Shown here: positions 1-64,000 of the stretch, one piece after another | Layout of the letters: each line of letters starts with the position of its first letter | Position numbering within the stretch: position 1 is the first letter of the stretch | Source: an uncultured Bacilli bacterium | GTDB taxonomy: Bacteria; Bacillota_I; Bacilli_A; RF39; UBA660 | Direction: 5' to 3' | DNA length: 64,000 nucleotides | Assembly (NCBI GenBank): GCA_944363935.1 | Contig: CALVVT010000073.1 | Location: 4,226 to 68,225, forward strand | Made by a program: the position numbers and the translations under genes | The notes under the pieces: generated by a model | Databases searched by the model: none | The model's input: the letters and a program-made list of their open reading frames with translations, nothing else | Told to the model about the DNA's origin: nothing

Positions 1-506
1 TTATCTCTACTACCATAATTATAAATAAATTTATTAATTAAAGTACTTTTACCTGTACTAGTACTACCAATAACATAAACATAATTACTCTTTTTTTTAT
101 TCATAATTAAATTATAAAGGTCATCTATTTGATAATTATTTAAACTACTAACAACTATTTTCCCAACAATATTTAAATGACTAGTTATTTTACTTAATAG
201 TTTATTTTCATAAATACCGCGTGGTAATAAATCTCTTTTAGTAAAAACTAAAATAACCGGATTACTAATATTTATTTCTTTTATCGTATGGACATTAAAT
301 AAATCAGTAACTAATAATACTAAATCATTAGTTTTATCAATTTCCCTTAAATATTTTTTTCCATCAATATCGGCTTTCTTATAAATATTATAATTTTGAA
401 TTTCAAAACAACGTTTACATAATTTTTTACTTAAATCTAATGTATAACCAATTTCATTTTCATTTTTATCTTGTAATAAGGCTCCGCAGCCTAAACATTT
501 ACTCAT
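1..506 (-). CDS. yqeH: Ribosome biogenesis GTPase YqeH (N-terminal zinc ribbon plus circularly permuted GTPase); the C-terminus runs off the window start
   Basis: Minus-strand ORF from ATG (rc) at 504-506. N-terminus CLGCGALLQ...CKRCF zinc ribbon, then the P-loop VIGSTSTGKSTLIN near the window edge. No stop before position 1. Neighbour is yqeG, as in the Bacillus yqeG-yqeH arrangement. Confidence 0.8.
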   Translation of the reverse strand, partial: MSKCLGCGALLQDKNENEIGYTLDLSKKLCKRCFEIQNYNIYKKADIDGKKYLREIDKTNDLVLLVTDLFNVHTIKEINISNPVILVFTKRDLLPRGIYENKLLSKITSHLNIVGKIVVSSLNNYQIDDLYNLIMNKKKSNYVYVIGSTSTGKSTLINKFIYNYGSRD

Positions 507-1020
507 AATAATTACCTCTTTTAAATAAGTTATTATTTTCAAGTTCTTTTATTTTTCTTTTTTCAAAAAAACGATTAAATTTAGTAAAAATAACATCTTT
601 ATCAGCTACAGGATTTACTAAAATTGTCGTAATTCCCACTTTATTACCTCCAACTACATCTGTCATTATTTGATCACCGATAATTGCGACTTCTTTAGGT
701 AAATAGTGAAAATCACTTAAAGCTTTTTTAAACTTAAAACTTAAAGGTTTTAAAGCAAAATAATAGTAAGGAACTTCTAAAAATTCGCCAAACTTTTTAA
801 CCTTTTTTTTAGGACTATTACTTAAAATAATTACCTTAAATCCTTTTTGTTTTAAACTAATAATTAAATCTTTAGTTTTTTCAGAAACTCCTAAACTTTT
901 AGAAGAAATTAAGGTATTATCTAAATCAAATAATAAGCATTTAATGCCATCACTATAAAGTTTTGAGTAATTAACCGTATAAATACTTTTTTGATAAATA
1001 TCCGGAATATATTTAGACAT
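499..1020 (-). CDS. yqeG: YqeG-family HAD-IIIA phosphatase
   Basis: 173 aa with the LLFDLDNTL HAD motif I and GDQIMTDV motif. Its stop overlaps the yqeH start. Confidence 0.75.
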   Translation of the reverse strand: MSKYIPDIYQKSIYTVNYSKLYSDGIKCLLFDLDNTLISSKSLGVSEKTKDLIISLKQKGFKVIILSNSPKKKVKKFGEFLEVPYYYFALKPLSFKFKKALSDFHYLPKEVAIIGDQIMTDVVGGNKVGITTILVNPVADKDVIFTKFNRFFEKRKIKELENNNLFKRGNYYE

Positions 1021-1081
1021 CTAATTACCTCCTTCAGCACCTTTATAATACCATATTTACTATATTTTGCCAAATTTTTGT

Positions 1082-1110
1082 TTGCATTTTTCAAAAAAAC
1101 GTGCTAGAAT
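1082..1110 (+). promoter_or_regulatory. SigA-type promoter: TTGCAT, 17-bp spacer, TGcTAGAAT (extended -10)
   Basis: -35 TTGCAT at 1082-1087, TG at 1102-1103, -10 TAGAAT at 1105-1110. It lies about 100 nt upstream of the MFS-CBS gene. Confidence 0.6.
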
Positions 1111-1125
1111 GGTATATGCCTGTTG

Positions 1126-1190
1126 ACACATGTAGTGAATTACCACGTAAATCTGATTACGCAAGGAAACATATACATGTGTTTTTTTTG
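1126..1190 (+). terminator. Leader hairpin plus U-tract; attenuator or riboswitch-like terminator in the 5' UTR of the MFS-CBS transporter gene
   Basis: Perfect 9-bp stem, ACACATGTA (1126-1134) pairing with TACATGTGT (1174-1182). There is an inner CGTAA/TTACG stem and a following T8 run (1182-1189). It sits between the promoter and the RBS GGAGGA at 1198. Confidence 0.5.
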
Positions 1191-1210
1191 GGCTTTAAAG
1201 GAGGAAAATT

Positions 1211-3061
1211 ATGAAAAAACCAATACTTATTTTAATTGTTGCAGCATTTGGAGCTTTTTTAGGAACTTTTAACGAAACCTTTTTAAATATTGCGCTCGCA
1301 CCAATTATGAAAGATTTTAAAGTTGATGTTTCAACTGTTCAGTGGTTAACAACTGCTTACATGCTAGGAGCGGCGATTATGATTCCGATTGCTTCGTATC
1401 TATATCGCAAATTTAAAACTAAACCCCTTTTCTTATTTACGGTATCTTTACTAATTATTGGTAGTTTAGTTTGTGCTTTCGCGCCTAATTTTCCAGTAAT
1501 GCTAACTGGGCGAATTTTACAATCTTTAGGAACAGGAATGCTAACACCAATTGGCATGAATATGGTTTTAAACGTTGTTCCCAAAGAAAAAATGGGATCT
1601 TATATGGGCCTTATGGGAGCTGCCACTACTTTAGGACCATCAGTTAGTATAATTGTAGCAGGACTTTTATTAAGTCTAGCTTCTTGGCACATTTTATTCT
1701 TTGTTTTTGCCGCATTAATGGTTATTTTATTTATTATGGGGGCCGTTATTATTGGTAAAGACGAAAAAAATGAAAATCCAAAATTAGATATTTTATCTGT
1801 TACTTTAATAAGTTTAGCTTTAATCGGTATTTTATATGGTATTTCTACCCTATTTTCTGGAAATATTGTTATAGCGGTAAGTGTAATTATTATTGGCATT
1901 ATTTGTTTAATTATTTTTATCAAAAGGCAAAATAAATTAGATATCCCATTTATCAATTTTAAACCATTAACCGTTAAAAAATTTAGAACTGGTCTTGGTT
2001 TAAATTTAATTGCTATGTTTATTTTACTTGCGCTTAACGTTATTATGCCTTTATTTATCCAAAATGCCCTTAATACTTCTTCATTAAATGCTTCACTCAC
2101 TTTATTTCCAGCTATTGCTGTTTCTTGTATTCTCGCACCTATTGCTGGAAAAATATACGATAATAAAGGTGGGAAAATAATTATTCCATTAGGATATTTA
2201 CTTATTTCTATTTTTATTATCATTATGAGTCTTACAATTCATATAAATTCTTTAATTTTAATATCTTTATTATATATTCCTATTGCTGGCTTTATGAGTT
2301 TAATTATCGGACCGGCTCAAAGTTTTGCTTTAAGTGCCCTTCCTAAAAAACAAAATCCCGATGGTGTTACTTTAGTAACAGCTGGTTTTCAAATTGCTGG
2401 TTGTTTAGGAACATCATTATTTACTGGTGTTTATTCTTTAATGACAAATATAAAAATTCAAAGTAATTATTCTAATTATGCAGCTATGGAGTTTGCTTTT
2501 ATCATTACTTTAATTGTAGCTTTTGTTATTGCTTTTAGTGGCTTTCTATTAGCTTTAAAAGTTAAAAAACTCGAAAAAGAAACTATTATTACTAGTGATT
2601 TAAAACTAGAACAAATTATGAAAAAAGATATATATACAGTTAAAGAAAATGATAGTTTATTAAGTGCTTTATCTTTAATTAGTGAAAAACATATAAGTGG
2701 TGTTCCAGTTACCGATAATCAAGGTAATTTAAGTGGTTTTATCAGTGATGGCGATATTATGCGTTACCTTGAAAAAGCCCATCCATTATTTATTAATGCT
2801 TATTCACTAGCTTTATTAAGTAAAGAAAACACTTTTGACGAAAAACTTAAAAATTTAATGGATTTAAAAGTTAAAGACATTATGAAAAAGAAAGTTCTTA
2901 CTATTGATATTAATACTAATTTAGAAGATGTTTGCCGAATCCTTGAAAGTAAACACCTTAAAAAAGCTCCTGTTATTAAAAATGGTAAAATGATTGGTAT
3001 TATCAACCGGTCAAATATTACCAGTTATGCTGTTAATTCTTATTTACAGTTAGCTAAATAG
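1211..3061 (+). CDS. MFS transporter (DHA2/EmrB-like, 14-TMS type) fused to a C-terminal tandem CBS-domain pair
   Basis: 616 aa. N-terminal ~460 aa are polytopic with an MFS signature region (VQWLTTAYMLGAAIMIP). C-terminal ~150 aa contain two CBS-like modules (ISGVPVTDNQGNLSGFISDGDIM and LKKAPVIKNGKMIGIINRSNI). Confidence 0.75.
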   Translation: MKKPILILIVAAFGAFLGTFNETFLNIALAPIMKDFKVDVSTVQWLTTAYMLGAAIMIPIASYLYRKFKTKPLFLFTVSLLIIGSLVCAFAPNFPVMLTGRILQSLGTGMLTPIGMNMVLNVVPKEKMGSYMGLMGAATTLGPSVSIIVAGLLLSLASWHILFFVFAALMVILFIMGAVIIGKDEKNENPKLDILSVTLISLALIGILYGISTLFSGNIVIAVSVIIIGIICLIIFIKRQNKLDIPFINFKPLTVKKFRTGLGLNLIAMFILLALNVIMPLFIQNALNTSSLNASLTLFPAIAVSCILAPIAGKIYDNKGGKIIIPLGYLLISIFIIIMSLTIHINSLILISLLYIPIAGFMSLIIGPAQSFALSALPKKQNPDGVTLVTAGFQIAGCLGTSLFTGVYSLMTNIKIQSNYSNYAAMEFAFIITLIVAFVIAFSGFLLALKVKKLEKETIITSDLKLEQIMKKDIYTVKENDSLLSALSLISEKHISGVPVTDNQGNLSGFISDGDIMRYLEKAHPLFINAYSLALLSKENTFDEKLKNLMDLKVKDIMKKKVLTIDINTNLEDVCRILESKHLKKAPVIKNGKMIGIINRSNITSYAVNSYLQLAK

Positions 3062-3131
3062 AAAACTTAATTGTTTTCTTTTTTTATTAATATTTACTTT
3101 TTTTAGACATATTTTTTATTAGAGGTGGAAT

Positions 3132-4283
3132 ATGAGAAAATGTTTATTATTACTTTTAATTTTATTAATCCTTCCTATTAAAGCCTTCGCCGAAGAGGAT
3201 TTTAAACTTGCGCCTAATAGTAAAAGTTCTATTTTAATTGAAGCTAGTACTGGCGAAGTAATCTATGAAAATAATGCTGACGAAAAATTAAATCCCGCTA
3301 GTATGACAAAAATGATGAGTATGCTTTTAATTATAGAAGCAATTGAAAATAAAACTATTAACTGGGACGATAAAGTTACAGTAAGTGAAAATGCATCTAG
3401 TATGGGTGGTAGTCAAATTCTTTTAGAAACAGGCGAAGAAATGAGCGTTAGAGATTTATTTAAAGGTGTTGCTATATCTTCTGGAAACGATGCGGTTGTC
3501 GCTTTAGCAGAAACAGTTGCAGGCACGGAAGATGCTTTTATCAGTATGATGAACGAAAAAGCTAAAAAATTAAAACTTAAAAATACTAATTTTAAAACTC
3601 CACATGGACTTGATGCCGCTAATCATTATTCAAGTGCGAGAGATATGAGTATTATTGCTAGAGAACTAGTCAAACACAAACAAGTATTAGAATTTACTAA
3701 AGTTTATGAAGATTATTTAAGAGAAAATACTGATAAAAAAATATGGCTTGTTAATACTAATAAATTAGTTAGATTTTATGATGGCGTTGATGGTTTAAAA
3801 ACTGGTTATACCAAAGAAGCTGGTTATTGTTTAACTGCTACTGCTGAAAAAGATGGTATGCGAATTATTGCTGTAGTAATGGGTGAACCTGACAGTAAAA
3901 CTAGAAATGCCGAAGTTAGTGAAATGCTTGATTATGCTTTTGCCCAATATAAAACTGAAAATTTACTTAATAAAGATATTATCGGAACTTATGAAGTTGA
4001 TAAAGGAAAACAAAGATATGTAAATGTTATTCCGGAAACTAAAGTAAATGTTTTAAAGAAAAAAGCTGAAAAAAAAGGAAATGCTAGTTACGAAGCAAGT
4101 TTAGAACCTTTAAAAGCTCCGCTAAAAAAAGGAGAAGTTGTTGGAAAATTAAAAATTAAAGAAAATGGTAAATATATTAGAACTATTAATTTAATTACAG
4201 ATAAAAAAATAGATAAAGCTAATATTTTTGAATTATATTTACAAAATTTAAAAGATGTTATAACTGGAAAAACTAGCATGTAA
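3132..4283 (+). CDS. dacA: D-alanyl-D-alanine carboxypeptidase (low-molecular-weight PBP, S11 family)
   Basis: Signal peptide; SMTKMM (SxxK), SGN and KTG motifs; PBP5-like C-terminal domain. Confidence 0.85.
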   Translation: MRKCLLLLLILLILPIKAFAEEDFKLAPNSKSSILIEASTGEVIYENNADEKLNPASMTKMMSMLLIIEAIENKTINWDDKVTVSENASSMGGSQILLETGEEMSVRDLFKGVAISSGNDAVVALAETVAGTEDAFISMMNEKAKKLKLKNTNFKTPHGLDAANHYSSARDMSIIARELVKHKQVLEFTKVYEDYLRENTDKKIWLVNTNKLVRFYDGVDGLKTGYTKEAGYCLTATAEKDGMRIIAVVMGEPDSKTRNAEVSEMLDYAFAQYKTENLLNKDIIGTYEVDKGKQRYVNVIPETKVNVLKKKAEKKGNASYEASLEPLKAPLKKGEVVGKLKIKENGKYIRTINLITDKKIDKANIFELYLQNLKDVITGKTSM

Positions 4284-4307
4284 AAAAAGGCCTACTAAAT
4301 AGGTCTT

Positions 4308-4703
4308 TTATCTATGCATACCTTCACTAACTTGATTTTGAAGGGTTTTATCTAATACTTTAGTTACTTTGGCATAAACTAAAGTCCGGCCATTATCTTT
4401 TTCAACTTCGTCTTCCACATAACTACCTTTTGGTGTACAAGTATTTAAAATAACAATATTTGATATTTCATTTTGATCATTAATTAAAGATACATCTCTT
4501 TTAGTAATGGCAGTATCTTCAAATCTATTTATTTTAGCAAGTAATTCTTCTTCTGAACTATAATTACCTGCTTCAGCCTCATAACCACTTAACTCACCGG
4601 CGGCAAAAACAATTGAAACAAACCTTGCTACTCTTTGGACTCTTATTTTCTTTTTTCTAATTTCTTCTATTTTTTCTTTATTCCTATAAGTTATATCTAC
4701 CAA
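4308..4703 (-). CDS. Hypothetical small protein (131 aa)
   Basis: Intact ORF with no family recognised. It is preceded by the duplicated promoter-containing repeat. Confidence 0.4.
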   Translation of the reverse strand: MVDITYRNKEKIEEIRKKKIRVQRVARFVSIVFAAGELSGYEAEAGNYSSEEELLAKINRFEDTAITKRDVSLINDQNEISNIVILNTCTPKGSYVEDEVEKDNGRTLVYAKVTKVLDKTLQNQVSEGMHR

Positions 4704-4723
4704 TTATATCACCTCTTGCTTAT

Positions 4724-4783
4724 ACTATAACACATTTCCCTTATAAATAAAAGTTTTTTTAAAGAAAAAATCCATACTTTACA
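4724..4783. repeat. 60-bp direct repeat, copy A (58/60 identical to copy B at 7002-7060); contains an extended -10 promoter on the minus strand
   Basis: ACTATAACACATTTCCCTTATAAATAAAAGTTTTTTTAAAGAAAAAATCCATACTTTACA. On the minus strand it reads ...TTTATAagggaaatgTGtTATAGT. Confidence 0.85.
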
Positions 4784-4894
4784 ATGAAAAGCATAATTTT
4801 ACTATTATACAAAAAAAGGGCTTTTTTTACCCTTGTCATACATTTGTTAGTACAATTCTTAAATGAATGTACATACTTTTTTTCGTTAATTAAA

Positions 4895-6937
4895 TTACTT
4901 TTTTAATATTTTTGGCCTTTCTAAACATAACATAGGTTGATTATACACTATCAATTGATGTTGAGCTCTAGTACATACAACATAATATAAATTTCTTTCT
5001 TCTTCTGTATAATAATTATCAGGTTTAGTATATGCTATAACGCCGTCAAATTCTAATCCTTTAGCTATATATGAAGGCAAAATAGAAATTTTGTTTTTTT
5101 CTATAGTATTTTTGACAAATATATTCTCTGAAGAATTAGCCACAAGTCTTTTGTGAAGATTAATTATCTCTTTATCGTCTTTTGTAATAATAGCTATTGT
5201 TTGCATACCATCATTTTTCATTTTCTTCAAATCGCTAATAATATCATTTATATCATTACTTTCTCTTTTTAAAACAGAAAAACCGTTTTTACCTCTAATT
5301 GAAGTGATATTATTAATATTTAAAATTTTACTAGCAAATTCAATTATCTCTGAACTAGATCTATATGTTTTATTTAATTCTATATAATTAGCTTCATTAT
5401 CAAAAATGATTTTTAATTCTTTTAATGATTTATATGTACTATCAGGATTTATAGATTGGTTAATATCACCTAAAATAGTGAAAAAAGCTTTAGGAAAAAT
5501 TTTCTTTAATATCCAAAATTGTAATGAAGAATAATCTTGAGCTTCATCAACAACCACGTGTTTAACTTCACTATTATATGGAAAATCATTTAACTGAAAA
5601 TAGATGTATATAATTCCCGTAATATCATCATAATATAATTTATTATTCTCTCTAATAATATTTTTCTCTTCTAAAAATCCTTTAAAAATATGAACAGGAT
5701 CAAGGTCAATATTTATTTTTTCATTTAAAATGTTTTTAATCTTTGTTTTATATTTCTTTAAAGGAACATTAATACTATGACAAATGTATTCAGCAATTTT
5801 TTCTATTCTTTCGGTAAAAGGTAATTTTTTATACTTAATCATTAATAAATCGTTTAATTCTAAATGATTAAAACAAAAGCCATTTAAAGTAATTCCTGTT
5901 TTAAAAATATGCTTTTTTAAATAACTATCAAGATATTTATCTAATTCTTCTTTTGTGTATAGGTTTTTTACTATACTCTCATTTCTTAATTCGTTATATT
6001 TACGTTTTAAAAAATCTGAAAATGTTTCTAACTTTTTATATTTTTTTAAATAAGTTTTTGCAATATCACTAAAAGTAGTATTTAAAACATTTTCTTCACC
6101 TAATTCAGGTAAAACGTCAGAAATATATTCTGAAAAAACATTATTAGGAGAAAATATTAAAATATTTTTAGAAGTTAAACCTTTTTCTTTATATAATAAA
6201 TAAGCAATGCGGTGTAGGGCAACAGAAGTTTTACCACTTCCCGCAATCCCTTGAACAATTAAATATTTATCTTTCGTATTCCTAATAATTTGATTTTGCT
6301 CTTTTTGAATTGTTGTAACAATATTTTTCATTTTATCACTTGAGTGAGAAGATAAAACTTCTTGCAACATATCATCATCAATATTAATATCATTTTCAAT
6401 AATTCTTTTTAATTTACCATCTTCGATTTTATATTGTCTTCTTAAGGTAATTTCACCATCTATCACTCCCATTGGAGCTTCATAACTAGCTTTTCCAACC
6501 GTATAATCGTAAAAAAGGCTAGAAATTGGTGCTCGCCAATCAAATATATAATTTTTATTTTCATTATTAAGACCATATAATCCTATATATACCTTAATTG
6601 TTTCATCCGGTAATTTAAAATCTATTCTTCCAAAATAAGCCTTATCTAATATTTTTTCATATTTAAATACTTTTTTAATTTTAGCATTAGTAATTTCTAC
6701 TTTAGCATCAGTGTCATTTAATAAATTACCATACTCAAGATCACTTAAGCTTTTACAATCATTCCATATATATTTTTTCAATTCGAAGATTTCCTGTTTT
6801 TCTTTGGTAATTTTAACATCAATTTCTTTAATAAATTTTTTTGCCACTTTTTTCACTTCAGTTAAATATTTATTTTCCTCTTTTAATGTATTATTATTAA
6901 CATTCATAGCATCACCTGTTAAATAATATTTTAACAC
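4895..6937 (-). CDS. helD: HelD-like UvrD/Rep superfamily helicase (DNA helicase IV / RNA polymerase recycling factor family)
   Basis: 680 aa. Walker A GIAGSGKTSVALHRIAYLL, DEAQD box (VVVDEAQDYS), UvrD-type C-terminal motifs and a HelD-like N-terminal domain. Confidence 0.75.
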   Translation of the reverse strand: MLKYYLTGDAMNVNNNTLKEENKYLTEVKKVAKKFIKEIDVKITKEKQEIFELKKYIWNDCKSLSDLEYGNLLNDTDAKVEITNAKIKKVFKYEKILDKAYFGRIDFKLPDETIKVYIGLYGLNNENKNYIFDWRAPISSLFYDYTVGKASYEAPMGVIDGEITLRRQYKIEDGKLKRIIENDINIDDDMLQEVLSSHSSDKMKNIVTTIQKEQNQIIRNTKDKYLIVQGIAGSGKTSVALHRIAYLLYKEKGLTSKNILIFSPNNVFSEYISDVLPELGEENVLNTTFSDIAKTYLKKYKKLETFSDFLKRKYNELRNESIVKNLYTKEELDKYLDSYLKKHIFKTGITLNGFCFNHLELNDLLMIKYKKLPFTERIEKIAEYICHSINVPLKKYKTKIKNILNEKINIDLDPVHIFKGFLEEKNIIRENNKLYYDDITGIIYIYFQLNDFPYNSEVKHVVVDEAQDYSSLQFWILKKIFPKAFFTILGDINQSINPDSTYKSLKELKIIFDNEANYIELNKTYRSSSEIIEFASKILNINNITSIRGKNGFSVLKRESNDINDIISDLKKMKNDGMQTIAIITKDDKEIINLHKRLVANSSENIFVKNTIEKNKISILPSYIAKGLEFDGVIAYTKPDNYYTEEERNLYYVVCTRAQHQLIVYNQPMLCLERPKILKK

Positions 6938-7001
6938 ATTTATAAATTTTATAAAACTAATTGTCAGACAATTTATTCAAAATACATTTTATAAAGTAAT
7001 A

Positions 7002-7060
7002 ACTATAACACATTTCCCTTATAAATAAAAGTTTTTTAAAGAAAAAAGCCATACTTTACA
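7002..7060. repeat. Direct repeat copy B (pairs with 4724-4783); it ends exactly at the alaS stop codon
   Basis: Same sequence as copy A apart from one T-run length difference and one T/G substitution. Confidence 0.85.
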
Positions 7061-8812
7061 TTATTCAAGTATAGCTTTAATTCTTCTAACACCAGCACTA
7101 CTAGCTTCTTCTTTCTTTATTTTAAAATGTCCAAGTTCACTAGTATTTTTAACATGAGGGCCTCCACATAATTCTTTAGAAATATTTCCAATACTATAAA
7201 CTGTAACAATATCAGGATATTTGTCTATAAACATACATTCAGCACCTGATTTTAAAGCATCTTCTTTACTCATTTCTTCACTAGTTACTTCTAATCCTTC
7301 TTTAATCCAATTATTTACTAACTGTTCTACAGCTTCTTTTTCTTCGTCAGTTAATTTATGATCACAAGCAAAGTCAAAACGCATTCTTTCTTTAGTTATA
7401 TTACTACCTTTTTGATGGACACTATTACCAATAACTTGTTTTAAAGCCGCATTCAATAAATGAGTTGCTGTATGATATTTAGTTTCAATAATACTATTAC
7501 CTGATAAACCACCTTTAAATTTACCAGCGGCAGCGGTTCTTGATTTTTCTTGATGCTCCTTAAATTTTTCTTTAAAACCTTCTGTATCGACAATAATATT
7601 TTCTTCTTTAGCAAGTTCTTCAGTAAGTTCAATTGGAAAACCATAAGTATCATATAATTTAAACGCTAAATCTTTATTAATTTTATTATCAGTTAAATTT
7701 TTCTTTATTTTTTCAAACTCTTTTAAACCTTTTTCTAAAGTTCGATTAAATTTATTTTTTTCGTTTTTTAAAACTTCTAAAACAACATCTTTATTTTCTT
7801 TAATCTCATGATAATAATTTTCATATTTAGTCATGATTAATAAAGCTATTTCTTTATCCCAGTCACTATTAATATCGATATTTAATTTTTTCGCATGTCT
7901 AATAGCTCTTCTTAAAAGTCTTCTTAAAATATAACCTTGATCGGTATTACTTGGTTTTATACCAGCAGGGTCAGCAGCAATAAAGACAGCGGTTCTTAAA
8001 TGATCAGCTATTATTCGCATTGATTTTTCATGACCTTGATAAGGTAAATTAGTAATTTCTACAATTTTATCAATAACATCTTGCCAAATAGAACTTTGAT
8101 AGTTATCATTTACCCCTTCTAAAACAGCCGTTATTCTTTCAACTCCCATACCAGTATCAACATTTTTACTTGGAAGTTCAGTAACATTACCATCTTCGTC
8201 TTGATAAAATTCCATAAAGACATTATTCCAAATTTCAACCCATCTATCGTCTTCAGGATTAAATTTTTCAGGAATTTCGTCGTCACTTCTAAAGTAAAAT
8301 ATTTCAGTATCGCCTCCACAAGGACCACTAGTTCCAGCTATCCAGAAATTATCTTCTCTTCCTAAATAAGCAATTCTCTCTTCTTTAATTCCAAGACTTT
8401 TCCATTTATTTGCAGATACCTCATCCCGTGGTATTTTTTCGTCGCCTTTATAAACAGTAATAGCTAGTTTTTCTAAAGGAATATTTAAAACTTTAGTTAA
8501 AAATTCAAAGCTGTATTCAATACTTTCATTTTTAAAATAATCTCCTAAACTCCAGTTTCCTAACATTTCAAAAAATGTATGATGGGTTGTATCTCCAACT
8601 TCGTCTAAATCATTGGTTCTAATACATTTTTGATAATCACAAAGTCTCGTTCCATAAGGATGATGCTCTCCCATTAAATAAGGAACAAGAGGCTGCATTC
8701 CTGCAGTATTAAATAATACTGAAGGGTCATTTTCCGGTACAACTGGGGCTGAAGGAATCTGTTTGTGACCTTTACTAACAAAATATTCTATAAATAAATC
8801 TTTAATGTTCAT
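7061..8812 (-). CDS. alaS: Alanine--tRNA ligase, short form: catalytic domain plus editing domain, no C-Ala domain
   Basis: HHTFFEMLGNWSLGDYFK, DTGMGVERI and YDTYGFP match the AlaRS catalytic core. The C-terminus has the editing HTATH...CGGPH zinc motifs. The protein stops after GVRRIKAILE at 583 aa, whereas canonical AlaRS is about 870 aa. Confidence 0.8.
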   Translation of the reverse strand: MNIKDLFIEYFVSKGHKQIPSAPVVPENDPSVLFNTAGMQPLVPYLMGEHHPYGTRLCDYQKCIRTNDLDEVGDTTHHTFFEMLGNWSLGDYFKNESIEYSFEFLTKVLNIPLEKLAITVYKGDEKIPRDEVSANKWKSLGIKEERIAYLGREDNFWIAGTSGPCGGDTEIFYFRSDDEIPEKFNPEDDRWVEIWNNVFMEFYQDEDGNVTELPSKNVDTGMGVERITAVLEGVNDNYQSSIWQDVIDKIVEITNLPYQGHEKSMRIIADHLRTAVFIAADPAGIKPSNTDQGYILRRLLRRAIRHAKKLNIDINSDWDKEIALLIMTKYENYYHEIKENKDVVLEVLKNEKNKFNRTLEKGLKEFEKIKKNLTDNKINKDLAFKLYDTYGFPIELTEELAKEENIIVDTEGFKEKFKEHQEKSRTAAAGKFKGGLSGNSIIETKYHTATHLLNAALKQVIGNSVHQKGSNITKERMRFDFACDHKLTDEEKEAVEQLVNNWIKEGLEVTSEEMSKEDALKSGAECMFIDKYPDIVTVYSIGNISKELCGGPHVKNTSELGHFKIKKEEASSAGVRRIKAILE

Positions 8813-9347
8813 AATCCACCTCTTCTAAAATTTTTCTGGTTTTTAAAATTAAATTTTCGGTATTTCCATCGTTTTCAAGCAAATAATCATAATTTTGATA
8901 ATTATCCAAAGCATGCTCGGTAATATGTTTTTTTTGTTTTTCGGTTAAATTATTTTCAAAACCAGGTCTTTCTACTTTTATAATAAATACATCTTTAAAT
9001 TTACTTTTAGGAATGTCTAACTCATTAGGAAATCTGCCACCAGATATAACGATAACATCAAAGAAATAACTATAAACAACAATATCTTCACATAATCTAT
9101 TTATAAAGAAATCTTTATTTATTTTTTCTCTTACTATATCTGTCCCAATAGTTTGTAAAAGTTCCCTAGGTTTTGTTTCATCCCTACCATCCCAATTAGT
9201 AATTTTCATAGCATAATTTTTTATATAATCAGAAAAACCTAATCTTACTACTTTTTTATTTTTATTTTCATAATAATTTACTATTTCTGTTGCCACAGTA
9301 TCTTTACCAGTTCTAGCTTTACCAGCTAATAAAAATATTTTTGTCAT
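8802..9347 (-). CDS. P-loop NTPase, deoxynucleoside monophosphate kinase-like
   Basis: N-terminal LAGKARTGKDT Walker A typical of dNMP-kinase-like proteins. It overlaps the alaS start by 11 nt and is the first ORF after the T-box leader. Confidence 0.5.
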   Translation of the reverse strand: MTKIFLLAGKARTGKDTVATEIVNYYENKNKKVVRLGFSDYIKNYAMKITNWDGRDETKPRELLQTIGTDIVREKINKDFFINRLCEDIVVYSYFFDVIVISGGRFPNELDIPKSKFKDVFIIKVERPGFENNLTEKQKKHITEHALDNYQNYDYLLENDGNTENLILKTRKILEEVDYEH

Positions 9348-9361
9348 AACTTTCTCCTCTC

Positions 9362-9525
9362 AAAAGAAAAACCACGGGCTATTTCTAGGAACGAAAAGCC
9401 GTGGTACCATCCTAATTAAACTTAATTATGATAACGGTTTTACCCGGAAATGTTTACATTTCTCTCGAAAATAGCTTCAGTTAATTTTATTTACTAGTTT
9501 TCACCGGCCACTAGCTCTCTATAAA
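9362..9525 (-). promoter_or_regulatory. T-box riboswitch leader (probable Ala specifier GCU) with terminator/antiterminator
   Basis: Minus strand reads AGAGAGCUAGUGG ... GAA-GCU-A ... then the T-box motif AAUUAGGAUGGUACCACGG (fwd 9399-9417). The terminator is CCACGGCUUUUCGUUCCUAGAAAUAGCCCGUGG (fwd 9372-9404) followed by U5CUUUU (fwd 9362-9371). Confidence 0.85.
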
Positions 9526-9537
9526 ATAAATATTAAC

Positions 9538-10719
9538 TTACTCTTTTTTCTCAACGATTTCTTTATCAGCAGTTATATCGTCTAAAGTATAATCTAAAAG
9601 TCCATACTTTTTATTGAAAAACTGAAAAATTGTTTTAATAGCTGCAAGGATTGGTGTTGATAAAAGCATTCCAATTATTCCGAAGAAATAACCAAACACA
9701 AGTAATCCTAGCATAATAACAATAGCATTTAATTTAGTCGTTTTTGACATAATAAATGGTTGTAATAAATTACCTTCTAAAAATTGAATAACAACTACGA
9801 TAATTAAAGTTAAAATTCCAATAGTCGGACTTTGCGTAAGACCAACAATTACTGCTGGAGCACCACCAATATAAGGTCCAATATAAGGAATAATATTAGT
9901 AAGTCCACAGAAAAATCCGAATAAAACAGGAGCTTCTAATCCAACTATCCAAAAACCAATCGATGTAAGTACAAATACGGCTCCACAGTCAATAAGGGCT
10001 CCAGTTACATAACTTCTTAAAGAATCATTAACTTCACTTGTAAGTTCAATTCCAGTTTCCCGATATTTAGCTGGTAATAATTTTAAAATACTTTTCATAC
10101 CTCTAAAATTAACCATTAATAAGAAACCGATGATTAAACCAATTGCAAAAGTTCCGATTCCAGAAAATAAACTTGAAACAAAATTAATTAAAGTATTGGG
10201 AAGTGCACTAGATATACCAACAGCAATGTCTTCGAATTTATCAAAAAATTGATTTTTAAGTTCATTAGCATCGATATAATCTAAAGTTTTTAAATAATCA
10301 AATATATTTAAAAACCAACCTTTTATCGAATTAAATATATCTGGAGCAGCTTTAGCAAAATCCATTATTTGACCAGCTAATAAAGGAATTAAAGCTGACA
10401 TAACTAACGCTACAATTACAAATAAAATAATATAAGTAATAATAGTTCCAAATACTCTTTTAATATGTTTTTTTTCTAAAAATGAAACAAATGGTTCAAA
10501 AAGCCAAGCGACAACTAAACCAATAATTAAAGGGACTAATATTTTAATAATAGTTCCAATAAACTCTAAAATTTGGGTTTCTTTAAATAATCTTATAACA
10601 ATATAAATAACCAGAAAAGCCAAAAGTAAATAAATTACTTTTAATACTCTAGCCGATAAGCTTGCTACTTCGTTTATTTTTTTGGTATCAAGCCCATCTA
10701 ATTTATTTTTTTTAAACAT
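9538..10719 (-). CDS. AI-2E family transporter (PerM/UPF0118)
   Basis: 393 aa polytopic membrane protein with AI-2E-like topology and a conserved C-terminal half. Confidence 0.6.
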   Translation of the reverse strand: MFKKNKLDGLDTKKINEVASLSARVLKVIYLLLAFLVIYIVIRLFKETQILEFIGTIIKILVPLIIGLVVAWLFEPFVSFLEKKHIKRVFGTIITYIILFVIVALVMSALIPLLAGQIMDFAKAAPDIFNSIKGWFLNIFDYLKTLDYIDANELKNQFFDKFEDIAVGISSALPNTLINFVSSLFSGIGTFAIGLIIGFLLMVNFRGMKSILKLLPAKYRETGIELTSEVNDSLRSYVTGALIDCGAVFVLTSIGFWIVGLEAPVLFGFFCGLTNIIPYIGPYIGGAPAVIVGLTQSPTIGILTLIIVVVIQFLEGNLLQPFIMSKTTKLNAIVIMLGLLVFGYFFGIIGMLLSTPILAAIKTIFQFFNKKYGLLDYTLDDITADKEIVEKKE

Positions 10720-11261
10720 TAAATACTTAAAAGTTCCTTTTCTTTTTCTTTTAATTTTTCGTCAATTATTTTATTATATTTATTTATAAGATCTTGAACA
10801 TCGTCACTTAACCCTTTTTTATCGTCTTCGGGAATTTCCATTTTTTTAATGTCGTTATTAGCTTCTTGTCTAATATGTCTTAAACTAATACGGCCATCTT
10901 CAGCTAAAGATTTTACTTCTTTAACATATTCCTTTCTAGTATCTTCTGTTAAAGCAGGAATATTTAAAATAATTGCTTCGCCATTATTATTAGGCGTAAG
11001 ACCAATATTAGCCTCAAATATTCCTTTTTCAATAGCCGTTAAACTACTACGATCGAATGGTTTAATCATTAAAATTCTAGCTTCTGGAACAGAAATGGTT
11101 GCGAGTTGTTTTAAAGGAGTATCAGTTCCATAATAATTAACCATTACCGCATCTAATATTGCCGGATTAGCTCTACCTGCCCGGACATTAGTAAAACGTC
11201 TTTCCATTGCTTTTACAGCTTCTTCCATTTTTTCTTCGGTAATCAATAAAATTTCTTCCAT
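10719..11261 (-). CDS. frr: Ribosome recycling factor
   Basis: 180 aa; VRAGRANPAILD and GLTPNNNGEAI motifs match the RRF family. Confidence 0.9.
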   Translation of the reverse strand: MEEILLITEEKMEEAVKAMERRFTNVRAGRANPAILDAVMVNYYGTDTPLKQLATISVPEARILMIKPFDRSSLTAIEKGIFEANIGLTPNNNGEAIILNIPALTEDTRKEYVKEVKSLAEDGRISLRHIRQEANNDIKKMEIPEDDKKGLSDDVQDLINKYNKIIDEKLKEKEKELLSI

Positions 11262-11333
11262 AATTTTCTTTCCTTTCTTATATTATTATAATATATATGT
11301 TTATCCTCTGCAAGTAAAAAATACTTTTTTCTT

Positions 11334-12281
11334 TTATTTTATCTTTTTTTTGGTAGCTACTTTTTTTAATTTACTTAAAGCTTTTTGTTCATATAAACGT
11401 GTTGTACTAATATTTCTTTTAATAACTGAAGAAACTTCTTTTAATTTTTGACATTCACCATAAAACCCATAACGAAGTTTCAATATTTCTCTTTCTTCGT
11501 CAGTTAATAAATCACTATTAAGTAAATTATCAACTTTTTCATTTAACAATTTGTTTTCGACTGTTAAACTAATATTTTCTTCACTAGCAAGAAAATCACC
11601 AAGTTCTTTTTCTTCTTCGATAACTGGTTCATTTAAACTAGAAAATTTAGAGATATAAATATTATAACTTTCTATCTCGTCATTAGAAAGGCCAAAAGAT
11701 TTTAAAGTAGCTTGATTGGCTTCTTTACCAGTAATTTGGTAATATTCTTTAACTTTTCTCACTATTTCATTAAATTTAGCTATTTTATTTTTAGGGAAAT
11801 GAATCATTTTTCTATTATTAATAAAACTTTTTATTTGTGACTCTATACATATAACTGCATAACTAGAAAATTTTAAATTTCTTTTTAAATCAAAGTTTTT
11901 TAAAGCTATCATAAGTCCAATATTACCAGTACCAATTAAATCAATTAATTCTATACTATCATTTTTATGGCATTCTTTAGCTATTTTTATTACTAATTTT
12001 AAATTATTTTTAATAAATTCTTCCCGGGCCATAAATGATTTTTTTATAGCTTTCATTAATACTTCTTCTTTATTTTCGGCTTTTTGATATTCAGTTAAAA
12101 AATCAGGATTAACTTCTAAATAATACGCTAAATATTCCTTTTTTTGTTCTTCACCTACTTCACTTAAAAAAGATAACTTTAAGTTTTTTAACATATACTG
12201 TTCTTCTTCTTTAGTATATATTTTATGCCCTCCATTATTAACAATAAAATCTTTTAAAATATCTGTACTAAAATATTTCAT
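11334..12281 (-). CDS. Sigma-70 family RNA polymerase sigma factor (group not resolved)
   Basis: 315 aa. Region 2 (LIDLIGTGNIGLMIALKNFD..YAVICI) and region 4 HTH (EREILKLRYGF...TTRLYEQKALSKLK). Confidence 0.7.
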   Translation of the reverse strand: MKYFSTDILKDFIVNNGGHKIYTKEEEQYMLKNLKLSFLSEVGEEQKKEYLAYYLEVNPDFLTEYQKAENKEEVLMKAIKKSFMAREEFIKNNLKLVIKIAKECHKNDSIELIDLIGTGNIGLMIALKNFDLKRNLKFSSYAVICIESQIKSFINNRKMIHFPKNKIAKFNEIVRKVKEYYQITGKEANQATLKSFGLSNDEIESYNIYISKFSSLNEPVIEEEKELGDFLASEENISLTVENKLLNEKVDNLLNSDLLTDEEREILKLRYGFYGECQKLKEVSSVIKRNISTTRLYEQKALSKLKKVATKKKIK

Positions 12282-12352
12282 AAACCCTCCAACTTGGCTT
12301 ATATAATAACAGTTTTCCTTTATTTCGTCAATAGAAAAAAATAGGCTTTAAC

Positions 12353-13477
12353 CTATTTTAAATATTCTTTTAACTTTCTAAAATCAGGACTATCGTCAAG
12401 ATTAGTTTTAGCTAGTTGTTCAAACAATTTCTTTTGATCTCGTGATAATTTCTGCGGAATTTTAACATCGATAATAACATACATATCCCCTTTTCTAAAA
12501 GAATTTATCGCACTAATACCTTTACCTCTTAACCGGTGTTTATCGCCAGATTCACTACCAGCAGGAATTGTTAATTTAACAACACCATCTAATGTTGGAA
12601 TTTCTTTTTTACAACCTAAAGCTGCTTCTGAAATGGTAATTGGTAAAGTTAAATAAACATCATTACCTTCTCTTACAAATAAATCATGTTTTCTAACATA
12701 AAATTCTAAATAAACATCTCCATTAGGGCCACCATTACTTCCAGCTTCGCCTTTACCAGCTATTCGCAGCTGATTACCAGTATCAACACCAGCTGGAACT
12801 TTTACTTCTAATTCTTTACGAACTCTTACACTACCAGTTCCATGACATTTAGAGCATTCTTTAGCATAAGTAGTTCCTTTACCCTCACATTTATCACAAG
12901 TAGTTCTAGTCATAAAAGTCCCAAATAAAGTTTGTTGTTGGGCAGTTATAGTTCCCGAACCACCACATTTATCACAAGTTTTTTCGTCAAAACCACCTTT
13001 ACCATGACAAGCTTCACAAGTATCATTAACATCTAAAGTAATAGTTTTTGTCGTTCCTTTTACTGCTTCTTCAAATGTTAAATCAACTCTAATTATTTTA
13101 TCTCTACCTTTACGACCTCTAGCTTTTGAAGACGAAAAATCACCAAAACCAAAATTACTAAAACCACCAAAACTTTGACCAAATAAATCACTAAAAATAT
13201 CGGAAAAATCAAAATCACTGAAATCATAACCACCGGCACCATTGTTATTAAAGGCAGCATGTCCAAACTGATCATATTGCTTACGTTTATTTTCGTCAGA
13301 CAAAACCGCATAAGCTTCTTGAGCTTCTTTAAATTTTTCAGCGGCATCTGGTTCTTTAGATACATCAGGGTGGTATTTTTTCGCAAGTTTTCGAAAAGCA
13401 CTTTTTATTTCTGCAGAACTTGCATCTTTAGAAACACCTAGGACTTCATAATAATCTTTTTTATTCAACTTTCTCAC
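12353..13477 (-). CDS. dnaJ: Molecular chaperone DnaJ
   Basis: J domain (DYYEVLGV...KYHPD), G/F-rich linker and four CxxCxGxG zinc-finger repeats. Confidence 0.95.
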
Positions 13478-15261
13478 CTCCCATTATAAAGGTCTTCAAA
13501 CTCATTTAAATATTTTTCAAACATATCAACTGCACTTTGAATAACTTCTGGTTTTGTTAAATCCACACCAGCTACTTTAAGTTCGTCAAGTGGATACATT
13601 GTACTACCAGTTTTTAAAAATTGCAAGTAATTTTCGACAGCATTTTCTTTATCACTTAAAATATCATTAACTATGTGGCAAGCAGCTGATAGACCAGTTG
13701 CATATTTATAAACATAAAAATTGTAATAAAAATGCGGAACTCTTTGCCATTCGTATGCGATATCTTCGTCAACCAAAGTATTTTCACCAAAATATAATTT
13801 ACATAAATCATAGTAAATTTTATTAAACTCTTCGGTAGTCAATACTTCTTCATTATCGGCTTTTTGTCCTATAATATTTTCAAATTCAGCAAACATTGTT
13901 TGTCTATAAATGGTTGATTGAAATAACCCTAAAAGTTCATTTAAAATATATAATTTTTCTTCTTTAGTTTCCGCTTTTGCTAACAGATTATTAGCTAATA
14001 ATAATTCATTAACAGTTGAAGCAACTTCAGCTACAAAAATCGAATATCCAGAATACTGATATGGATTTTTATTAGCATAATAAGTATGCATAGAATGACC
14101 TAATTCGTGAATTAAAGTAGAAACATCACGATATTTTCCCATATAATTAGTTAATATAAAAGGATTACTATCATAAGCGCCCCCAGAATAAGCTCCACTT
14201 ACTTTATTTTTATTAGGATAAAAATCTATCCAGCGTTCTTTGAAAGCTTTTTTTACAGTATTTACATAATCTTCCCCAAATACCTTAACAGTATCAATAA
14301 TAACATCATAAGCTTCTTTTAAGCTATATTTTTTATCATTTTTATTAACTAAACTAACATACATATCATATAAATGTAATTCGTCTAATTTTAAAACTTG
14401 TTTACGAAGTTTATAATAACTATGTAATTTATCTAAATTCTCATGAATAACATTAATTAAATTATCATAAACTTCTTCACTAATATTATCGGCAAATAAA
14501 GCGGCTTCTCTACTACTTTTATATTTATTTACTTTACTAATTACCGCTAAAGACTCAAAATGATTTTTTAAAATTAATGCATATGTATTATTAAACTGTT
14601 TATAAGTCTTGTAAAGTTTTGAAAAAGCTTCTTTTCTAATACTTCTATCATTGTCGCTTAAAAAATTAATATAACTTGATTCATTTAAAACTTGCTCTTT
14701 GCCATCTTTTAAAACAAAACCAAAAGACATATCACTATTTGATAAAACACTTGCAAGTTCGTCATTATCAGCAAAAGCTTTAGATATAGTAGCCATTAAT
14801 TTTTCTTCTTTTTTTGATAAGATATGTTTTTTATAACGATATTCTTGTTTTAAAATAAACTCATAATCTTTTTTTAAAGCTGGCAGTTCTTCATAAAATT
14901 TAACAATTTTTTGATAATCTACTTCCATTAAATTAGGACCAAAGCTACTAGTTTTTTGATTAAATTTATTAAGTAAATCTATAACTATTTGCTTATATCC
15001 TTGATATTTAGTATTAGTTATATCCTCGTCGGCTTTTTGAAAAACATATTTATAAATTTTTTCTAGTTTTCTATTTATTTTATAATTATTTTCTAAAGCG
15101 TTATAAAGATTGCTTGCACTATCTAACATATTATCAAAAGTTAAAACGGTAATTTCTTTTTTTACATCCTCAATGTCTTTATCAAGTTCAGTTTCACTTT
15201 TATAAATTGTGCTTAAATCCCACTTATATTTTTCTTCAATTTCATCTCTTGTTTTTTCCAC
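13474..15261 (-). CDS. pepF: Oligoendopeptidase F (M3B metallopeptidase)
   Basis: 595 aa with the HELGHSMH zinc motif and PepF-like architecture. It sits between dnaK and dnaJ. Confidence 0.85.
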
Positions 15262-15308
15262 AGTTTTCTCCTTTTCTTTATAATGAGAAAGTTCTAGTTT
15301 CCTAGAAC

Positions 15309-17129
<1,821 letters not shown>

Positions 17130-17142
17130 TCATTCCTTTCTT

Positions 17143-17670
17143 TTATTCACTAACTTTGACCATCGCTGGTCTTATTACTTTATCTTTAAGTAAATAACCT
17201 TTTTGTAATACTTCAATAACCATTCCTGGTTTTTCACCTTTTTCAGTAAGAACTGCTTGGTGATAAATTGGATCAAATTCTTTATTATCACCATCAATAG
17301 CTTTTACACCATATTTTTCTAATGTTTCTAATAAATGACAATAAATCATTTTAAATCCTTCTAAAAATTTTGATAATTCGTCTTCAAGATTATCGTCGTC
17401 AAGTTTAATTGCTCTTTCAAAATTATCAATTGATGGAAGTATTTCTTTTACTAAATCTTCATTAGCATATTTTAACATTTTTGTAACTTCCTCATCTTTT
17501 CTTTTACGATAATTTACATTATCAGCCTGAAGACGAAGTAAAGCTTCTTCTAATTCTTGGATTTTTTTTATATTTTCGTCACATTTACAAGCTTTTTCTT
17601 TTTTATGTGTTTTTTTAACCTCTTTTTTTTCTTCTTTTTTAGGTTCTTCTTTTACTTCTTTTTCGTCCAT
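17143..17670 (-). CDS. grpE: Nucleotide exchange factor GrpE
   Basis: Coiled-coil N-terminus plus the GrpE C-terminal beta domain (GYLLKDKVIRPAMVKV). Confidence 0.9.
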   Translation of the reverse strand: MDEKEVKEEPKKEEKKEVKKTHKKEKACKCDENIKKIQELEEALLRLQADNVNYRKRKDEEVTKMLKYANEDLVKEILPSIDNFERAIKLDDDNLEDELSKFLEGFKMIYCHLLETLEKYGVKAIDGDNKEFDPIYHQAVLTEKGEKPGMVIEVLQKGYLLKDKVIRPAMVKVSE

Positions 17671-17674
17671 TTTT

Positions 17675-18667
17675 TCACCTAATTCCTATATTATTTTTTA
17701 TGTAATTAAGTAAAGCTTCAGCTTTGCCGTACTCCATTCTTTTTGGCCCAATTAAAGCTATTGTTCCTTCTTCACCATCTTTATAATATGAAGTTTTTAT
17801 AATAGAAACATCGTCGTCTAATAAATTTTCGCTACCAATATATATTTGAATACTATCGTCATTAGATTTTATCGATTTTATTAAATTAGAATCGTCAAAC
17901 TTATTTAATAGTTCTCTTATTTTATCGGCATCGTTAAATTCTGGCTCCATTAATAAATTACCAGTACCACTTACTTTAACTTTCATTTTAGAACTAAATT
18001 CACTAAAAGCATTATAGAAAGCTTCATACAAAGCTTCATACTGGTCAGTATAAGAAGCTATTGCTGGTTTTACTTCAAATTCTAATACTTCTGGAACTTC
18101 GGTAAGTGGAAGGCCTACGATAAATTTATTAATGATATCAACCGTTTTTTTGACTTCTGTCCTATTAATAAACTCACTAATAAAAATAGGTTTGTTTTCA
18201 ACATGGCCTTTATCAGTAATAATAATTGCTAAAAGCTTATTATCACTAATTGGTACGACTTCTACTTTAGCAACTTTATTATCTTTAGACGAGCTACCTA
18301 AAACAACAGTGGTATAATGCGTTAGTTCTGATACAATTTCCATACTTTTCGTAATCGCATCAGATAAAACTAAACTATTATTTTTAAATATTTTTTGAAG
18401 TTTTAAAACATCTTTTCCAGTAAGCTCTTCCGGATCCATTAAATTATCAACGTAATAACGATAACCTAAATCACTAGGAACTCTTCCAGAAGAAATATGT
18501 GTTTTTTCAAGTAATCCTTCTTTTTCTAAAGCTGCCATTTCATTACGAATAGTTGCACTTGAACAATTCATAATATCTTCTAATGCTTTTGAACTAACTG
18601 GTACTACTGTTTTAATATAATCTTCAACAATTAGTTTTAATAAATTTTCTTGTCTTGGTGTTAACAT
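17675..18667 (-). CDS. hrcA: Heat-inducible transcription repressor HrcA
   Basis: 330 aa with an N-terminal wHTH (MLTPRQENLLKLIVEDY) and HrcA architecture. It is the first gene of the hrcA-grpE-dnaK operon. Confidence 0.9.
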   Translation of the reverse strand: MLTPRQENLLKLIVEDYIKTVVPVSSKALEDIMNCSSATIRNEMAALEKEGLLEKTHISSGRVPSDLGYRYYVDNLMDPEELTGKDVLKLQKIFKNNSLVLSDAITKSMEIVSELTHYTTVVLGSSSKDNKVAKVEVVPISDNKLLAIIITDKGHVENKPIFISEFINRTEVKKTVDIINKFIVGLPLTEVPEVLEFEVKPAIASYTDQYEALYEAFYNAFSEFSSKMKVKVSGTGNLLMEPEFNDADKIRELLNKFDDSNLIKSIKSNDDSIQIYIGSENLLDDDVSIIKTSYYKDGEEGTIALIGPKRMEYGKAEALLNYIKNNIGIR

Positions 18668-18680
18668 TACATCACCTCTT

Positions 18681-18753
18681 TTAGCACTCTTTTCTAACGA
18701 TTGCTACTACATTATAACATTATATGTTAGCACTGTCAATAATATTCTGCTAA
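18681..18753 (-). promoter_or_regulatory. hrcA promoter (TTGACA-17-TATAAT) flanked by and overlapping two CIRCE-like inverted repeats
   Basis: Minus strand has -35 TTGACA (fwd 18734-18739) and -10 TATAAT (fwd 18711-18716). CIRCE-1 at fwd 18681-18707 reads GTAGCAATC-N9-GAGTGCTAA on the minus strand. CIRCE-2 at 18727-18753 reads TTAGCAgaa-N9-cAGTGCTAA. RBS GAGGTGA follows. Confidence 0.8.
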
Positions 18754-18784
18754 AAAATAAAAGTTTTACAAAAAAAAAGGAAGT

Positions 18785-19111
18785 TTATTCTTTCCTTTTA
18801 TTTTTTCTATAACCGTCACCCACTATTTTCATAACATCAACACTAAATTTATCCATGTTGATTACTCGCGAAATAAAATCTTCAGACATACCTTCTTTTT
18901 CTAAATTATGGATAACTTCAGCAAATACAGTTTTAATGCCGTCATTACATCCAATCAAATAACCAAGCTGATAACCAACATCCTTAACTTTAGCGGTATA
19001 CGTTTCAATTTCACCTGTATCATCTTTTTCTATACAATTAAAATCTGGAATAACTTTTAAGTTAAACATTATTCTTTTAACTTCTAAATTTTTTAAATCT
19101 TCTTTTTTCAA
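18785..19111 (-). CDS. Hypothetical protein (108 aa)
   Basis: Intact ORF with an RBS; no family recognised. Confidence 0.4.
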   Translation of the reverse strand: MKKEDLKNLEVKRIMFNLKVIPDFNCIEKDDTGEIETYTAKVKDVGYQLGYLIGCNDGIKTVFAEVIHNLEKEGMSEDFISRVINMDKFSVDVMKIVGDGYRKNKRKE

Positions 19112-19151
19112 TATTCTTTATCTCCCTTCTGTTTAAGTAAAAGGAAAAGTA

Positions 19152-19496
19152 CTAATGACTTTTCCCTGATAAAAATGTAACTTTTTCAGCTATCACTTCG
19201 GTAAAATATTTTGGACCTTCTTCCGTTTCATAATTTGAGGTTTGGATACGACCTTTAATGCCAACTAAATCTCCTTTCTTACAATACTCACTCGTACTTT
19301 CAGCCACTCCTTGCCATAATTTACAGCCAATAAAATCAGTATCATACTGGCCATCAATATTTTTATATGAGCGTGGTACGGCTAAAGTTACGCGGGATAC
19401 TTTCTTTCCAGATTCGGTTTCATATAGTTCAGGGTCATTGACAAGGCGACCTACTAATACGGTCTGATTTAACACTCTATCACCTCCCTTCGCCAT
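19152..19496 (-). CDS. ssb: Single-stranded DNA-binding protein, short SsbB-like form lacking the acidic C-terminal tail
   Basis: 114 aa OB fold (TVLVGRLVNDPELYETESGKKVSRVTLAV...). The length is typical of competence-type SsbB in Bacillota. Confidence 0.8.
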   Translation of the reverse strand: MAKGGDRVLNQTVLVGRLVNDPELYETESGKKVSRVTLAVPRSYKNIDGQYDTDFIGCKLWQGVAESTSEYCKKGDLVGIKGRIQTSNYETEEGPKYFTEVIAEKVTFLSGKSH

Positions 19497-19643
19497 TAAT
19501 ATTACATTATTAAGTGAAAACCATCAACAAGCCATTTTTTAATTTTTGGCTTGTTTTTATTATAAAAAAGGTAATATTTTATATAGGCAATTATATATAT
19601 TTGTTTAAAAAAATACCCTTAATTCATAAAAATTAAAGGTATT

Positions 19644-19694
19644 TAAAAAAGTACGGCTAACCCGAGAAAAACGACGATAAATTGGGTTAGCCGT
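19644..19694 (-). terminator. Rho-independent terminator (12-bp GC-rich stem plus U-run) downstream of the small family gene
   Basis: TACGGCTAACCC (19651-19662) pairs with GGGTTAGCCGTA (19683-19694) around a 20-nt loop. The minus strand is followed by CTTTTTT (fwd A-run 19644-19649). Confidence 0.7.
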
Positions 19695-19854
19695 ATATAT
19701 TTATACTTATTAGATAGTATTTATTATTATATATTATATTTATAGATACTATATACTAGTATCTGTATATAATTAATATATAGTATTATATGTTCTATTA
19801 TATAGAGATTATATTGTTAGCTGGTATTATCAGAGTTCTCTAATAACTAAAAAT

Positions 19855-20250
19855 CTATGATAACTGGTATGGATTATTTTGACTCCCATTACCTCCAGTT
19901 ATTTTAACCGCTTCATTATTACTATTAGTAATACCAATAGTTTCTAATTTCGCATCAAATGTTCCTTTATTTTCGACAATAATACTATATTCTACATAAT
20001 CTCCTTTTTCATATAAATTAGCTTCTAAACTTGCTGATAAATCATTATAAGTGTTTTTAACATTTTCTCCCGTTCCATTTGTATCAGTTACGTCGGCACT
20101 TATTATTTTAATATCCCAAGTACTACTAATATCAGTTGTCCCCGTAATATTAATACTTGTTTTAAAAGCCGCATAGCCTATCCCCATTAAACATAAAATG
20201 CATATTAAAATAAATATAACAATTTTATTTCTTCTTTTTTCCCTATACAT
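19855..20250 (-). CDS. Small secreted protein of the GIGYAAF family (TasA/SipW-cognate-like signal; C-terminal GNGSQNNPYQLS)
   Basis: 131 aa, MYREKRRNKIV..LMGIGYAAFKTSINITGTTDISSTWDIKI. Paralogous to 38317-38664, 32982-35899 and 60137-62094. Confidence 0.75.
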   Translation of the reverse strand: MYREKRRNKIVIFILICILCLMGIGYAAFKTSINITGTTDISSTWDIKIISADVTDTNGTGENVKNTYNDLSASLEANLYEKGDYVEYSIIVENKGTFDAKLETIGITNSNNEAVKITGGNGSQNNPYQLS

Positions 20251-20391
20251 AGTTCCTCCATAAAATTATTATTCACGTCGCTTATTTTATAATCATATAA
20301 ATTATAATTTAAAAAGCCCTTATAATCCACGACATTTTGTATCGTGGCACTAAAATTATTTATATGAAATAATATTTTTATTGGTGATACT

Positions 20392-20580
20392 ATGATAAAA
20401 CAATATAGAGAAAAATGTGGGTTTACTCAAGAACAATTAGCTGAAATTTTAGAAATAAGTTGGAGACAACTTCAAAGAATAGAAAAAGATGAAACTAAAA
20501 CTAAAATAAGCACATTAAAAAAAATAATTAAAGTTTTAAATATACCCGACGAAGAAATAATTAAATTAATGAAAAAATAG
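20392..20580 (+). CDS. XRE-family HTH transcriptional regulator (62 aa)
   Basis: GFTQEQLAEILEISWRQLQRIE helix-turn-helix. Divergently transcribed from the family gene 19855-20250. Confidence 0.75.
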   Translation: MIKQYREKCGFTQEQLAEILEISWRQLQRIEKDETKTKISTLKKIIKVLNIPDEEIIKLMKK

Positions 20581-20602
20581 CTATCAATTTTCCTGATAGC
20601 TT

Positions 20603-22294
20603 TTAATTTCTATTAGTATGTATTTTTTTTACTTTATTATTTAAAACTTTTAACATTAAATCAAAATCAATAATTTCTAAATTAGTAATTGGGTGAAATT
20701 CCCTATTTCTAATTATTCTTTTCTTATAATACCTCATATGTCTAGAATCTTTTATAGTTTTTCTAGTTTTTAATATTCTTAAATTTCTAATTGTAAGTAC
20801 TACATTTCGTAAATCCTGTGGTTTAGGTATAACTTTCACCTTTGGTTCTTTTATTTTCGGTGCTTCTGTTACTATTGGTTTTACTTCTGGTACTTTTTCT
20901 ATCACTTTAGGTGCTTCTGTTACCACTGGTTTTACTTCCGGCACTTTTTCCATCACTTTAGGTGCTTCTGTTACCACTGGTTTTGCTTCTGGTACTTTTT
21001 CTATTACTTTAGGTGCTTCTGTTACCACTGGTTTTACTTCCGGCACTTTTTCTATTACTTTAGGTGCTTCAGTTACCATTGGTTTTGCTTCTGGTACTTT
21101 TTCTATCACTTTAGGTGCTTCTGTTACCACTGGTTTTACTTCCGGCACTTTTTCTATCACTTTAGGTGCTTCTGTTACCACTGGTTTTACTTCTGGTACT
21201 TTTTCTATCACTTTAGGTGATTCAGTTACTACTGGCTTTATTTTAGCTTTAGAATCTGATTTGATATTAGGAATTTCAGTAAACACTGATGGCTTTGGTA
21301 CTTCTTTAATAACTTCTTTCTTTAAAGTTTCCATAGGTTTCATTAAATCTGGTTTACTATTAAAAATATTATCTTTTTTAACTGGTAACTTTTCTTTAGA
21401 ATTTACTATATTTTTATTAATAAACGTTTTTTTGTTATCTTTTACTTCTGATTTTAACTCTTCTTTAACTTCATTAATTTCCAAAGTTTCTGGCTCTTTA
21501 ACTAAAGAAACTGAACTCTTTTCTTCTAATAAAGGAACAGCAGTTTCTTTAGGATTAATGTCTAAAATTTCAGGTTTTTCTTTTTTAGAAAGTTCGTCTA
21601 AACTTATTAATTTAGCTTCTAAAACAACATTTTTGTTAGCTTTTTTTTCGTTTATTTCTTCATTAATAATATCTTCATTACTAATTTTTTCATCTTTTAA
21701 AATATTGTCTTTTTCGTCAAGCATTTCAGTAATTCTATTAATAATTGTAATAACACATACAGAAACAATCTGTAAAAGAAAAACTCCCATTAATAACTGC
21801 ATTAAAGTTAAAACATCACTATTAGAATATAACGCATTTTCTCTATAAATATTAATGTCATTAGACTGTATAGTTACTAAAACTAAACAAAATAAAGTTT
21901 GAACAATAGCAAAACCTGTAAAATTAATTATTCTAACTACTTTAACTAATTTTTTATAAAAAACTGTAATTAAACAAATAATAGCTGATAAAATAATAAC
22001 AACAAATAAGGTAATAAAATTAGGAAAATAAAGGGTCATAAAAAAGCCATTTACAACATTATCAAATAAATCAAATAAAGTACTACCACCGATAAATAAA
22101 ACAACGGCAATAACGATAATATAAATAAGTAAAATTATTTTTTTTACATCTTTTTCCTTTTTAGTGGTATCTCTTTCTAAAAACATAACAACCATAGGTA
22201 CCATTAAAATAATTAAGAAAAAAGGATGGGCGATTATATTATCAAAAAGTATTTGTAATTTTTCTAGTAATGAAAGCTCTTCCAATTTTACCAC
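20603..22294 (-). CDS. Polytopic membrane protein with a C-terminal Pro/Lys/Glu-rich 17-aa tandem-repeat region
   Basis: 563 aa with N-terminal multi-TM segments. The motif KPVVTEAPKVIEKVPEV repeats about 8 times, encoded by 51-bp tandem DNA repeats. Confidence 0.6.
   Translation of the reverse strand: MVKLEELSLLEKLQILFDNIIAHPFFLIILMVPMVVMFLERDTTKKEKDVKKIILLIYIIVIAVVLFIGGSTLFDLFDNVVNGFFMTLYFPNFITLFVVIILSAIICLITVFYKKLVKVVRIINFTGFAIVQTLFCLVLVTIQSNDINIYRENALYSNSDVLTLMQLLMGVFLLQIVSVCVITIINRITEMLDEKDNILKDEKISNEDIINEEINEKKANKNVVLEAKLISLDELSKKEKPEILDINPKETAVPLLEEKSSVSLVKEPETLEINEVKEELKSEVKDNKKTFINKNIVNSKEKLPVKKDNIFNSKPDLMKPMETLKKEVIKEVPKPSVFTEIPNIKSDSKAKIKPVVTESPKVIEKVPEVKPVVTEAPKVIEKVPEVKPVVTEAPKVIEKVPEAKPMVTEAPKVIEKVPEVKPVVTEAPKVIEKVPEAKPVVTEAPKVMEKVPEVKPVVTEAPKVIEKVPEVKPIVTEAPKIKEPKVKVIPKPQDLRNVVLTIRNLRILKTRKTIKDSRHMRYYKKRIIRNREFHPITNLEIIDFDLMLKVLNNKVKKIHTNRN
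20858..21238. repeat. 51-bp tandem repeat, about 7.5 copies, inside the coding sequence
   Basis: Unit GGTGCTTCTGTTACCACTGGTTTTACTTCCGGCACTTTTTCTATCACTTTA with minor variants. Confidence 0.85.
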
Positions 22295-22324
22295 CTCACA
22301 CTACCTTTACTATATCATAAATAG

Positions 22325-23971
22325 CTATTTTTTGTCTACTTGCCGAGAAAATTTTTGTTTAATTATTTGAAAGAAATTAGGGCCTAAAATATCAGTAATT
22401 GTCTTTGATTTATAAGCAGCAAAGAAATATATAATAATGCCAATAATTCCATATAAAATAATAAATAAAATAGAAATAAATCTTGATTCTGATACATTTG
22501 GAATAAATAAATTAATAATAGCTAAACTAACAATCATAATTAACGTACTTAAAACTACTTTTAAGAATGTTTTAACCGTCTTGAAATAATTTATTCCTGT
22601 TTTCGTTTTAACTCTGTAAAGTAAATATAAACTCGCACAAGTATCGATAAAGATATTTAATGTAATTGTTGCATAATATGCTTCTAATCCTAAAGTATTA
22701 AATAGATGCATAAACGGAACATTTAAACAGATTTTAACTATTAAAGAACCTACTAACGCGATAATAGAATCTTTAGTATTATTTAACGTTTGATTAGTAT
22801 TAATCATAACGGTAAATAAAGAAAGCGGTATTTGTGATAAAATTAATAAAGCAAAAATTGATGTATTTAATTCATTATATCCATAAAACACCGTCCAAAC
22901 ACTACCAGCCATAAAACTAATACCCGCTGAAAGTGGAATTGTTACTAAAAATAATACCCCTAATGCTTCCGTGATTTTATTATTTACTTCCTTAAAGTTT
23001 TTAATAGCATAACTACTAGCAATCGCTGGAATTAAGCTTGTAATAATGCCTGTCGCAATTGACATAACTATCATATTAAGTTTAGAACCCCAAGTTGATA
23101 TAACACTAATAACATTTTCACTGATAGCTGTTGTATATCCTAAAGACGATAAAGCTTTAACAACTGTGAAAACATCAACCATTGTAAATGCTGATTGTAA
23201 AACAGAAATTATTACAAATGGTAAAGCATAAAAAATTATTTTCCTTACAATATCTTTAGAAGTTATCTTTTTTTCAATCGGTGTTATTTTTTCTTCTCTT
23301 TTTAAGTCTTTTTTATTTTTTCTAATCTTATTTGCTACATAAAAATATGCCGCAATCGCGCCTACTGTCGCGCCAAATACAGCAACACCTACTGCTGTAT
23401 TTAAAGATAAATGAAAGACTTTTAAAGCTAAAAAAGAACCTGCTAAAATAACAATAACTCTAACTACTTGTTCTAAAATATTAGCTACCGAAGAAGTTGT
23501 CATTATTTTATGTCCTTGTAAATAACCTTTAGAAACACTTAAAAATGGAACTATTAATATAGCTGTAGAAATAACTCTAATTACCATTGCAACATCTTCT
23601 ATACTGTTTCCACCTTTAACATCACCAATTATTAAATAAGCAATTTGTGGTGCGAAAACAAATAAAGCAATAAAGGAAACAACACATAAAACAGAAATTA
23701 TTTTAAGACCTATTTTAAAAGTTCTTTCTTTGGTATTATAGTATTCTTTTGCATTAAATTCACTAATAACTTTACTCATAGCAACAGGAATACCAGAAGT
23801 GGCTAAATTTAAAAACATATTATATATTGAATAAGCATAACTATATAATGCTCCTCCTTGTACCCCTATTATAGCGTAAAAAGGTATTACATAAATAAGA
23901 CCAATTATTTTACATATAACAATACCAAAGGTTGAAATAGCTGCTCCAGCTAAAAAGCCTGTTTTTTTCAA
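22325..23971 (-). CDS. MOP-superfamily polysaccharide/lipid II flippase (MurJ/SpoVB-like)
   Basis: 548 aa, about 14 TMS, N-terminus MKKTGFLAGAAISTFGIVICKIIGLIYVIPF typical of MurJ/SpoVB family. Confidence 0.65.
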   Translation of the reverse strand: MKKTGFLAGAAISTFGIVICKIIGLIYVIPFYAIIGVQGGALYSYAYSIYNMFLNLATSGIPVAMSKVISEFNAKEYYNTKERTFKIGLKIISVLCVVSFIALFVFAPQIAYLIIGDVKGGNSIEDVAMVIRVISTAILIVPFLSVSKGYLQGHKIMTTSSVANILEQVVRVIVILAGSFLALKVFHLSLNTAVGVAVFGATVGAIAAYFYVANKIRKNKKDLKREEKITPIEKKITSKDIVRKIIFYALPFVIISVLQSAFTMVDVFTVVKALSSLGYTTAISENVISVISTWGSKLNMIVMSIATGIITSLIPAIASSYAIKNFKEVNNKITEALGVLFLVTIPLSAGISFMAGSVWTVFYGYNELNTSIFALLILSQIPLSLFTVMINTNQTLNNTKDSIIALVGSLIVKICLNVPFMHLFNTLGLEAYYATITLNIFIDTCASLYLLYRVKTKTGINYFKTVKTFLKVVLSTLIMIVSLAIINLFIPNVSESRFISILFIILYGIIGIIIYFFAAYKSKTITDILGPNFFQIIKQKFSRQVDKK

Positions 23972-23983
23972 GTTAAATCACCC

Positions 23984-24153
23984 TACCTATAAACTATTAA
24001 AGCGGAAAAACAATAAACTTGTTCTTCGGAAAATATACTAACACTTACAGCATAATGAATATCAATTATTTCAGGATTTTCCTGAACAATAAAGTTGTTA
24101 ATCGCGCTTTCTAAATCTTTTTCGTGACCTTCGTCAAACACTTTTACTTTCAT
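23984..24153 (-). CDS. Cse60/YteV-like small protein (not in the supplied ORF track)
   Basis: Minus-strand ORF MKVKVFDEGHEKDLESAINNFIVQENPEIIDIHYAVSVSIFSEEQVYCFSALI with RBS GGTGA. It matches the Cse60 family pattern (M-KVK-FDEEHEKDLE...IDIKY...YC-SA). Confidence 0.6.
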
Positions 24154-24238
24154 TATTATATCACCATTTTAATTTTATACAAAATATATAGCAAAAAAAG
24201 TCAAAAAAAGATTTAACTTTAATATTTAATTAAATCTT

Positions 24239-24351
24239 TATAAATATCTACTGTTCAATTGTGTACGCTACTGTTCAATTGTGTACGTTACTGTTCAATT
24301 GTGTACGCTACTGTTCAATTGTGTACGTTACTGTTCAATTGTGTACGCTAC
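24239..24351. repeat. 20-bp tandem repeat array (~5.6 copies) with strictly alternating C/T at one position
   Basis: CTGTTCAATTGTGTACG(C/T)TA x5 plus a partial copy. Each unit contains the CAATTG palindrome. It lies in the intergenic region between the Cse60-like gene and the AlbA_2 gene. Confidence 0.9.
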
Positions 24352-24370
24352 TGTTCAATTTATTTATTAA

Positions 24371-24973
24371 TTAATATTTAATTATATACTTACCATATTT
24401 ATCATTTTTAGATGTTCCGGTCCAAACAATTAAATCTTCCACTATTAATTTGTTTAATAAATTAATTGCTGAAGTTTTTTTACGATTAATTATTTCAGCA
24501 ACTTCTGCTTCAAAATTTCTTTCGCCTTTTTCATATTCCAAACTTCTCACTTGTATGGAATTAAGTTTTATCGAAGAATCACCTTGTCTTAAATAAACTT
24601 CATCTTTATTATTACGAACAATAAAATTCATAACAGGATTTATATGAAATAAAATAATAGTATCTTTTTCATTTTTATTATTTAAAACATCAATTAATTC
24701 TATATTATAATTAGGTGTTGGTTTTAAATAATTAGTAACAACTTTTTGACATTCATTTAATTTATTAATACCATAAATATTAAAGCCTTCAATAGTACCG
24801 TCGTCTTTAATTCCAATTGCAATCACACCACCATTAGCATTTGCAAAAGAAGCAATTTCATTAGCTAATTCTTGATTACTAATTTTAGCACTTTTGCGAT
24901 CAAAATATAAATTTTCTTTAGTATTTGTTAAATAATCAATTGTAATACTAGGATCAAATTTTGAAATAGACAT
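24371..24973 (-). CDS. AlbA_2/Schlafen-like putative DNA-binding domain protein
   Basis: 200 aa; LYFDRKSAKIS...IASFANANGGVIAIGIKDDGTIEG matches the AlbA_2 (divergent AAA-4) domain signature. Confidence 0.6.
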   Translation of the reverse strand: MSISKFDPSITIDYLTNTKENLYFDRKSAKISNQELANEIASFANANGGVIAIGIKDDGTIEGFNIYGINKLNECQKVVTNYLKPTPNYNIELIDVLNNKNEKDTIILFHINPVMNFIVRNNKDEVYLRQGDSSIKLNSIQVRSLEYEKGERNFEAEVAEIINRKKTSAINLLNKLIVEDLIVWTGTSKNDKYGKYIIKY

Positions 24974-25078
24974 TTTATCACCTTTTTCTTATTAAGAGTA
25001 TACCATTAATTTAGCTATTTTACTTACTAAAATTTAAAAAAAAATTAAAAAAATTCTAGAACCAATTCCAGAATTTTA

Positions 25079-26296
25079 TTAACGACTATAAAATCTACTA
25101 CCTTCACCTGGAAGCTGGGTAAGCCAAGTTCTAGGATCCATGTGTGGCCCTCTACTTAAAGTAAAGAAATCTTTTAAATAACGGCCTTTAAATAATTTAA
25201 AATCCAAATGAGAACCAGAAGTACAACTATCATAACTAGGATTACCACCTTGCGTACCTATTTGAGTTGTATAATTAACTGTTTGTCCACTTGATACTGT
25301 AACCGTTTTTAAATGATAATAAACAGTTGTATAATCCCTACCATTAACATTGTGCAGGATATAGACAATATTTTTTCCGCAAGATTGATTTCGAGATATT
25401 GTTATAACCCGGCCAGCAGTTATCGCATAAACTGGGGCTCCTTCATAATTAGATATATCGATAGCATTATGATTATTACCATAATAGTTTTGCGTTACTT
25501 TACCTTGTGTAAGAGGAATATAAAATCCATTACTACCTCCACCAGTTACACTACCACCACCAGAAGATCCACTAGAACCTCCATCTCCAGTTGTTACTCT
25601 AGGTGGATTAAGTCTATTTTCACAAGTTTGCATATCTTCATTACCACGGCAACCCATACTTTTTAAAGTATTAACATAACTCATTAAGTTTTGATATTCA
25701 GCCTGATAAGTTTGAACATTATCATTAAGTTCGTCTATTTCTTTTGAAAGTTTATTAACAAGTTCTTGTAATTCTTTATTCTTTTCGTTTAATTCATTTT
25801 GTTTTTGAGAAAGTTCTTTTTGTTTACTTTCATGATTTTTAATCATTTTATTATACTGGCCCATAAGTTCGTCATTATAATCAGAAAGTTGTTCCGCTAC
25901 TGAAATTCGGTAAATAAAATCCGTAAAATCTTTAGCCCCAAATATATATTCTAAATAACTCATTTCTCCTTCAGATACTTGAACAAAAGTCATAATTTGT
26001 TTTATTTCTTTATCTTTAGTATCGATTGTTGTTTCTAATTCTTTAATTTCTTTTTCTAAAGAAGATATATCATTTTGCACAGTTTTTATTTCATTTTGAA
26101 TTTTATCTTTTTCCGCCAAAGCTGCTTCTTTTTCTTCTTCTGTCATTTCTTTTTTAGCTGTAGTACTCCGTTCTTGATTTAATTTTGCTTCCGCTTGGGC
26201 GATATATTCGTCTAAAGTTTCAGCTTTTATTACTAATGGAAAACAAATAAAAGTTAAAATCATTATTAAACTTATTATCGTAATTCTTTTTAACAT
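25079..26296 (-). CDS. Secreted coiled-coil protein with a C-terminal M23 (LytM) peptidase domain
   Basis: 405 aa. Signal peptide, about 200 aa of coiled coil, a Gly/Ser linker, then M23 motifs (HNAIDIS...YYHLK...GSHLDF). Confidence 0.8.
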   Translation of the reverse strand: MLKRITIISLIMILTFICFPLVIKAETLDEYIAQAEAKLNQERSTTAKKEMTEEEKEAALAEKDKIQNEIKTVQNDISSLEKEIKELETTIDTKDKEIKQIMTFVQVSEGEMSYLEYIFGAKDFTDFIYRISVAEQLSDYNDELMGQYNKMIKNHESKQKELSQKQNELNEKNKELQELVNKLSKEIDELNDNVQTYQAEYQNLMSYVNTLKSMGCRGNEDMQTCENRLNPPRVTTGDGGSSGSSGGGSVTGGGSNGFYIPLTQGKVTQNYYGNNHNAIDISNYEGAPVYAITAGRVITISRNQSCGKNIVYILHNVNGRDYTTVYYHLKTVTVSSGQTVNYTTQIGTQGGNPSYDSCTSGSHLDFKLFKGRYLKDFFTLSRGPHMDPRTWLTQLPGEGSRFYSR

Positions 26297-26375
26297 CTAA
26301 CCACCTGCCTCTATAATAAAATTATAGCATATTTTCATTAAAAATACAAAAAAAAGACTTTAATTACTAAAGTCA

Positions 26376-27569
26376 TTAACGATGGCTAAAATAGGCCCCT
26401 TCACTAGGTATTTGCGGAGCAACTGTTCTTGGATTAATTCTTCCACTATTAGGATTTCCACCATTAGCTACTCTATTTTCCCAACTATTACCAGCATTAT
26501 CAAATAAATTTAAATGAACATGGATTCCGCCAGAACATCTATCACCAGTATTACGGCCAGCCATTGAACCTATTTTCGTCATATAAGAAACGTTTTGACC
26601 AACTCTAACTGACCAACTAGAAAGATGCCAGTACGAAGTAATATAAGAGTGACCATTAATATTATGTTTTACATAAACTATATGATTTCCACAACTTGGA
26701 CTATAAGTAAGTAAAATAACCTGCCCATCAGCAATTGGATAAACTGGGTCTCCGGCTGTACTATTAGAAAAATCAATACCAGTATGATTTTCACCGCCAC
26801 CGTAAGAACGCCAACCATAATCACTAGTAACATAACCTTTTGATATTGGCATATAAGTTCCGTTTACACTGACTAAATTTCCCCCTCTTAAACAACTAGA
26901 AACAGTTTCATTACCACTACAACCTCTGGCTTTCATACTATTAATTAAACTTATTTGGGTTTTATATTCTTCTTCTTTACTAATAATACCAGATTGTAAT
27001 TTTTCAATTTCTTCACTTAATTTTGCTTCTAAAACAGTAAGTTCTTGTTGTTTTTTAGCAAGTTCATTTTGTTTATTAGATAAATCAACTTGCTTTTGTT
27101 CTAGATTTTTAACGTCATTATCATATTCTTCAATTAATTTATCATTATAATCAGAAAGCTGTTCAGCGACAGAAACTCTATAGATAAAATCTGTAAAGCT
27201 ACTAGCCCCAAATATATACTCAAGATAAGTTGAAGAACCTTCAGAAACTTGAACAAACTTCATTATTTCTTTAATTTCTTCGTCTTTCTTTTCAATTGAT
27301 TTTTGCAGTTTTTCAATATCTTTTTCTATTTGTTTAAGTTCTTCATTAATACTAATAATTTCTTCTTCAGCAGCTTCTTTATCTTTAATAGCTTTTTCTC
27401 TTTCTTGTTCAGTTAAAGATTTTTGTGATTTAGCAGCATTATAAGCATCACGATTAGCTTTAGCTTGAGCAAGTAATTCATTTAAAGTTGCTTCTTTAGC
27501 TAATACGGGAAAATTAAAAGCTAAAAAACTAAAAACTAAAACAAATAAAACTAATAAACATTTTTTCAC
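26376..27569 (-). CDS. Secreted coiled-coil protein with a C-terminal M23 (LytM) peptidase domain; tandem paralog of 25079-26296
   Basis: 397 aa with the same architecture (FVQVSEG..YLEYIFGA..; HTGIDFS..WHLS..HVHLNLF). Confidence 0.8.
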   Translation of the reverse strand: MKKCLLVLFVLVFSFLAFNFPVLAKEATLNELLAQAKANRDAYNAAKSQKSLTEQEREKAIKDKEAAEEEIISINEELKQIEKDIEKLQKSIEKKDEEIKEIMKFVQVSEGSSTYLEYIFGASSFTDFIYRVSVAEQLSDYNDKLIEEYDNDVKNLEQKQVDLSNKQNELAKKQQELTVLEAKLSEEIEKLQSGIISKEEEYKTQISLINSMKARGCSGNETVSSCLRGGNLVSVNGTYMPISKGYVTSDYGWRSYGGGENHTGIDFSNSTAGDPVYPIADGQVILLTYSPSCGNHIVYVKHNINGHSYITSYWHLSSWSVRVGQNVSYMTKIGSMAGRNTGDRCSGGIHVHLNLFDNAGNSWENRVANGGNPNSGRINPRTVAPQIPSEGAYFSHR

Positions 27570-27573
27570 ACTA

Positions 27574-28221
27574 TCACTGCTCCTTTAATATTTTTACAGC
27601 TTTCTTATAATCTGGCATGTATTTGGCAACAGTTTGCCAAAATTCTTTAGAATGATCAAAATGAACTAAATGTGAAAGTTCATGAACAATTACATAATCA
27701 ATTTCATGAATTTCATATCTAATTAATTTAGAGTTTAATGTAACTGATGTATCTCTTTTATTACACACACCCCATCTAGTTTTCATTTTCCTAGTTTTTA
27801 ATTTAGGAAAAGGAATGTCTTCTTCAAACAAGTTATATTTTATTTCTAATCTCTCGTTAAATATTTTTAGCATTTGTTTATGGAGCCATTTTTCTAAATA
27901 AGCATAAGATGGTGTATATATTTTACTACCATCTATTTCAACGCTTTCAAAAGGTACGATCACAACATCGTACTTTTGACCTAAATAATAAAATTCTTGC
28001 TCGCGTTCGTATTTTACTTTAGCGGTTGTTAAAGCTTTTTTTAAATATTCTTTTTCATTATCAAGAATCGCTTTTATTTGCCATTTCGGTGTCAATATAT
28101 TAGTTGTTACATAAATATTTAAATCGTCTTTGACTTTTATATAAGTATTTTTATTGTTTTTTTTCGTAACAACGACTTTATATTTTTCATTATCTAATTT
28201 ATAGTAAAACTCATATGACAT
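27574..28221 (-). CDS. YgjP-like (DUF45/M48-type) zinc metallohydrolase
   Basis: 215 aa; C-terminal IVHELSHLVHFDHSKEFW HExxH-type motif typical of the YgjP/DUF45 family. Confidence 0.65.
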   Translation of the reverse strand: MSYEFYYKLDNEKYKVVVTKKNNKNTYIKVKDDLNIYVTTNILTPKWQIKAILDNEKEYLKKALTTAKVKYEREQEFYYLGQKYDVVIVPFESVEIDGSKIYTPSYAYLEKWLHKQMLKIFNERLEIKYNLFEEDIPFPKLKTRKMKTRWGVCNKRDTSVTLNSKLIRYEIHEIDYVIVHELSHLVHFDHSKEFWQTVAKYMPDYKKAVKILKEQ

Positions 28222-28233
28222 AACTATTCACCA

Positions 28234-28677
28234 CTATTCTTCTACATACTCAACATATTCAGCACTAGCTACTTCGTCATTAGTAAGTGGTAAATCAACA
28301 GAAGAAATAATTTCTCTACTCTCTCCAGGATTTAATGGTTCACCTAAATAAGCAAGTAAAGTAACAACCTCATTCCCATCTTTATCCTTTAAAAGAATAC
28401 CAAAATCTTCAATATTTTTAATTTCATTTGTATTATTAACAACATCAGCATAAAAAACTGATAAATCACCTTGAACTTCAAGTCTAATATTATTGATTTC
28501 TAAATCGTTATAAGCACTATCTTGAATTACTTCTTCATTAGTATTATTAACAATTTTTTCTTCCTTTTTATTATTTTCTTCTTTATTATTGTTTAAATTA
28601 ACAATAACTCCCACTACTAAAGCAATAATAACTAATATTACCGCTATAATAATAGCTAATATTTTTTTATTTTGCAT
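28234..28677 (-). CDS. Membrane-anchored hypothetical protein
   Basis: 147 aa with an N-terminal TM anchor and an acidic C-terminus. Confidence 0.4.
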   Translation of the reverse strand: MQNKKILAIIIAVILVIIALVVGVIVNLNNNKEENNKKEEKIVNNTNEEVIQDSAYNDLEINNIRLEVQGDLSVFYADVVNNTNEIKNIEDFGILLKDKDGNEVVTLLAYLGEPLNPGESREIISSVDLPLTNDEVASAEYVEYVEE

Positions 28678-28762
28678 CGCCTAGCCTCCTTCTACTTTCT
28701 ATAACACATTATATCATTTTTAGAAAAAAAAGCAAACTAAAAGAGTGAAATTTCACTCTTAA

Positions 28763-30322
28763 TTAAAGTACAGTTAAAATTGCACATACTAATAAGATAA
28801 TTAGGAATACTAGTAAAGCAAATTTCCAAATGTATTTAAACCATTGTTTATAAGATACATCAAAGAAACTTAAACCAGCAATTAAAACTACACTAGTTGG
28901 GAATATTAACATTGCAACTGCATAAACTGATTGAATTAATAAACCAGCAACTGATAATGCTGATGCATCAAAACCAGTAACATATGTAGCCATACCAGAT
29001 AGTAAATAATATAAATCATTATAGAAGAAACTTCCAAATAATGAAGCAATAGCTGTTGTAATTACATTAAAGCCATCTGATAATTCGAATGTTTTAGCAA
29101 ACATTGTATCAACAAGTGTTCCAGTTCCACTATATGAAGCTTGATAAAGTACATATAGAATTACACTAGCAAGACCAGCATAAATAGCAGTTGGCATCAT
29201 TTTTTTCATGCCTGAAATAAATGCTTCGACATAGTTATGTAAACTTAAACGATATAACCAAGCAATAACTGCTGAAGCAATAATCATCATGATAACAAAT
29301 TCTGTATTACCCCAATAACCTATTTGAGTAATACCGCTAAATAAGTGTTCGAAAATTGCAAAATCACCTATTTTAACACCCATAATATCTTCATATAAAT
29401 CATTAAAGAAATTAATATCAAATGAATAGTACCAGTTATACATACCAACAAAAGTAACAATAAACATTAAAGTAAATATTACTGCAAGTGGGGCGATACT
29501 GATAGCTTTTTCACTGTTAACTTTTTTAACTGATTTACTAATAGCCATAGCTTTAGTTGTTTTTTTAGTAGTTTTTTTCGCAGGTGTTTTCTTGGTTGTT
29601 TTTTTAGCTACTTCTTTTTTCGCTGAAGCTTTTTTAGCCGGAGCTTTTTTAACTTCTTTTACTTCTTTAGGTTCTTCTACTTTTTTAACTGTTTCTTTTA
29701 CAGTTACTGGTTTAGTAAGATTTTTACTAAATTTAAGTACAAAAACGATAAAGATAACTGTAATCACTACTAATAAAATAATTTTCGCAACTAATTGGTT
29801 TGTCATATCAAGTGATAAGATATTTTTAGTATAACCTGAAATATTAAAACCAAAAGTTGAAGCTGCTGAGCCAATTAAAATTGAACCAACAGTTGAAGCC
29901 ATAGCCACTACTTTGGTAAAGTTTAATTTAAACAATACCATAGCTGATAATGGAACTAAAACAAATAAAGGTACAATAAGTCCTGTTACTGAAGAAAGTA
30001 AAACATAGAAAATTATTGTAATAACTAAAAATGTTTTAGCTTTTTTACTAAATTTACCAGCTAATTTGTCAGTTAATTTATCTAATGCTCCTGTTTTACT
30101 CATAACTCCGTATAAACCACCAATTACCGCAAAAACAACGATATAAGTAGCAAATACAAGAACGGTTGAAACAGGAATACTAAATAAATCAAAAATTCCA
30201 ACTGCATCGATACCATTTGTTTCTAATTCTCCACTAGTATAGGTACCTACTGGAATAATCCAACTTAAAATAACAAAAATTAAGAAAGATATTCCGATAG
30301 CTTTTAATAAATTCCTTTTCAC
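28763..30322 (-). CDS. YfcC-family (AbgT/DcuC-like) membrane transporter with a Lys/Ala-rich insertion loop
   Basis: 519 aa polytopic protein with a YfcC-like N-terminus (IPVGTYTSGELE). The central loop is KKAPAKKASAKKEVAKKTTKKTPAKKTTKKTTK. Confidence 0.5.
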   Translation of the reverse strand: MKRNLLKAIGISFLIFVILSWIIPVGTYTSGELETNGIDAVGIFDLFSIPVSTVLVFATYIVVFAVIGGLYGVMSKTGALDKLTDKLAGKFSKKAKTFLVITIIFYVLLSSVTGLIVPLFVLVPLSAMVLFKLNFTKVVAMASTVGSILIGSAASTFGFNISGYTKNILSLDMTNQLVAKIILLVVITVIFIVFVLKFSKNLTKPVTVKETVKKVEEPKEVKEVKKAPAKKASAKKEVAKKTTKKTPAKKTTKKTTKAMAISKSVKKVNSEKAISIAPLAVIFTLMFIVTFVGMYNWYYSFDINFFNDLYEDIMGVKIGDFAIFEHLFSGITQIGYWGNTEFVIMMIIASAVIAWLYRLSLHNYVEAFISGMKKMMPTAIYAGLASVILYVLYQASYSGTGTLVDTMFAKTFELSDGFNVITTAIASLFGSFFYNDLYYLLSGMATYVTGFDASALSVAGLLIQSVYAVAMLIFPTSVVLIAGLSFFDVSYKQWFKYIWKFALLVFLIILLVCAILTVL

Positions 30323-30443
30323 TTTTCTCTACCTCCCAGTGTAATTATATCAAAAAATCCTTATAATATAAAGTTTTTTTGAAATTTTTCATAAAATTTT
30401 CAAAAAAAAACACAGTCTACCCCATTAATTGCTGTGATAATAA

Positions 30444-31550
30444 TTAAAATTTATTTTTATATAAAAAATATTTAGTATTAGCGACCATAAAATAACCATT
30501 ATAACTAGCTAATACTTGTTTATAATTAGATTTTTTTTGTTTTTTCAGTCGTTTTAATTTTCTTTTCACTCGTTTTTTAGTTTGATTATTAAGTAAAATT
30601 AATAATTTTTTTTCTTTAAGTTTAAACTTATATCCTAAAAAATTTACCCCTTTATTTAAATCATATATTTGGGTTTTTTTATTTAAAGATAACCCTAATT
30701 TTTGAACCTTTCGATTAATCTCTACTAAACACTCTTTTAAAAATTCTTTATTATGATGAATTAAAATAAAGTCATCCATATATCTTATATAATATTTAAT
30801 TTGTAATTTTTCCTTAATAAAATGGTCTAGTTCATTTAAATAATAAATGGCTAAAATTTGACTCGTTTCATTACCAATTGGCAACCCTTTACCTTTTTTA
30901 TATCTAGGCAAATAATTTAGTTCTTGAAACTTACAAAAAATATCTGGGATGCTTTTCTGTCTTAATTTTTCTTTTTCTTTAGCTATTAAATTATCAATCT
31001 GATTATTAATATATTTAGCGTCAGTACTGTCGATAATATTTTTTAAAACATCAATTATTTCAAAATCAGGAATATCTTTAATTAATTTTTGTAATAAAAT
31101 TTCATGATTAATATTATAAAAATACTTACTAATATCACATTTTAAAACGTATATTTGATCATAATTTTGTTTTAATTTATTAATATATTTTTTTATATAA
31201 TAAATACCTGCTTTAGTACCTTTACCACTTCTAGTAGCAACATTTGTTTCCACTAATTTAGGAATTAAATAAGGAATTAAAACATATTTACTGATCAAAT
31301 GATTAACTATTTTATCTAAAATTCTTTCACTCATAACTATTCGGTATTTCGGTTCAGATATTAAAAATAAACTATATTGTCCGTGAGTATAAGTTCGAGA
31401 CTTTAATAAGTACAAAATTTTAGTTATATTAGAAGAAAAAGCCAGTTCAAATCTAACTAACTTTTGCTGATGACAGGTATTTAAACGAATTTTATAATAA
31501 ATTTTCAGTATTTTATCTATTGAAAGAAGATTATCATAAGTTATTTTCAT
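30444..31550 (-). CDS. Diversity-generating retroelement reverse transcriptase
   Basis: 368 aa RT domain. Motifs: EPKYRIVMSERILDKIVNHLI, the DGR-specific GLPIGNETSQILAIYYLNELD (I/LGxxxSQ in place of the group II QG) and YIRYMDDFIL (YxDD). There is no maturase or endonuclease domain. Confidence 0.9.
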   Translation of the reverse strand: MKITYDNLLSIDKILKIYYKIRLNTCHQQKLVRFELAFSSNITKILYLLKSRTYTHGQYSLFLISEPKYRIVMSERILDKIVNHLISKYVLIPYLIPKLVETNVATRSGKGTKAGIYYIKKYINKLKQNYDQIYVLKCDISKYFYNINHEILLQKLIKDIPDFEIIDVLKNIIDSTDAKYINNQIDNLIAKEKEKLRQKSIPDIFCKFQELNYLPRYKKGKGLPIGNETSQILAIYYLNELDHFIKEKLQIKYYIRYMDDFILIHHNKEFLKECLVEINRKVQKLGLSLNKKTQIYDLNKGVNFLGYKFKLKEKKLLILLNNQTKKRVKRKLKRLKKQKKSNYKQVLASYNGYFMVANTKYFLYKNKF

Positions 31551-32182
31551 TAACTTTTAATACTTTCTAAAACATATTTATCGTTAATTTTTTTATAATT
31601 ATAAGTTTTTAAAGTTCCATTATCTAATATGTTATTTAAATTATCTTTATTATATTCACCGATATCATTATTATCTAAATTATAAACATTATTATCTTTT
31701 ATATAAGCAATTTTTACATTTAATTCTAATTTATTATTATCATTAGTATAACCATATAATTTAGACACATATTTATTTTCACAAGAATACTTTTCTCTAG
31801 TAATAACGTCATTATCTAAATTATAAATATAACCATTATAAACATAATTTTGAACATTTGGCGCTTTAACATCACCAAGGATTTTTTTAGTACTTGTTTG
31901 ATAATCTTTTAAAGAAATTTTATCTTTTAATAAATTATCCTTATTCATTTGACCAAAAATTAAATCTAAAAGACTTTTATCTTCTAATTTATCGACATTT
32001 CCATCATTAATAACCGAGCATTCATTAACAGCAATCGCATCATACAAATCTTCAGCAACCTCGTGTTTTACTAAATTGCTAAAAGTTTGCGCTAGTTCTT
32101 TATTTTTTACTATCAATATTAATACTGTAATTAACACTATAATAATCAATAAAATAATAATTATTACTTTTTTATTCTTCAT
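31550..32182 (-). CDS. Membrane-anchored hypothetical protein encoded between avd and the RT
   Basis: 210 aa with an N-terminal TM and an Asn/Asp/Tyr-rich ectodomain. It is translationally coupled to avd (11-nt overlap) and to the RT (shared nucleotide). Confidence 0.5.
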   Translation of the reverse strand: MKNKKVIIIILLIIIVLITVLILIVKNKELAQTFSNLVKHEVAEDLYDAIAVNECSVINDGNVDKLEDKSLLDLIFGQMNKDNLLKDKISLKDYQTSTKKILGDVKAPNVQNYVYNGYIYNLDNDVITREKYSCENKYVSKLYGYTNDNNKLELNVKIAYIKDNNVYNLDNNDIGEYNKDNLNNILDNGTLKTYNYKKINDKYVLESIKS

Positions 32183-32525
32183 TACTAGTCTCCCTCTTTC
32201 TTAAACCATTAATCATTTTTCTTATTTCAATTAAAAATCTACCAATAACTGTAAACTGGTGATAACTTATTATTTTTTTATCCAATGAAACTTTTGTATA
32301 AAAGTCAAGCATCGAAAGTTCTACTGATAAATCTTTTAAATATTTATCTTTAATTCGTATACTAGTATTAATGTTATAAGCAAAAATGTTTTTAATTAAA
32401 GAATAACATGTTTTTTCAATATTGTTTTTTAATACAATTTCTTTTTTAGGATAATTAATAAGTAATTTATTAATATAATTAATTGTTTTATAAGAATTAT
32501 TTAAAATTTTAAAATTATAATTCAT
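32172..32525 (-). CDS. avd: Accessory variability determinant (Avd-like four-helix-bundle protein)
   Basis: About 118 aa starting at MNYNFKILNN with RBS GGAGA (the ORF track extends it to 32558). The size, basic composition and position between TR and RT match DGR Avd. Confidence 0.65.
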   Translation of the reverse strand: MNYNFKILNNSYKTINYINKLLINYPKKEIVLKNNIEKTCYSLIKNIFAYNINTSIRIKDKYLKDLSVELSMLDFYTKVSLDKKIISYHQFTVIGRFLIEIRKMINGLRKRETSNEE

Positions 32526-32767
32526 TTTTTCTCCTTCAATAAGTGTGGCTGGAGACAAAAAGTCTCCACCACTAATATAGCGATAGTTATATAAATACTT
32601 TAATAGTCATATAACGTCTATATTATCTTTTTAGGCTTTAATCCAAGGAATTAACCTTGTTTCCAATCTAAATTAGATTATTGCTTTCGCAACTACTTCC
32701 TCTGGTTATGAGCCGTAGCCAAATAACATCACGGTTCATTAGTAAATAATCACTAATTGTAGTAGGA

Positions 32768-32877
32768 AATTGGGCGGACGCCGTTGCTATTCCAAGTATT
32801 AGTGTTAGTGAGCTCGCCCGTGGCAGTCACGTACATCTCATTAGCATTGAACCAATTGTTGAAGTTCGACGGCGACA
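32768..32877 (-). repeat. DGR template repeat (TR)
   Basis: 110 bp, 95/110 identical to the VR. On the coding (minus) strand it encodes SPSNFNNWFNANEMYVTATGELTNTNTWNSNGVRPI, rich in AAC/AAT codons, and ends in GGCGTCCGCCCAATT. Confidence 0.92.
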
Positions 32878-32919
32878 AAACTGTACAAACTTATAAGGTT
32901 AATCCCTGTATGCGACGTT

Positions 32920-32949
32920 GGGCCAAAAATGAAGAGTCATTTTTGGCCC
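32920..32949 (-). promoter_or_regulatory. Perfect 13-bp stem / 4-nt loop hairpin between the target gene stop and the TR
   Basis: GGGCCAAAAATGA-agag-TCATTTTTGGCCC with no U-tract. A second 11-bp hairpin overlaps the stop codon at 32973-32999. Confidence 0.7.
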
Positions 32950-32981
32950 ATCTGCTCGCTATTTTGTTTTCGTAGTTGTTT

Positions 32982-35899
32982 CTACGAAACAACAAATGGG
33001 TCTTCAATTGTTCCGCTTCCAGTTACTGTTAGATTTTCAGAATTTAGATTGATAACTGGGCGGACGCCGCGGCTATCCCAAGTACCAGTGAAAGTGAGCT
33101 CGCCCGTGGCAGCCACGTACAGCTCATAAGCATAGAACCAATTGCTGAAGAACGACGGCGACATGGTCCAGTATGTAGTTCCCGTATATAAATAATATAA
33201 AGAATTTACTGATCCATTTATTCCACCAGCCATATTTACTTCGTCAGCAGTGATTAAACCAACTGAATAATTTAATTTCTTATTTCCTCTATTTACACTA
33301 AAACTATCGTTTTCTTCACACATTAAGGTTGGTCCAAGTTTTCCTTGAGAGGCCCAATTCAAAAATCTTTCATATCCATATATTGTTGGATTTATTCCAT
33401 ACCCTAAATTATTATAAGTTCCACTATTTTTAGAAGATTTATTTCGGTTATTACAGAATACTGCATCTTTACTTATTTTATCATTAACACTTGTTAAATT
33501 ACTTTGATACCAACTATCTAGATAATCTTTCATAGTACTATCATTTACATTACTATGTGCTTCTTCCAAACTTGTCGTTCCATAAGCTTTTGCTTTTACT
33601 GTCATTGAAGTACTACTATTATATTTTGTTGTATAAAATAGTCTTTGACATGAAGCTGAAGCCGAAGTACTAAAACAGGTATAATATCCTACTTCATTAT
33701 TTGAAAGGGTTCCTGTATGTAAATCTCCTGATAATTTATAACCTCTACTGTTTTTATCAAAGGTATAACTTGTTCCAAAATAATATTTCGCACTGCTTGA
33801 AAGACTTGTATAAACAAACGTCATATCACCACTATCTGTTTCCACAAAATTATTAGCGTTTCCATACATATATCCTACATAAGTATTGTCATTGGTATAT
33901 GAATTAAAAGCACTTGTTCCTACCTGTCTATTACTACTTGCTTCACCATTGGTATAAGGTGTGGTTCCATCATATATCATTCTTATACTTCCATCACCAT
34001 TTACTCTGATTATTCTCCAGTACATATTATTAAATTTTACATAGTTTCCCCCAACACTTCCGCGGTAATAATATGTCGTTCCATCATTATCACTTCCAGC
34101 ATACATTCCAACTCCAGTTGTATCATAACTAGCGACTGACTGGGTATAATCATATTTTGTCATATTATAAGTTATCTGACCAGTTGAACTATTTGTACTT
34201 GTCGTTACATTAGTTATTTTGTATAAAGTCGTACAAGAAACATTTGTAGTTAAACAAGTATAATAATCTCCACTACTATAATCTATGCTTGATGGATCTT
34301 TTAAACTATAGCCTGTTAAAGTATATATTCCTGTTGTTTTATTAAAAGTATAGCCTGTTCCAATATTATCATAATATATATGACTATGAACCGTTGTATT
34401 ACTTGCATGAACTTCATTATATGAAGCACTTGGACTTGTAACCATAAAGTTTGGATTACCTTTACCTTCTATCTCTTGTTTAGCTAGTTCTATATTACTT
34501 TCTTTAGCTTCACTGGCTATTATACAATCTCCAAAATTATCTATATCATTATGTTCACAAAATGCTGCATGTCTTATTGTTGTTGTTTTGGCCATCGTTT
34601 CTGATATATTTCCAGCTTTATCTTTTACATATACTGTTACTAAATAATCGCCTTCTTCAAGAGTAGTAAATGTATAGTTTGGATTACTAGTTTCAACATA
34701 ACTTTTACCCCCATCTTTACTATAATAGTATGTAGATACTCCGCTTTCTTTATCATTTGCATCTACTTCAATAGTCATTGTGTCATCGTCTGGAGTTACT
34801 ATTACATTTGTTACTTCTGGAATATTACTATCAACATTATAATTATCTGTACATTTAATTTCTTCATTTCCTACTACATCTACGGCTTTTACACAGACTT
34901 TTTGACTATCTTTATTACTAGTTATTTGAACCATCCCTTTATTATCTGTAAGTTCTAGTTCTTTATCTGGAGTACAATCACTATTTCCTATACAGTATAA
35001 AGCTTTAGCTACTTTATCATTATCACTAACTTCAACATTTATATCAAGTCCCTTATACCAATTATTTTCACCTTTTATATTATCTCCCATTACTAATAAT
35101 ACTTTTGGTTTCGTTTTATCTAAAGTTTTAAATTTTGTACTAGAAAATACTACTTCTCCTTCTTCGTTTTCAGCTTTAACATAAAGCATATATTCTGTAT
35201 TTGGTTTAAGATTATGAATAGTATAACTATTATTATTTGTCTCATACCATTTATCATTATCTAATGAAAAATAGTATTTAATAGCATTTTCGGCGGTTAT
35301 TTTACTTGTTACACTTGTTTCATTTGGATTTACTTCTAAATCACTTATTTTAAATCCTTCTACTTCTATACTATCTGCATCTGAAAAATTAGTACTATTT
35401 CCTTTTTGAACATACTCTAATACTGTAGAAAAACTAAACTTTGTTTGTTCAGGTTGACTAGTTATATCTTCATTATATTTTAAAATAACATTAAACTTTT
35501 TTTCTGTTTCCGATAACAATTCTTCTTTAGCGGTTATCCCTTCTACCGAATATATAAGAACGTTTTGTTCTGGCGCATTTATTTTAATACTATCTAAAAC
35601 AGCATCTAAAGTTCCTTTATTTTCAACCGTTATTTCATAAGTTATACTATCTCCTGGCGCATAAAAGTTAGCTGTCATATTAGCCGTTAAATCATTCCAA
35701 TTTGGCTCTGTAGCATTTTCAGCATTGCCTTCGGTCTTTATAGTTTCAACATTTGTTATTCTAATATCCCAAATACTTGTTATATTACTGGTACCGTTAA
35801 TATTTAGTTTACTACTAAAAGCGGCATACCCTATTCCCATTAACATTAATAAACAGCATAAACCTAATATAACTACGTTGTTCTTTTTTCGTCTATGCA
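32982..35899 (-). CDS. DGR target: large secreted surface protein of the GIGYAAF family with repeated beta-rich modules and a C-terminal VR-bearing (C-type-lectin-like) domain
   Basis: About 972 aa from MHRRKKNNVVILGL (RBS AAGGAGG; the ORF track starts 34 nt upstream at 35933). N-terminus LMGIGYAAFSSKLNINGTSNITSIWDIRITN. The VR is 24-60 residues from the C-terminus. Confidence 0.85.
33055..33164 (-). repeat. DGR variable repeat (VR) at the 3' end of the target gene
   Basis: Encodes SPSFFSNWFYAYELYVAATGELTFTGTWDSRGVRPV. The 15 substitutions relative to the TR are all at TR coding-strand adenines (for example AAC to TTC, AGC or CGC, and AAT to TAT, GGT or GAT). It ends in the GC-rich GGCGTCCGCCCAGTT. 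Confidence 0.92.
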
Positions 35900-36002
35900 T
35901 AACATACCTCCTTATTTTATTTAAGTATAGCACATTTGTTGGGGGTAATGCAAGTATCTTATTTAGAAAAATATTATTTTATAAAATTATGGTGGTGGTA
36001 CT

Positions 36003-36212
36003 ATGATAAAAATAAATATCGAAGAACTTCTTAAAGAAAATGGAAAAAGTAAATATTGGCTTCGCCAAAAGATGAACATAACTTCCAGAAACCTTAATAA
36101 AATTATTAGAGGTGAAACTAATTCTATTTCTTTCAAATATATTGAAGAATTTTGTTACTACTTAAACTGTACTCCAGGAGATTTAATAACTATTGAAAAA
36201 GACAGGCCCTAG
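36003..36212 (+). CDS. XRE/Cro-type HTH regulator (69 aa), divergent from the DGR target gene
   Basis: KYWLRQKMNITSRNLNKIIRGET helix-turn-helix. Confidence 0.7.
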   Translation: MIKINIEELLKENGKSKYWLRQKMNITSRNLNKIIRGETNSISFKYIEEFCYYLNCTPGDLITIEKDRP

Positions 36213-36219
36213 CCTGTTT

Positions 36220-38016
36220 TTACATTACTAAATTATATATTTGGGTACTTAAAATACAAATAATTATTCCAGTAATTGTTGGAATCACAATAGATAAAAA
36301 TGTCCATTTTAGACTACCAGTTTCTTTTTTTATCGTTAAAACTGTCGTTAAACAAGGAAAATGAATAAGTGAAAACAAAATAACATTAATAGCGGTTAAA
36401 GTCGTCCAACCATTTTCTATAAATAACGTTTTTAAAACATTTAAATCAGGAGTTTCGATAAGCTGTCCTAGAGAAAGATAACTCATTATGATAATTGGAA
36501 TAACTATTTCATTAGCTGGAAAAGCTAGAAGAAAAGCTAAAAGAATAACTCCATCTAATCCCATTACTTTAGCAAATGGATTAAGAAAATTAGAACATAT
36601 TTCCAGTAATGTATTTCCATTTATCATAACATTAGCCATTAACCAAATAATAATACCAGCGGGAATGCTTGCTAATACTGCTCTTTTTAAAACAAAAATT
36701 GTTCTATCAAATATTGACCTAATAATTATTTTTAGAATTTCTGGTCTTCTATACGAAGGAAGTTCTAAAGTAAAAGAAGAAGGTATTCCTTTTAATAATG
36801 TTTTCGATAATATTTTAGTAACAACGAAAGTAATAAAAATTCCTAAAACAATAAATAAAGTTAAAATTAAAGCTTTTAATAAACTAGTTCCTGTAGTTAC
36901 TAAAAACATTGTAATCATAGAAATAATTAATGGAAATCTACCATTACAAGGAACAAAAACATTAGTTAAAATAGCCATTAACCTTTCTCTTGGAGAATCA
37001 ATTATTCTTGCTCCAGTTACCCCTACTGCATTACAGCCAAAACCCATAGCCATAGTTAAAGCTTGCTTTCCACATGATGCACATTTTTTAAAACATTTAT
37101 CAAGACAAAAGGCAATTCTCGGTAAATAACCTAAATCTTCAAGTAAAGTAAATAATGGGAAAAATATTGCCATAGGTGGTAACATTACAGATACGACCCA
37201 AGCTAAAACTCTAAATAGGCCATAAACAAGCATATTTATAATAGTAACTGGAATATGTAAAAACTCTAAAAAATTTAATAATGGTTTTTCAAAACTAAAA
37301 AGAAAATTATACAAAATATCAGAAAAATAATTAGTAAATACAATAGTTAACCAAAAAATAAATAAAAGCATTAATAACATTATAGGAATACTTAAATATT
37401 TACTAGTAACTATTTTATCAATTATCCTATCTTTTTTAAAACAATCTTTATTATGATATGTTACTACTTCTAAAGCAATTTCTCTTGCTTTATTAGATAT
37501 TTCAAAAGTATTTAACTTACTTTTAGAATTATTTTTATTAATTTTTGAAATACTTTCTAATAAATTATCTAATCCTTTTTTCTTTCTAGCAATTACTGGA
37601 ACAATTGGTATTTTAAGGATTTTTTCTAGTTTTTCATAATTTATTTCTATTTTTTTCTTTTTAGCTTCGTCAATTAAGTTTATACATAAAATTACTTTAT
37701 TAGTAACATTAAGAACTTGAAGGGCTAAAATTAAATTACGTTCTAATGCACTAGCATCACAAACAACAATTAAAGCATCATAATTATTACTATGAACAAA
37801 ATCTCTTGTAACTTCTTCTTCTTTTGAATGAGCTTTTAAAGAATAAGTTCCTGGTAAATCTTCAATTAAATAAGTTTTTCCTTGATATTTTTTTACACCA
37901 CTAGCTTTAACAACTGTTTTTCCTGGCCAATTACCTGTGTGCTGGTGCATACCAGTTAAAGCATTAAAAATAGTACTTTTTCCAACATTAGGATTACCAA
38001 TTAATCCAATTTTCAT
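36220..38016 (-). CDS. feoB: Ferrous iron transporter FeoB
   Basis: N-terminal G-domain (GNPNVGKSTIFNALTG) plus a polytopic permease domain; 598 aa. Confidence 0.95.
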   Translation of the reverse strand: MKIGLIGNPNVGKSTIFNALTGMHQHTGNWPGKTVVKASGVKKYQGKTYLIEDLPGTYSLKAHSKEEEVTRDFVHSNNYDALIVVCDASALERNLILALQVLNVTNKVILCINLIDEAKKKKIEINYEKLEKILKIPIVPVIARKKKGLDNLLESISKINKNNSKSKLNTFEISNKAREIALEVVTYHNKDCFKKDRIIDKIVTSKYLSIPIMLLMLLFIFWLTIVFTNYFSDILYNFLFSFEKPLLNFLEFLHIPVTIINMLVYGLFRVLAWVVSVMLPPMAIFFPLFTLLEDLGYLPRIAFCLDKCFKKCASCGKQALTMAMGFGCNAVGVTGARIIDSPRERLMAILTNVFVPCNGRFPLIISMITMFLVTTGTSLLKALILTLFIVLGIFITFVVTKILSKTLLKGIPSSFTLELPSYRRPEILKIIIRSIFDRTIFVLKRAVLASIPAGIIIWLMANVMINGNTLLEICSNFLNPFAKVMGLDGVILLAFLLAFPANEIVIPIIIMSYLSLGQLIETPDLNVLKTLFIENGWTTLTAINVILFSLIHFPCLTTVLTIKKETGSLKWTFLSIVIPTITGIIICILSTQIYNLVM

Positions 38017-38240
38017 AATTCTTCCACCATTATATTTTCGGTATCTTCTTTTCTAATAGCAATAACTGCTCCTTTAATCATATAAGCTACCATATCTTTT
38101 CCCGGACTAATCAAAACTGGTTTAATTATAGTTCCTGGAATAAGACCAATATCTAAAAATCTATTTTTAATATTTTCATTTGCTTTTACTTTAATAACTT
38201 TAGCTTCTTTATCTAAATTTAAATCATTTAAAGATATCAT
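38013..38240 (-). CDS. feoA: Ferrous iron transport protein FeoA
   Basis: 75 aa from MISLNDLNL with RBS GGGTGA. SH3-like FeoA domain (VIKVKANENIKNRFLDIGLIPGTII). The ORF-track version 38013-38357 is an upstream over-extension. Confidence 0.85.
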   Translation of the reverse strand: MISLNDLNLDKEAKVIKVKANENIKNRFLDIGLIPGTIIKPVLISPGKDMVAYMIKGAVIAIRKEDTENIMVEEL

Positions 38241-38316
38241 AAAAATCACCCACACTCTCATTTTAGTATATGAAAAAAATTTATTTTGGGCATAAAAAAA
38301 GAAGAATTTAAGTTCT

Positions 38317-38664
38317 TCAATTTTGTAATTGATAAGCATTATTTTCTGAACCATCACCTGATATAATTTGTACTTCTGGAGATAATGTTACTGTATATAA
38401 GGCATAATCTCCGGGACTTACTAAATTAGTACTAAATGATGCTGTAAGTCCATTCTCATTATCATAACTTGGTTCTACTGCATTAGTTGCTTTTCCATGT
38501 AAGTTACTTTCGATATTAGTTATTCTTATATCCCAGTTACTACTTATATTACTAGTACCAGTAATATTAAGCATACTACTAAAAGCGGCATACCCTATCC
38601 CCATTAATAATAATATTGAACATAATCCTAGTATAATTAAATTATTTTTCTTTCTCCTATTCAT
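38317..38664 (-). CDS. Small secreted GIGYAAF-family protein (about 115 aa)
   Basis: MNRRKKNNLIILGLCSILLLMGIGYAAFSSMLNITGTSNISSNWDIRITNIE...SGDGSENNAYQLQN. The start was chosen at the M with an RBS (the track start 38727 is an extension). Confidence 0.75.
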   Translation of the reverse strand: MNRRKKNNLIILGLCSILLLMGIGYAAFSSMLNITGTSNISSNWDIRITNIESNLHGKATNAVEPSYDNENGLTASFSTNLVSPGDYALYTVTLSPEVQIISGDGSENNAYQLQN

Positions 38665-38881
38665 TTTGATTTTCCTTCCCGTCATTATAATAATAACAAG
38701 TATTTTTATACTTCCTATTATTACCATTTATTTAATTACTATACATTTACTTACACTATAACATTTTATATTACTTTTTGTAACATAAAATGTATTATAT
38801 TTTTAATGTAAAATTTACTCCCCTTAATTTTAAAGGAATTATATAGTGTAAAGTTGACAGAAAAAAAGATAAGCATTTAAC

Positions 38882-41269
38882 TTATCTCACTACAATATTT
38901 ACAAGTTTTTTAGGTACAGTTATTACTTTAACAATTTCTTTACCTTCAGTATATTTTTTAACATTTTCACTTTCTAAAGCAAGTTTTTCCATTTCTTCTT
39001 TACTAATATCACTAGAAACATCTATTTTACCACGAACTTTACCATTTACCTGTACCACCATTTCAAAAGTATCATTAATTGTTTTATTTTCGTCATAAAT
39101 TGGCCAAGGACTTTTAGCAAGAACTTCACCTAATTTATTTATTTCGTTAATTTCTTCAGTAATGTGTGGTGCGATTGGATTTAATAAATGAACTAAAACT
39201 CTTAAATCGTCTTTACTTACACTGTCATAAGTTTCATAATCATTAAGTAAAATCATTAAAGCTGATACTACTGTATTATATTTCATAACTTGTAAATCAT
39301 TAGTAACTTTTTTTATTGTTTGATGGACTAAAGTTTCATTAGTATAACCTTCTTTATCATTTAAATGTTCACCTAAACGCCAAATTCTATCTAAAAATTT
39401 CTTACACCCTTTAAGACCATTTAAACTCCAAGCGGCATCTTTTTCATAGTCTCCAATAAACATCTCATAGGTTCTTAATGCATCGGCCCCATATTCGTTA
39501 ACAATATCGTCAGGATTAATAACATTACCTTTAGATTTACTCATTTTTTCGCCATTAGGGCCTAAAATCATACCATGAGAAACCCTAACATCAATTGGTT
39601 CTTTATTAGGAACAAGCCCAATATTATATAAAAATTGATTCCAAAAACGAGCATATAATAAATGTCTAGCAGTGTGTTCCATTCCACCATTATACCAGTC
39701 TACTTTACCCCAATAATTTAAAGCTTCTTTTGAGACGAATTCTTTATCATTATTTGGATCCATATAACGAAGGAAATACCAACTTGAACCAGCCCAGTTT
39801 GGCATAGTGTCAGTTTCTCTTCTAGCTTTTCCACCACATTTTGGACAAGCTACATTTACCCAATCTTCAATATTAGCAAGCGGACTTTCACCATCTTCAG
39901 TTGGTTCATAATTAGCCACATCAGGAAGTTTTACTGGAAGTTCTTCGTCAGGAACTGGTACCCAACCACATTTTTCACAATGAATTAAAGGTATTGGTTC
40001 TCCCCAAAATCTTTGTCTTGAAAAAATCCAATCTTGAAGACGATAATTTACTTTTTCCCGGCCAATTCCTTTTTCTTTTAAATAATCAAGCATTTTATGA
40101 ATTGCTTCTTCTTTATTAGTAATTCCATTTAGAATACCAGAATTAATCATTTTTCCATCGTCAGTATAAGCATTATTACTAATATCACCTTCAATAACAG
40201 GAATAATATCAATATTAAACTTTTGCGCAAAAGCGTAATCTCTTTCGTCATGAGCTGGAACAGCCATTATCGCGCCTGTACCATAACCCATCATAACATA
40301 ATCAGAAATCCATATTTCTATTTCTTTATTAGTAACAGGATTAATAGCGTTTATTCCTTCTAATCTAACACCTGTTTTTTCTTTTGCTAGTTCAGTTCTT
40401 TCAAATTCAGTTTTGGTTTTCGCGTATTCCTGATATTTTATAACTTCTTCCATATTAGTTATTTTATCTTTTAAAGTATTAATAATTGGATGTTCAGGAG
40501 CAACAACCATAAAAGTTACTCCATATAAAGTATCAGGTCTAGTTGTATAAACAGTTAAAGTTTCATTTAAAACTTTAAAATCAACTTCAGCACCTTTACT
40601 TTTACCAATCCAATTTATTTGCCCAAGTTTTACTCTATCGGCAAATTTAGTATCGTCAAGTCCAGTAAGTAAATCTTCAGCATAGTCACTCATTCGAAGT
40701 AACCATTGTTCTTTTTCTTTTTGAATAACTTTACTTCCACATCTTTCACAAACACCTCCAGCCGCATCTTCATTTGAAAGTCCTGTTTTACATTTAGGAC
40801 ACCAGTTTATATTCTTTTTAGCTTTATAAGCCATACCATGTTTATAAAATTGTAAAAACTGCCACTGGGTCCATTTATAATACTCTGGATCGGTTGTTGC
40901 GAATTCTCTACTCCAATCAAAAGATATCCCTAAATTTTGTATTTGTTTTTTAAATGTTTTTATATTTTCTTTAACAGCATCTTTAGGATGGATATGATTT
41001 TTTATCGCATATTGTTCTGCCGGAGCACCAAATGCATCCCATCCCATTGGAAATAATACATTTAACCCCGCCATCCGTTTCATTCTGGCAACAGCATCTA
41101 AAGCTGTATAACTACGAACATGACCAACATGAAGACCAGAACCAGATGGATAAGGGAATTCTACTAATACATAATATTTTTCTTTTTTATCACCTGTAAT
41201 TGCTTTAAATGTTTCATTTTCTTCCCAATATTTTTGCCATTTTTTCTCTACTTCTTTAAAATTATACAT
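38882..41269 (-). CDS. leuS: Leucine--tRNA ligase
   Basis: 795 aa with HVGHVRSY (HIGH) and KMSKSKGN (KMSKS) motifs plus the CP1 editing domain. Confidence 0.97.
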   Translation of the reverse strand: MYNFKEVEKKWQKYWEENETFKAITGDKKEKYYVLVEFPYPSGSGLHVGHVRSYTALDAVARMKRMAGLNVLFPMGWDAFGAPAEQYAIKNHIHPKDAVKENIKTFKKQIQNLGISFDWSREFATTDPEYYKWTQWQFLQFYKHGMAYKAKKNINWCPKCKTGLSNEDAAGGVCERCGSKVIQKEKEQWLLRMSDYAEDLLTGLDDTKFADRVKLGQINWIGKSKGAEVDFKVLNETLTVYTTRPDTLYGVTFMVVAPEHPIINTLKDKITNMEEVIKYQEYAKTKTEFERTELAKEKTGVRLEGINAINPVTNKEIEIWISDYVMMGYGTGAIMAVPAHDERDYAFAQKFNIDIIPVIEGDISNNAYTDDGKMINSGILNGITNKEEAIHKMLDYLKEKGIGREKVNYRLQDWIFSRQRFWGEPIPLIHCEKCGWVPVPDEELPVKLPDVANYEPTEDGESPLANIEDWVNVACPKCGGKARRETDTMPNWAGSSWYFLRYMDPNNDKEFVSKEALNYWGKVDWYNGGMEHTARHLLYARFWNQFLYNIGLVPNKEPIDVRVSHGMILGPNGEKMSKSKGNVINPDDIVNEYGADALRTYEMFIGDYEKDAAWSLNGLKGCKKFLDRIWRLGEHLNDKEGYTNETLVHQTIKKVTNDLQVMKYNTVVSALMILLNDYETYDSVSKDDLRVLVHLLNPIAPHITEEINEINKLGEVLAKSPWPIYDENKTINDTFEMVVQVNGKVRGKIDVSSDISKEEMEKLALESENVKKYTEGKEIVKVITVPKKLVNIVVR

Positions 41270-41613
41270 TATTTACCTTCTTTCTTTTTATAATGACTAC
41301 CAATTATATTATAAATAATATAAATTGATGGCATTAATATAATAAATGCTAACATAAGTTTTAATATAAAATTATCAACTATTCCAACAATTGCCACTGT
41401 AGCTCCAATTATAAAAGCATTTGTAAGGGCCACTGTATTAGCAAAACTTTTAAGATTTAATTTATCAATATCTAATTTAAACTTTATTTTAAAATATTCT
41501 AATTGTTTACTTGACTTAAATTTTTCTAATCCTTTTTTTCTTAAAACAATAATAAATAAATATAATAAATAAATAATTAGAAAACAAAAAATAAACGTTA
41601 AAATATAAAGCAT
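41269..41613 (-). CDS. Small integral membrane protein (114 aa)
   Basis: Three predicted TM helices and RBS AAGGAGGAAGG. It lies between fic and leuS. Confidence 0.5.
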   Translation of the reverse strand: MLYILTFIFCFLIIYLLYLFIIVLRKKGLEKFKSSKQLEYFKIKFKLDIDKLNLKSFANTVALTNAFIIGATVAIVGIVDNFILKLMLAFIILMPSIYIIYNIIGSHYKKKEGK

Positions 41614-41635
41614 AATCCCTTCCTCCTTAATTTTA

Positions 41636-41690
41636 AATTCGGCTTACGTTCGGCTTATTTTCGGCTTAAATTCGGCTTAAATTCGGCTTA
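41636..41690. repeat. Five tandem copies of a ~10-11 bp unit (minus strand TAAGCCGAAtt) immediately upstream of the small membrane gene RBS
   Basis: Forward sequence is aaattcggcttacgttcggcttattttcggcttaaattcggcttaaattcggcttaag. Confidence 0.85.
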
Positions 41691-42779
41691 AGTATGTTCT
41701 AATAAATATTTTATATATTTTTCAGTCAAAATATAATCAACATTTCTTTTCTGATTCATGTCATAACGAGTTAAAAATTCTTTTTGCATCCATTTCTTTA
41801 ACCAATTATTTGCTGTATCCAAACTTATTTTAAAATGAGAAGCTATATCTTTAGCTTTTATTTTTCCATGATTAATTATAAAATTGGCAACCCATCTTTC
41901 TCTTTTATCTAAAGTATTAAATAAATTTACTTCATTTTGACTTTTTTCATAGATATTTTTAATTCTTTTTTCTACAATATCAAAAGTTTTTGACATTACA
42001 GAAACAAAATACTCAAGCCAAGCAGTAATATCAGCTTTATTTCTTCCAAAATAATAGTTATGATGCAATCCCATTTGTAAAGAATTATAATATTCTTCAA
42101 TATTTTTGTCATAATATTCTTCTAAAACATAAAAGCCTCTTAAATCATAATCATATAACTTCAAAATATAATTAGCAAGTAATCTTGCACATCTCCCATT
42201 TCCATCCCAAAAAGGATGAATAGTTAAAAACTTATAAGCAAAAATACCTGCTTTAATTGGTACTGGAATATCATTACTTTCATTAAGCTCAATTATCATA
42301 TCCTTTATTAAAGAACTAACGTCAGAAGCTTCTGGTGGTAAGTATACTATCTTTTTAGTCAATGAATCTTCCACAACATTTTGACCATCTCGAAAATTAT
42401 TTTTATATGTTATTTTTTTACCGATAACTAAATTATGTAATTTTAAAATTAAATCTTCAGTAATAGGCTCTTTTTTGTCACTTAAATCATTTAAATACAT
42501 CAAAGCATTATAATAATTTCTTACCTCTAAAACATTTCTTTCATGTGATTTTATATTGTTTTCAATAACTTCCTTAACTTCATTTAAATTTAAACGATTG
42601 CCTTCTATTTTTGTAGAATAATGAACTCTTTTTACAATAGTTTCTTTTTTTATTTCTTCTTCAATAGATAACGGTAATTTCAATAATTTAGTTATTTCTT
42701 TAACATTATTTATCTTTATTAAATCATTAACTAACTTATTAGTATAATGCCATTTTATATCCATTTTTTCACTAACCAT
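41688..42779 (-). CDS. fic: Fic/DOC-family protein (putative AMPylase) with a C-terminal wHTH
   Basis: 363 aa with the Fic motif HPFWDGNGRCARL. It sits directly downstream of the leuS-type T-box leader. Confidence 0.85.
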   Translation of the reverse strand: MVSEKMDIKWHYTNKLVNDLIKINNVKEITKLLKLPLSIEEEIKKETIVKRVHYSTKIEGNRLNLNEVKEVIENNIKSHERNVLEVRNYYNALMYLNDLSDKKEPITEDLILKLHNLVIGKKITYKNNFRDGQNVVEDSLTKKIVYLPPEASDVSSLIKDMIIELNESNDIPVPIKAGIFAYKFLTIHPFWDGNGRCARLLANYILKLYDYDLRGFYVLEEYYDKNIEEYYNSLQMGLHHNYYFGRNKADITAWLEYFVSVMSKTFDIVEKRIKNIYEKSQNEVNLFNTLDKRERWVANFIINHGKIKAKDIASHFKISLDTANNWLKKWMQKEFLTRYDMNQKRNVDYILTEKYIKYLLEHT

Positions 42780-42791
42780 AACTCACCTCTT

Positions 42792-42985
42792 TAACAAAAA
42801 AGTATTATGAGTATAAGGACGAATAAATCGTGGTACCACCTTACTTTCATAATACTATGATTATCTCAAAAGCTTAACGTGCTTTACCCGTCATATACTT
42901 ATCATATATGCTGCTCATAAGTAAGTTCATAGCCTTTCTTTAAAAGTTTCCACCAACCACTTTCTCTCTATAAAAGAAATAACTA
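42792..42985 (-). promoter_or_regulatory. T-box riboswitch leader (probable Leu specifier CUU)
   Basis: Minus strand reads AGAGAGAAAGUGG ... AUGAA-CUU-A ... then the T-box motif AAGUAAGGUGGUACCACG (fwd 42829-42846). The terminator stem is AGUAUUAUGA/UCAUAAUACU (fwd 42801-42856) followed by UUUUUUG. Confidence 0.85.
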
Positions 42986-43048
42986 TTACTACTCTTAATC
43001 CTCGCTTTGCTTATTTAATTATAGTATAAAATTAAAGGTTAATCAAGG

Positions 43049-44362
43049 TTATTTATTAATTTTTTTACTATTTTTTCTATTTCTAGAAACCACTTCGTCT
43101 AAAGGTCTACTTTCATAAGTTAAAACATTATCATTTATATTTTCATAATTAATTGTATCATTATCTTTTTCTTTGTCATTAAAATAAGTTTTAGAAATAA
43201 AATATCTTTGTTCCTTTGATTTAAATAAATCTAAATAGTCTTTCATAATAACATCTTCACTAGCATTATAACCATATTTATCGTTAAAATAACTTATAAA
43301 ATACGAATTACCTTTTTTATGTATTTCTTCTATATAATCAGGACTATCTAACTCTAAACTTAAAGTATCTAAAAATTCATTAGCTTTATTTTCGTCTAAA
43401 TTAATTGCTAGTAATTCATTTTTTAAAAATGAAATATCCTTATTTAAATAACTATCTAAAACTACTTTAGGAGGCAAAATTTCACATAAAGTTCTTATAA
43501 TTCTAGCCTTATCACCATAAGCATTAGTATCCCGAAAGCCAGTATATTCTCTAGCTAATAATATGCTCATTCCATCATTTAATAAAAAATCTTCACCAGT
43601 ATAACAAATAGCTTTAAAAAGTTCTCTAAATATATAATATTTTTTTCTGTTTTCATTACTTTCATAACAATAAATTCGGTATGGGCTATCACATTTACCT
43701 TTTTTGCCATTTCCCATTTCAGCACTTTCATAAACAATTCTCCCATATCTTAAAGTTGCTAGAGCATTAGCAAAACTATCTTCTTCAGTATAATCATTTA
43801 AAAAATTAATAACTGGTTTTAGCATTTCTTTTTCTTCTTTAGTTAAAAAACTATTTTCATTTAAATAAACTTCAGCGATTTCTGCTTTAGTATAAGTATT
43901 ATCTATTTTTTGAACTTCTTTTTTTATTGCCATATTAATAGCTAACCATGAACAAATTTCCGGAAAAATATAATCAGCATTAACTATATCATTAGGATTT
44001 TTATAATATGTAATATCGCAAGGAAAATCGAAGGTTACTTTAGTAAATTTATTAGGCCTATTAATTATCTCGGAATACCTAACCCTAATAAGACTTATTT
44101 GTTTAAGAGCAAAAGCAAAATAATTTTCGTCACAAGTTTCTAAAAGAGGATAAATTAATCTAATTACATCTCTAACATTATTATCAATATTTTTATTGTT
44201 ATTTAAGTATAATTCGAAAATAGTTTTACGTTCTTTTCCTTCTTTTAAAAGAACAGCAACCTCTTCTTCAACCGTTAAATCATTACTGCAACCTCCAAGT
44301 AAAATAGAAAGTCCAGCAACCCCAGCTAATTTCAAGAAATCTCTTCTTGTTATATTAGTCAT
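43049..44362 (-). CDS. Tat-signal lipoprotein, function unknown
   Basis: Start at MTNITRRDFLKLAGVAGLSILLGGCSN (twin-arginine motif plus lipobox LGGC) with RBS GAGGGA. The track ORF starts 33 nt upstream. Confidence 0.6.
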   Translation of the reverse strand: MTNITRRDFLKLAGVAGLSILLGGCSNDLTVEEEVAVLLKEGKERKTIFELYLNNNKNIDNNVRDVIRLIYPLLETCDENYFAFALKQISLIRVRYSEIINRPNKFTKVTFDFPCDITYYKNPNDIVNADYIFPEICSWLAINMAIKKEVQKIDNTYTKAEIAEVYLNENSFLTKEEKEMLKPVINFLNDYTEEDSFANALATLRYGRIVYESAEMGNGKKGKCDSPYRIYCYESNENRKKYYIFRELFKAICYTGEDFLLNDGMSILLAREYTGFRDTNAYGDKARIIRTLCEILPPKVVLDSYLNKDISFLKNELLAINLDENKANEFLDTLSLELDSPDYIEEIHKKGNSYFISYFNDKYGYNASEDVIMKDYLDLFKSKEQRYFISKTYFNDKEKDNDTINYENINDNVLTYESRPLDEVVSRNRKNSKKINK

Positions 44363-44437
44363 AGTATCCCTCTTTTCCTTGCCATATCTTAACATAACTC
44401 CTATCTTTGTGTCAATTTAAAAAACGCTATAAAAGCG

Positions 44438-46837
44438 TTAAATCTGATCAATATATTCAAGTAATTTTAAGAACATTTTAATAAATTTCTTATCCAAACC
44501 TAATTTAGCTAATTTTCTAATTTCAATTCTCTTTTTCTTAATTTCTAAAGAACCAAATAAAATGCTATCTATTTTTTCTTTCATTTCCGTTGATATTTGC
44601 AAATCACTAATAATTTCTTCAATCTCTTTATTAATTAAATGAACAGCATCTATTTCAATGTCTTTACCTTTACAACTAACTGTAAACTGACCAGTTGTAT
44701 TAATATCTGGAACTTCTACTATAAAGTCTGGACCATCGACATAAGTTTTAAACGATACTTCGTCACGGTTACTATAAACTTTAACATCGTCAGTTCTTTT
44801 GGTATTTCTAAAAATAATTTTATAATTCCGTTTATCCGGAATAATTCCACTCTTACCTTCTTTAGCTCTAATAATAACACTGTAATTATTAGGTAAATAA
44901 TTATACTCTATTTCTGTTAGCAAATAAAAATCTTTGCGGTATAAATCACTTTCACCATCGTCTTCAAATAAAGTATAAGAATTACTTTTACCTGGGAATA
45001 TTTGAATCTCCATATCCTTTGGTGGCGTTGTATCATTTATGTGCTCGTTCTTACCCATTGGAATAATAGCACCGGCTTTAGCAAAAACTGGATACTCTTC
45101 GTCCCTAAAGAAAGAAACGTAATTTTTACCACCAGGGAATTTTTTGCCGGTTACAAAATCATACCAAATACCTTCGGGAATATAGAAATTATGGACCGAA
45201 CGGTTCATGACATAATCTTTTTGAGTTACAATTGGACAAACAAATAAGGCATTACCAAAATAATATTCCTGGGAATATAAAACATCGTCATAAAGGTCTG
45301 GATTAGTATAATATAATGGTTTTATAAGCGGTGTTCCAAACTTATGATATTTATAAACTTCACTATAAATATAAGGGATTAATTTATGCCGAAGACGCAA
45401 ATAATCACTGACAATAGTATAGGTTTTAATTCCCCAGCGCCAAGGTTCTCTTTTATAATACTTACCTTTATCAGCTCCAAATTTTAAAATTGGCGAAAAA
45501 CAACCTAATTGAACAAATCTTATATAAAGTTCATTATCTTCAGTTCCTTTATAATATCCCCCAATATCATGAGCCCACATACTAGCGCCGGTATTAAAGG
45601 TAGTAATATTAAATTTATTAACATCTTTTAACGTTTTCCAACTAACAACTGTTTTTCCAGAATACAAAACTGGATATCGATGTGGGGCCAAAGCAAAATT
45701 TTTGGCTAAAACCATTGGCCTACGCTTATAATCACGCATCATATCATAAAATTGATAATGCTTAAGTAAAGCATAATCACTTATTTTGGATTTTTTAAAC
45801 ATATCAAGCCAGTAAAAATCAACACCTAAATTATCAAGCGGGTGAATAAATAATTTTAAATAAGTATCAATTACTTTAGGATCATAAACATTAAAAGGAA
45901 TATGATTATTTTCTTCGGTTAAATATTTTAAAGCTTCGGTATAATTATCGTCAATATTATAAAAGCCTTCAGTTGGGTCAATATTAAGACCCATTCTAAT
46001 ATTTTTACCATGCAAATAATTAATCATTGCCCCCGGATTTTTAAAATACTCGTCGTTAAAAGTAAAACCTGTTTTTAAATGTTTATCTTTTTCATAAATT
46101 CTTTTATGCCAGTCTTTATCTAATAAAACAATAGAAAGCGGTAATTCTTTACGTTCAAAATTATCTACAAGTTCCTTAAGTTCTAAATCGTCATAATCAT
46201 TATTTCTACTCCACCAATTTCCTAAAGCATATCTAGGAATTAAAGCTGGATACCCCGTTAAGTCATAATAATCAGTTAAAGCTTTTTCAAAATCTTTATT
46301 ATACATAAATAAATAAATATCAATTTCTTCAGCTTCTCTTGGACTAATAGTTCCATCTTCATTAAAAATTTTATGATTACTGTCGTCGATTGAAGCAATT
46401 CCTTCTGCCGAATATAATCCGTGTTCTTTTAAGTTTCCTTCGTCAAAAGTTGTTGGCGGCGTCCCAAAATTTCTAATTTCTGGATGGCCATAATACCAAG
46501 CTCTATCGGTACCTAATAATGAAACTTTTAAATTAACAGCAGGATTTACTTTATTGCCAAGAAATTCTCTTTTTTTTAAATAAGTTAAATGAAAGTATTC
46601 AGTTTCTATTTCGATTGTACTCGCGCCTTCATTAACTCTAAATTTCGTTTTAGGCATATCCCTTTGCCAAATAAGTTCAGTTGGGGCATCAGTAAAAATA
46701 CCAGCTTTACTATACTCAAGCCGAATAACTCTTGGTGATAAAACCGTAAACCGGTAATGCTCTCCTTTAATAACATTATCAGCTGTAGCTACCGCTTTAG
46801 CAACATTTAATTTAAATTGTTCACCTAAATTATACAT
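44438..46837 (-). CDS. Glycoside hydrolase, family 31-like
   Basis: 799 aa; VDFYWLDMFK and WAHDIGGY resemble the GH31 catalytic-region motifs (WxDMNE, HDIGGF). The fit is not perfect. Confidence 0.5.
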   Translation of the reverse strand: MYNLGEQFKLNVAKAVATADNVIKGEHYRFTVLSPRVIRLEYSKAGIFTDAPTELIWQRDMPKTKFRVNEGASTIEIETEYFHLTYLKKREFLGNKVNPAVNLKVSLLGTDRAWYYGHPEIRNFGTPPTTFDEGNLKEHGLYSAEGIASIDDSNHKIFNEDGTISPREAEEIDIYLFMYNKDFEKALTDYYDLTGYPALIPRYALGNWWSRNNDYDDLELKELVDNFERKELPLSIVLLDKDWHKRIYEKDKHLKTGFTFNDEYFKNPGAMINYLHGKNIRMGLNIDPTEGFYNIDDNYTEALKYLTEENNHIPFNVYDPKVIDTYLKLFIHPLDNLGVDFYWLDMFKKSKISDYALLKHYQFYDMMRDYKRRPMVLAKNFALAPHRYPVLYSGKTVVSWKTLKDVNKFNITTFNTGASMWAHDIGGYYKGTEDNELYIRFVQLGCFSPILKFGADKGKYYKREPWRWGIKTYTIVSDYLRLRHKLIPYIYSEVYKYHKFGTPLIKPLYYTNPDLYDDVLYSQEYYFGNALFVCPIVTQKDYVMNRSVHNFYIPEGIWYDFVTGKKFPGGKNYVSFFRDEEYPVFAKAGAIIPMGKNEHINDTTPPKDMEIQIFPGKSNSYTLFEDDGESDLYRKDFYLLTEIEYNYLPNNYSVIIRAKEGKSGIIPDKRNYKIIFRNTKRTDDVKVYSNRDEVSFKTYVDGPDFIVEVPDINTTGQFTVSCKGKDIEIDAVHLINKEIEEIISDLQISTEMKEKIDSILFGSLEIKKKRIEIRKLAKLGLDKKFIKMFLKLLEYIDQI

Positions 46838-46849
46838 TATATCATCCCC

Positions 46850-48262
46850 TTATATTTCTTCTATTTTCATAAAATTAGTATGTTTTACTTTTTTAAATGG
46901 AAAACCACCAGTAATAATAACTTTGTCTCCTGTTTGTAAATTTAATACCTCCGCCGCTATTTTTTTAGCTTCAAGAGTTAATAAGTCAAAATTCTCGTCG
47001 TCCATTTTTACCGAATAAACACCAAAATAAAGGGCGAGGCTTTTAGCAACACTAACATTTTGCGCGATTGCAATTATTGGCGCTGTTGGTCTAAATTTAC
47101 TCATGGTTTTAGCTGTATAACCCGAATTAGTCATAACAATAATAGCTTTACAATCAAGTTCTCTAGCTCCTAAAACCGCACTAGAAGCAATTGTATTCGT
47201 AATATTTTTAGTAAAGTTTTCTAAAGTTTGTTCAAAAAAATGTTTATAATCAATATTTTCTTCAGCAGCTCCTATAACTTTTGCTATAGAATTTACGGCT
47301 TCTAAAGGATGCGAACCCATAGTTGTTTCTGAAGTTAGCATTAAAGCATCAACTCCGGTAGTTACCGCCCCAGCAATATCAGATACTTCAGCTCGGTCTG
47401 GTTCAACAGCTTCTTCTTTAAAGCTAGTCATTTCCGCACTGATAACACTTATTTTTCCTTGTTTTTGACAAGTTTTAATTACTTTATGTTTAATACTAGG
47501 AAGGTCTTCAATAGGCATTTCTACAGCAATATCATTACGGGATAAAATTAAACCATCAGCTGCTTTTATAATATTATCCATATCTAATACGGCATTTTTA
47601 TTATCGAGTTTAGCTAAAAGAACAATATGATTATTACCAAGTTCAATTAACAAATCATTAACTTCTAAAACATCGTCACTATTAGAAATATTAGAAACAC
47701 TTAAGTAATCAACTCCTATTTTATGAGCAAACAAAATATCTTCCCGGTCCTGACTAGTTAAAAACTTTTTATTTAAAGAAATATTCGGAATATATAATTT
47801 CGAATTATCTTTAACGGTTCCACCCTTAATAACTTCACAAACTACATAATCAAGCCCCTTTTCAACTACACGCATTTCAACGGCCCCTTCAGCTAATTTA
47901 ATTATCGTATGAAATTTAAGGTCGTCGATTAAACCTGGGTAATTAACACTAAAATGAGTCATATCGCCAAGCATTTCCGTAATATAAATTCTTATTTTAT
48001 CACCGCTCTTAAAAGTAGCTTTTCCAAGAGTAAACGTTCCAGCCCGAAGACAAGAGCCTTCTAAATCCATCATAATTCCAACATTAGTTTTTAACTCATT
48101 GTTAATTTTATCGACAGTTAAAGTTACTTTTTTACAAAAATCATAATTCGCGTAACTCATATTAAACCGAACAACATCTACACCACTTTTAATCATTTGT
48201 TTTAATAAATCTTCTTCGTAGTTACTAGGACTAATAGTCGCAATTACTTTTGTCTTATTCAT
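46850..48262 (-). CDS. pyk: Pyruvate kinase
   Basis: 470 aa with KTKVIATISPS...VRFNMSY and the PK barrel plus C-terminal domain. Confidence 0.85.
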   Translation of the reverse strand: MNKTKVIATISPSNYEEDLLKQMIKSGVDVVRFNMSYANYDFCKKVTLTVDKINNELKTNVGIMMDLEGSCLRAGTFTLGKATFKSGDKIRIYITEMLGDMTHFSVNYPGLIDDLKFHTIIKLAEGAVEMRVVEKGLDYVVCEVIKGGTVKDNSKLYIPNISLNKKFLTSQDREDILFAHKIGVDYLSVSNISNSDDVLEVNDLLIELGNNHIVLLAKLDNKNAVLDMDNIIKAADGLILSRNDIAVEMPIEDLPSIKHKVIKTCQKQGKISVISAEMTSFKEEAVEPDRAEVSDIAGAVTTGVDALMLTSETTMGSHPLEAVNSIAKVIGAAEENIDYKHFFEQTLENFTKNITNTIASSAVLGARELDCKAIIVMTNSGYTAKTMSKFRPTAPIIAIAQNVSVAKSLALYFGVYSVKMDDENFDLLTLEAKKIAAEVLNLQTGDKVIITGGFPFKKVKHTNFMKIEEI

Positions 48263-48343
48263 TTTTTAGCCTCCTATATTATAATTATATCAAGTTTTTT
48301 ATTAAAAACAAAATAATTTTAAAAAAAAATACTAAAAATAGTA

Positions 48344-48946
48344 TTATTTTTCAAGATATTGTAAAGTGTTTTCATTTACTTTATCTAACTTTATTTCTTC
48401 GCCAGTTTCATCACTAGTAAAATAAAGTGTATCGTCACTAACGGTAAAAGTAAATGTTGTTTCATTATTATCACTATCAGTAGTTTCATTTTCAGTATTA
48501 TCAGTTACATTATCTAATACGCTATTATCTTCTGATGTTGTTTCATTATCTGCTGTAAAAGTTATTTCGTCACCGTCTTTAGTATAAGTACCAGTATATT
48601 CTTTAGTATCGTTATAAACTAACGCTAGAGAAGCGGTATTATCGTCATTTAAAATAAGTTCAACCGTTCCGGTACTTTCTTCATCACCATAAGTTTCCAT
48701 TCCAGTATAAGCTCCAACTTCGTCAAACTCGTCTTCGGTAACTTCAGGAACTACTTCTGGAGTTTCATTAGGAATGGCTTCTTCTTCATTATCTAAAGTA
48801 CTGGTGTAAATAAAATAACCTAATACAGCAATAATAGCAATTACTAGTATAGCAATAATAATATTACGTGATGTATCATGTTTTTCTTCCATATTTTCAA
48901 TCCTTTCTATAAAATTATTATAAACAAAATTTTTTTTATTATACAA
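48344..48946 (-). CDS. Membrane-anchored acidic Thr/Glu/Asp-rich hypothetical protein
   Basis: 200 aa with a single N-terminal TM. Confidence 0.4.
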   Translation of the reverse strand: MYNKKNFVYNNFIERIENMEEKHDTSRNIIIAILVIAIIAVLGYFIYTSTLDNEEEAIPNETPEVVPEVTEDEFDEVGAYTGMETYGDEESTGTVELILNDDNTASLALVYNDTKEYTGTYTKDGDEITFTADNETTSEDNSVLDNVTDNTENETTDSDNNETTFTFTVSDDTLYFTSDETGEEIKLDKVNENTLQYLEK

Positions 48947-48966
48947 AAAAAGAATAAGTTTAATCC

Positions 48967-49590
48967 TTATTCCATGGCTGCGACTTCTAATTTATCATTA
49001 CTATGAATTAAAGTAATGGTTCCAGTTTCTTGATATCCCATATCGTCGTCATAAGTGATTTTAAAATCAAAAACATAAGCATTATCGTCAGTTTCCTCAC
49101 CATAAGTAAATGAAGTATTTTCCGCTTTTTCAGCTGAAACACTACTAACTACTGGAAGCGTTTGTTTTCTTTTACCATAAACATCACTTTCAACGATTTT
49201 ATACATTGAAGAGCTAGCTAGTTTAACAAAATCGTCTCTAAAATCTTTATATACAAACTGAAGTCCACCGACATCATTCTTTGTAATTTTATTATCTAAA
49301 TTAAAGAAGTCAGCTAAAAACATTCTCGCAACTAAAGAAGCGTACTTGTCTTCGTCTACTTCGTCAGCCGTTAAAACATCTTTAAGTTGTTTAAATAAAT
49401 TTTTATAATATTTAGTGGCATTTTCACTTAAAGTATAATCATAACCTTCAATTGTATCGACATTTTTAATTTCAGCTACTTTTTCTTCTTCTTTATTAAA
49501 GAAAATAAAGTAAGCAGCTACCCCAACAGCAATTAAAATAATCAGGGTTAAAATAATTATCGGTTTCTTTTTTATTCTTCTTTTTTTCAT
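48967..49590 (-). CDS. Membrane-anchored hypothetical protein
   Basis: 207 aa with an N-terminal TM. It overlaps the stop of the ltaS-like gene by 4 nt. Confidence 0.4.
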   Translation of the reverse strand: MKKRRIKKKPIIILTLIILIAVGVAAYFIFFNKEEEKVAEIKNVDTIEGYDYTLSENATKYYKNLFKQLKDVLTADEVDEDKYASLVARMFLADFFNLDNKITKNDVGGLQFVYKDFRDDFVKLASSSMYKIVESDVYGKRKQTLPVVSSVSAEKAENTSFTYGEETDDNAYVFDFKITYDDDMGYQETGTITLIHSNDKLEVAAME

Positions 49591-51719
49591 TTGTTTTCTC
49601 CTTTTATTTCTTCAGATTCTCTTGTTTTTTTAATTAAATCGTGAACGATAATATCATTAGATACGGTAACTTCTTGTTCAGCTCTAGCTGTATATTTTTC
49701 AATATAATCTGAACTAATAATGTCACCTTCTTTTAACAATATTCCTTCACCATTTTGATTATCATAATACATTTTATTAGTAATCCAGCTACCATTTGGG
49801 AAAACAACAAAATGATCGTCTGTATTAAACATGTCATGACCTAATGCATAATCACTATGAATACCAAGCATATTTCCAAGGGTTGGTAAAATATCATACA
49901 TGCCCATAACATCTTTTATTTCTTTTTGATATTTATGATCTTTTGTCCAAATAATAAATGGAACTTTACGATTAAGTTCATAATCGTATTTCGTAAATTC
50001 GTCATATTTTGGATCGTCTTCGTCTAATTTACTATCAGTTTCTGGATCATAATTATAATAATAATCGTATTCTGATCTTTTTATTTTGGCATCATGATCA
50101 CCGTAAATAACTAATACTGTATTATCAAGTAAGCCTTCTTTATCAAGTTTATCGACAAACTCACCTATAGCAGCATCTGCATAATGAGCGGTTTCAAAAT
50201 AATTACCTAAAATAGTATCAGTTAAATAATCGTTAACTACTTCTTCTTCAGTTCCTGTTTCTTCGTTTACTTTTTTATGTTTATAAGTTAAATCCAAGGT
50301 TTCTTGACCATCTAAAGCTGTAAACGGTGTATGATTAGTAAGCATTATTAACACACCATACCAATTATCATGTTTATTATTAATTTTTTTAATTTTATCT
50401 GTAGCTTGACTAAAGAATGATTTATCGTTCAAACCAAGGCCTAAAATATCTTCGTCTTTAATTTCAAAATCATTAGTATAACTATAAAATTTATCATAAC
50501 CTAATTTTTTATGCATAACTTCTCTATTCCAAAAGTTTGGTTTATTCGCATGCATACTAAAGGTATAATAGTTATTACCTTTTAAAAGTTTAGGAATTGT
50601 TACATATTCTCTATCCCAGTAACTAACGAAAACAGTTCCGCTACTTGCCGGCAGTAAAGAGGTATTAAATGTAAACTCACTATCACTACTAGTTCCAACA
50701 CTTTCCTGGGCATAGAAATTAGAAAAGTAAAGACCTTCACTAGCTAATTTCTTTAAATTAGGAGCGATTTCAGTACCATTAATTTCGGTGTCTAATAAGA
50801 AATTTTGAATACTTTCAGCATGAATAACAATAACATTTTTACCTTTAAACACATCAGTATATTTATTATCGCTTTCTTCTGAAGGATACTTTTTATAATA
50901 GTCTCTAAATTCTTTAGCAGCCGCATCATAACCAAATAAAGGACTTATTTGAGGTTTTAAACTAGCAACTAAATCATTAGCTTGATAAATATAAATACCA
51001 AACTTCATTACGACGTATTCTCTATTCCACTGTTTATAAAGTCTACTAATATCAGTTCCCGTTACAGTTAGTAAAAAGCAAACGAGGATTATTACTCCTG
51101 CCGCTAGAGCCTGCGCGAATTTAGTTTTTCTTTTTTCATTTTCAAAGTTATTAAAATGTCCTCTTTTTTTCAAACTATAGTTTAAATAAAAGAAAATAAT
51201 TGGTCCCCATATATAACAAAAATCTTTAATTTCAACAACATTTTCTAAAGCATCGCCAACGCCAAATATTTGAACGGAAGTAGCGATTAATGAAAATGAT
51301 GTAAATGATACATAGTTAGAATAATACATGGAATTAATTAAACAAACAAGGGTTAAAATAATTTCCCAAGTTATTAAATATTTAAATCTATTTTTAGGTT
51401 TAAATAAATATGAAAATGAAGCTATAATTAAAATAAATGCTGCATCAGCTAATATTGGGCTAATGGAAGCATAATTTTTAACGGTAAATGCCCGTAATAA
51501 AATACTATTTATTAAGTTAGAAATAACAAAAAAAGTAAACATAGGATTATTTTTTACAAAAACTTTAGTATTATGTGGGAAATTCTTAATAAATTTTTTC
51601 GAATTATCCGGTAAATTTTTAATAAATACTTTTGTTTTATTAGGTAAAGCTTTTATAAAACTTTTAGCTTTTTTTGGTATTTCTTTTATTTTTAATTTAT
51701 TTTTCTTTTCTTTTGCCAT
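49587..51719 (-). CDS. LTA synthase family protein (LtaS-like sulfatase-fold phosphoglycerol transferase)
   Basis: 710 aa with five N-terminal TMs and an extracellular sulfatase-like domain (VIVIHAESIQNF...). There is an unusual K/N/P-rich N-terminal repeat (FIKNLPDNSKKFIKNFPHNTKVFVKN). Confidence 0.75.
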   Translation of the reverse strand: MAKEKKNKLKIKEIPKKAKSFIKALPNKTKVFIKNLPDNSKKFIKNFPHNTKVFVKNNPMFTFFVISNLINSILLRAFTVKNYASISPILADAAFILIIASFSYLFKPKNRFKYLITWEIILTLVCLINSMYYSNYVSFTSFSLIATSVQIFGVGDALENVVEIKDFCYIWGPIIFFYLNYSLKKRGHFNNFENEKRKTKFAQALAAGVIILVCFLLTVTGTDISRLYKQWNREYVVMKFGIYIYQANDLVASLKPQISPLFGYDAAAKEFRDYYKKYPSEESDNKYTDVFKGKNVIVIHAESIQNFLLDTEINGTEIAPNLKKLASEGLYFSNFYAQESVGTSSDSEFTFNTSLLPASSGTVFVSYWDREYVTIPKLLKGNNYYTFSMHANKPNFWNREVMHKKLGYDKFYSYTNDFEIKDEDILGLGLNDKSFFSQATDKIKKINNKHDNWYGVLIMLTNHTPFTALDGQETLDLTYKHKKVNEETGTEEEVVNDYLTDTILGNYFETAHYADAAIGEFVDKLDKEGLLDNTVLVIYGDHDAKIKRSEYDYYYNYDPETDSKLDEDDPKYDEFTKYDYELNRKVPFIIWTKDHKYQKEIKDVMGMYDILPTLGNMLGIHSDYALGHDMFNTDDHFVVFPNGSWITNKMYYDNQNGEGILLKEGDIISSDYIEKYTARAEQEVTVSNDIIVHDLIKKTRESEEIKGENK

Positions 51720-52088
51720 ACTTCACCTCGTACTCCACATAATTATATCACTTTTTGACATTAAAAAAAAGTAGTTTACGCTACTTTTACATTAACTTAA
51801 AATTGTTTAGTTAAACAAAACACTGCATATAAAGGTACTGATTTTATATTATTTTCAAAGCCAAAATTTTTGGCTGATACTCTAATACTATATTTAGGAT
51901 TATATTTAAGTGCATATTCTTTTAAACTTTTAAAACGTTTTTGTATATAATTTTCGTACAAAATGTACGAAAAAGATGGTTTTACCCATCTTATAAGGAG
52001 ATTATTACCTTTAATGCATAGCAAATTTTATAAAAATGCCTCTGCACTAGTAGCCTATAATGAGTATATACCGGTAAATATATACCCA

Positions 52089-52925
52089 TTATTTATCTTG
52101 TACATCTTTAATCATATTATACTTTTTATTTTCGGTATATATATTAGCATTAATCGCGATTCCTAAAATTAAAACAAACGCTAAAAAGTAAATCCAAATC
52201 ATCATTGCAATTACTCCGGAAATACCACCATAAAACATTGTATAATTAGCAAAATTAGAAATATAATATGAGTAAACAGCAGTAATAATTACCCAGCCTA
52301 ATGTCGTAAATAAAGCTCCGGCATTCATATATTTACTTGGTATTTTATCATTAGGAGCCACAGCATAAAGTAATTTAATAGTAAAGAAAATAAGCATAAT
52401 AGCAATTGGCCACTTTAATAAAATAAAGAATAAATAGAGTTTATCAGCGACACTAGCAAAAACTTCAGCACTTAAAAATGTTTTTACAATTACATTACCA
52501 TAAGCAAGAACTAATACGATAAATATTAATAAAACCATTAATAGTATTATCATAAAAAAGGCTTTTATTCGTCTTTTTAAATAATTATCATTAGATATGC
52601 CAAATAATTCATTAGAAGCAATAATTAAAGAGTTAGTACCATTAGAAACTAAAATAAAACCAACAATCATAAAAAAGGCTACATTGCCATTTATTTCACT
52701 TTCGGTAATAAATGGCAAAACAATATCTAAAACTTCTCTAGGAATAACATCGTTAACGATAGAGATAAAAGCTTCGGAAAACATTTCAATATTAGAACCT
52801 ATAAAGCCAATTAAAGTTAAAAGCGGAAAAATAGCTAAAATAAGAAAAAAGGCTAATTGACCGGGTAAAACTTTCATTTCTGGCTTCATTATTAAAGCAA
52901 ATATTTTTTTGAAAAAGTTTCCCAT
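52089..52925 (-). CDS. YihY/BrkB family membrane protein
   Basis: Start at MGNFFKK with RBS AGGAGG. Six TMs and a YihY signature region. Confidence 0.7.
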   Translation of the reverse strand: MGNFFKKIFALIMKPEMKVLPGQLAFFLILAIFPLLTLIGFIGSNIEMFSEAFISIVNDVIPREVLDIVLPFITESEINGNVAFFMIVGFILVSNGTNSLIIASNELFGISNDNYLKRRIKAFFMIILLMVLLIFIVLVLAYGNVIVKTFLSAEVFASVADKLYLFFILLKWPIAIMLIFFTIKLLYAVAPNDKIPSKYMNAGALFTTLGWVIITAVYSYYISNFANYTMFYGGISGVIAMMIWIYFLAFVLILGIAINANIYTENKKYNMIKDVQDK

Positions 52926-52935
52926 AATTAGCCTC

Positions 52936-54963
52936 CTAACCGCGTTCTTCTTTATTATGACGCATGGCAATAGTAGCTTCGTTTACGGCATCGTCAACGG
53001 TTTTAATTTCGTCAACAATCATACTATAACCAATAGCTGCTCCAAAACCATGAGTTAATTTTTTAAATTCTTTATTTAATTTTCTAATATAAGCAATTAT
53101 TTCTTTTTCGTCACCACCAAGAACAAAGATTAAAAATTCATTTCCACTTGTTCTAATAAGTTCACTATTAGGTATTTGATTATTAATTAAAATACCAGCT
53201 GCTTCAACAATAACTTTATCACCTTCAGCATGCCCAAAATTATCGTTTATATACGCAATATTATTTAAATCAATAACAATTAATGCCTGTGGATATATTT
53301 CACTAGCATCCCATTTTTTAATGTTTTCATTTAAATAATTACGATTTTTAAGTGATGTTAAGTTATCAACATAACGTAATTTTTCAATTTTTGAGAATCT
53401 AGCATTATGATCTTTACGGTGTTTTATAATTCTTGAAGCTATTAATACTACTAATAAAATAACTAATAAAGCAAATACTGCTATTAAGATTTGTCCTAGT
53501 CTATTACTATCGTCATAGTTAAGAATTTTCGCATAACTATCATTAATTACTGCTTTACTATCAGTATAAGTTAAATAAAAGTTAAAGTAATTATAAAAAG
53601 TTTCATTAGCTTTATTATCTCTTACTGTATAAGTATAATCACTATCTAAACTAAAACTATAAATATTTTTAAATTTATGGAGTTTTGTTCTAATATAGTA
53701 ATCGTAATTATAATAATCAATTGCTGCTACTTCATTATTATCTAAATTTTTGATTAAATCTTCGATGTTATTATAAGTTTCTGTTTTTATTCCACTATCT
53801 TTTAAATAAGCATCTATTTGACTATCTTTAATTGTTAAAACTTTAGTATTTTCAAGAGAGTTAAGAGAATTTACAACTATACTATTACCTTCACCAGTAA
53901 TGATATTAACAACTTCGTCATATACTGATACAGTATTTTTAACATCGTTTTTAAAATTACTAATATTAGTATTATTAAAGATAAAATCAAGGTCTCCATT
54001 ATTAAAGTCTTCTACTAATGTATCAGTAGCTGAATAACGTTTATAATTTATTTCAATATCTGCACTTTTAGCAAAATTATTAACAAAACTATAATTAAAA
54101 CCTTGAAGGCCTTTTTTAGTTGTTAAATCAAATGGACTATTTAAAACAAAGCCATAGGTATATCTTTTACTTCTAAATTCAACTTGTTCTTTTTCTTCTA
54201 TTTCTTTAGCATCAAAATAAGTTTCTGATAAATGGCTATCAAAAGAACTATTAAATTTACTTTGCCATTTTTTATAATATTTTGTTAGAATGTTATTTAA
54301 TGTTTTATTATCCCCTAAAGTAATAACATAATCTTTACTATATTCATTAAAGTTATAGGCAATATATAAATTATCATTACTAACAATTGTTTCTAAATTA
54401 GCTAGTTTAGGAACAGCTATAGCATCGATATCAGTTGTATTCATAGCAGCAAACAAACTAGAAATGTTTTCATATTGTTTATATAAAACATTAGTAGCTT
54501 CACTTAAATAATTATTTATTTTTTGTTCGTCGTCTTTTAAAACACCTATTGTCATATTTTTAATACTACTTGCTTTAGCATAATTAGTATTAACTTTAGT
54601 TACTAAAGCATAGTTATCTTGATAAAACAATATATCATTTTTACTTACTTTATCAGTTAATTCTAATGCATAATCACTAGTATCAGAAGAAGATAATTTA
54701 TTAAATTCTAAATCGGTATCTTTTTCTAAATCGTCTAAAAAGTCAAATATTACACCAGTACCTGAAGTACTTAATACTGGAATATCAGATGGAACCGAAA
54801 AATCGATTAAATTATTTCGATTATCTTCAATCCATTTTTGTTCTTCAGCAGTTAAAGTGGTACTAGTACTTCTAAAATTAAAGTAATAAAAAGCACCAGC
54901 ACCACCTAAAACTATTAAGATTAAAACAATTAATAATATTTTTTTCTTACTCATTTGGTTCAC
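52936..54963 (-). CDS. Membrane sensor protein with a large extracytoplasmic domain and a C-terminal degenerate GGDEF domain
   Basis: 675 aa with an N-terminal TM, a ~450-aa periplasmic region and a second TM. The GGDEF fold has RTSGNEF in place of RxGGDEF. Confidence 0.7.
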   Translation of the reverse strand: MNQMSKKKILLIVLILIVLGGAGAFYYFNFRSTSTTLTAEEQKWIEDNRNNLIDFSVPSDIPVLSTSGTGVIFDFLDDLEKDTDLEFNKLSSSDTSDYALELTDKVSKNDILFYQDNYALVTKVNTNYAKASSIKNMTIGVLKDDEQKINNYLSEATNVLYKQYENISSLFAAMNTTDIDAIAVPKLANLETIVSNDNLYIAYNFNEYSKDYVITLGDNKTLNNILTKYYKKWQSKFNSSFDSHLSETYFDAKEIEEKEQVEFRSKRYTYGFVLNSPFDLTTKKGLQGFNYSFVNNFAKSADIEINYKRYSATDTLVEDFNNGDLDFIFNNTNISNFKNDVKNTVSVYDEVVNIITGEGNSIVVNSLNSLENTKVLTIKDSQIDAYLKDSGIKTETYNNIEDLIKNLDNNEVAAIDYYNYDYYIRTKLHKFKNIYSFSLDSDYTYTVRDNKANETFYNYFNFYLTYTDSKAVINDSYAKILNYDDSNRLGQILIAVFALLVILLVVLIASRIIKHRKDHNARFSKIEKLRYVDNLTSLKNRNYLNENIKKWDASEIYPQALIVIDLNNIAYINDNFGHAEGDKVIVEAAGILINNQIPNSELIRTSGNEFLIFVLGGDEKEIIAYIRKLNKEFKKLTHGFGAAIGYSMIVDEIKTVDDAVNEATIAMRHNKEERG

Positions 54964-55411
54964 CTACATTTGACCAAGATACTTTTTTAGCTTCTTTAGG
55001 GTGATAACCAATTACAGGATATATTTCACTATCTTCTTTAGTATTTAGATATATTTCAACATCATAATATTTTTTTAATTTATTACTTAAACCATCTAAT
55101 ACTGCATCAGATACTCCTTTAGCGGTATTAATATCAGTATCAGCATTAACTGTTACAATAAAGTTTAGAATTCTTCCTTCATTATGATAATCGACATCTG
55201 TTACAAAGTCATTACTACTTACAGCATCTTTAATATCATTTACTGTACTTTTAGATACTTTATAATCTTCAATATCTTCTAATCTATCACCATATTTATT
55301 ATTTCCAAAAAGGGGAATGATAAAAAATATGATAAAAAATAATAATAAAAGTAAAATAAATATTCCTGCTACTATACAAACTTTTTTATGTTTTTTTATA
55401 AAGTCTTTCAT
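54947..55411 (-). CDS. Membrane-anchored hypothetical protein
   Basis: 154 aa with an N-terminal TM. Confidence 0.4.
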   Translation of the reverse strand: MKDFIKKHKKVCIVAGIFILLLLLFFIIFFIIPLFGNNKYGDRLEDIEDYKVSKSTVNDIKDAVSSNDFVTDVDYHNEGRILNFIVTVNADTDINTAKGVSDAVLDGLSNKLKKYYDVEIYLNTKEDSEIYPVIGYHPKEAKKVSWSNVGEPNE

Positions 55412-55467
55412 ACCTTCACCTCTTATAAAATTATACTATATTTTAGTTCTATTTACAACTAATGACA

Positions 55468-55851
55468 TTAACTTTCGTCTTTAGATTCGTCATAATCAAA
55501 CTCAAACTGATTGTGACTAACTTCATAAGTTATTTTAACTTTGCCATTCATTTTACTATCATCACTTTTTTTAGGATTTAAAACTTTGTCTTCAGCTATA
55601 TAACCACCATCTATTAAAGTAGATATAGAAACTGATGTTTTAAAATTCTCTTCAGCTTTTAATGTATCAGTATCAGTTTGATCAAGAGCCCACTCTTCAG
55701 CGGCTTTTTCAATTAATTTAACTTGGTCTTCATAAGCTTTATTTCTTGAACCTTGAATTACTGAATTAATAGCTGGAAAAACTACTACAGCAATTAAAGC
55801 TAATATAGAAATAACTGCTAGAAGTTCAATTAATGTAAAACCTTTTTTCAT
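55468..55851 (-). CDS. Type IV prepilin / ComGC-like pseudopilin
   Basis: MKKGFTLIELLAVISILALIAVVVFP is a classic class III (prepilin peptidase) signal with the hydrophobic N-terminal helix. Confidence 0.85.
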   Translation of the reverse strand: MKKGFTLIELLAVISILALIAVVVFPAINSVIQGSRNKAYEDQVKLIEKAAEEWALDQTDTDTLKAEENFKTSVSISTLIDGGYIAEDKVLNPKKSDDSKMNGKVKITYEVSHNQFEFDYDESKDES

Positions 55852-55935
55852 AATTTCACGTTCCTATTCTATTTAAATTATAAAATATTTAAGACTTAAA
55901 GTCAATAAAACGTCAAAAAAAGTAGCTAATGGCTA

Positions 55936-56244
55936 CTAAAATTTCTTTTTTACAAATGTTTTAATTATTAAAACTTCAAAAACAATGTAAACTACTATGT
56001 AAACAGCTAGTAAAACATCATTAAATACTCCTAAATCAAAACTTTGTAAAAGTTCTAATATATTAGCAGGAATTAAAGTTAAAAAATCAAAAGCATCGTC
56101 TCTTAAAATATAAGTTTTTAAATAAGTGAATATTCTTAAAAATATATCAATTATAACAATAAAATATACAGCAGCATTAAAACTTTTATAAAAAACTATT
56201 ATTGCTAGTAAAGCAATGATAAAAATCATTAATTGAACAGTCAT
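55936..56244 (-). CDS. Small membrane protein
   Basis: 102 aa with three TMs. Confidence 0.4.
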   Translation of the reverse strand: MTVQLMIFIIALLAIIVFYKSFNAAVYFIVIIDIFLRIFTYLKTYILRDDAFDFLTLIPANILELLQSFDLGVFNDVLLAVYIVVYIVFEVLIIKTFVKKKF

Positions 56245-56942
56245 TTTGTACCTCCTATTATTTCGTCATATTCATGAGTAAAATCATTTAATTTATTAAT
56301 ATTATAGTAATTAATTTCTAATAAATAAGAATTAGTGTTTATTCCTTTACTAATATAATAATTAGTTAAATCAATAATTACTTTATTAATTTTATTATCT
56401 TTTTGATATAAATCAATTACTATATTATTTCCATTACTAACAGTATTTTCATAAAGTTGAGTAAAAGTTGTTAAAGGAATACTATATTCTTTATATCCTT
56501 CTTTTTCTATATCTTCAGCATTACTAATTAAATTGTAAATCATTTCATTATTGATTTTTAAAAGTTCTGGTTCTGTACTTGGTGTTAAATCTGGTATTTT
56601 ATACAAAACACTATTTTTATAGTACTTTTCATTATCTAAATATAAAATATATTTATCGTCATAAGCCATTCCATTTAAAGATGTATCTACTGTTTTATAA
56701 CTAAATTCATAAGACTGCATATCCTTAAAAGTTTCTAGTGGACTTGTTTTAGTATTTACTTTTTCTACTCTTGTAAAATTTAAATTAACAAATAAAATTG
56801 CTAGAAAGAATAAGATTCCCCAAATACCTAAAACAATTAAAGCATGTTTTTTAGGGTCATGCCAAGCCTCTTTAAATTTTTCCCATTTTGTTTTTTCTTT
56901 TTCTTCAGCCTCTATTTTTAATTCTTCTATTTCGTCATTCAT
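56241..56942 (-). CDS. Membrane-anchored hypothetical protein
   Basis: 233 aa with an N-terminal TM after an acidic cytoplasmic head. Confidence 0.4.
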   Translation of the reverse strand: MNDEIEELKIEAEEKEKTKWEKFKEAWHDPKKHALIVLGIWGILFFLAILFVNLNFTRVEKVNTKTSPLETFKDMQSYEFSYKTVDTSLNGMAYDDKYILYLDNEKYYKNSVLYKIPDLTPSTEPELLKINNEMIYNLISNAEDIEKEGYKEYSIPLTTFTQLYENTVSNGNNIVIDLYQKDNKINKVIIDLTNYYISKGINTNSYLLEINYYNINKLNDFTHEYDEIIGGTK

Positions 56943-57895
56943 TATTTTAAAACCTTTCTAATTAAATCATGTCCTTTAGCAAAATCACTAGCGTTTACTT
57001 TTTTCTTACCTTCAAGTTGTACTTCAGTGAAAACAACTTCGCCATTAGAAACTTTTACGCCAAAACCATCTTTATAAATATTAGTAATTGTTCCAACTTT
57101 TTTATCGGCAAAAAGATTGTCCGTCCGATAAGCTTTCCAAACTTTTAACCTTTTATTGTCAAGTAAACAATAAGCCCCAGGAAAAGAATTTAAGCCTCTT
57201 ATTTTATTAATTATATTTCTTGCAGTATCGTTAAAATCAAGTTTTTCGTCTTCTTTACTAATATTAAAACCATAAGTAACTTCTTCTTCATTTTGTTTTA
57301 TTCTTTGATTAGTTCCATTTAAAATACTAGGTAAAGTTTCTAATAATAAATCTCTTCCAACTATTTGTAATTTATCGTGTAAAGTACTAGCAGTATCATT
57401 ATCCGTTATTTCGACTTCTTTCGCGCTGATAATATCTCCACTATCCATACTTTCAGCCATATACATAATAGTTACCCCGGTTTTTTTATAACCATTTATA
57501 ATAGCTCTATGGATAGGTGCGCCTCCTCTTAATTTAGGTAAAAGTGAAGCATGAACATTAATACAACCAAGCCGAGGAATTACTAATAAATCTAAAGGAA
57601 GTATTTGTCCATAAGCACAAGTTATAATTAAATCTGGTTCTAACTGATTTATTTCTTGCAGAATATCCCTTATTTTAGCCGGTTGTAAACATAATATATT
57701 ATTTTCTAAAGCAACTTCTTTAACAGGAGTTGGTTTAACTTCACCTTTTCTTCCAACGGGTTTATCGGGTTGGGTTACAACAGCTCTTACTTTATAGTTT
57801 GCAATTAACCCTTTTAAAATAGGAACACTAAATTCTGGAGTACCCATAAAAATAATAACGGGGTCTTTTTTTATATTTATTTTATCAAAGTCCAC
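56942..57895 (-). CDS. fmt: Methionyl-tRNA formyltransferase
   Basis: FMGTPEFSVPIL, HASLLPKLRGGAPI and the C-terminal Fmt domain. Confidence 0.92.
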   Translation of the reverse strand: MDFDKINIKKDPVIIFMGTPEFSVPILKGLIANYKVRAVVTQPDKPVGRKGEVKPTPVKEVALENNILCLQPAKIRDILQEINQLEPDLIITCAYGQILPLDLLVIPRLGCINVHASLLPKLRGGAPIHRAIINGYKKTGVTIMYMAESMDSGDIISAKEVEITDNDTASTLHDKLQIVGRDLLLETLPSILNGTNQRIKQNEEEVTYGFNISKEDEKLDFNDTARNIINKIRGLNSFPGAYCLLDNKRLKVWKAYRTDNLFADKKVGTITNIYKDGFGVKVSNGEVVFTEVQLEGKKKVNASDFAKGHDLIRKVLK

Positions 57896-57936
57896 TTTAT
57901 CACCTATCTTTCTAAATTATATTCTAGCATATTTTT

Positions 57937-60072
57937 TTAAAGTTTTAAAGGATTTAAATCAATATCAATCATTATTTTACTTTTAACATATTTATTTTTA
58001 ATAAATATAAGTTCTGGAAGTATTTCTTTAGTATTTTGATACTTTATAATTGTTTGAACATAATAAACATTATTTACTTTAGGCATTATATTAGGACTTG
58101 GTCCAAGAATAATATAATTTGGAAATTTATTTCTTAAATAATTAGTGATTTTTTCGGCTTCTTTATTTACTTCTATTTCATTTTTTCCACTAACACTTAT
58201 TTTCGTTAAATTAAAATATGGTGGATATTTTAAAGCTTTTCTAATTTTCATTTCTTCTTTATAAAATTCTAAATAATTATGATTAGAGGCACAAACTAAA
58301 CTATAGTGATTAGTATTAAATGTTTGGATAATAACTTCTCCTGGTTTATCACCTCTACCAGCTCTTCCAGCTACTTGATTTAAAAGTTCAAAAGTTCTTT
58401 CACTACTTCTAAAATCAGGAATATTTAAAGTACTATCTCCATTTATAACGCAAACTAATGTAACATTTGGAAAATCAAGACCTTTAGCTATCATTTGTGT
58501 TCCTAATAAAATACTATATTCATTATTTTGAAAGCTATTGATAATTTTTTCATGTGCACCTTTTCTTTTAGTAGTATCAACATCCATTCTAATTACTTTG
58601 TCTGTAAATTCTTCTTTTAAAAGTTCTTCTAATTTTTCAGTTCCCATTCCTAATGCATTAATGTTTTTACTTTTACAAATTGGACAGGTATAAAGTTTAG
58701 GAACCGTATAATTACAATAATGACATTTCATACTATTAGTGCTTTTATGATAAGTAAGTGGGATATCACAATTAGGACATTTATGAGTAAAGCCACATTC
58801 TTTACAAGTGATTATAGTTGAAAAACCTCTTCTATTAAGTAATACTATTACTTGTTCATTTTTAGCTAATCTTTCTTTTATTTTTTCTTTAACTAATGAA
58901 GAAAATACTCTATTACCTTTTTTAAATTCATTTTTCATATCAGTTAAATATACTTTTGGTAAATTTTGATTTACTCTTTTAGTCATAGTAAGTAAAGTAT
59001 AAACATTCATTTTAGCCCTAGTAAAACTTTCTATACTTGGAGTAGCACTGGCTAAAACTAAAGGACAGTTATGATATTTACTTCTTTTAATAGCTACATC
59101 TATAGCATTATATTTAGGCGTATTTTCCTGTTTATAAGTTGAGGAGTGCTCTTCATCTATTATAATAATTCCTAAATTAGTAAAAGGTGCGAATATAGCG
59201 CTTCTTGCTCCAATAACTACTTTAGCTTCCTTCCTATATACTTTACGCCATTCGTCATATTTTTCTCCGTCATTTAAGCGACTATGCATAATCGCTACTA
59301 TTTTTCCAAACCTTTTTTTAAAGGTATTAACAACTTGCGGAGTTAAACTTATTTCGGGAACTAGTAAAATAGCTTCTTTACCTTCTTTTATTATTTTTTC
59401 TATTAATTTTATATAAACTAATGTTTTACCACTACCAGTAACTCCATATAATAAATAAGGATTAAATTCATTTAATTTTACTCTATTAATTACTTTTGTT
59501 TGTTCTTCTGTTAAAGGATAATCGTTATTAGTTATTTCTTCGTCTTCATTAATTCGGTATACTTCTTTTTTTATTTCTTTAACAATATTATTTTGAATTA
59601 ATTTATTTACGGCATAACTTGATATTTTATTAAGATAGGTTTTATCATTTTTTCCTTCTTTTATCAAATCATATATTTCTTTTGTTTTTCCGGTTAAATT
59701 TTCTTCTTTAACTATTTCTAATACTGTTATATATTTTTTATTAACTACTTTATTATTTTTAGCTTTTAAACCACTAGGAAGCATACTTTGATAACAGCTA
59801 ATTAAAGGTGATAATGTTTTTTTACTGATGTATTTACCTAGTTCTAACATTTCTTTATTAATAACCGGGTTTTCGTCAATTATTTCTTTTATTTCTTTTA
59901 CTTCATAAGTTTCATTAAAATCATTATATACTTTTAAAACAAAGCCCTCGATTATTCTTTTTCCAAAAGGTACTCTTACTCTTACACCAACTTTAGTATC
60001 TTTAGGAACTTTATAAGTAAATGTTTTATCGATATTTTTAGCCATTATCTCTACTAATACATCTGCATACAT
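57937..60072 (-). CDS. priA: Primosomal protein N' (PriA helicase)
   Basis: 711 aa with GVTGSGKT Walker A, DEEH and the Cys4 zinc-binding cluster (CKECG...CPNCD...CHYCN...CPICKS). Confidence 0.92.
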   Translation of the reverse strand: MYADVLVEIMAKNIDKTFTYKVPKDTKVGVRVRVPFGKRIIEGFVLKVYNDFNETYEVKEIKEIIDENPVINKEMLELGKYISKKTLSPLISCYQSMLPSGLKAKNNKVVNKKYITVLEIVKEENLTGKTKEIYDLIKEGKNDKTYLNKISSYAVNKLIQNNIVKEIKKEVYRINEDEEITNNDYPLTEEQTKVINRVKLNEFNPYLLYGVTGSGKTLVYIKLIEKIIKEGKEAILLVPEISLTPQVVNTFKKRFGKIVAIMHSRLNDGEKYDEWRKVYRKEAKVVIGARSAIFAPFTNLGIIIIDEEHSSTYKQENTPKYNAIDVAIKRSKYHNCPLVLASATPSIESFTRAKMNVYTLLTMTKRVNQNLPKVYLTDMKNEFKKGNRVFSSLVKEKIKERLAKNEQVIVLLNRRGFSTIITCKECGFTHKCPNCDIPLTYHKSTNSMKCHYCNYTVPKLYTCPICKSKNINALGMGTEKLEELLKEEFTDKVIRMDVDTTKRKGAHEKIINSFQNNEYSILLGTQMIAKGLDFPNVTLVCVINGDSTLNIPDFRSSERTFELLNQVAGRAGRGDKPGEVIIQTFNTNHYSLVCASNHNYLEFYKEEMKIRKALKYPPYFNLTKISVSGKNEIEVNKEAEKITNYLRNKFPNYIILGPSPNIMPKVNNVYYVQTIIKYQNTKEILPELIFIKNKYVKSKIMIDIDLNPLKL

Positions 60073-60136
60073 CTTATCACTTCCTTATTAAATTCTACCA
60101 TTATAAGAGAAAAAAATCTAGCATTATTACTAGATT

Positions 60137-62094
60137 TTATAGACTTAACTGGTACGGACTTGAACTTGAACCATTCCCCGAAGTTATTTTGACATTTGGG
60201 GATAAGGTTGCTACAGGGCGGACGCCGAATGAAAAACCGCTACTTCCAGTAGTTGACATATTTCCTTTAGAAGTTATATAAATTGCAAAGGACACATATG
60301 GGTTTATTGTCCAATAATTTGTGCTATTAAATAAATAGTTTGTTAAATTACATTCATCATAATTATTACGTAACAAATTATTATTACTACATTTTTCAGT
60401 ATTAGAATTTGCCCGTAAATAATCACTAAAATTAATTAGTCCTACCTTTCCTTCCCATATATCACTATTTTCAATTGGAATAATTTCTTTTAATTCATAA
60501 TTAAACATCCCATTTTCATTTCCTATACCATAACCGTAATTAATTATTTGGTTTTGTGATAACAAGGTTAATTCATTACTATAATATTCTGTATTTAAAT
60601 ATGTATTTAATGTTGCTGTCCTCCATCTATCAGAATCCGCTTCATTCCATACCATATTATTAATAATATCTTTTTTTACTATTTTTATAGTGTTATCATT
60701 TGTATTAATTCGCACTATTCTCCATAGCTCATCATTAAAATTAATATAATTGTTTGGATTAGTTCCCCGATATGTATACACATTCTCTTCATATGAGTCT
60801 TTATATAACCCATCTCCACTTGTCACTAGTTGGAGACTATCAATAAATTCTTCCACTGTTTGTGGTATTGTTATATTATATGATGCACTTTCCATATTAA
60901 CACCATCACTTACTCTGGCTACTAATGTACCACTTTCCGTAAATTCTACTTCTTGATTTTGAGTTGCTGCAGTCCATGTACCATTATCTTTTTGATACTC
61001 GTATGTTAATCCTTCTCCTTCTGGATATGTTATAGTAACAGTTTTTCCATTATCTGTTTCTTCTTCACTAAAGGTCGGTACATTTAATTCTTTCGTACTT
61101 ACATTATATTCTTCACTTTCTACTTGTAGGTTATCTCTATTGGTTACTCTTACTTTTATTTTATGACTTGTATTTTGAGTAAGTCCTGTAAAGGTATATG
61201 TATTACTATCACCTGTTATATATTCCTCATTATCTATTTTATATTCGTATTTTACTATTTCTCCATCTTCTTCTATAGCTGTAGTTACAACGGTTATAGA
61301 ACTCGTTGTACTACTGGTACTTACATTATTTATAACTGGAGGCGTTGTATCTATTTTTCTAAATATCGCATAAAGTGTTACATTATTACTTGGCATACTT
61401 AAACTTTCTAAACCTACTGTTGCTCCTTTATCCGTATTCCATCCCATAAATTCATAGCCTGCTTTAGTTGCTGTATATTCTAAATTAACATTACTTCCTT
61501 CGGCTACATAATCATTTATAGCATTTGTGCTTTCTCCGCCATTAGTACTATAATCATAAGTTACATAATAATCATTAGCTGGTAAAGGATTATCACTATC
61601 TTGAGCTACATCTATACTTATATCTAAATCGACACTTATATTTTCTTCGATACTTGTTACATCACTATTAAATTCTACTTTAACTTGTAACTCTTTTGTT
61701 TCTTTACCTTTGATTACATCTCCTTTAGTTAGTCCTGATAAAGTAAAGGTTATATACTTATTTTCTTTATAATAAGTATTTATTTTCTCTATTCTCGCAT
61801 CTACACTTCCTCTATTTTCTATAGTTACTGTATATAATGCATAATCTCCAGGTCTTTTTAAACCAGTACTAAATGATGCATATAGTCCATTAGTATTATC
61901 ATAACTTGGTTCTTCGATATCTTCAGCTCCATGTAACTCACTTTCTATATTAGTTATTCTAACATCCCAGGTACTTGTTATATTACTTGTTCCTGTTATA
62001 TTTAATTTACTACTAAAGGCTGCATATCCTATTCCCATTAATACTAATATAGAACATAGCCCTACTATAATTAAATTATTTTTTTAGTTCGCAT
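60137..62094 (-). pseudogene. GIGYAAF-family large surface protein; paralog of the DGR target. The signal-peptide region is frameshifted at an A7 tract, a candidate phase-variable switch
   Basis: ATG (rc 62092-62094) with RBS GGAGGA gives MRTKKII then a stop. One extra A in the A7 run (fwd T7, 62079-62085) would give MRTKKNNLIIVGLCSILVLMGIGYAAF..., in frame with the 633-aa ORF. The C-terminus has FGVRPV and GNGSSSSPYQLSL. Confidence 0.7.
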
Positions 62095-62134
62095 AAAGCG
62101 TCCTCCTACTTCCTATTATATTTTTTTATCTTAT

Positions 62135-62449
62135 TTGAATTACATCACATGCGTGGACTATTTGTCCATATATAAAAATAAGATTTTTCGAGATAATAAA
62201 GATAGGTGGTGGCGGATTATGAAACATGATGATAATTATTATTATAATATTATTAGAAATAATATTAAAAAATATAGAAAAAAAGCTAATTTAACTCAAC
62301 AAGAACTAGCTGATAAAGCTGGTATAACTATGAACTATATTGCTAAAATAGAAAGTCAAAAAATGCAAAGAGGTTTTAGCATTGTTATACTTGGTAGAAT
62401 AGCTGATGCTTTAAATATAGATATTAAATTATTATTTGAAAATAATTAA
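62135..62449 (+). CDS. XRE-family HTH regulator (104 aa), divergent from the frameshifted family gene
   Basis: LTQQELADKAGITMNYIAKIE helix-turn-helix. Confidence 0.75.
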   Translation: MNYITCVDYLSIYKNKIFRDNKDRWWRIMKHDDNYYYNIIRNNIKKYRKKANLTQQELADKAGITMNYIAKIESQKMQRGFSIVILGRIADALNIDIKLLFENN

Positions 62450-62508
62450 AATAGGATAGCCTTTAAACTATCCTATTTTTATATATAATTATAAAAAAAA
62501 GAAGAAAA

Positions 62509-63762
62509 TTAATCTTCTTTTAAAACATCTATAGCTTTACGCATTTTTAAATCGTATTTAACCATATCTAAACCACCAAAAGTTTTAAGAAATTCGTCTT
62601 TTTCCATGCCATAATTTTCAGCTAATTCTTTAGCTCTTTCTTCAGCTTCTTTATCAGAAACTTCAATTTTTTCTTGTTTAGCGATTTCTTCAAGCATTAA
62701 ACGTTCTTTAACTCTTTTTTCAGCACCTGGACGCATTTCTTCTCTTAATCTTTCTTCGTCGCCACCAGTAATTTTAAATAAAGTTTGTAAATCTAATCCT
62801 TGAGATTTCATGTATTCACTATATTGTGATACCATTCTACTAGTTTCTTCTTCAATCATAACTCCTGGAATTTCAACTTTAGTGTTTTCCGCTGCTTTAT
62901 TAAGTAATTCGTCAATATATTTATTTTCAAATTCAGCATCTTTACGACTAATAATATTTTCAGAAATATAAGCTTCTAAAGCCTCTTTAGTATCAACACC
63001 TTCAATACCTAAATCTTCAAAGAAATCTTTATCAAGTTCTGGAATATGAACTTCTTTAACCTCATGAACTTTAATTTTGAAGACAGCGTCTTTTCCTTTA
63101 ACATCTTCCGAATGATAATCTTCTGGGAATTTAACATTAATTTCTTTTTCGTCGCCTTCTTTAAGACCAATTAATTGTTCTTCAAAACCAGGAATAAATG
63201 AACCGCTACCAATTTCTAATTCATAGTTTTCTGATTTTCCACCATCAAAAGCTTTACCATCGACAAAACCTTCAAAATCAATAATCGCAATATTGCCATT
63301 TTCAATTGGTCCTTCTTTTAAAACATCTTCGGCAAATCTTTGTCTAGTTTGTTCAATTGTTTCTTTTATTTCTTCTTTAGTAGCTTTAGCTACTTCTTTT
63401 TTTACACCTAAACCTTTATATTTACCTAACTTAACTTCTGGTTTTAAAGTTAAAGTAAATTTAAATTTAATTTTATCGTCATTAACATCCGCTAGTTCCA
63501 TATCCGGTTGCGCTACAACGTCTTCTAAAATATCTTTAGCTTTATCTAACATTTTAGTATAAGCTTCTGATAGAACTAAATCACCAGCTTCAATGTAAAT
63601 ATCCATTTTACCATATTTTTTAATATACATATCTTTAGGTACTTTACCTTTTCTAAAACCATCTACTTTGGCTTCTTTTAATTTTTTAGTATAAGCTTTA
63701 TCTAAAGCTTCTTCCCACTTTTTACCTTTTATTTCAATTGTAATTTCTTTTGTGTTTTTCAT
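62509..63762 (-). CDS. tig: Trigger factor
   Basis: 417 aa with an N-terminal ribosome-binding domain, a PPIase-like middle (GFVDGKAFDGG) and C-terminal arms. Confidence 0.92.
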   Translation of the reverse strand: MKNTKEITIEIKGKKWEEALDKAYTKKLKEAKVDGFRKGKVPKDMYIKKYGKMDIYIEAGDLVLSEAYTKMLDKAKDILEDVVAQPDMELADVNDDKIKFKFTLTLKPEVKLGKYKGLGVKKEVAKATKEEIKETIEQTRQRFAEDVLKEGPIENGNIAIIDFEGFVDGKAFDGGKSENYELEIGSGSFIPGFEEQLIGLKEGDEKEINVKFPEDYHSEDVKGKDAVFKIKVHEVKEVHIPELDKDFFEDLGIEGVDTKEALEAYISENIISRKDAEFENKYIDELLNKAAENTKVEIPGVMIEEETSRMVSQYSEYMKSQGLDLQTLFKITGGDEERLREEMRPGAEKRVKERLMLEEIAKQEKIEVSDKEAEERAKELAENYGMEKDEFLKTFGGLDMVKYDLKMRKAIDVLKED

Positions 63763-63802
63763 ATTATCTTCCTTTCTTCTATATAGTATACCATAAATTT
63801 AA

Positions 63803-64000
63803 CTAAATCCAAACACCAAAACCAATAGACATCATACATAATATAAGACCAACTGTCCAGAAAAGTCTTACAATATCAACTTCACTCCAACCAAGTTTTT
63901 CAAAATGATGGTGAAGTGGCGCCATTTTAAAGACTTTAGTGTGAAATTTTTTTATCGCTATTAACTGGATTATAACACTTAAAGTTTCAACAATAAATAC
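63803..64000 (-). CDS. mraY: Phospho-N-acetylmuramoyl-pentapeptide transferase MraY, C-terminal fragment (5' end beyond the window)
   Basis: Minus-strand translation ...FKMAPLHHHFEKLGWSEVDIVRLFWTVGLILCMMSIGFGVWI then stop matches the MraY C-terminus. Confidence 0.75.
   Translation of the reverse strand, partial: VFIVETLSVIIQLIAIKKFHTKVFKMAPLHHHFEKLGWSEVDIVRLFWTVGLILCMMSIGFGVWI

Follow-up and report, generated by a model that had tools for sequence, protein, structure and literature searches.

Four genes of very different length in the 64-kb stretch of DNA analysed here (the window) begin with the same N-terminal module. They raise the question of whether this module serves secretion and fibre assembly in the manner of TasA and its signal peptidase SipW, as a preliminary description had suggested, and of which of the four genes still encode a complete product.

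The gene family and its intact copy

All four genes lie on the minus strand, and their paralogy is well above chance, with all-against-all blastp E values of 6e-19 to 1e-33 over the N-terminal ~100-150 aa; the two large genes (972 and 633 aa) also share C-terminal similarity. A six-frame motif scan of the window recovered the N-terminal motif four times and the C-terminal motif four times, and no more, which confirms the four related genes of the preliminary description. Some of its details had to be amended: the quoted N-terminal consensus holds as a family motif, but the 131-aa member, the most divergent, fits it imperfectly; the C-terminal motif is real, but the tail GxG[ST]xxxP[YF] closes all four genes and not three, the 972-aa protein ending in a variant of it, GSGTIEDPFVVS; and the upper coordinate of the 972-aa gene is 35900, not 35899. 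The family genes are scattered singly among housekeeping genes.

The only intact copy in the window is the 972-aa gene (32982-35900, minus strand), identified by domain, blastp and N-domain profile evidence, which is the target of a diversity-generating retroelement (DGR). Its product consists of a signal/transmembrane (TM) segment, the conserved GYA|AFSS strand, the N-domain beta-sandwich (aa 1 to ~175; nt ~35376-35900), FN3 and PKD/OmpL47-type Ig modules, and a C-terminal C-type-lectin-like domain of the DUF6273 type (~nt 32982-34133). The 110-nt variable region (33054-33163) lies inside this last domain and is 86% identical to the template region (32768-32877), which sits between the target gene and the accessory gene, with 15 of 15 mismatches falling at template adenines. 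The rest of the cassette, also on the minus strand, comprises the accessory protein bAvd (32172-32558; PF22296, E 1.6e-12), a 210-aa ORF with no Pfam match (31550-32182) and the reverse transcriptase (30444-31550; RVT_1, E 1e-18). All three are kept in the related loci L005-L007, where the reverse transcriptase is 67-71% identical; L005 carries a ~980-aa orthologue of the target in matching FeoAB-XRE-target-Avd-RT synteny, and L006 and L007 carry ~980-aa orthologues with a matching cassette. The earlier proposal that one large member is diversified by a DGR is thus well founded.

Deletions, a frameshift and XRE partners

The second large gene (60137-62094, minus strand), recognised by domain matches and ORF analysis, encodes the N-domain, a Flg_new repeat, FN3/Ig modules and a C-terminal C-type-lectin-like domain of the DUF6273 type (nt 60137-60901). 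Together with the 972-aa protein, it bears out the earlier view that the large members carry Ig/FN3-like modules and a lectin-like end. The gene exists as first described, with 633 or more residues, but it is not open from the proposed start: read from the ATG at 62094, the frame meets a stop at codon 8, as the A7 run at 62079-62085, at codon 6, lacks one A needed to keep the frame. An A8 run would restore M-R-T-K-K-N-N-L-I-I-V-G-L-C, and the 633-aa open frame begins at an internal Met (62038) within the signal peptide. The identical A7 allele is carried by an independent ENA metagenome contig (L084), and the homologues P0008 and P0009 have intact N-termini. This A7/A8 frameshift leaves the gene either switched off in a phase-variable manner or dead, as a pseudogene.

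The two short genes, both on the minus strand, had been read as possible small major subunits of a fibre, a reading that ORF, N-domain profile and sequence comparisons do not sustain. The 131-aa gene (19855-20250) runs from the signal through the conserved strand into the N-domain, of which it keeps the first ~2/3; from there it continues in frame with the ~13 final residues of the lectin-domain tail (junction ...NNEAVKIT|GGNGSQNNPYQLS). Locus L037 has a 425-aa full-length member in the corresponding place, directly upstream of hrcA; in the window, SSB and a 108-aa ORF intervene between the 131-aa gene and hrcA. The 115-aa gene (38317-38664; the longest ORF starts at 38727, and the MNRRKK start at 38664 agrees with the family) is built alike: its signal, conserved strand and roughly half an N-domain lead, with the frame kept, into the tail of the lectin domain (...YALYTVT|LSPEVQIISGDGSENNAYQLQN). 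Its closest relatives are 700-890-aa genes in L021, L026 and L045, 71-75% identical over the first 94 aa, the one in L045 ending ...VTLSPKVKITGGDGSQTSPYQLSL. On the 182-position N-domain HMM, the 131-aa product covers positions 3-118 and the 115-aa product 1-93. Judged from these junctions, both genes are in-frame internal-deletion remnants of long members, and we rejected them as major fibre subunits on the ground that a partial N-domain is joined to a lectin-domain tail. True N-domain-only subunits of ~160-226 aa do occur in other genomes; the 64-kb window holds no intact N-domain-only gene.

We considered whether these short genes might nevertheless be functional, their donor strand and incomplete acceptor sandwich serving to cap, nucleate or poison fibre growth. 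They would then resemble TapA-like strand complementation or natural proteins consisting of only strand and lectin domain. Both genes have, in fact, retained an ATG, an RBS and an open frame, the 131-aa gene has kept its XRE partner, the deletion is in frame in 2/2 cases, and a third independent case is found in another genome (P0019, 101 aa, ending ...TITVENPYVIENA). Natural proteins in which DUF6273 directly follows the signal and a GYAA[FM] strand also exist (P0302-P0304 and P0313, all lacking the sandwich), and TapA acts by strand complementation (PMC10151520). However, stable folding is doubtful because 3-4 of the 8 sandwich strands are missing, no other assembly on record has an identical product, and no such gene is present upstream of feoA in L005. 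Two in-frame events, moreover, have a probability of ~1/9 by chance, a count subject to ascertainment bias because out-of-frame relics would show no tail. Overall, we regard a function for these remnants as improbable.

As described earlier, a divergent XRE-type gene on the plus strand accompanies three of the four genes: an HTH_3 gene (20392-20580) beside the 131-aa gene, an HTH_26 gene (36003-36212; 87% identical orthologue at the equivalent position in L005) beside the 972-aa gene, and a further HTH_3 gene (62219-62449) beside the frameshifted one. The last can be read from a TTG at 62135, and its probable start is 62219; a 76-aa product is called for its counterpart in L084 and L085. The 115-aa gene has no XRE partner. 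Across relatives, 20 of 90 testable members are paired in this way, including that of L005, a recurrence that echoes the control of tapA-sipW-tasA by SinR (PMC4292775).

Conservation and fold of the N-terminal module

An N-domain profile search returned 9,628 cluster representatives, 4,821 of them at E<=1e-10, in proteins of ~145 to >2,000 aa, and in nearly all of the 150 best matches listed the domain starts at residue ~1. In an alignment of 223 family N-domains, the best conserved columns are GYAAF, LxIxGT and PGD, and the TM segment is poorly conserved. The predicted cleavage context G-Y-A|A-F-S-S parallels G-T-W-A|A-F-N-D of TasA, including Phe at P2', a residue with which TasA is poorly cleaved by LepB and handled by SipW (PMC10269814). 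The N-domains are acidic (pI 4.2-4.3, 12-16% D+E), with Phe at mature position 2 and, in the window family, Ser at position 4. Profile-profile comparison (hhalign) with TasA profiles gave probabilities of 43-63%; the best, between the 223-sequence profile and Bacillus TasA (63%, E 7e-5), covers the first 74 columns only, and places GYAAFSS on GTWAAFND with the PGD..N.G motif also in register.

Other searches were less favourable to a TasA relationship. TIGR04088 and the NCBIfam TasA/BsaA-type models matched no window protein at curated thresholds, and neither Pfam nor NCBIfam gave a significant TasA, camelysin or SipW-cognate match to these proteins. Pfam Peptidase_M73 reached 13.6 bits on the window N-domain and was found in 7 of 18 relatives (best E 1.1e-5), with CARDB, DUF11 and DUF7507 matching the same motif region equally. 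Fold searches with the N-domain returned generic beta-sandwiches, with TasA not among the matches listed. The SipW-cognate character proposed for the N-terminus gains indirect support from the cleavage context, the conservation pattern and the peptidase-adjacent relatives described below, but none from the curated HMMs, and the hhalign probabilities are only 43-63%.

These results leave room for two other readings. According to one, the genes encode ordinary secreted or wall-associated multidomain adhesins, processed by Sec and signal peptidase I, that open with a CARDB/DUF11-like Ig sandwich unrelated to TasA-type systems, the peptidase neighbourhood of small relatives being irrelevant to the large window genes. 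Two things speak for it: the weak Pfam matches, which fall on CARDB, DUF11, DUF7507 and HYDIN-like Ig domains as often as on Peptidase_M73, and the unmatched curated TasA and SipW-cognate models. Against it, the large proteins and the small peptidase-adjacent ones fall in one HMM family with the same signal/strand motif, LepB-type peptidases disfavour Phe at P2' (PMC10269814), and the synteny of peptidase and DUF5305 recurs across Bacilli and Clostridia; we hold this reading to be the least probable of those considered here.

The other reading is that of an uncleaved signal anchor: the helix would remain membrane-embedded in type II topology, with the conserved segment and the sandwich as a stalk close to the membrane, and the adhesins would be monomeric, without polymerisation. 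The AF2 model does show one long helix running without a break from residue 3 to residue 28 (TM), followed by a low-confidence stretch at residues 30-38, into which the putative donor strand falls, and a confident 8-strand sandwich. Membrane anchoring is common for surface-protein display in small-genome gut Bacilli, and the hosts appear to be such organisms, labelled 'Tenericutes'/CAG:822. The window, moreover, is without a peptidase, and in the loci examined the large members never stand beside one. However, the conservation of GYAAF and LxIxGT right after a poorly conserved TM segment is a pattern that a cleavage site with a functional strand would be expected to leave and a stalk would not; G-Y-A|A obeys the -3/-1 rule; and the identical motif occurs in small members adjoining a dedicated signal peptidase I. 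We consider an anchor of this kind unlikely, if the more serious of the two readings.

DUF6273 domains in relatives also follow a full N-domain (~415 aa) and, once, a type IV pilin N-terminus (P0342).

Peptidase loci of relatives and known systems

Neither Pfam nor phmmer found an S24/S26 peptidase among the window ORFs, in agreement with the preliminary description, and the 64-kb window holds no DUF5305 gene. We fetched nine peptidase loci of relatives (7 genome, 2 metagenome) from low-GC gut Bacilli and Clostridia. In seven of them (L022, with nine tandem members; L064, with three; L073, L075, L080, L081 and L083), phmmer with SipW identified proteins of 380-399 aa immediately downstream of small family members that carry the same signal/strand motif as the window genes. 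The four peptidases scanned matched Peptidase_S26 and TIGR02228 (archaeal-type signal peptidase I; 94-105 bits, cut-off 51.85) and scored 65-74 bits against the SipW model; the remaining three are close homologues. N-terminal to the peptidase domain are ~250 aa of hydrophobic segments, making these proteins polytopic. The next gene is homologous in 7/7 genome loci (phmmer), and DUF5305 by Pfam in 3/3 scanned. Two more loci, L086 (from human gut, with 29% GC, six tandem members and a peptidase) and L087, came from a search that started with the peptidase; there too, small members stand directly upstream of it. A single HMM family embraces Clostridia-type small members from E ~1e-26 and reaches 1e-77, with Bacilli-type small members down to 2e-60. 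All peptidase-adjacent members seen are small, none being a large one, and among the loci examined no genome had both a large member and the peptidase; complete N-domain-only genes and large members do stand together in the closed genome OZ007038.1 (L011, L012, L017, L030, L034).

On these sequence comparisons, we lean, by a little, towards a role of the shared N-terminus in secretion and assembly, as a module of the TasA superfamily type that is nearest to the recently described AbpX-like systems in locus organisation. We infer a pathway of cleavage, strand donation, fibre formation and XRE regulation, in which the basic n-region and hydrophobic helix would direct the protein through Sec and a dedicated archaeal/SipW-type signal peptidase I, which in this genome would lie outside the window, if present, would cut after G-Y-A. 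The new N-terminus, A-F-S-S-x-L-x-I-x-G-T-S-N-I-x-S, could then form an amphipathic strand to be donated to an adjacent subunit's acidic beta-sandwich of ~130 residues, giving a surface fibre. Its shaft would consist of the N-domain-only proteins of ~160-226 aa that are frequent in relatives, often in tandem arrays beside the peptidase. Long members might join or cap the fibre through the same module, displaying Ig/FN3/PKD/Flg_new spacers with a C-type-lectin-like (DUF6273-type) binding domain at the distal end; in the 972-aa member this domain is rewritten by the adjacent DGR. Regulation, member by member, probably falls to the divergent XRE repressor-like genes. Of the modular fibre/adhesin system first proposed, the paralogy of the module, the domain content and the DGR are borne out, but not the small major subunits in the window.

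AbpX-like loci of the TasA superfamily encode minor subunits, tip proteins, a 10-TM signal peptidase I and a DUF5305 accessory protein; their subunits have a pI of ~4, Asp and Glu make up ~15% of the residues, mature position 2 is aromatic, and larger 'tip' proteins with the subunit module are predicted (bioRxiv 10.64898/2026.01.04.697558). The relatives, compared by locus description, likewise combine several small acidic subunits, whose conserved N-terminal strand is aromatic at mature position 2, with a polytopic signal peptidase I (~10 TM) and DUF5305. The window genes differ in being dispersed singly among housekeeping genes and not clustered with a peptidase, in being XRE-paired, and in the great length of their passenger regions, which in one case include a DGR-diversified lectin domain; mature position 4, Ser here, is acidic in AbpX and TasA. 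With Bacillus TasA/CalY the family shares a signal peptide ending small-aromatic-Ala|Ala-Phe, the PGDxxxxxFxxxNxGxL motif, an XRE-family regulator near structural genes, as SinR, and a dedicated archaeal-type signal peptidase I, known on our side from relatives. Differences are the PF12389 and NCBIfam TasA/SipW-cognate models, unmatched at threshold, an N-domain of ~130 residues without the helical insertions of TasA, and a relatives' peptidase fused to a ~250-aa polytopic domain, whereas SipW has 190 aa. Haloarchaeal tat-fimbriae (TafA/C/E, TafD peptidase, TafG DUF5305) also place a dedicated S26 peptidase and DUF5305 beside small donor-strand subunits, and deletion of the cluster's signal peptidase abolishes fimbriae (PMC11821415). 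They are, however, archaeal and use the Tat pathway, the n-regions of the window family being Lys/Arg-rich and Sec-type, and their peptidase differs in topology, having 4 TM helices and the peptidase domain at its N-terminal end.

DUF6273/C-type-lectin folds are known among DGR targets (PMC10743442), and in the literature searched we found no paper mentioning both DGRs and TasA. In Bacteroides type V pili a DGR likewise rewrites a ligand-binding C-type-lectin-like end opposite a fibre-assembly-like module (bioRxiv 10.1101/2024.11.15.621889), but the assembly module of the window family seems TasA-superfamily-like and not a type V pilin, and its host is an uncultured low-GC Bacillota member. 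In the IgA peptidase of Thomasclavelia ramosa (PDB 9QA6; PMC12237041), the C-type lectin-like domain is N-terminal, dispensable for catalysis and without an assigned function there, whereas that of the window family is C-terminal, apparently ligand-binding and, in one paralogue, hypervariable.

Four paralogues and their altered members

The family singled out in the preliminary description is real. All four minus-strand genes, namely those encoding 131 aa (19855-20250), 115 aa (38317-38664) and 972 aa (32982-35900), and the frameshifted gene that yields a 633-aa ORF (60137-62094), are linked to one another at E 6e-19 to 1e-33 in an all-versus-all blastp of the window ORFs, and each carries both end motifs. 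A six-frame motif scan, in fact, found exactly four copies of G-[IV]-G-Y-A-A-F and exactly four of the G-x-G-[ST]-x-x-x-[PA]-[YF] tail in the window. The setting is ordinary chromosome of about 27% GC (hrcA-grpE-dnaK-dnaJ, ssb, feoAB, leuS, pyk, fmt, priA, tig), and 24 kb of it gave no megablast match in plasmid and phage collections.

In the gene at 60137-62094, the frame opening at ATG 62094 closes after seven codons because the A run at 62079-62085 has seven residues and not eight, and the 633-aa ORF begins at a Met within the signal peptide. Since an independent ENA metagenome contig (L084, at about 2025-2031) carries the identical A7, we regard it as an allele rather than a read error, and an assembly artefact is ruled out as the cause of this frameshift. 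Two close homologues (P0008 and P0009) retain an intact M-x-(K)-R-T-K-K-N-N-L-I-I-L-G-L-C start, and the other paralogues have runs of A5-A6 at the equivalent codons. The A7 run could be a phase-variation switch, or it could mark a fixed pseudogene.

The suggestion that the two small members are major fibre subunits did not withstand our analysis, as both are in-frame internal deletions of long members. Their matches to the N-domain HMM (the N-terminal part common to the family, comprising signal/TM segment, GYAAF strand and beta-sandwich) cover only positions 3-118 of 182 in the 131-aa gene and 1-93 in the 115-aa gene, so that three to four of the eight sandwich strands are absent; their C-terminal parts correspond to no more than the final 13-22 residues of the long members' lectin-type domain, the tail xLxSxxxLxGxG[TS]xxxPYxI being the normal end of about 45 full-length members; the closest relatives of the first 94 residues of the 115-aa gene are genes of 700-890 aa (71-75% identity); and the position just upstream of hrcA, held by the 131-aa gene in the window, is occupied by a 425-aa member in the related locus L037. 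The 131-aa junction (near 19893; ...NNEAVKIT followed by GGNGSQNNPYQLS) compares with the N-domain of the relative L036 (...NDAVKITFSG...) and with the end of the 633-aa gene (...NVKITSGNGSSSSPYQLSL), the microhomology VKIT being common to both sides, and the 115-aa junction (near 38358; ...YALYTVT followed by LSPEVQIISGDGSENNAYQLQN) compares with the end of the relative L045 (...VTLSPKVKITGGDGSQTSPYQLSL). Genuine N-domain-only genes, of 160-226 aa and ending in ...LxYVQxx, are common elsewhere, and the closed genome OZ007038.1 has them alongside large members (L011, L012, L017, L030 and L034). In both mini-genes the RBS, start codon and open frame have been preserved, P0019 is a third case of this sort, and in four further proteins (P0302-P0304 and P0313) the signal and a GYAA[FM] strand lead into a lectin domain with no sandwich between them; with so many strands missing, however, we consider it quite unlikely that the mini-genes are expressed and act as strand-bearing fibre caps instead of being relics. 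Exact-sequence look-ups found no product identical to the 131-aa, 115-aa or P0019 proteins, and an assembly artefact behind the two in-frame deletions is conceivable. With the small genes taken as deletion products of long members, these two "small paralogs" are best annotated as remnants of deletions, and the frameshift of the 633-aa gene should likewise be flagged.

Two genes separate the 131-aa gene from hrcA (18785-19496 altogether), one for SSB (19152-19496) and the other a 108-aa ORF without Pfam match. In loci L037 and L071 a family member is found about 300-400 nt from hrcA and no SSB homologue was detected in between, and the two genes may represent an insertion tied to the rearranged 131-aa locus.

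The pairing of three members with XRE regulators was likewise borne out, in that divergent genes with HTH_3/HTH_26 domains (E 1e-13 to 1e-15) are located 70-142 nt upstream of the family genes when the longest ORFs are used, the gap at the 633-aa gene being about 124 nt if the XRE start is at 62219. By blastp, none of the three XRE proteins is a close paralogue of another, and the four upstream regions contain no common operator or inverted repeat, only AT-rich palindromes that are not shared. Of 90 relatives that could be tested, 20 also show divergent XRE pairing, those at the orthologous positions in L005 and L061 among them. Such an arrangement parallels the control of tapA-sipW-tasA by SinR (PMC4292775), and by analogy the XRE genes might control the family members next to them.

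The N-terminal module and its likeness to TasA

A profile of the N-module matches 9,628 cluster representatives (708 of them at E<=1e-30), and in the best 150 of these 9,628 matches it begins at residue ~1 nearly always, in proteins ranging from ~145 to >2,000 aa. The family amounts to about 9,600 clusters at 50% identity, and has no Pfam or NCBIfam model. In an alignment of 223 N-domains, conservation is highest at GYAAF, LxIxGT and PGD, and lower in the membrane helix. The AF2 model of the N-domain (pLDDT 81) has a TM helix at residues 3-28 and an eight-strand sandwich at 46-165, and in this monomer residues 30-38 fall below pLDDT 50, which would be compatible with their being a donor strand, even though it is not proof of it.

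Curated models did not place these proteins within the TasA family. TasA, camelysin and BsaA models from curated HMM libraries had no match to the window proteins, TIGR04088 gave no match at E <= 0.1 in the four window proteins or in five small relatives, and PF12389 (Peptidase_M73) reached 13.6 bits on the 972-aa N-domain (E 0.062, 21 residues only), below its 22.5-bit gathering score. PF12389 also matched weakly in 7 of 18 family members (best E 1.1e-5), and one relative, P0023, has a precomputed match to it. The PGDxxxYxxxVxNxG stretch has sub-threshold matches to Peptidase_M73, CARDB, DUF11 and DUF7507. In profile-profile comparison, hhalign gave 43% probability over 38 columns for our alignment A2 against a 20-sequence TasA profile, and 63% (E 7e-5, 74 columns) for the 223-sequence family profile against ~110 TasA sequences; the latter alignment begins at the signal peptide, extends as far as the PGD motif, and places GYAAFSS opposite GTWAAFND. 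Among PDB sequences, hmmsearch with the N-domain profile returned only spurious matches (E >= 0.2).

The proposed SipW-like cleavage context, on the other hand, held well, G-Y-A/A-F being present in all four window genes and nearly invariant in the 223 N-domains; TasA itself is cut at T-W-A/A-F, a sequence checked against PDB 8AUR. If cut at GYA/AF, the N-domains, which have a pI of 4.2-4.3 and 12-16% D+E, would carry Phe at mature position 2. AbpX-like subunits are similarly acidic (pI ~4), with a donor strand bearing an aromatic residue at mature position 2 (bioRxiv 10.64898/2026.01.04.697558), but mature position 4 of our N-domains is Ser or Thr, which departs from the AbpX-like pattern at that site. 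Phe at P2' makes TasA a poor LepB substrate (PMC10269814). That the family consists of ordinary adhesins processed by SPase I, with a first domain of the CARDB kind, has the sub-threshold CARDB match and the silence of TIGR04088 on its side, and against it the P2' Phe and the recurrent peptidase/DUF5305 neighbourhood of small relatives; we deem it improbable.

Two other surface systems were considered and rejected. For type IV pilins or pseudopilins, no N_methyl (PF07963) match was obtained in the four genes, and the G/F-T-L-I-E signature is absent by inspection. For sortase-assembled pilins, the proteins end in ...NPYQLS, ...PFVVS and the like, without LPXTG, hydrophobic tail or basic end.

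Peptidase loci in relatives and the case for fibres

As already noted in the preliminary description, the window encodes no SipW-type peptidase: S24/S26 proteins are absent among its ORFs (Pfam, phmmer), and neither does it contain a pair of polytopic SPase I and DUF5305 genes. ORF 48344-48946 was discarded as a SipW candidate (phmmer E 0.054), having no Pfam match and a similarity that lies in a hydrophobic or low-complexity region. A scan of species-representative genomes with a closer sequence set (A4) gave 79 loci, nearly all from MAGs of uncultured gut "Bacilli", "Tenericutes", CAG:822 or Ca. Coprosoma, often with several family loci per genome. The ORFs of these loci were searched with what we take to be the B. 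subtilis SipW sequence, and this query matched proteins of 380-399 aa in seven loci (L022, L064, L073, L075, L080, L081 and L083), in each case directly downstream of small members (176-226 aa), of which nine stand in tandem in L022 and three in L064. The four peptidases that were scanned match Pfam Peptidase_S26 and TIGR02228 (archaeal-type SPase I, SipW subfamily) at 94-105 bits (cut-off 51.85), with ~250 residues of hydrophobic segments preceding the peptidase domain, and the remaining three are close homologues of these; a simple hydropathy scan counted about 6-10 hydrophobic segments in the relatives' peptidases. The gene after the peptidase is homologous in all seven loci, and is a DUF5305 gene in the three scanned (PF17231, E 1e-15 to 1e-22). 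A metagenome search from the peptidase side added a human-gut contig of 29% GC (L086), in which six tandem small members and a peptidase are followed by a gene of ~374 aa, and a second locus (L087) with one member, the peptidase and then a gene of ~350 aa. In a more distant locus, L090, a classical ...GAAFA/AWDSS... subunit precedes the same kind of peptidase.

An arrangement of exactly this kind has been described for AbpX-like members of the TasA superfamily. AbpX-like loci, known from Archaea and Bacillota, combine major and minor subunits and tip proteins with an unusual 10-TM SPase I and a DUF5305 SPase-accessory protein (bioRxiv 10.64898/2026.01.04.697558), and in the tafi system the cluster peptidase is genetically needed for fibre formation (PMC11821415). 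Because of this peptidase/DUF5305 context in relatives and of the motif logic, we accept the SipW/TasA-like reading as the best explanation; membership in a curated TasA family is no part of its basis. In the mechanism that we favour, with moderate confidence, the proteins would be exported by Sec and cut at GYA/AF by a polytopic peptidase of SipW type that is dedicated to them and works with DUF5305, the new N-terminal strand would be donated to the sandwich of a neighbouring subunit to build a fibre, and the long members would serve as lectin-tipped adhesins, one of them DGR-diversified. None of the genomes covered was seen to carry both a peptidase cluster and large members. The absence of the peptidase from the window speaks against this mechanism, and it would suit adhesins that simply stay in the membrane by an uncleaved signal anchor; with a near-invariant GYAAF and the dedicated peptidases of relatives to be weighed too, we find such anchoring rather unlikely.

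Tandem arrays recur in these relatives, with nine small paralogues at L022 260-6507, six at L086 5896-9854 and four members of mixed length at L010 6001-11189, and therefore imply that fibre subunits duplicate and diversify rapidly at single sites.

Long members, the retroelement and the wider picture

A Flg_new repeat and FN3/Ig modules were identified in the 633-aa protein, and FN3 and PKD/OmpL47-type modules in the 972-aa protein. Over their C-terminal ~250-380 residues the two proteins are homologous, and this region has further homologues in proteins that mostly carry PF19789/DUF6273. Assignment to the DUF6273 (PF19789) C-type lectin-like domain was confirmed by both membership and CTLD fold, the CTLD being modelled for a C-domain paralogous to that of the 972-aa gene. 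DUF6273, whose fold is C-type-lectin-like, has been documented as a target of DGRs (PMC10743442), and has been described as an enlarged CTLD whose function is unassigned (PMC12237041). The preliminary description was also right that one large member is DGR-diversified, with RT, bAvd and a TR/VR pair all present at the 972-aa gene: after the gene come TR, bAvd, a conserved 210-aa ORF and RT, the RVT_1 and bAvd domains were found, and the 110-nt TR/VR pair, whose VR (33054-33163) lies at the end of the lectin-like domain, has its mismatches at TR adenines (15/15). All of L005-L007 retain the cassette, and in L005 the wider gene order FeoA-FeoB-XRE-target-Avd-ORF-RT is preserved as well. The 210-aa ORF (31550-32182, between bAvd and RT) has no Pfam match, and because it is conserved in these cassettes (46-52% identity in L005-L007) it could be a DGR accessory gene that has so far escaped recognition.

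Other family members bear DUF285/BspA-like repeats or Cys-rich ends, and because the passengers differ so much the N-module looks like a general mounting device. Many DUF6273 proteins of ~310 aa (P0294-P0301 etc.) have a third kind of N-terminus, which starts with a TM helix and has the motif A-x-T-Y-F-P-S-N-x-V-T-Y-D-N-x-x-S-G-L-x-S-x-N-V-Q-x-A-I-D-E-L-Y; it is conserved, and distinct from both TasA-like and type IV pilin N-termini.

TasA-type donor-strand fibres have mainly been known as biofilm matrix scaffolds built of one small subunit. The components found here are of kinds already known (a TasA-superfamily locus type, a DGR, the DUF6273 CTLD, XRE regulators), and what is new is their combination, in which a TasA-type module is the universal N-terminus throughout a large adhesin family that lacks a model and belongs to uncultured gut Bacillota, together with a lectin tip under DGR control and a visible gene turnover by slippage and microhomology deletion. 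Such a signal/strand module suggests a universal "plug" for C-type lectins, BspA-like LRRs and Ig/FN3 stalks, in uncultured gut Bacillota with small genomes. The DGR adhesin would link TasA-superfamily fibres with DGR-driven ligand evolution, a link, like the combination of TasA module and DGR lectin itself, of which we found no description in the literature searched. Taken jointly, it is possible, although we hold this only tentatively and think it less probable than otherwise, that low-GC gut Bacillota (CAG:822/'Tenericutes' MAGs) build TasA-superfamily donor-strand fibres with modular adhesin tips drawn from a large, fast-turnover repertoire that shares one signal and donor-strand module, that one tip lectin is continuously re-written by the DGR, that members are switched by homopolymer slippage and local XRE repressors, and that fibres are capped or terminated by mini-gene products or 'strand-only + lectin' proteins. 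If true, no TasA-type fibre with a DGR-diversified adhesin would have been described before, as far as the literature searched goes, and Gram-positives would have their counterpart to the DGR-diversified tips of type V pili. Experimental work has as handles the predicted cleavage site GYA/AF, the candidate peptidase and DUF5305 pair, and an enlarged CTLD that has a homologue in the T. ramosa IgA protease, namely the unexplained domain at its N-terminus.

Public short-read contigs with family genes (L001-L004, L084, L085 and many of the 79 loci) often end in or just past the N-domain, and those with the window's exact trigger factor are 2 kb long and stop right after the XRE gene, at the family gene; because the paralogous N-module breaks assemblies, the size of the family in MAGs is probably underestimated. 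Enzymes of c-di-GMP metabolism are often near AbpX-like loci (bioRxiv 10.64898/2026.01.04.697558), whereas the window's GGDEF diguanylate cyclase with a solute-binding domain (52936-54963) is ~5 kb from the nearest family member. Other genes of the window encode tandem PcsB-like paralogues (25079-26296 and 26376-27569; coiled coil plus Peptidase_M23, 40% identical to each other), a Schlafen AlbA_2 protein (24371-24973), a Fic/DOC protein with a C-terminal wHTH (41688-42779) and a 448-aa protein with a Tat signal (43049-44395). Finally, several small minus-strand ORFs are grouped between fmt and the GGDEF gene (54947-56942). One of them, of 127 aa (55468-55851), has a prepilin N_methyl motif, its neighbours of 154, 102 and 233 aa have no Pfam match, and the group is probably a ComG-like pseudopilin/competence operon apart from the adhesin family.

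Follow-up and report, generated by a model that had tools for sequence, protein, structure and literature searches.

The 64,000-nt stretch of DNA analysed here (the window) carries what we hold, with high confidence, to be a genuine chromosomal diversity-generating retroelement (DGR), active or very recently active, in a low-GC gut Bacilli bacterium. A preliminary description had claimed a complete element, and all parts of that claim passed: a DGR-type reverse transcriptase (RT), an Avd protein, mismatches between the template repeat (TR) and the variable repeat (VR) at adenines only, and a VR in a lectin-like domain. The ORF reading of the window showed that all DGR ORFs were uninterrupted and shared one orientation, on the minus strand. 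The GC content of the window was 27%, and both the TR (49%) and the VR (57%) stood out. The element is read as chromosomal from its context (FeoB, LeuRS, a transporter and M23 peptidases). The region is syntenic with the related locus L001, and viral relatives of the RT show 35% identity at most. The protein-coding parts and the repeats are as follows.

30444..31550, minus strand: DGR reverse transcriptase, 368 aa, intact (Pfam RVT_1, 68 bits)
31550..32182, minus strand: nested 210-aa gene, between avd and RT
32172..32525, minus strand: Avd accessory protein, 117 aa, pI 9.7 (Pfam PF22296; ATG at 32525)
32768..32877, minus strand: TR, intergenic, 110 nt (ungapped repeat comparison)
32982..35900, minus strand: target gene, 972 aa from the ATG at 35900; the ORF runs on to a GTG at 35933 (983 aa)
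33054..33163, minus strand: VR, 110 nt, inside the 3' end of the target gene (ungapped repeat comparison)

Ungapped alignment on the minus strand gave a TR-VR offset of 286. The near-identical repeat described earlier was real and its TR coordinates stood, but the VR had been placed at 33055-33164, which was off by 1 nt. When the alignment was rerun, 15 of the 110 positions differed and, as had been claimed, all 15 were at TR adenines (hypergeometric P = 1.3e-10). The TR, described earlier as rich in AAC/AAT codons, contains 30 adenines and, in the VR frame, nine AAY codons; the mismatches alter 12 codons, 8 of them AAY. Mutagenesis of the TR adenines reaches no stop codon, and about 1.2e17 protein variants are possible. 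The VR codes for aa 924-960 of the 983-aa target ORF (counted from the GTG), in keeping with its proposed location at the 3' end of a large gene, and the TR lies 104 nt beyond the target stop, on the strand shared with avd and RT. The GC-rich 3' end GGCGTCCGCCC is common to VR and TR, and no further copy of the repeat was found within the 64-kb window.

The RT contains both of the motifs originally pointed out, LPIGNETSQ (IGxxxSQ) and YMDD, and it appears to belong to the DGR RT lineage. The best solved relative in a PDB search was 8ub7, a 328-aa 'Reverse transcriptase' (E 3.2e-27) that we take to be the bRT of the Bordetella phage. Group II, retron and Drt3a RTs were found at E 1e-9 or weaker (retrons at about 5e-8), which put 8ub7 ahead of group II, retron and Drt RTs by 18 orders of magnitude. 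The RT sequence GLPIGNETSQ aligned with GIPIGSLTSQ of 8ub7, and YMDD was conserved. Searching phage records with the RT by tblastn gave matches that include Bordetella phages and the gut phage nd12, a published DGR phage. The window RT also keeps the residues matching bRT F66, R74, D138, I181, G182 and Q187, the roles of which have been described (10.1101/2023.10.23.563531).

A different origin was weighed, in which ordinary duplication or gene conversion gave rise to the repeat and the RT comes from a group II intron, a retron or a defence system. The NCBIfam and PADLOC libraries used contain no DGR-RT model. The top sub-threshold NCBIfam matches, which favour such an origin, were the group II RT/maturase TIGR04416 (90 bits, cut-off 300) and the defence RT Drt3a (68.5, cut-off 200), with Drt5 at 24 (cut-off 550), and the many generic RT matches from PADLOC point the same way. 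However, the mismatches fall exclusively at TR adenines, 8ub7, taken to be a DGR RT, is the closest solved homolog by a wide margin, Avd adjoins, and the cassette with its adenine bias recurs in 39 related loci. Across the whole window Rfam found no group II intron family at the gathering threshold and no retron msr/msd family. A group II intron was therefore rejected on the lack of an Rfam intron RNA in the window and the TIGR04416 score, and a retron or DRT system on the Drt3a and Drt5 scores and the lack of an msr/msd RNA. The duplication reading is effectively refuted already, with a probability close to nil, and the DGR reading is retained.

The small basic ORF between RT and TR had been called Avd-like, and it matched the Pfam bAvd-like family PF22296 with 48.3 bits, which exceeds the cut-off of 40. 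The score against NCBIfam DivGenRetAVD was 51.7 bits, under the equivalog cut-off of 80, and a PDB sequence search with Avd gave no match. The ORF extends upstream to a TTG at 32558, and the ATG start is the one common to relatives; the N-terminus MNYNFKILN is shared with L001 and L007. In about 74 of 80 related loci the RT was immediately preceded by an Avd homolog.

The target is, as modelled, a secreted or membrane-anchored multi-domain surface protein with the VR domain at its tip. The N-terminal part comprises a signal/anchor and then a beta domain, followed at aa ~190-450 by fn3 and PKD/OmpL47-type Ig domains and then by a cysteine-containing middle region. A conserved module of ~190 residues, present in tandem copies in many homologs, precedes the C-terminus, an enlarged C-type-lectin-like domain of the DUF6273/IgAse-NTD type that holds the VR; this fold, which had been suggested for the C-terminal region, was confidently modelled. 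In its variable domain the target is similar to the N-terminal, lectin-like domain of a gut IgA peptidase. Homologs of the C-terminal domain gave weak DUF6273 matches, at the C-terminal end of DUF6273, and the window target itself gave no match to Pfam DUF6273 (E > 1). One DGR target was seen within 64 kb. The 'TasA/SipW-cognate-like' signal attributed to the target was not confirmed: searches of the first 44 and the first 169 aa with the SipW-signal model gave no match at a limit as loose as E <= 10, and the BsaA model gave only 15.8 bits, below its cut-off of 60, within the domain after the signal. By eye only, the motif GIGYAAFSS is like TasA-type signals.

The TR is, judged from its flanks, embedded in structured RNA, as in other DGRs, a concept taken from published work (10.1101/2023.10.23.563531). 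The RNA elements are as follows.

32571..32767, minus strand: structured spacer RNA 3' of TR, analogue of the BPP-1 'Sp' (alignment of 21 loci)
32647..32658, minus strand: downstream arm of a long-range duplex, AAGGUUAAUUCC, pairing with 32906-32895 over 12 bp
32895..32906, minus strand: upstream arm of the long-range duplex, GGGAUUAACCUU (cognate-pairing test)
32920..32949, minus strand: conserved hairpin 5' of TR, GGGCCAAAAAUGA-CUCUUC-AUUUUUGGCCC (11-locus comparison)

The spacer consists, in order, of UUCCUACUA (32768-32759), two hairpins, GAGGAAGUA (32702-32694), two further hairpins and GGAAAC (32664-32659). Its alignment over 21 loci showed invariant blocks and covarying stems, with compensatory changes in 12 of 19 RNAalifold pairs, and Rfam holds no family for it. 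The 12-bp duplex brackets the TR and covaries: among 25 distinct loci the cognate pairing ranked first in 15 and within the top three in 21 (permutation p <= 5e-5). It matches the 'cPRT Stop duplex' class described by Handa et al. for 207 DGRs (10.1101/2023.10.23.563531). The hairpin 5' of TR, with a conserved loop sequence and a covarying stem, was found in the window and in L001, L002, L003, L006, L007, L024, L027, L032, L045 and L073, and no U-tract follows it in the window. Beside the TR end, the UUCCU/AGGAA pairing is invariant across loci, so covariation gives no test of the proposed priming duplex.

Activity was examined by comparison with three conspecific metagenome contigs, two of which (L085 and L087) were used for the VR. 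Over 8,272 nt, L085 and the window shared 98.45% identity. The TRs of the three contigs were identical to that of the window except for G58A, the single base change in the L085 TR. Between the VRs of L085 and the window, 20 of 110 positions differed: 19 were TR-A sites and the other was position 58, where the L085 VR holds the A of L085's own TR; the L087 VR differed at 17 of 110, all TR-A sites. Between strains the VRs were thus 15-18% apart, and their flanks 1.55%. These sequences indicate VR diversification at adenine-templated sites under a constant TR, and copying of the TR change G58A into the VR of the same strain, which together point to an element that is active or was so recently. 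The target 3' end was also the break point in four independent assemblies, as expected for a polymorphic repeat.

A relic that keeps its parts but has lost homing would leave the TR/VR pattern and the strain differences as traces of past activity only. Such a relic would fit the missing MutS-like accessory gene of the closest relatives, and the conspecific contigs number only three. However, all ORFs are intact with translationally coupled junctions retained, the RNA elements are fully conserved, and the VR divergence over near-identical flanks, the TR change carried into its own VR and the interrupted assemblies all argue for function. We consider a relic very unlikely and prefer an active or very recently active element; the strain comparison itself documents diversification after a recent common ancestor rather than ongoing activity in this isolate.

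The RT has 410 relatives in gut 'uncultured Bacilli/Tenericutes' genomes, and the related loci fetched covered 80 of them. Adenine-biased TR/VR pairs were detected in 39 of the 80. The order target(VR)-TR-avd-hyp-RT had been called unusual; it does differ from that of BPP-1, but target-TR-avd-RT was found in 37 of the 39 loci with a detectable TR and is the norm of the element's own clade, not an oddity. Published surveys list 48 cassette architectures together with nested 'X' ORFs (PMC5758913). The element is well built, but of a known kind, with a large family in related gut bacteria.

Like the MSL DGRs (Architecture D; Wu et al., 2018, PMC5758913), the RT clade of the window commonly carries a MutS-domain-I gene: an accessory gene of ~131 aa adjoins avd in 43 of the 80 related loci, the closest included, and the L001 protein scored 29.5 bits against Pfam MutS_I. 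In contrast, tblastn with the L001 and L003 proteins found nothing in the window (best E 0.15), where the TR-avd gap is only ~240 nt, and assignment to the MSL type was rejected on this absence. VR diversification is still seen in the window and conspecific strains, whose only extra gene is the membrane NTF2-like ORF between avd and RT. Absence of the MutS-like gene could reduce or alter activity.

This nested gene overlaps the avd stop by 11 nt at its start and the RT start by 1 nt at its stop. Its 210-aa product is a bitopic membrane protein, with an N-terminal TM helix and an extracytoplasmic NTF2/VirB8/cystatin-like domain. The extra membrane protein noted at the outset is present; nested 'X' ORFs had already been published (PMC5758913). 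The gene lies between avd and RT only in the closest relatives and is found outside DGRs too; most likely it is a lineage-specific passenger or a surface-protein partner, not reverse-transcription machinery. We consider it unlikely that the protein has a genuine accessory function in this DGR subclade, for example as a membrane dock or partner for the diversified surface protein that is expressed together with avd and RT. The nesting with overlapping start and stop codons occurs in every subclade member (the window, the three conspecific contigs, L001, L002, L003, L007 and L008) and persists across RT divergence down to 60%, and L083, with no RT nearby, has a short homolog immediately after, and overlapping with, a gene that shares 72% identity with the target. 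However, homologs also occur in unrelated housekeeping settings: those in L168-L172 adjoin gap/pgk, and the one in L081 is flanked by a LysM gene and a dehydrogenase; about 74 of the 80 related DGRs are without the gene; the NTF2/VirB8-like match is to a generic scaffold at modest Z; and non-conserved nested ORFs are frequent in DGR cassettes (PMC5758913). Functional coupling through an avd-[NTF2-like membrane protein]-RT operon, with the small protein docking or partnering the lectin-tipped surface protein, would fit the RT-free pair of target and small membrane protein in L083, and we regard it as improbable. If true, the machinery for diversification and a dedicated component for display would be expressed together, in a DGR without the MutS-like accessory of its relatives.

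In the proposed mechanism, one transcript would run from the upstream hairpin through the TR into the spacer of ~200 nt, and the 12-bp duplex of sequences 5' and 3' of TR would bracket the template in the folded RNA. An RT-Avd complex would bind this RNA and copy the TR to cDNA, misincorporating opposite adenines, with cis-priming from the spacer, possibly via the UUCCU/AGGAA pairing at the edge of the TR. For the priming, the role of Avd and the homing step, BPP-1 biochemistry serves as the model. The cDNA would then take the place of the VR at the target 3' end, and homing could re-randomise up to 20 codons (~1e17 variants) on the lectin-like tip of the 972-aa protein.

The element resembles BPP-1 (mtd-avd-TR-brt) in its RT family, taking 8ub7 as bRT (E 3e-27; IGxxxSQ, YMDD and R74/I181 equivalents), its basic Avd, its adenine-specific TR-to-VR pattern, a VR at the gene 3' end in a C-type-lectin-type fold, and a TR inside structured RNA, its two flanks paired in a duplex. 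It differs in being chromosomal rather than phage-borne and in its order target-TR-avd-X-RT, with the spacer RNA between TR and avd, not TR and RT. The upstream RNA element is an intergenic hairpin here and the avd 3' end in BPP-1, and the target is a multi-domain cell-surface protein instead of a tail-fibre tip. Compared with cellular surface-target DGRs, the window element lacks the HRDC gene of the Treponema type (T. denticola TvpA), its target lacks a lipoprotein or Tat signal as in Legionella LdtA, and its lectin-like domain, unlike those of TvpA and LdtA, is of the enlarged DUF6273/IgAse-NTD type. Gut Bacillota phages carry DUF6273/C-lectin targets (tentaclins of nd4/nd12; Faecalibacterium prophages) in which published VRs map to the DUF6273 C-terminal end, where the window-target homologs match, and the scaffold motif ...YWT.SP...GVRPV agrees with this class; the window protein differs in having no Pfam match and in carrying the domain as the last part of a large cellular protein.

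To our knowledge, no natural system other than DGRs performs targeted protein hypermutation in prokaryotes. Knowledge of how they work is unchanged by this locus, a clean, compact, apparently active chromosomal DGR in an uncultured-type, small-genome gut Bacilli lineage. Its conserved TR-flanking RNA allows comparison with the BPP-1 RNP structure, and the clade gives a natural contrast between DGRs with and without the MutS-like gene. The system could help to ask what such bacteria bind with ~1e17 possible receptor variants and could reveal if the MutS-like gene and the nested membrane gene are of importance. Relatives of the bacterium that carries the DGR include 'Mycoplasma sp. CAG:956' and MAGs of the Candidatus Faecimonas type, and its lineage is genome-reduced and probably dependent on a host or partner.

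One further gene lies upstream of the target and is divergent from it.

36003..36212, plus strand: Cro/C1-type HTH gene (Pfam HTH_26, E 8e-15)

It is a possible regulator of the DGR, a link that we infer. L001 has a near-identical HTH gene at the equivalent place, whereas in L083 the HTH gene upstream of the target paralog is a different one.

Positions 30444-35933 of the minus strand carry four intact co-oriented ORFs and one repeat pair. The locus is a complete diversity-generating retroelement (DGR) with a well-conserved RNA scaffold. The template repeat (TR) and variable repeat (VR) align to each other without gaps:

32768-32877, minus strand: TR, 110 nt
33054-33163, minus strand: VR, 110 nt

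The preliminary description had the TR at these coordinates and the VR one base off. It had also placed all 15 TR/VR differences on TR adenines, and tabulation of the mismatches bore this out: 15 of the 110 positions differ, and 15/15 are A in the TR, which holds 30 A's (hypergeometric P 1.3e-10). Twelve codons were changed between TR and VR in the target reading frame, 8 of them AAY. The TR contains 9 AAY codons and 20 variable codons, from 0 of which a stop codon can be reached, and about 1.2e17 protein variants are possible from it. No further copies of the repeat were found in the 64-kb window. The GC content was 49% in the TR, 57% in the VR and 27% in the window, and both repeats form sharp GC-rich islands in this 27% GC genome. 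The two have a common 3' end, GGCGTCCGCCC, which the clade has conserved and which possibly corresponds to the GC-rich IMH element of Bordetella phage BPP-1.

The reverse transcriptase (RT) has 368 aa and matches Pfam RVT_1. Pfam, NCBIfam and PADLOC returned no DGR-RT model, and the RT matches there were generic or below cut-off (90 against a cut-off of 300 for the group II model; 68 against 200 for Drt3a). Among solved structures, the top match by far was 8ub7 (E 3.2e-27), a 328-aa 'Reverse transcriptase' that we take to be the Bordetella phage bRT, while group II, retron, Cas-RT and Drt3a RTs scored 1e-9 or weaker; the enzyme is thus of the DGR type, as had been proposed. Residues F66, R74, D138, I181, G182 and Q187 of bRT and the YMDD motif are conserved in the alignment with 8ub7. 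All of these are named for active site, template or dNTP contacts in the description of the bRT-Avd-RNA complex of Bordetella phage (10.1101/2023.10.23.563531). The small basic ORF previously called Avd-like matched the Pfam bAvd-like model at 48.3 bits (cut-off 40) and fell below the cut-off of the stricter NCBIfam model (51.7 vs 80). From ATG 32525, the start common to its relatives, it encodes 117 aa with a pI of 9.7, and its sequence had no matches in the PDB. Looking up the exact sequence gave no record for the RT or for the 210-aa protein encoded between avd and the RT gene.

The region 3' of the TR was aligned across the loci with a detected TR. TR/VR homology stops at ...CCCAAUU and is directly followed by the invariant UUCCUACUA, after which the spacer runs through two hairpins, the invariant GAGGAAGUA (32702-32694), a third hairpin, a fourth (AAUCU/AGAUU), the invariant UGGAAACAAG and a variable block. 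Compensatory changes were present in 12/19 spacer pairs predicted by RNAalifold. The variable block can base-pair with a segment found 20-85 nt 5' of the TR, and a conserved hairpin lies close to that segment:

32906-32895 (GGGAUUAACCUU, upstream) with 32658-32647 (AAGGUUAAUUCC, variable block), minus strand: long-range duplex, 12 bp
32949-32920, minus strand: conserved hairpin, its loop sequence conserved too, a short way 5' of the upstream duplex arm

In other loci the long-range pairing is maintained by different sequences. An alignment-free comparison of cognate and non-cognate upstream/downstream pairs from 25 distinct loci showed that the cognate pair had the best duplex energy in 15/25 loci and ranked in the top three in 21/25, with a mean of -14.4 vs -8.6 kcal/mol for non-cognate pairs (permutation p <= 5e-5). 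The 12-bp duplex agrees with the 'cPRT Stop duplex' inferred by Handa et al. in 207 Avd-containing DGRs (10.1101/2023.10.23.563531). Beside the TR end, UUCCU is able to pair with AGGAA inside GAGGAAGUA, and by analogy with the TR:Sp priming duplex of BPP-1 this pairing is a candidate site for cis-priming; it lies out of the reach of covariation because both strands are invariant among the aligned loci. No Rfam family matched the TR-flanking RNA, and two T-box leaders, RF00230, both on the minus strand, were all that Rfam gave in the window (42812-43011, 124.6 bits; 9384-9563, 114.2 bits). A sigma-70 promoter scan gave 48 sites vs 42 expected, which is uninformative in 27% GC DNA, and the single terminator-like site between spacer and avd (32586-32566) was weak. 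The TR transcript is predicted to run from position 32949 of the conserved hairpin, or from further upstream, to about 32571.

We then compared the window with three conspecific metagenome contigs (L085, L086 and L087), reached via the 90% cluster of the RT. Over 8,272 nt, L085 shared 98.45% identity with the window, and the TR was the same in all three contigs except for one change, G-to-A at position 58. The VR of L085 differed from that of the window at 20/110 positions, of which 19 were TR-adenine sites and the 20th was position 58, carrying the A of L085's own TR. The 17 VR differences in L087 were all at TR-adenine sites. Divergence was therefore 15-18% in the VR, confined to adenine-templated sites, vs 1.55% in the flanks; this pattern, with a TR base copied into the VR, fits mutagenic homing and not ordinary mutation or recombination. 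As far as sequences can tell, this is direct evidence of activity at the population level, and the DGR is apparently active or recently active, with diversification since the recent common ancestor. All three assemblies are independent, and each stops within or beside the 3' end of the target or the TR, the usual outcome at a polymorphic repeat.

The target, read from ATG 35900, is a 972-aa protein with an N-terminus that is both basic and hydrophobic, a beta domain in its N-terminal part, and fn3 and PKD/OmpL47-type Ig domains. A SipW-signal HMM did not match it. Its C-terminal half had no Pfam match and more than 4,600 homologs, many of which contain its two-part module twice. A few of these homologs weakly matched DUF6273, which has been described in DGR targets as a C-type-lectin-like domain whose C-terminus carries the VR (PMC10743442, PMC11792537). 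A profile of the target family found no matches in the PDB. Paralogs of the target N-terminus were present in the window:

60137-62107, minus strand: signal and a beta domain related to that of the target
38317-38727, minus strand: small ORF, N-terminal domain only
19855-20250, minus strand: small ORF, N-terminal domain only

Besides these domains, the 633-aa ORF at 60137-62038 (minus strand) contains the conserved mid module, and its lectin-like C-terminus is shorter and ends in ...GVRPVATL; it has no TR match. At the related locus L003, a second target-like gene (L003:2222-3580, 452 aa) directly precedes the main target gene of that DGR, and the lectin-like C-terminal region of its product is asparagine-rich (TR-like, apparently undiversified).

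A scan for RT relatives, using one genome per species, found 410. The best 80 of the 410 were 44-71% identical and came nearly all from MAGs of the human or animal gut, under the labels uncultured Bacilli, Tenericutes, Mycoplasma sp. CAG:956, Candidatus Faecimonas and Candidatus Onthousia. Relatives in viral collections reached <=35% identity only, so the lineage is cellular. Avd lies immediately upstream of the RT in about 74/80 loci. Adenine-biased TR/VR pairs were detected in 39/80, with the order VR-TR-(...)-avd-RT in 37/39; the target-TR-avd-RT order flagged earlier as unusual is thus correct as an order and is the norm of the clade. Architectures with nested 'X' ORFs are already among the 48 that a published survey gives for DGR cassettes (PMC5758913). 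Synteny with the related locus L001 covers the FeoB-HTH-target side, the other window neighbours are housekeeping genes, and no prophage signs were found. Several genomes of the lineage have two DGR RTs of this clade:

CAJLEF010000003.1: L016 and L027
CAKOHG010000002.1: L015 and L055
Mycoplasma sp. CAG:956: L013 and L062
MAG E08__bin338: L002 and L052

The two RTs are about 18-22 kb apart on CAJLEF010000003.1 and CAKOHG010000002.1. In the literature searched, we found neither a description of the clade as such nor a link between DGRs and 'RF39'. The window DGR is a member of a well-known system within a large cellular clade and will not surprise specialists; it is useful as a tractable example and for two contrasts, a MutS-like accessory and the nested 210-aa gene.

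A MutS-domain-I gene of ~131-137 aa, which Wu et al. 2018 call the 'MSL' accessory (PMC5758913), was present in 43/80 related loci; it either separates the spacer from avd or closely follows the RT. Examples are:

L001:6623-7018 (Pfam 29.5 bits, cut-off 20.6)
L007:6636-7040
L003:9124-9537

In contrast to most related loci, the window element and the conspecific contigs lack MSL. Since the VR is diversified all the same, the element either can do without MSL or has it supplied from another part of the genome.

The 210-aa gene has homologs in three further settings. In L083, where no RT lies close by, one comes straight after a gene that shares 72% identity with the target; in L168-L172 the neighbours are gap/pgk; and in L081 it has a LysM gene on one side and a dehydrogenase on the other. 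The nested gene is therefore most likely a lineage-specific passenger; a role of its product as surface-protein partner seems to us rather unlikely. The idea that short homologs always follow target-like genes was rejected, as L168-L172 adjoin gap/pgk. The L083 region (L083:3084-6438), from the same MAG as L001 (GCA_944358665.1), encodes a 976-aa protein, which along its whole length has 72% identity to the window target, and after it a 145-aa homolog of the nested membrane protein; neither an RT nor avd nor a TR was found near them. The VR-like stretch of the 976-aa protein gene differs from the L001 and window TRs also where the TR base is not adenine; the gene is therefore an orphan, an ex-target or served by an unseen TR, and the idea that it is a remote target of the L001 TR was rejected (mismatches at 17 A vs 15 non-A). 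The assemblies of L168-L171, also independent, share one break point, ~200 nt upstream of the short homolog of the 210-aa membrane protein.

Follow-up and report, generated by a model that had tools for sequence, protein, structure and literature searches.

A gene for a predicted membrane-anchored protein nested between avd and the reverse transcriptase gene in one clade of bacterial DGRs

DGRs are usually described as a target gene, a template repeat (TR), an accessory gene (Avd, HRDC, MSL, or CH1), and a reverse transcriptase (RT). In a 64,000-nt stretch of DNA from an uncultured Bacilli bacterium (contig CALVVT010000073.1; hereafter, the window), a further gene, which we call X, stands between avd and the RT gene. 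Does X belong to the diversification machinery, is it a second cargo gene, or does it merely travel with the cassette?

The host cassette is a bona fide DGR by its adenine pattern, its DGR-type RT, and the adjoining avd. The TR (32768-32877, minus strand; repeat family D1) and the variable repeat (VR; 33054-33163, minus strand), which the target gene carries in its 3' end, are each 110 nt long and 86% identical, and TR adenines account for 15 of the 16 mismatches. The RT gene (30444..31550, minus strand) matches PF00078 (1.1e-18) and phrog_1423 (6.3e-83) and has 410 relatives in genome contigs, and avd (32172..32558, minus strand; likely true start the ATG at 32528) encodes a bAvd protein matched by PF22296 (1.6e-12), phrog_3206 (6.5e-19), and NF033474 (8.7e-14). 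The locus is chromosomal and lies between feoB and dcuC, an arrangement whose synteny holds in a related genome; it has lost the MSL accessory gene, though most of its relatives carry one.

Gene X (31550..32182, minus strand) is a 210-aa ORF whose ATG is the first start codon past the preceding in-frame stop in the ORF list. A putative Shine-Dalgarno sequence, GAGGGAG (32190..32196, minus strand), can be read 7 nt 5' of this ATG, within the 3' end of avd. X overlaps avd by 11 nt, and its stop codon shares 1 nt with the RT start at 31550 (TAATG), in agreement with the preliminary description of the locus, which had taken these overlaps to imply co-translation with the DGR genes. Because the frames overlap, X should lie on the avd-RT transcript, and its nesting supports translational coupling within that operon; a scan for promoters and terminators was uninformative in such AT-rich DNA (48 promoter-like sites against 45.9 expected). 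X is a real coding gene, as indicated by some 10 distinct orthologues at the same position, conserved cysteines and tyrosines, a confident AF2 model, and pairwise dN/dS values of 0.3-0.6 among orthologues, which are indicative only, since most pairs are near dS saturation and the only closely related pair (the window and L105) shows too few changes.

The X protein begins with MKNKK, followed by a membrane helix whose core (residues 6-25, V6-V25; 32108..32167, minus strand) reaches its highest hydrophobicity, 4.0, at residue 6; in the AF2 model (overall pLDDT 89.6) the helix spans residues 2-35. No small-x-small cleavage motif can be read after the helix, and the N-terminus is predicted to be an N-in signal anchor. 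Within the ectodomain (residues 36-210; 31553..32077, minus strand), for which secondary structure was taken from the same model, residues 40-131 form three helices and a three-stranded sheet, and residues 137-209 form a conserved beta-hairpin/helix/beta-hairpin module; aligning short and long forms of the family shows that residues ~57-133 are absent from the short-form homologues. Across 70 divergent family members, Cys134 (31781-31783, minus strand) is invariant and Cys55 (32018-32020, minus strand) and Tyr47 are at least 90% conserved. The two cysteines probably form a disulfide, and the conserved pair, together with the positive-inside rule, points to an extracytoplasmic location for the ectodomain. 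X would then be a type-II membrane protein with a cytoplasmic MKNKK tail, one helix, and a disulfide-stabilized alpha+beta ectodomain outside the cell. The ectodomain is rich in N, D, Y, and K (48.6%, against 28.3% in the other proteins of the window) and its composition therefore exceeds the AT bias of the 27% GC genome; the protein is near-neutral, with 28 K+R and 29 D+E. The ORF, the composition, and the modeled helix all bear out the earlier characterization of X as a 210-aa protein with one N-terminal transmembrane segment and an Asn/Asp/Tyr/Lys-rich region.

Structure prediction and remote homology searches had been proposed as checks on X. The protein folds confidently in AF2, and Foldseek searches with the model returned only weak NTF2-like matches (E >= 0.045), none of them significant. 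Among these weak matches are 4o3v, 4ec6, and 5aiw (E-values 0.05-0.3, TM-scores 0.2-0.4): like VirB8 and like TraM and TraH of pIP501, X is modeled as combining an N-terminal membrane helix with an extracytoplasmic domain of helices and a curved beta-sheet, but no type IV secretion genes lie near it. Searches of Pfam, PHROGs, NCBIfam, and PDB sequences with the single protein gave sub-threshold noise only, mostly driven by the membrane helix; a profile built from the 70-sequence alignment found no match among PDB sequences, and none of the 70 aligned members has a significant Pfam match. Judged by these searches, the X family is undescribed and without annotation. It comprises about 119 clusters, all of them small proteins of AT-rich gut Bacilli, and a second homologue search with the profile, covering 8000 candidates, added at least four proteins (P0155-P0158). 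No paralogue of X was found in the window. An origin of X as a phage gene was rejected, as no relative turned up in viral contigs, and X is not a second DGR target either, since the window's only matches to the TR are the TR itself and the target gene's VR, and no TR-like sequence lies inside X.

The order avd-X-RT recurs in L011, L012, L013, L017, L018, L091-L093, L096, L097, L105, and L107, and the X/RT junction across X-bearing loci is an overlap of 1-8 nt in eight and a 1-nt gap in L017. Five of the 80 genome loci that were recovered with the RT carry X and 75 do not; in 71 of the latter, avd and RT either overlap or adjoin without a gene between them. The RTs of X-bearing loci diverge to 59% identity and form a single exclusive clade of 10 in a neighbor-joining tree, which points to a single capture of X. 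In DGR loci, X and the long form of the target protein (912-984 aa) occur strictly together. X is not a general DGR component, being confined to five of the 80 loci and one RT clade, and the preliminary description rightly held that canonical DGRs have nothing of the kind: the accessory classes avd, HRDC, MSL, and CH1 contain nothing like it (Wu et al., 2018; PMC5758913). The same description had tied its case to conservation in related cassettes and to an expression or coding signature, and here the answer divides: X is not conserved across DGR cassettes generally, but within one sub-clade it is conserved and carries a coding signature. The bacteria that carry the X-bearing DGRs are AT-rich gut Bacilli related to 'Mycoplasma sp. 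CAG:956' and Ca. Faecimonas.

The target gene of the window (32982..35933, minus strand; likely start the ATG at 35900) encodes a 983-aa surface protein, composed from N- to C-terminus of a K/R-rich leader with a hydrophobic 'GIGYAAFSS' signal, an Ig-like domain, Ig modules of the fn3, PKD, and OmpL47 types, and the VR-bearing domain, which is of C-lectin type and has a 'GSGTIEDPFVVS' tail. The 'GYAAFSS' N-terminus of this protein and its paralogues resembles SipW-type signals; no gene in the window matches SipW. PF12389 (the camelysin/TasA family) weakly matches 8 of 21 homologues of the N-terminal domain. A TasA-like fold for that domain was considered and rejected: AF2 predicts an Ig-like sandwich (pLDDT 82.7), for which Foldseek gave no significant match and none to TasA. 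A second target paralogue in the window (60137..62038) is not accompanied by X.

Homologues of X outside DGRs show a recurrent arrangement. In four of the five resolved non-DGR contexts the upstream gene encodes a large surface protein on the same strand, and it usually overlaps X. In L002, a 976-aa paralogue of the window target (72% identical) is followed by an overlapping X homologue of 145 aa in a locus that lacks TR, avd, and RT; the idea that the L001 DGR acts in trans on the VR-like region of this paralogue was rejected because of 16 non-adenine mismatches to the L001 TR. In L094 and L099, X directly follows the 3' end of a VR-type target gene, in L094 with no avd between the two and no RT downstream. 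In L101-L103, the gene for an 823-1028-aa Big_13/Y_Y_Y protein shares 22 nt with that for an X homologue of 250 aa, and in L106 a 5462-aa surface protein precedes a 298-aa homologue (26% identical to X), past which lie genes for two small proteins with TasA-like signals (29-31% identity to the N-terminal domain of the window target) and then one for an archaeal/SipW-class signal peptidase, which scores 81 bits with TIGR02228 (cut-off 52). Other contexts have no large neighbor: the gene order is LysM-X-SDR in L004 and L005, and in L098 X stands between a terminator and RNase R. Because the homologues span 26-56% identity, the adjacency to large-protein genes is not one inherited arrangement. 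The C-termini of the upstream proteins differ, being a C-lectin-type VR domain in the window, L002, and L094, Cys-rich in L101 and L102, and of another type in L106; because the upstream proteins have no one domain in common, no single binding partner of X is defined.

We give roughly an even chance to the reading that X is a non-diversified extracytoplasmic cargo gene, captured into the avd-RT junction, whose product works at the cell surface with large surface proteins as an anchor, docking partner, or assembly partner. On this reading, a single capture would have placed X in one clade of chromosomal DGRs of AT-rich gut Bacilli, and RT translation would now be coupled to X here and to avd in sister DGRs. 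X would contribute to neither cDNA synthesis nor retrohoming but would sit at the cell surface with the large proteins of neighboring genes, including the 983-aa target of its own DGR, and a surface function shared with the target seems probable. Whether it would serve there as a membrane anchor, a docking partner, or an assembly helper is speculative, and TapA for TasA fibers offers a loose analogy. TapA is the anchoring and assembly protein of TasA in the tapA-sipW-tasA operon of Bacillus subtilis (PMC9674648; PMC10151520), and like X it is a small envelope protein encoded beside surface-protein genes. In L106 the likeness to the operon extends further, the X homologue (at 26% identity) lying just upstream of the two TasA-like-signal genes and a SipW-class peptidase; the window has no SipW match. 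X differs from TapA in having a plain signal anchor and no SipW-type signal, and the TapA/YqxM model is absent among the Pfam and NCBIfam matches of X and the L106 homologue; the analogy is functional only. A narrower and more tentative proposal, which we hold to be possible but on balance doubtful, is that the X family docks or assembles large SipW-type surface proteins (those with TasA-like signals) in cell-wall-poor gut Bacilli and that one DGR lineage hard-wired this partner into its avd-RT operon. Against a partnership of either kind, the adjacency of X and target could reflect just a shared need of envelope proteins for co-expression, and the conservation of X in the cassette may be phylogenetic inertia, since all DGR-embedded copies trace to one capture. 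The family members without a large neighbor (L004, L005, and L098) and the second target paralogue of the window, which lacks X, also count against it.

An alternative is that X is a neutral or independent hitch-hiker, an envelope protein unrelated to the DGR or its target that is kept since its removal would uncouple RT translation. We judge this conceivable, if somewhat unlikely. The single acquisition agrees with it, as do the unrelated contexts of the family (LysM-X-SDR and X-RNase R) and the pace of change, X being the fastest-evolving of the three genes (39-59% amino-acid identity between loci, against 68-87% for avd and 59-80% for RT). There is also precedent, as non-conserved nested ORFs are reported to be common in DGR cassettes, where they have been described as 'X' architectures and as the nested or potential accessory ORFs PAG1-4 (Wu et al., 2018, Nucleic Acids Res 46:11; PMC5758913). 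Like those ORFs, X is sandwiched between DGR parts, is limited to a few related DGRs, and has no recognizable motif; unlike most of them, which split the target from the core, X splits avd from RT and couples to both, and it is found in about 10 distinct loci with RTs down to 59% identity and in a family of about 119 clusters that extends outside DGRs. A hitch-hiker would not be expected to recur downstream of large same-strand surface-protein genes in four of five resolved non-DGR contexts, across homologues of 26-56% identity, nor to remain beside a VR-bearing target where avd and RT are lacking, as in L094.

A role for X as an accessory or regulatory factor of the DGR is improbable. Such a factor might, by being inserted co-translationally, tether the polycistronic TR-avd-X-RT RNA or an Avd/RT complex to the membrane, or gate RT synthesis through translational coupling and so tie diversification to the status of the envelope. 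The slot with its overlapping frames is strictly conserved in every X-bearing locus (bar the gap in L017), the GC content of X (19.9%) matches that of avd (19.6%) and RT (20.6%) and not that of the neighboring genes (25-31%; genome 27%), and X could in principle compensate for the lost MSL. However, sister loci carry both MSL and X, so X is not a replacement for MSL, and 75 of 80 related DGRs of the same avd/RT type manage without X. The predicted cytoplasmic part of X amounts to only five residues, conservation lies in the ectodomain with its Cys pair, and homologues occur in loci without avd or RT. X resembles Avd, HRDC, MSL, and CH1 in being encoded within the cassette and co-transcribed with RT, but Avd, HRDC, and MSL have known or predicted nucleic-acid-related roles and no membrane segment is described for any of them (PMC5758913), whereas X is anchored in the membrane and carries a domain predicted to be extracellular; X matches none of the bAvd, HRDC, or MutS_I models of Pfam and NCBIfam at E <= 1, and none of 70 family members matches them either. 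CH1 is a small acidic protein of 160-169 aa with no motif, confined to DGRs without avd, HRDC, or MSL (PMC5758913), and is set apart by that description from X, which is 210 aa long, near-neutral, equipped with a membrane helix, and always accompanied by avd in DGR loci. Of the options raised in the preliminary description, accessory factor is consequently the least supported, and a second, non-VR cargo gene or an anchor fits best, as X homologues repeatedly adjoin large surface-protein genes, including paralogues of the DGR target.

Least probable is that X confers immunity, exclusion, or receptor masking against its own diversified binding protein or phage: a small membrane-anchored protein beside a variable binding protein superficially recalls toxin-immunity and superinfection-exclusion pairs, but the target has no toxin domain (Pfam and NCBIfam show only fn3, PKD, and Ig modules and the C-lectin-type VR domain), X has neither viral-contig relatives nor a significant PHROG match, and the locus is chromosomal, in its syntenic place between feoB and dcuC.

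What is new with respect to the usual description of DGRs is that a clade-conserved, translationally coupled gene for a predicted extracellular membrane-anchored protein splits the near-invariant avd-RT pair. The view of mutagenic retrohoming itself is unaffected. If X is a hitch-hiker, it cautions that position in a DGR operon alone does not make a gene part of the machinery. If X is instead a display or anchoring partner, it would shed light on the way in which little-known gut Bacilli mount hypervariable proteins on their surface, and it would also establish a new protein family, of about 119 unannotated clusters. And if one lineage did hard-wire such a partner into its operon, the cell would produce a hypervariable adhesin, its invariant membrane partner, and the diversifying enzyme at a fixed ratio, and X would be the first DGR-encoded component to act on the display of the variable protein and not on nucleic acid.

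The gene between avd and the reverse transcriptase (RT) gene, X (31550..32182, minus strand), encodes a 210-aa predicted membrane-anchored protein with the N-terminus MKNKKVIIIILLIIIVLITVLILIVKNKE, and a GAGGGAG Shine-Dalgarno sequence can be read 7 nt 5' of its ATG. It lies in a bona fide diversity-generating retroelement (DGR): avd is upstream (32172..32558, minus strand; PF22296 1.6e-12, phrog_3206 6.5e-19, NF033474 8.7e-14), RT is downstream (30444..31550, minus strand; PF00078 1.1e-18, phrog_1423 6.3e-83), and a 110-nt template repeat (TR, 32768-32877) is 86% identical to the variable repeat (VR, 33054-33163) at the 3' end of the 983-aa target ORF (32982..35933, minus strand), with 15 of the 16 mismatches at TR adenines. 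The ORF coordinates confirm the preliminary description of a 210-aa frame sharing 11 nt with avd and a single base with RT, the X stop and RT start forming TAATG. The Asn/Asp/Tyr/Lys-rich ectodomain reported there is also borne out: these residues make up 48.6% of it versus 28.3% of other window proteins, a composition that therefore goes beyond the bias of the genome (27% GC). The TR, compared across the window, has no match inside X, and X is therefore not itself diversified. The avd-X-RT block (30444-32558) is uniform in composition (19.6-20.6% GC) and distinct from its surroundings (target, 30.6%; flanking dcuC and feoB, 25.5-28.5%). Between the TR and the avd start, a terminator-like hairpin with a 9-bp stem followed by TTTTTG (32566-32586, minus strand) may have arisen by chance or serve as an attenuator or as a structural element of the DGR RNA.

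X is genuinely a gene, and its family is undescribed and unannotated. The 22 proteins returned by an initial homologue search all lack names and Pfam domains, and a profile search of 1.84 billion cluster representatives returned 119 at E <= 1e-3 and 85 at E <= 1e-10, nearly all of 43-381 aa; the single larger hit, a 1373-aa eukaryotic protein matched via membrane segments, was rejected as spurious. No relatives were found in the viral contigs searched, and no paralogue of X in the 64-kb window. Between orthologues dN/dS is 0.3-0.6, a coding signature; X changes more quickly than its two neighbours in the same genome pairs (avd, 0.04-0.44; RT, 0.10-0.24), in keeping with a protein that is under constraint yet exposed at the surface. 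Members come in a long form (~200-300 aa) and a short form (~125-150 aa), the latter lacking X residues ~57-133 and keeping the membrane helix, a short helix in which an LY pair is invariant, and a C-terminal ~75-residue module (YVSKLYGY...YxYxK...YxL). A confident AlphaFold2 model built from the family alignment (pLDDT 89.6, pTM 0.76) runs from the membrane helix (residues 2-35) through three helices and a small sheet to the module, which has two long beta-hairpins followed by a small hairpin and a helix. C134 is present in every one of 70 divergent members, and C55 and Y47 are conserved in >=90% of them; the conserved cysteine pair suggests a disulfide and hence an extracytoplasmic location. 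Because, in addition, MKNKK precedes the helix (positive-inside) and no signal-peptidase motif follows it, all but about five residues of X outside the membrane would probably face outward.

Away from avd-X-RT cassettes, the gene upstream of X homologues encodes a large surface protein in four of the five non-DGR contexts with that gene resolved, and the homologues adjacent to such proteins range from 26% to 56% identity with X. At a second locus (L002) in the genome carrying the DGR locus L001, a 145-aa short X (P0016) overlaps by 14 nt the 3' end of a gene for a 976-aa protein with 72% identity to the window target, with RNase R and SmpB next; L002 contains no TR, avd, or RT. Its VR-like segment was rejected as a current target of either TR because of 13-16 non-adenine differences from both. 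In L094 and L099, a long-form X comes directly after the 3' end of a VR-type target ('...GVRPVINL...FTGTGTMQDPFVVE', then a stop). No RT lies downstream of X in L094, and this X is sister to that of the avd-X-RT locus L097 and nested in the DGR-embedded X clade; X has therefore remained beside the target gene in the absence of adjoining avd and RT. In L101-L103 the gene for a 250-aa homologue (~30% identity) shares 22 nt with the end of the gene for an 823-1028-aa Big_13/Y_Y_Y protein. In L106, 29 nt separate the gene for a 5462-aa surface protein from that for a downstream 298-aa homologue (26% identity); next come two ~205-aa proteins with N-terminal 'GFAAFTT' sequences, then a multi-pass membrane protein, an archaeal/SipW-class signal peptidase (TIGR02228, 81.3 bits versus a cut-off of 51.85), secG, and RNase R. 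The second ~205-aa protein is 29-31% identical to window ORF 19855..20250 and to the target N-terminal domain. Exceptions, with no large upstream protein, are L004/L005 (LysM-X-SDR) and L098 (X after a hairpin and before RNase R); contigs L006-L010, five independent assemblies, give no upstream context, all ending ~200 nt upstream of the short X P0008. Several X-bearing metagenome contigs begin within the upstream repeat region or a short way past it, and the starts of L003 (1-150) and L094 (1-240) within a VR-like segment are consistent with population-level VR heterogeneity breaking assemblies. In L095 (1-470; ULVL01008700.1), a 46-aa mini-ORF made only of a target-type N-terminal signal and C-terminal tail (MKKKQYLLIGLVVICIFLMLGLGYALLSQNLEIQGTGMMQDPFVIE, then a stop) is followed by an adenine-rich TR-like repeat copy fused to a normal target 3' end, with X directly next, an odd arrangement that recombination between TR and VR, or a chimeric assembly, may have produced.

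This repeated adjacency, observed beside DGR-target paralogues and in the L106 operon with its TasA-like-signal subunits and SipW-class peptidase, is the most telling evidence on function and points to X working at the cell surface with the adjoining large proteins, which it could anchor in the membrane, provide with a docking site, or help to assemble. Within DGRs, the long target (912-984 aa) co-occurs exactly with X, and the targets of X-less DGRs (320-770 aa) share only their C-terminal part with it. Reading function from genomic context only, we favor, with about even confidence, a surface cargo or partner of the large protein, the cargo/anchor role among the three offered in the preliminary description. 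Functionally, the closest analogy is TapA, of the tapA-sipW-tasA operon (PMC9674648, PMC10151520); no sequence test places X in that family, and no SipW was found in the 64-kb window.

The target has paralogues in the window (32982..35933, 60137..62107, 38317..38727, and 19855..20250, all minus strand) with a common K/R-rich N-terminal leader containing 'LMGIGYAAF(S/K)(S/T).(L/I)NI.GT' and a common C-terminal tail motif, G.G(S/T)...(P/A)(Y/F)(Q/V)(L/V); two tiny members (131 and 136 aa) consist of the N-terminal domain and tail only, and these may be SipW-type substrates or fibre subunits. Among homologues of the target N-terminal domain, 8 of 21 weakly match PF12389 (camelysin/TasA family; best 1.1e-5) and one has a precomputed PF12389 match; the AlphaFold2 model of the domain is a generic Ig-like sandwich (pLDDT 82.7) with no significant match in a PDB search, and the link to TasA is weak. 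The 633-aa paralogue (60137..62107) has a C-lectin-like C-terminus that the TR does not match, and an in-frame stop within the signal region (...YAN*KNNLIIVGLCS...) may mean that it is a pseudogene or is translated from an unusual start. Tblastn synteny with L002 places this paralogue upstream of an RNase R gene (57937..60072, minus strand); L002 has a target-like gene and short X at this position, where the window has no X. Leaders seem to have been swapped on one protein body: an 823-aa target-related Big_13/Y_Y_Y protein in L102 (1679-4150) has a canonical prepilin leader (MKKKNGFTLVEIL; PF07963 3.3e-7), and its near-identical L101 counterpart has a different N-terminus, 'GTYAWF'. In L052, a DGR of the same group without X, a SipW-class signal-peptidase-like sequence (5054-5344; 32% identity to the L106 peptidase) just upstream of avd hints at a wider link of these DGR targets with SipW-type processing.

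With the RT as probe we recovered 80 related DGR loci (RT identity 44-71%) from uncultured gut Bacilli MAGs, 'Mycoplasma sp. CAG:956', Ca. Faecimonas, and similar genomes. The test of conservation in related cassettes gave a divided answer: X is absent from 75 of the 80 loci, in 71 of which avd and RT overlap or are <=14 nt apart, yet it is kept in one exclusive clade formed by the 10 X-bearing RTs in a neighbor-joining tree of 85 RTs. X is not a general DGR component, and the tree indicates that it was captured once, in a narrow clade. Among the 80 loci, the gene between avd and RT is a long form in L011 (the same contig as L001), L012, and L017 and a 131-aa short form in L013 and L018; metagenome and protein look-ups showed the same order in L091/L092, L093, L096, L097, L105, and L107-L109. 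Because X overlaps RT by 1, 4, or 8 nt in eight X-bearing loci and is separated from it by 1 nt in L017, RT translation in this clade is probably coupled to X, as it is to avd elsewhere. An unrelated hitch-hiker could be retained through such coupling, a possible but less likely explanation in view of the recurrence of X next to large surface-protein genes. A position between avd and RT would also suit a genuine accessory or regulatory DGR factor, which we judge improbable given that X occurs in only 5 of the 80 loci and its ectodomain is predicted to lie outside the cell. In the Bordetella phage DGR, the cytoplasm is where Avd, RT, and the TR RNA work, so a protein predicted to lie mostly outside it is unlikely to take a direct part in cDNA synthesis or retrohoming. 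A role in immunity, also proposed earlier for this operon gene, or in exclusion is very improbable.

A MutS-like (MSL-class, MutS_I-like) accessory ORF of ~131-142 aa is present in 47 fetched loci besides L001 (the L011 duplicate), adjoining avd or after RT (L001:7270-7665; L091:5237-5665), and the X-bearing sisters L011, L012, L017, L091, and L097 have it. None was found in the window DGR, including 32559-32767, nor by tblastn across the 64 kb, and MSL appears to have been lost in this lineage.

The recognized DGR accessory classes are avd, HRDC, MSL, and CH1 (PMC5758913, Wu et al.), and X falls outside them, in agreement with the preliminary description that canonical DGRs have no such component. 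DGR components often have ORFs nested between them, most of these unconserved (PMC5758913, Wu et al.); X fits this category best but differs in being conserved within its clade and in splitting the avd-RT pair. The order target-TR-(MSL)-avd-X-RT does not match architectures A-E as summarized in the survey text (PMC5758913). Nested ORFs in DGRs were already known. We suggest only tentatively that X may be the first DGR-encoded factor whose action concerns not nucleic acid but how the variable protein is displayed.

Follow-up and report, generated by a model that had tools for sequence, protein, structure and literature searches.

What does the 242-nt sequence between the template repeat (TR) and avd do in this locus of an uncultured Bacilli bacterium? 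A preliminary description of the window (the whole stretch of 64,000 nucleotides that we analysed) proposed this spacer as a candidate RNA element for the priming of cDNA synthesis. To our knowledge, the Bordetella phage is the only system in which cis-priming by the template RNA of a diversity-generating retroelement (DGR) is understood in detail, and its generality rests on fold predictions made on single sequences. Our results support the earlier proposal: the spacer belongs to an RNA family that follows TR, its helices covary, and both long-range helices of the Bordetella type are present. We think it likely that the spacer, together with a 12-nt segment upstream of TR, supplies the non-coding portion of the template RNA and is the functional counterpart of the Bordetella-phage Sp.

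Locus layout and RNA family

All relevant features of the cassette lie on the minus strand, to which the positions below refer, in the order target-TR-Sp-avd-X-RT. The target gene (35933..32982) encodes a surface-type protein of 983 amino acids with PKD and FN3 matches. Its 3' end contains the 110-nt VR (33163..33054), which aligns over its full length with a TR of 110 nt (32877..32768) located 177 nt downstream. The two repeats differ at 15 positions of this alignment, and all 15 are adenines in TR, so that the mismatches are adenine-specific. Position 32768, given previously as the 3' end of TR, is right to within 3 nt: TR/VR identity stops at CCCA (32771), 32770 is an A-to-G difference, and the UU at 32769..32768 is the same as in VR. 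Just past the stop codon of the target gene, a hairpin, UGGGCCAAAAAUGA-CUCU-UCAUUUUUGGCCCA (32950..32919, -20.8 kcal/mol), has kept its inner stem and 4-nt loop in 24 related loci, with a covarying outer stem; this element goes with the VR gene and not with TR. No convincing sigma-70 promoter for a template RNA was found in the window between this hairpin and the TR-upstream strand described below.

Downstream of TR, the spacer (32767..32526) leads to avd (32525..32172), whose start was correctly placed before, at an ATG (32525) preceded by the RBS GAAGGAG (32537..32531). The avd product passes the cut-off of Pfam bAvd (48.6 bits for a cut-off of 40; 1.3e-12), and its match to NCBIfam DivGenRetAVD (52.1 bits; 6.4e-14) is under the curated cut-off of 80. 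The RT gene (31550..30444) has an RVT_1 match (1.1e-18), and the motifs IGNETSQ and YMDD can be read from its translation; a protein search returned 410 relatives of RT in genome contigs. Between avd and RT lies a clade-specific ORF for a membrane-anchored product of 210 amino acids (32182..31550), for which a family search (Pfam, NCBIfam) gave no match and which has homologues, among the related loci compared, only in L001, L002, L003, L007 and L008. With adenine-specific TR/VR differences and genes for both RT and Avd nearby, the locus is a DGR cassette. It was rightly pointed out that this gene order makes RT act in trans of the spacer; this is not new, since many DGR gene orders are documented, including TR and RT on opposite strands (Wu et al. 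2018).

Is the spacer particular to this genome? We searched 81 sources, the window and 80 related loci retrieved by RT protein, all from uncultured gut Bacilli with labels including 'Mycoplasma sp. CAG:956' and Candidatus Faecimonas. An element of about 195 nt (32769..32574 in the window), directly 3' of TR, recurs among them. Iterated nhmmer searches identified 68 copies in 41 sources (40 loci and the window), and a covariance model, R1, identified 69 copies in 45 of the 81 sources, window counted; in the window, R1 has a single match (32573..32774, minus strand, 160.9 bits). The DNA upstream was checked for 59 copies, and each of them follows a sequence that resembles TR and has its conserved GC-rich end. 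Identity of the spacer DNA is 70-87% across loci whose RT proteins share only 45-70%.

The element may stand before avd, after RT, or in tandem TR-spacer arrays. It is found 3-4 kb downstream of RT in L009, L012 and L033, inverted and downstream of RT in L051, L062 and L063, and within arrays of eight, five and four units in L015, L016 and L004, respectively. Since it also occurs away from avd, in arrays or downstream of RT, the element travels with TR and not with avd. Many further copies, confirmed with the covariance model after a motif scan, are present in metagenome assemblies, mostly from human gut, where TR-spacer arrays reach seven units; about half of the motif-scan matches listed for these assemblies are chance matches. 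In viral contigs, a pattern scan gave three matches, none of which was confirmed by the covariance model. The spacer is thus part of a conserved RNA family tied to TR.

The preliminary description had proposed comparing structure and covariation with the spacers of other Bacillota DGRs. We drew a structure of 47 pairs by hand and evaluated it on a structure-blind MAFFT alignment of 38 copies, where 89.9% of the cells are paired, versus 28-49% when partners are slid by 1-3 columns; double changes occur at 33 of the 47 pairs, and the covariation score is 0.41, versus at most 0.10 for the slid versions. In the covariance-model alignment of 68 distinct copies, 94.6% of the cells are paired, 36 of the 47 pairs show double changes, and the score is 0.50 (at most 0.08 when slid). 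About ten helices have abundant compensatory changes. Independently of our drawing, RNAalifold recovered P0, P3/P4/P4b, P5, P9 and P10.

The element begins with a 5' domain (32765..32693) closed by P1 (32764..32761 with 32697..32694, UACU:AGUA). This domain contains a hairpin, P2 (32757..32752 with 32743..32738), and P3-P4-P4b (32734..32699), an interrupted stem that ends in a C(UACG)G tetraloop (32717..32714); P1, P2, P3, P4 and P4b all show compensatory changes. By analogy with the Bordetella-phage RNA, the P3-P4-P4b stem is a candidate Avd-binding stem-loop. Two hairpins follow: P5 (32692..32681, UUGC-GAAA-GCAA), which is variable in the family, has a GAAA loop in the window and covaries at all three of its pairs, and P6 (32679..32665, AAUCU...AGAUU), which is invariant and therefore uninformative for covariation. 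Both sit inside the primer strand and are missing from the L043-type and compact relatives.

Next comes GGAAAC (32664..32659), invariant in 64 of the 69 copies aligned with the covariance model, of which GGAAA is the 3' (primer) strand of P0 and C a linker. It is followed by a variable 12-nt strand, AAGGUUAAUUCC (32658..32647), and by a short hairpin, P8 (32646..32632), with compensatory changes at all four modelled pairs in the covariance-model alignment; P8 is off by one column in the MAFFT alignment, where it is paired in 62% of cases, compared with 84% in the covariance-model alignment. Two invariant adenosines (32631 and 32630) then lead into a single-stranded, A-rich stretch, all within 32646..32625. 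The 3' part (32624..32574) is a long interrupted stem-loop with an internal loop, formed by P9 (32624..32618 with 32580..32574; double changes at five of seven pairs) and P10 (32615..32608 with 32593..32586; double changes at all eight pairs). It is a candidate for the RT-binding stem-loop, again by analogy.

Long-range helices around TR

Two further helices connect the spacer with TR and its surroundings. The first, P0, is the predicted template:primer helix, and its template side is the UUUCC strand (32769..32765) at the TR/spacer junction. UUCC (32768..32765) and GGAA (32664..32661) are complementary and both invariant in the 38 aligned copies; in the window, the helix extends to UUUCC:GGAAA (32769..32765 with 32664..32660). 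P0 adjoins P1 (UACU:AGUA), so that the template strand 32769..32761 would form a continuous helix with two spacer segments, with P5 and P6 between them.

Because an invariant P0 gives no covariation, we examined divergent relatives that R1 scored weakly or missed; these were found with a TR profile, and some were aligned by eye. The compact relatives have a continuous P0 with compensation, in versions such as UUUCUCUA:UAGAGAAA, UUUCCUUA:UAAGGAAA, UUUCUUCAA:UUGAAGAAA and UUUCUUUU:AAAAGAAA, as well as UUUCAG:CUGAAA, UCUCUAA:UUAGAGA and UUCU:AGAA. In every case, P0 stops 1-2 nt before the stop strand. A column-wise count on these compact variants was unusable, as MAFFT shifts the junction strand by one column, and we relied instead on a count from anchors picked without regard to pairing: of 25 distinct units, 23 have the +1 and -1 positions paired, 11 of them as U-A, 10 as C-G and 2 as A-U. 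Permutation tests gave moderate differences for this short, A/U-rich helix (-5.0 versus -3.2 kcal/mol; 6.8 versus 4.7 bp), the energy-based test being weak and the automated anchors partly wrong. A template:primer helix at the TR/spacer junction thus exists and covaries across lineages, as seen through the divergent relatives.

Several other pairings were considered for the junction. We looked systematically for 5-bp helices joining the spacer to the end of TR (its last 25 nt and the junction). No partner was consistent, the best segment pairing fully in 40% of copies, and it is this failure that led us to consider a P0 of 4-5 bp; no part of the spacer outside P0 pairs consistently with the end of TR. 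Pairing of AGAUUGG with a TR end reading CCAGAUU or CCAAUUU fits the window; it fails in L004, L015 and the L043-type relatives and shows no covariation. We dropped it in favour of hairpin P6 (AAUCU/AGAUU) combined with P0. A local GGAA:UUCC helix within the spacer (32664..32661 with 32650..32647) was rejected as well, its 3' partner being unconserved, for example in L006. Finally, in the single-sequence minimum-energy fold of the 373-nt RNA, the junction pairs with GAGGAAGU instead of GGAAA. This pairing is not conserved and was rejected too: position 75 covaries with position 42, in P3, and C10 is invariant.

The homology between TR and VR ends exactly at P0 (TRs read CCCAG|AUUCC and VRs CCCAG|UUAUC), which fits a start of cDNA synthesis at the last nucleotides of TR. 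By analogy with the Bordetella-phage primer strand, the priming adenosine is predicted to be 32660 or 32661.

The second helix brackets TR. The 12-nt strand that follows GGAAAC in the spacer is fully complementary to a segment of the same length, GGGAUUAACCUU (32906..32895), 18 nt 5' of TR, with which it forms 12 contiguous pairs, one of them G·U. This duplex is present in the minimum-energy fold of the natural 373-nt RNA, with TR lying between both strands. In 61 copies, the best partner of the strand after GGAAAC lies a short way 5' of the TR that belongs to the same copy. Duplex sequences differ strongly between lineages, even among units of a single array, as in AAGGUUAAUUCC/GGGAUUAACCUU, AGAUAGCUCC/GGGGCUAUCU and AGAUUUACCA/UGGUAAAUCU, and the two strands covary. 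The mean energy over the 61 copies is -13.7 kcal/mol for cognate partners, versus -7.5 +/- 2.35 for non-cognate partners and -6.9 for shuffles; in 36 of the 61 copies the cognate partner is better than every non-cognate one. The spacer strand ends in CC, paired to GG. A duplex between the TR-upstream segment and the spacer therefore exists and covaries across lineages; we call it the stop duplex for the function it probably has.

Proposed mechanism and alternative readings

How would such an RNA work? It would be transcribed from a point at or before 32906 to about 32545. Within it, 32906..32895 would pair with 32658..32647, so that the entire TR is looped out. Beside this stop duplex, UUUCC-UACU (32769..32761) would pair with GGAAA (32664..32660) and AGUA (32697..32694), forming the template:primer helix, which would offer adenosine 32660 or 32661, presumably through its 2'-OH, to the RT active site. 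Synthesis of cDNA would begin with the final nucleotide or nucleotides of TR, around 32770, and proceed 5' through TR. P2, P3-P4-P4b with its UACG loop and P9/P10 would hold Avd and RT, while the bracket duplex, P8 and the invariant AA, perhaps by A-minor contacts, would halt polymerisation where TR begins on its 5' side. Ahead of avd, the hairpin at 32572..32545 would close or stabilise the 3' end of the RNA, or terminate it weakly. The priming adenosine (32660 or 32661), the cDNA start (about 32770) and the RNA ends (near 32906 and 32545) are testable predictions.

More tentatively, the family may point beyond this mechanism, to a reading that we hold to be somewhat short of an even chance. 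In these gut Bacilli, the template may be a self-contained, portable module made of the upstream strand, TR and the spacer, in many cases preceded by a -10-like box and followed by a terminator. A single pair of Avd and RT would serve arrays in which this module has multiplied to as many as eight different TRs, and one retroelement could then diversify many targets from separate template RNAs. The split template:primer helix would present the priming adenosine from a multi-helix junction and not from a simple duplex.

The hairpin ahead of avd deserves closer scrutiny. It had been described as a 7-bp hairpin directly upstream of the avd RBS and as part of the candidate priming element. The hairpin is real and ends 8 nt before the RBS; it is larger than described, since the 7-bp upper stem is followed by a bulged G and a 4-bp lower stem (GUGG-UGGAGAC-UUUUU-GUCUCCA-G-CCAC, 32572..32545; 28 nt, -18.4 kcal/mol, z = -5.7 relative to shuffles). 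It lies outside the family-wide core, some 90-110 nt beyond the predicted priming elements on their 3' side, and resembles a 3'-end hairpin in terminator position. Other clades have a hairpin with a U-run at the same position (L004, L005, L009, L012, L029, L033, L037, L043-48, L056, L059 and L073), and the array-internal units of L015 and L016 have a U-run only, with no hairpin. The terminator-like hairpins of these other clades come after the element, not before it. In the window, the hairpin is followed by the tail ACACUUAUUG, with no U tract, and was not called in a terminator scan. It is like a Rho-independent terminator in being a stable, G+C-containing hairpin that closes a non-coding RNA, to which other clades add a U-run, and unlike one in having no U tract, so that we do not assign it to that class. 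Since other clades have a terminator-like hairpin at this place, the window hairpin most likely marks the 3' end of the template RNA, which it would stabilise or terminate weakly, with read-through into avd.

Or does this hairpin serve as an additional, clade-specific arm of the spacer RNA to which a protein binds, and not as a hairpin at the 3' end or in terminator position? The five closest loci (among them L001, L002, L003 and L007) have a stem at this position with a conserved GUGG/CCAC base and unrelated tops; the same five loci alone carry the 210-aa ORF, and the absence of a canonical terminator U tract would also fit. However, the arm is missing from the family-wide model and from the array-internal copies of L015 and L016, a hairpin with a U-run takes its position in other clades, and two of six folds are no better than shuffles. 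We therefore regard an extra arm as doubtful and retain a 3'-end hairpin as the preferred reading.

A second alternative concerns the chemistry of priming. The same RNA would be needed, but the primer strand would be nicked, and the new 3'-OH would prime cDNA synthesis with no 2'-OH branch. Naorem et al. 2017 (PMC5703328) proposed this for the Bordetella-phage element, with a nicked template RNA whose 3'-OH acts as the primer. The structure found here fits both the 3'-OH and the 2'-OH chemistries, which sequence analysis cannot tell apart. Handa 2018 (PMC6182149), however, found branched RNA-cDNA molecules, most plausibly 2'-5' linked, and the later BPP-1 structure has A56 of an intact spacer at the primer site (10.1101/2023.10.23.563531). 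This makes a nicked primer unlikely, and priming from the 2'-OH of an intact RNA is the chemistry assumed in our model.

The region might also be a cis-regulatory leader of avd and RT, that is, a riboswitch, an attenuator or a translational control element in which the hairpin controls avd, with no role in reverse transcription. Such a leader would be expected to stand as the element does in the window, directly upstream of avd and with a hairpin 8 nt from the RBS, and to be strongly structured, as the spacer is (-63.7 kcal/mol for the whole spacer, versus -43.5 +/- 4.1 for shuffles; z = -4.95). Yet some copies have no avd after them, namely those inside arrays or 3-4 kb downstream of RT (the L009, L012 and L033 cases), and in many relatives avd is set apart from the element by a terminator or another ORF. 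The element also pairs with the segment 5' of TR and with the TR/spacer junction. An Rfam cmscan of 30000..36500 with E up to 10 gave only four weak chance matches, none of them inside 32526..32912, and no match to a retron among the Rfam families. A regulatory leader is thus very improbable, and a template RNA remains the reading that we prefer.

A last possibility is that a short, conserved coding gene lies within the spacer, or that the spacer is AT-rich intergenic DNA under no constraint whose structure arose by chance. This can practically be dismissed: the longest start-to-stop ORF, an ATG ORF at 32739..32668, has 23 amino acids, and AT-rich sequence does form many weak hairpins, but sense-strand ORFs in 38 homologous elements do not exceed 33 amino acids (median 15) and share no conserved reading frame, element lengths (168-219 nt) and indels show no bias towards multiples of three, substitutions are pairwise compensatory, the fold is far more stable than shuffles (the z-score given above), and spacer DNA is better conserved than RT proteins. 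The preliminary description was therefore correct in calling this stretch of about 240 nt non-coding, and the small conserved gene that it named as evidence to the contrary was not found in the 38 homologues.

Comparison with known systems

Retrons offer a parallel. Their msr/msd, like the RNA proposed here, is a structured non-coding RNA that lies beside the gene for an RT and uses one of its internal 2'-OH groups as the primer when it is copied. In retrons, the priming nucleotide is a conserved guanosine with inverted repeats on either side. A TR/VR pair, Avd and adenine mutagenesis are all foreign to retrons.

Among DGRs, Handa et al. predicted a putative Sp in 207 of 278 Avd-containing elements, Bacillota included (10.1101/2023.10.23.563531). 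Their survey sought stop duplexes and stem-loops in MxFold2 folds of single sequences covering 40 nt upstream and 100 nt downstream of TR, and did not involve covariation, whereas the present family provides compensatory changes across 60-plus copies and identifies the template:primer helix. The literature that we searched contained a single DGR ribonucleoprotein structure and, for DGR spacers, no family described from covariation. The family supplies dozens of diverged copies in which the primer helix, the stop duplex and the flanking stem-loops all show compensatory changes, in a lineage that is distant from the Bordetella phage, AT-rich and gut-associated, and that has another gene order. 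Its covariance model can be used to annotate TR boundaries and strands in metagenomic DGRs, and the RNA itself, as a compact natural scaffold, could help to reprogramme DGRs for directed evolution.

The closest comparison is with the Sp RNA of BPP-1, a non-coding RNA directly 3' of TR, taken together with its flanking segment of avd (PMC6182149; 10.1101/2023.10.23.563531). There, an Avd-binding stem-loop is followed by Sp47-56, the primer strand, which pairs with TR117-129 and whose A56 does the priming; then come two linker nucleotides, a strand (Sp59-70, ending in CC) paired upstream of TR and named 'cPRT Stop', a 2-bp UUCG hairpin (stem-loop 71-78), A80 and A81, which make A-minor contacts, a single strand called the 'Thumb Ring', and a long RT-binding stem-loop (10.1101/2023.10.23.563531). 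We checked this published numbering on the BPP-1 sequence.

The window RNA has its parts in the same order: one or more stem-loops, a primer strand, a linker of 1-2 nt, a stop strand with CC at its end, a short hairpin, AA, a single strand and a long interrupted 3' stem-loop. In both RNAs, the 3' edge of TR pairs with an internal spacer strand ending in an adenosine, a tetraloop-capped stem stands near the 5' end, and both go with Avd and a DGR RT. GGAAAC is placed in the window like ...GUCA56-G57-C58 ahead of the BPP-1 stop strand, and P8 with the invariant AA parallels stem-loop 71-78 with A80/A81.

There are also clear differences. The core of the spacer measures about 195 nt in the window and 140-144 nt in BPP-1. 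The template:primer helix is located at the very end of TR/VR homology in the window, whereas it lies 17 nt inside TR in BPP-1; it is split by P5 and P6 in the former, while only two nucleotides stand between primer and stop strands in the latter. The upstream strand belongs to intergenic DNA after the target gene in the window and to avd in BPP-1. RNAs of the window type also have an additional 5' hairpin (P2), a more elaborate 5' domain and a further 3' hairpin. When BPP-1 was searched with R1 over 1500..4800 with filters off, the best match (2.6 bits, E = 4.6) fell at an unrelated site. The likeness to the BPP-1 Sp is therefore to be read as functional and architectural, common descent of the two RNAs not being demonstrable. 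In this sense the locus appears as a well-supported further example of a known mechanism, to which the present analysis adds a covariation-supported family, an identified primer helix and a usable model.

Tandem and short TR-spacer modules

Among the related diversity-generating (DGR) loci retrieved with the RT protein of the window (designated L001, L002 and so on), several have one avd-RT pair preceded by a tandem array of four to eight different units. A unit consists of a template repeat (TR) and its spacer, the structured RNA element directly 3' of the TR. Such arrays occur in L015 (2131..4649), L016 (3132..4649) and L004 (490..1794), as well as in the metagenome loci L160, L131 and L161. 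Each array unit has its own matched stop duplex, formed across the TR between a strand upstream of it (the upstream strand) and a strand in the spacer (the stop strand).

In many units (the L015 and L016 arrays, L004, L071, L079), a UAUAAU or UAUA(G) box lies 3-7 nt 5' of the GGG of the upstream strand. The position of these boxes suggests that each TR-spacer module may possess its own -10 element, with transcription starting at the stop-duplex strand. In the window, we found only CAUACA at this position, just 5' of the upstream strand, and no convincing promoter.

In four loci (L051, at ~4370..4602, L057, L062 and L063), the 'TR' preceding a normal spacer is poor in adenine and, at ~50 nt, unusually short (CUUCCUCGCCGUCUGUUUCUUAUUCCUUGRCGGGGUUCGGCCAGAUU). 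The partner of the stop strand is here just ~76 nt upstream. Three of the four (L051, L062 and L063) have a second TR-spacer unit, A-rich and inverted, downstream of RT.

The avd start and neighbouring genes

For avd, the credible start codon is ATG at 32525 (-): a GGAG ribosome-binding site (RBS) lies 6 nt upstream of it, and the Avd family match starts at residue 6-11 counted from this codon. A mechanical ORF list placed the start at a TTG at 32558, inside the GUGG/CCAC hairpin (32572..32545, (-)) that lies between the spacer core and avd, and we rejected this start in favor of the ATG.

Between avd and RT, overlapping at both ends, lies a 210-aa ORF (31550..32182, (-)) with a hydrophobic segment at its N-terminus and no match in Pfam or NCBIfam. 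Homologues are confined to the closest five of the related loci (L001, L002, L003, L007 and L008), which are also those with the GUGG/CCAC hairpin.

In many relatives (L001, L002, L006, L007, L014, L018, L024, L032, L040, L043-L048, L056 and L059), the spacer and avd are separated by a gap of ~390-530 nt. This gap opens with an RBS and an ATG, which suggests a putative additional small gene of roughly 120 aa, absent from the window.

The 3' end of the target gene

The target protein bears the variable repeat (VR) in its C-terminal domain (239 aa; 32982..33700, (-)), which matches no Pfam or NCBIfam family at E-values up to 0.01. This domain terminates with a ...GVRP(V/I)IN motif common to the VRs of related loci.

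Directly 3' of the target-gene stop codon, we identified a 14-bp hairpin, UGGGCCAAAAAUGA-CUCU-UCAUUUUUGGCCCA (32919..32950, (-); -20.8 kcal/mol). Across 24 related loci, sequence conservation is seen in the inner stem (AAAUGA/UCAUUU) and the 4-nt loop (CUCU/CUCC), and the outer stem shows covariation. The hairpin accompanies the 3' end of the VR gene, not the TR: in L029, it is found ~90 nt past the VR, yet 2.3 kb away from the TR and spacer. This element could be an unusual terminator or, alternatively, a counterpart of the VR-flanking hairpin/cruciform of the Bordetella phage BPP-1 DGR, which is reportedly required for target recognition.
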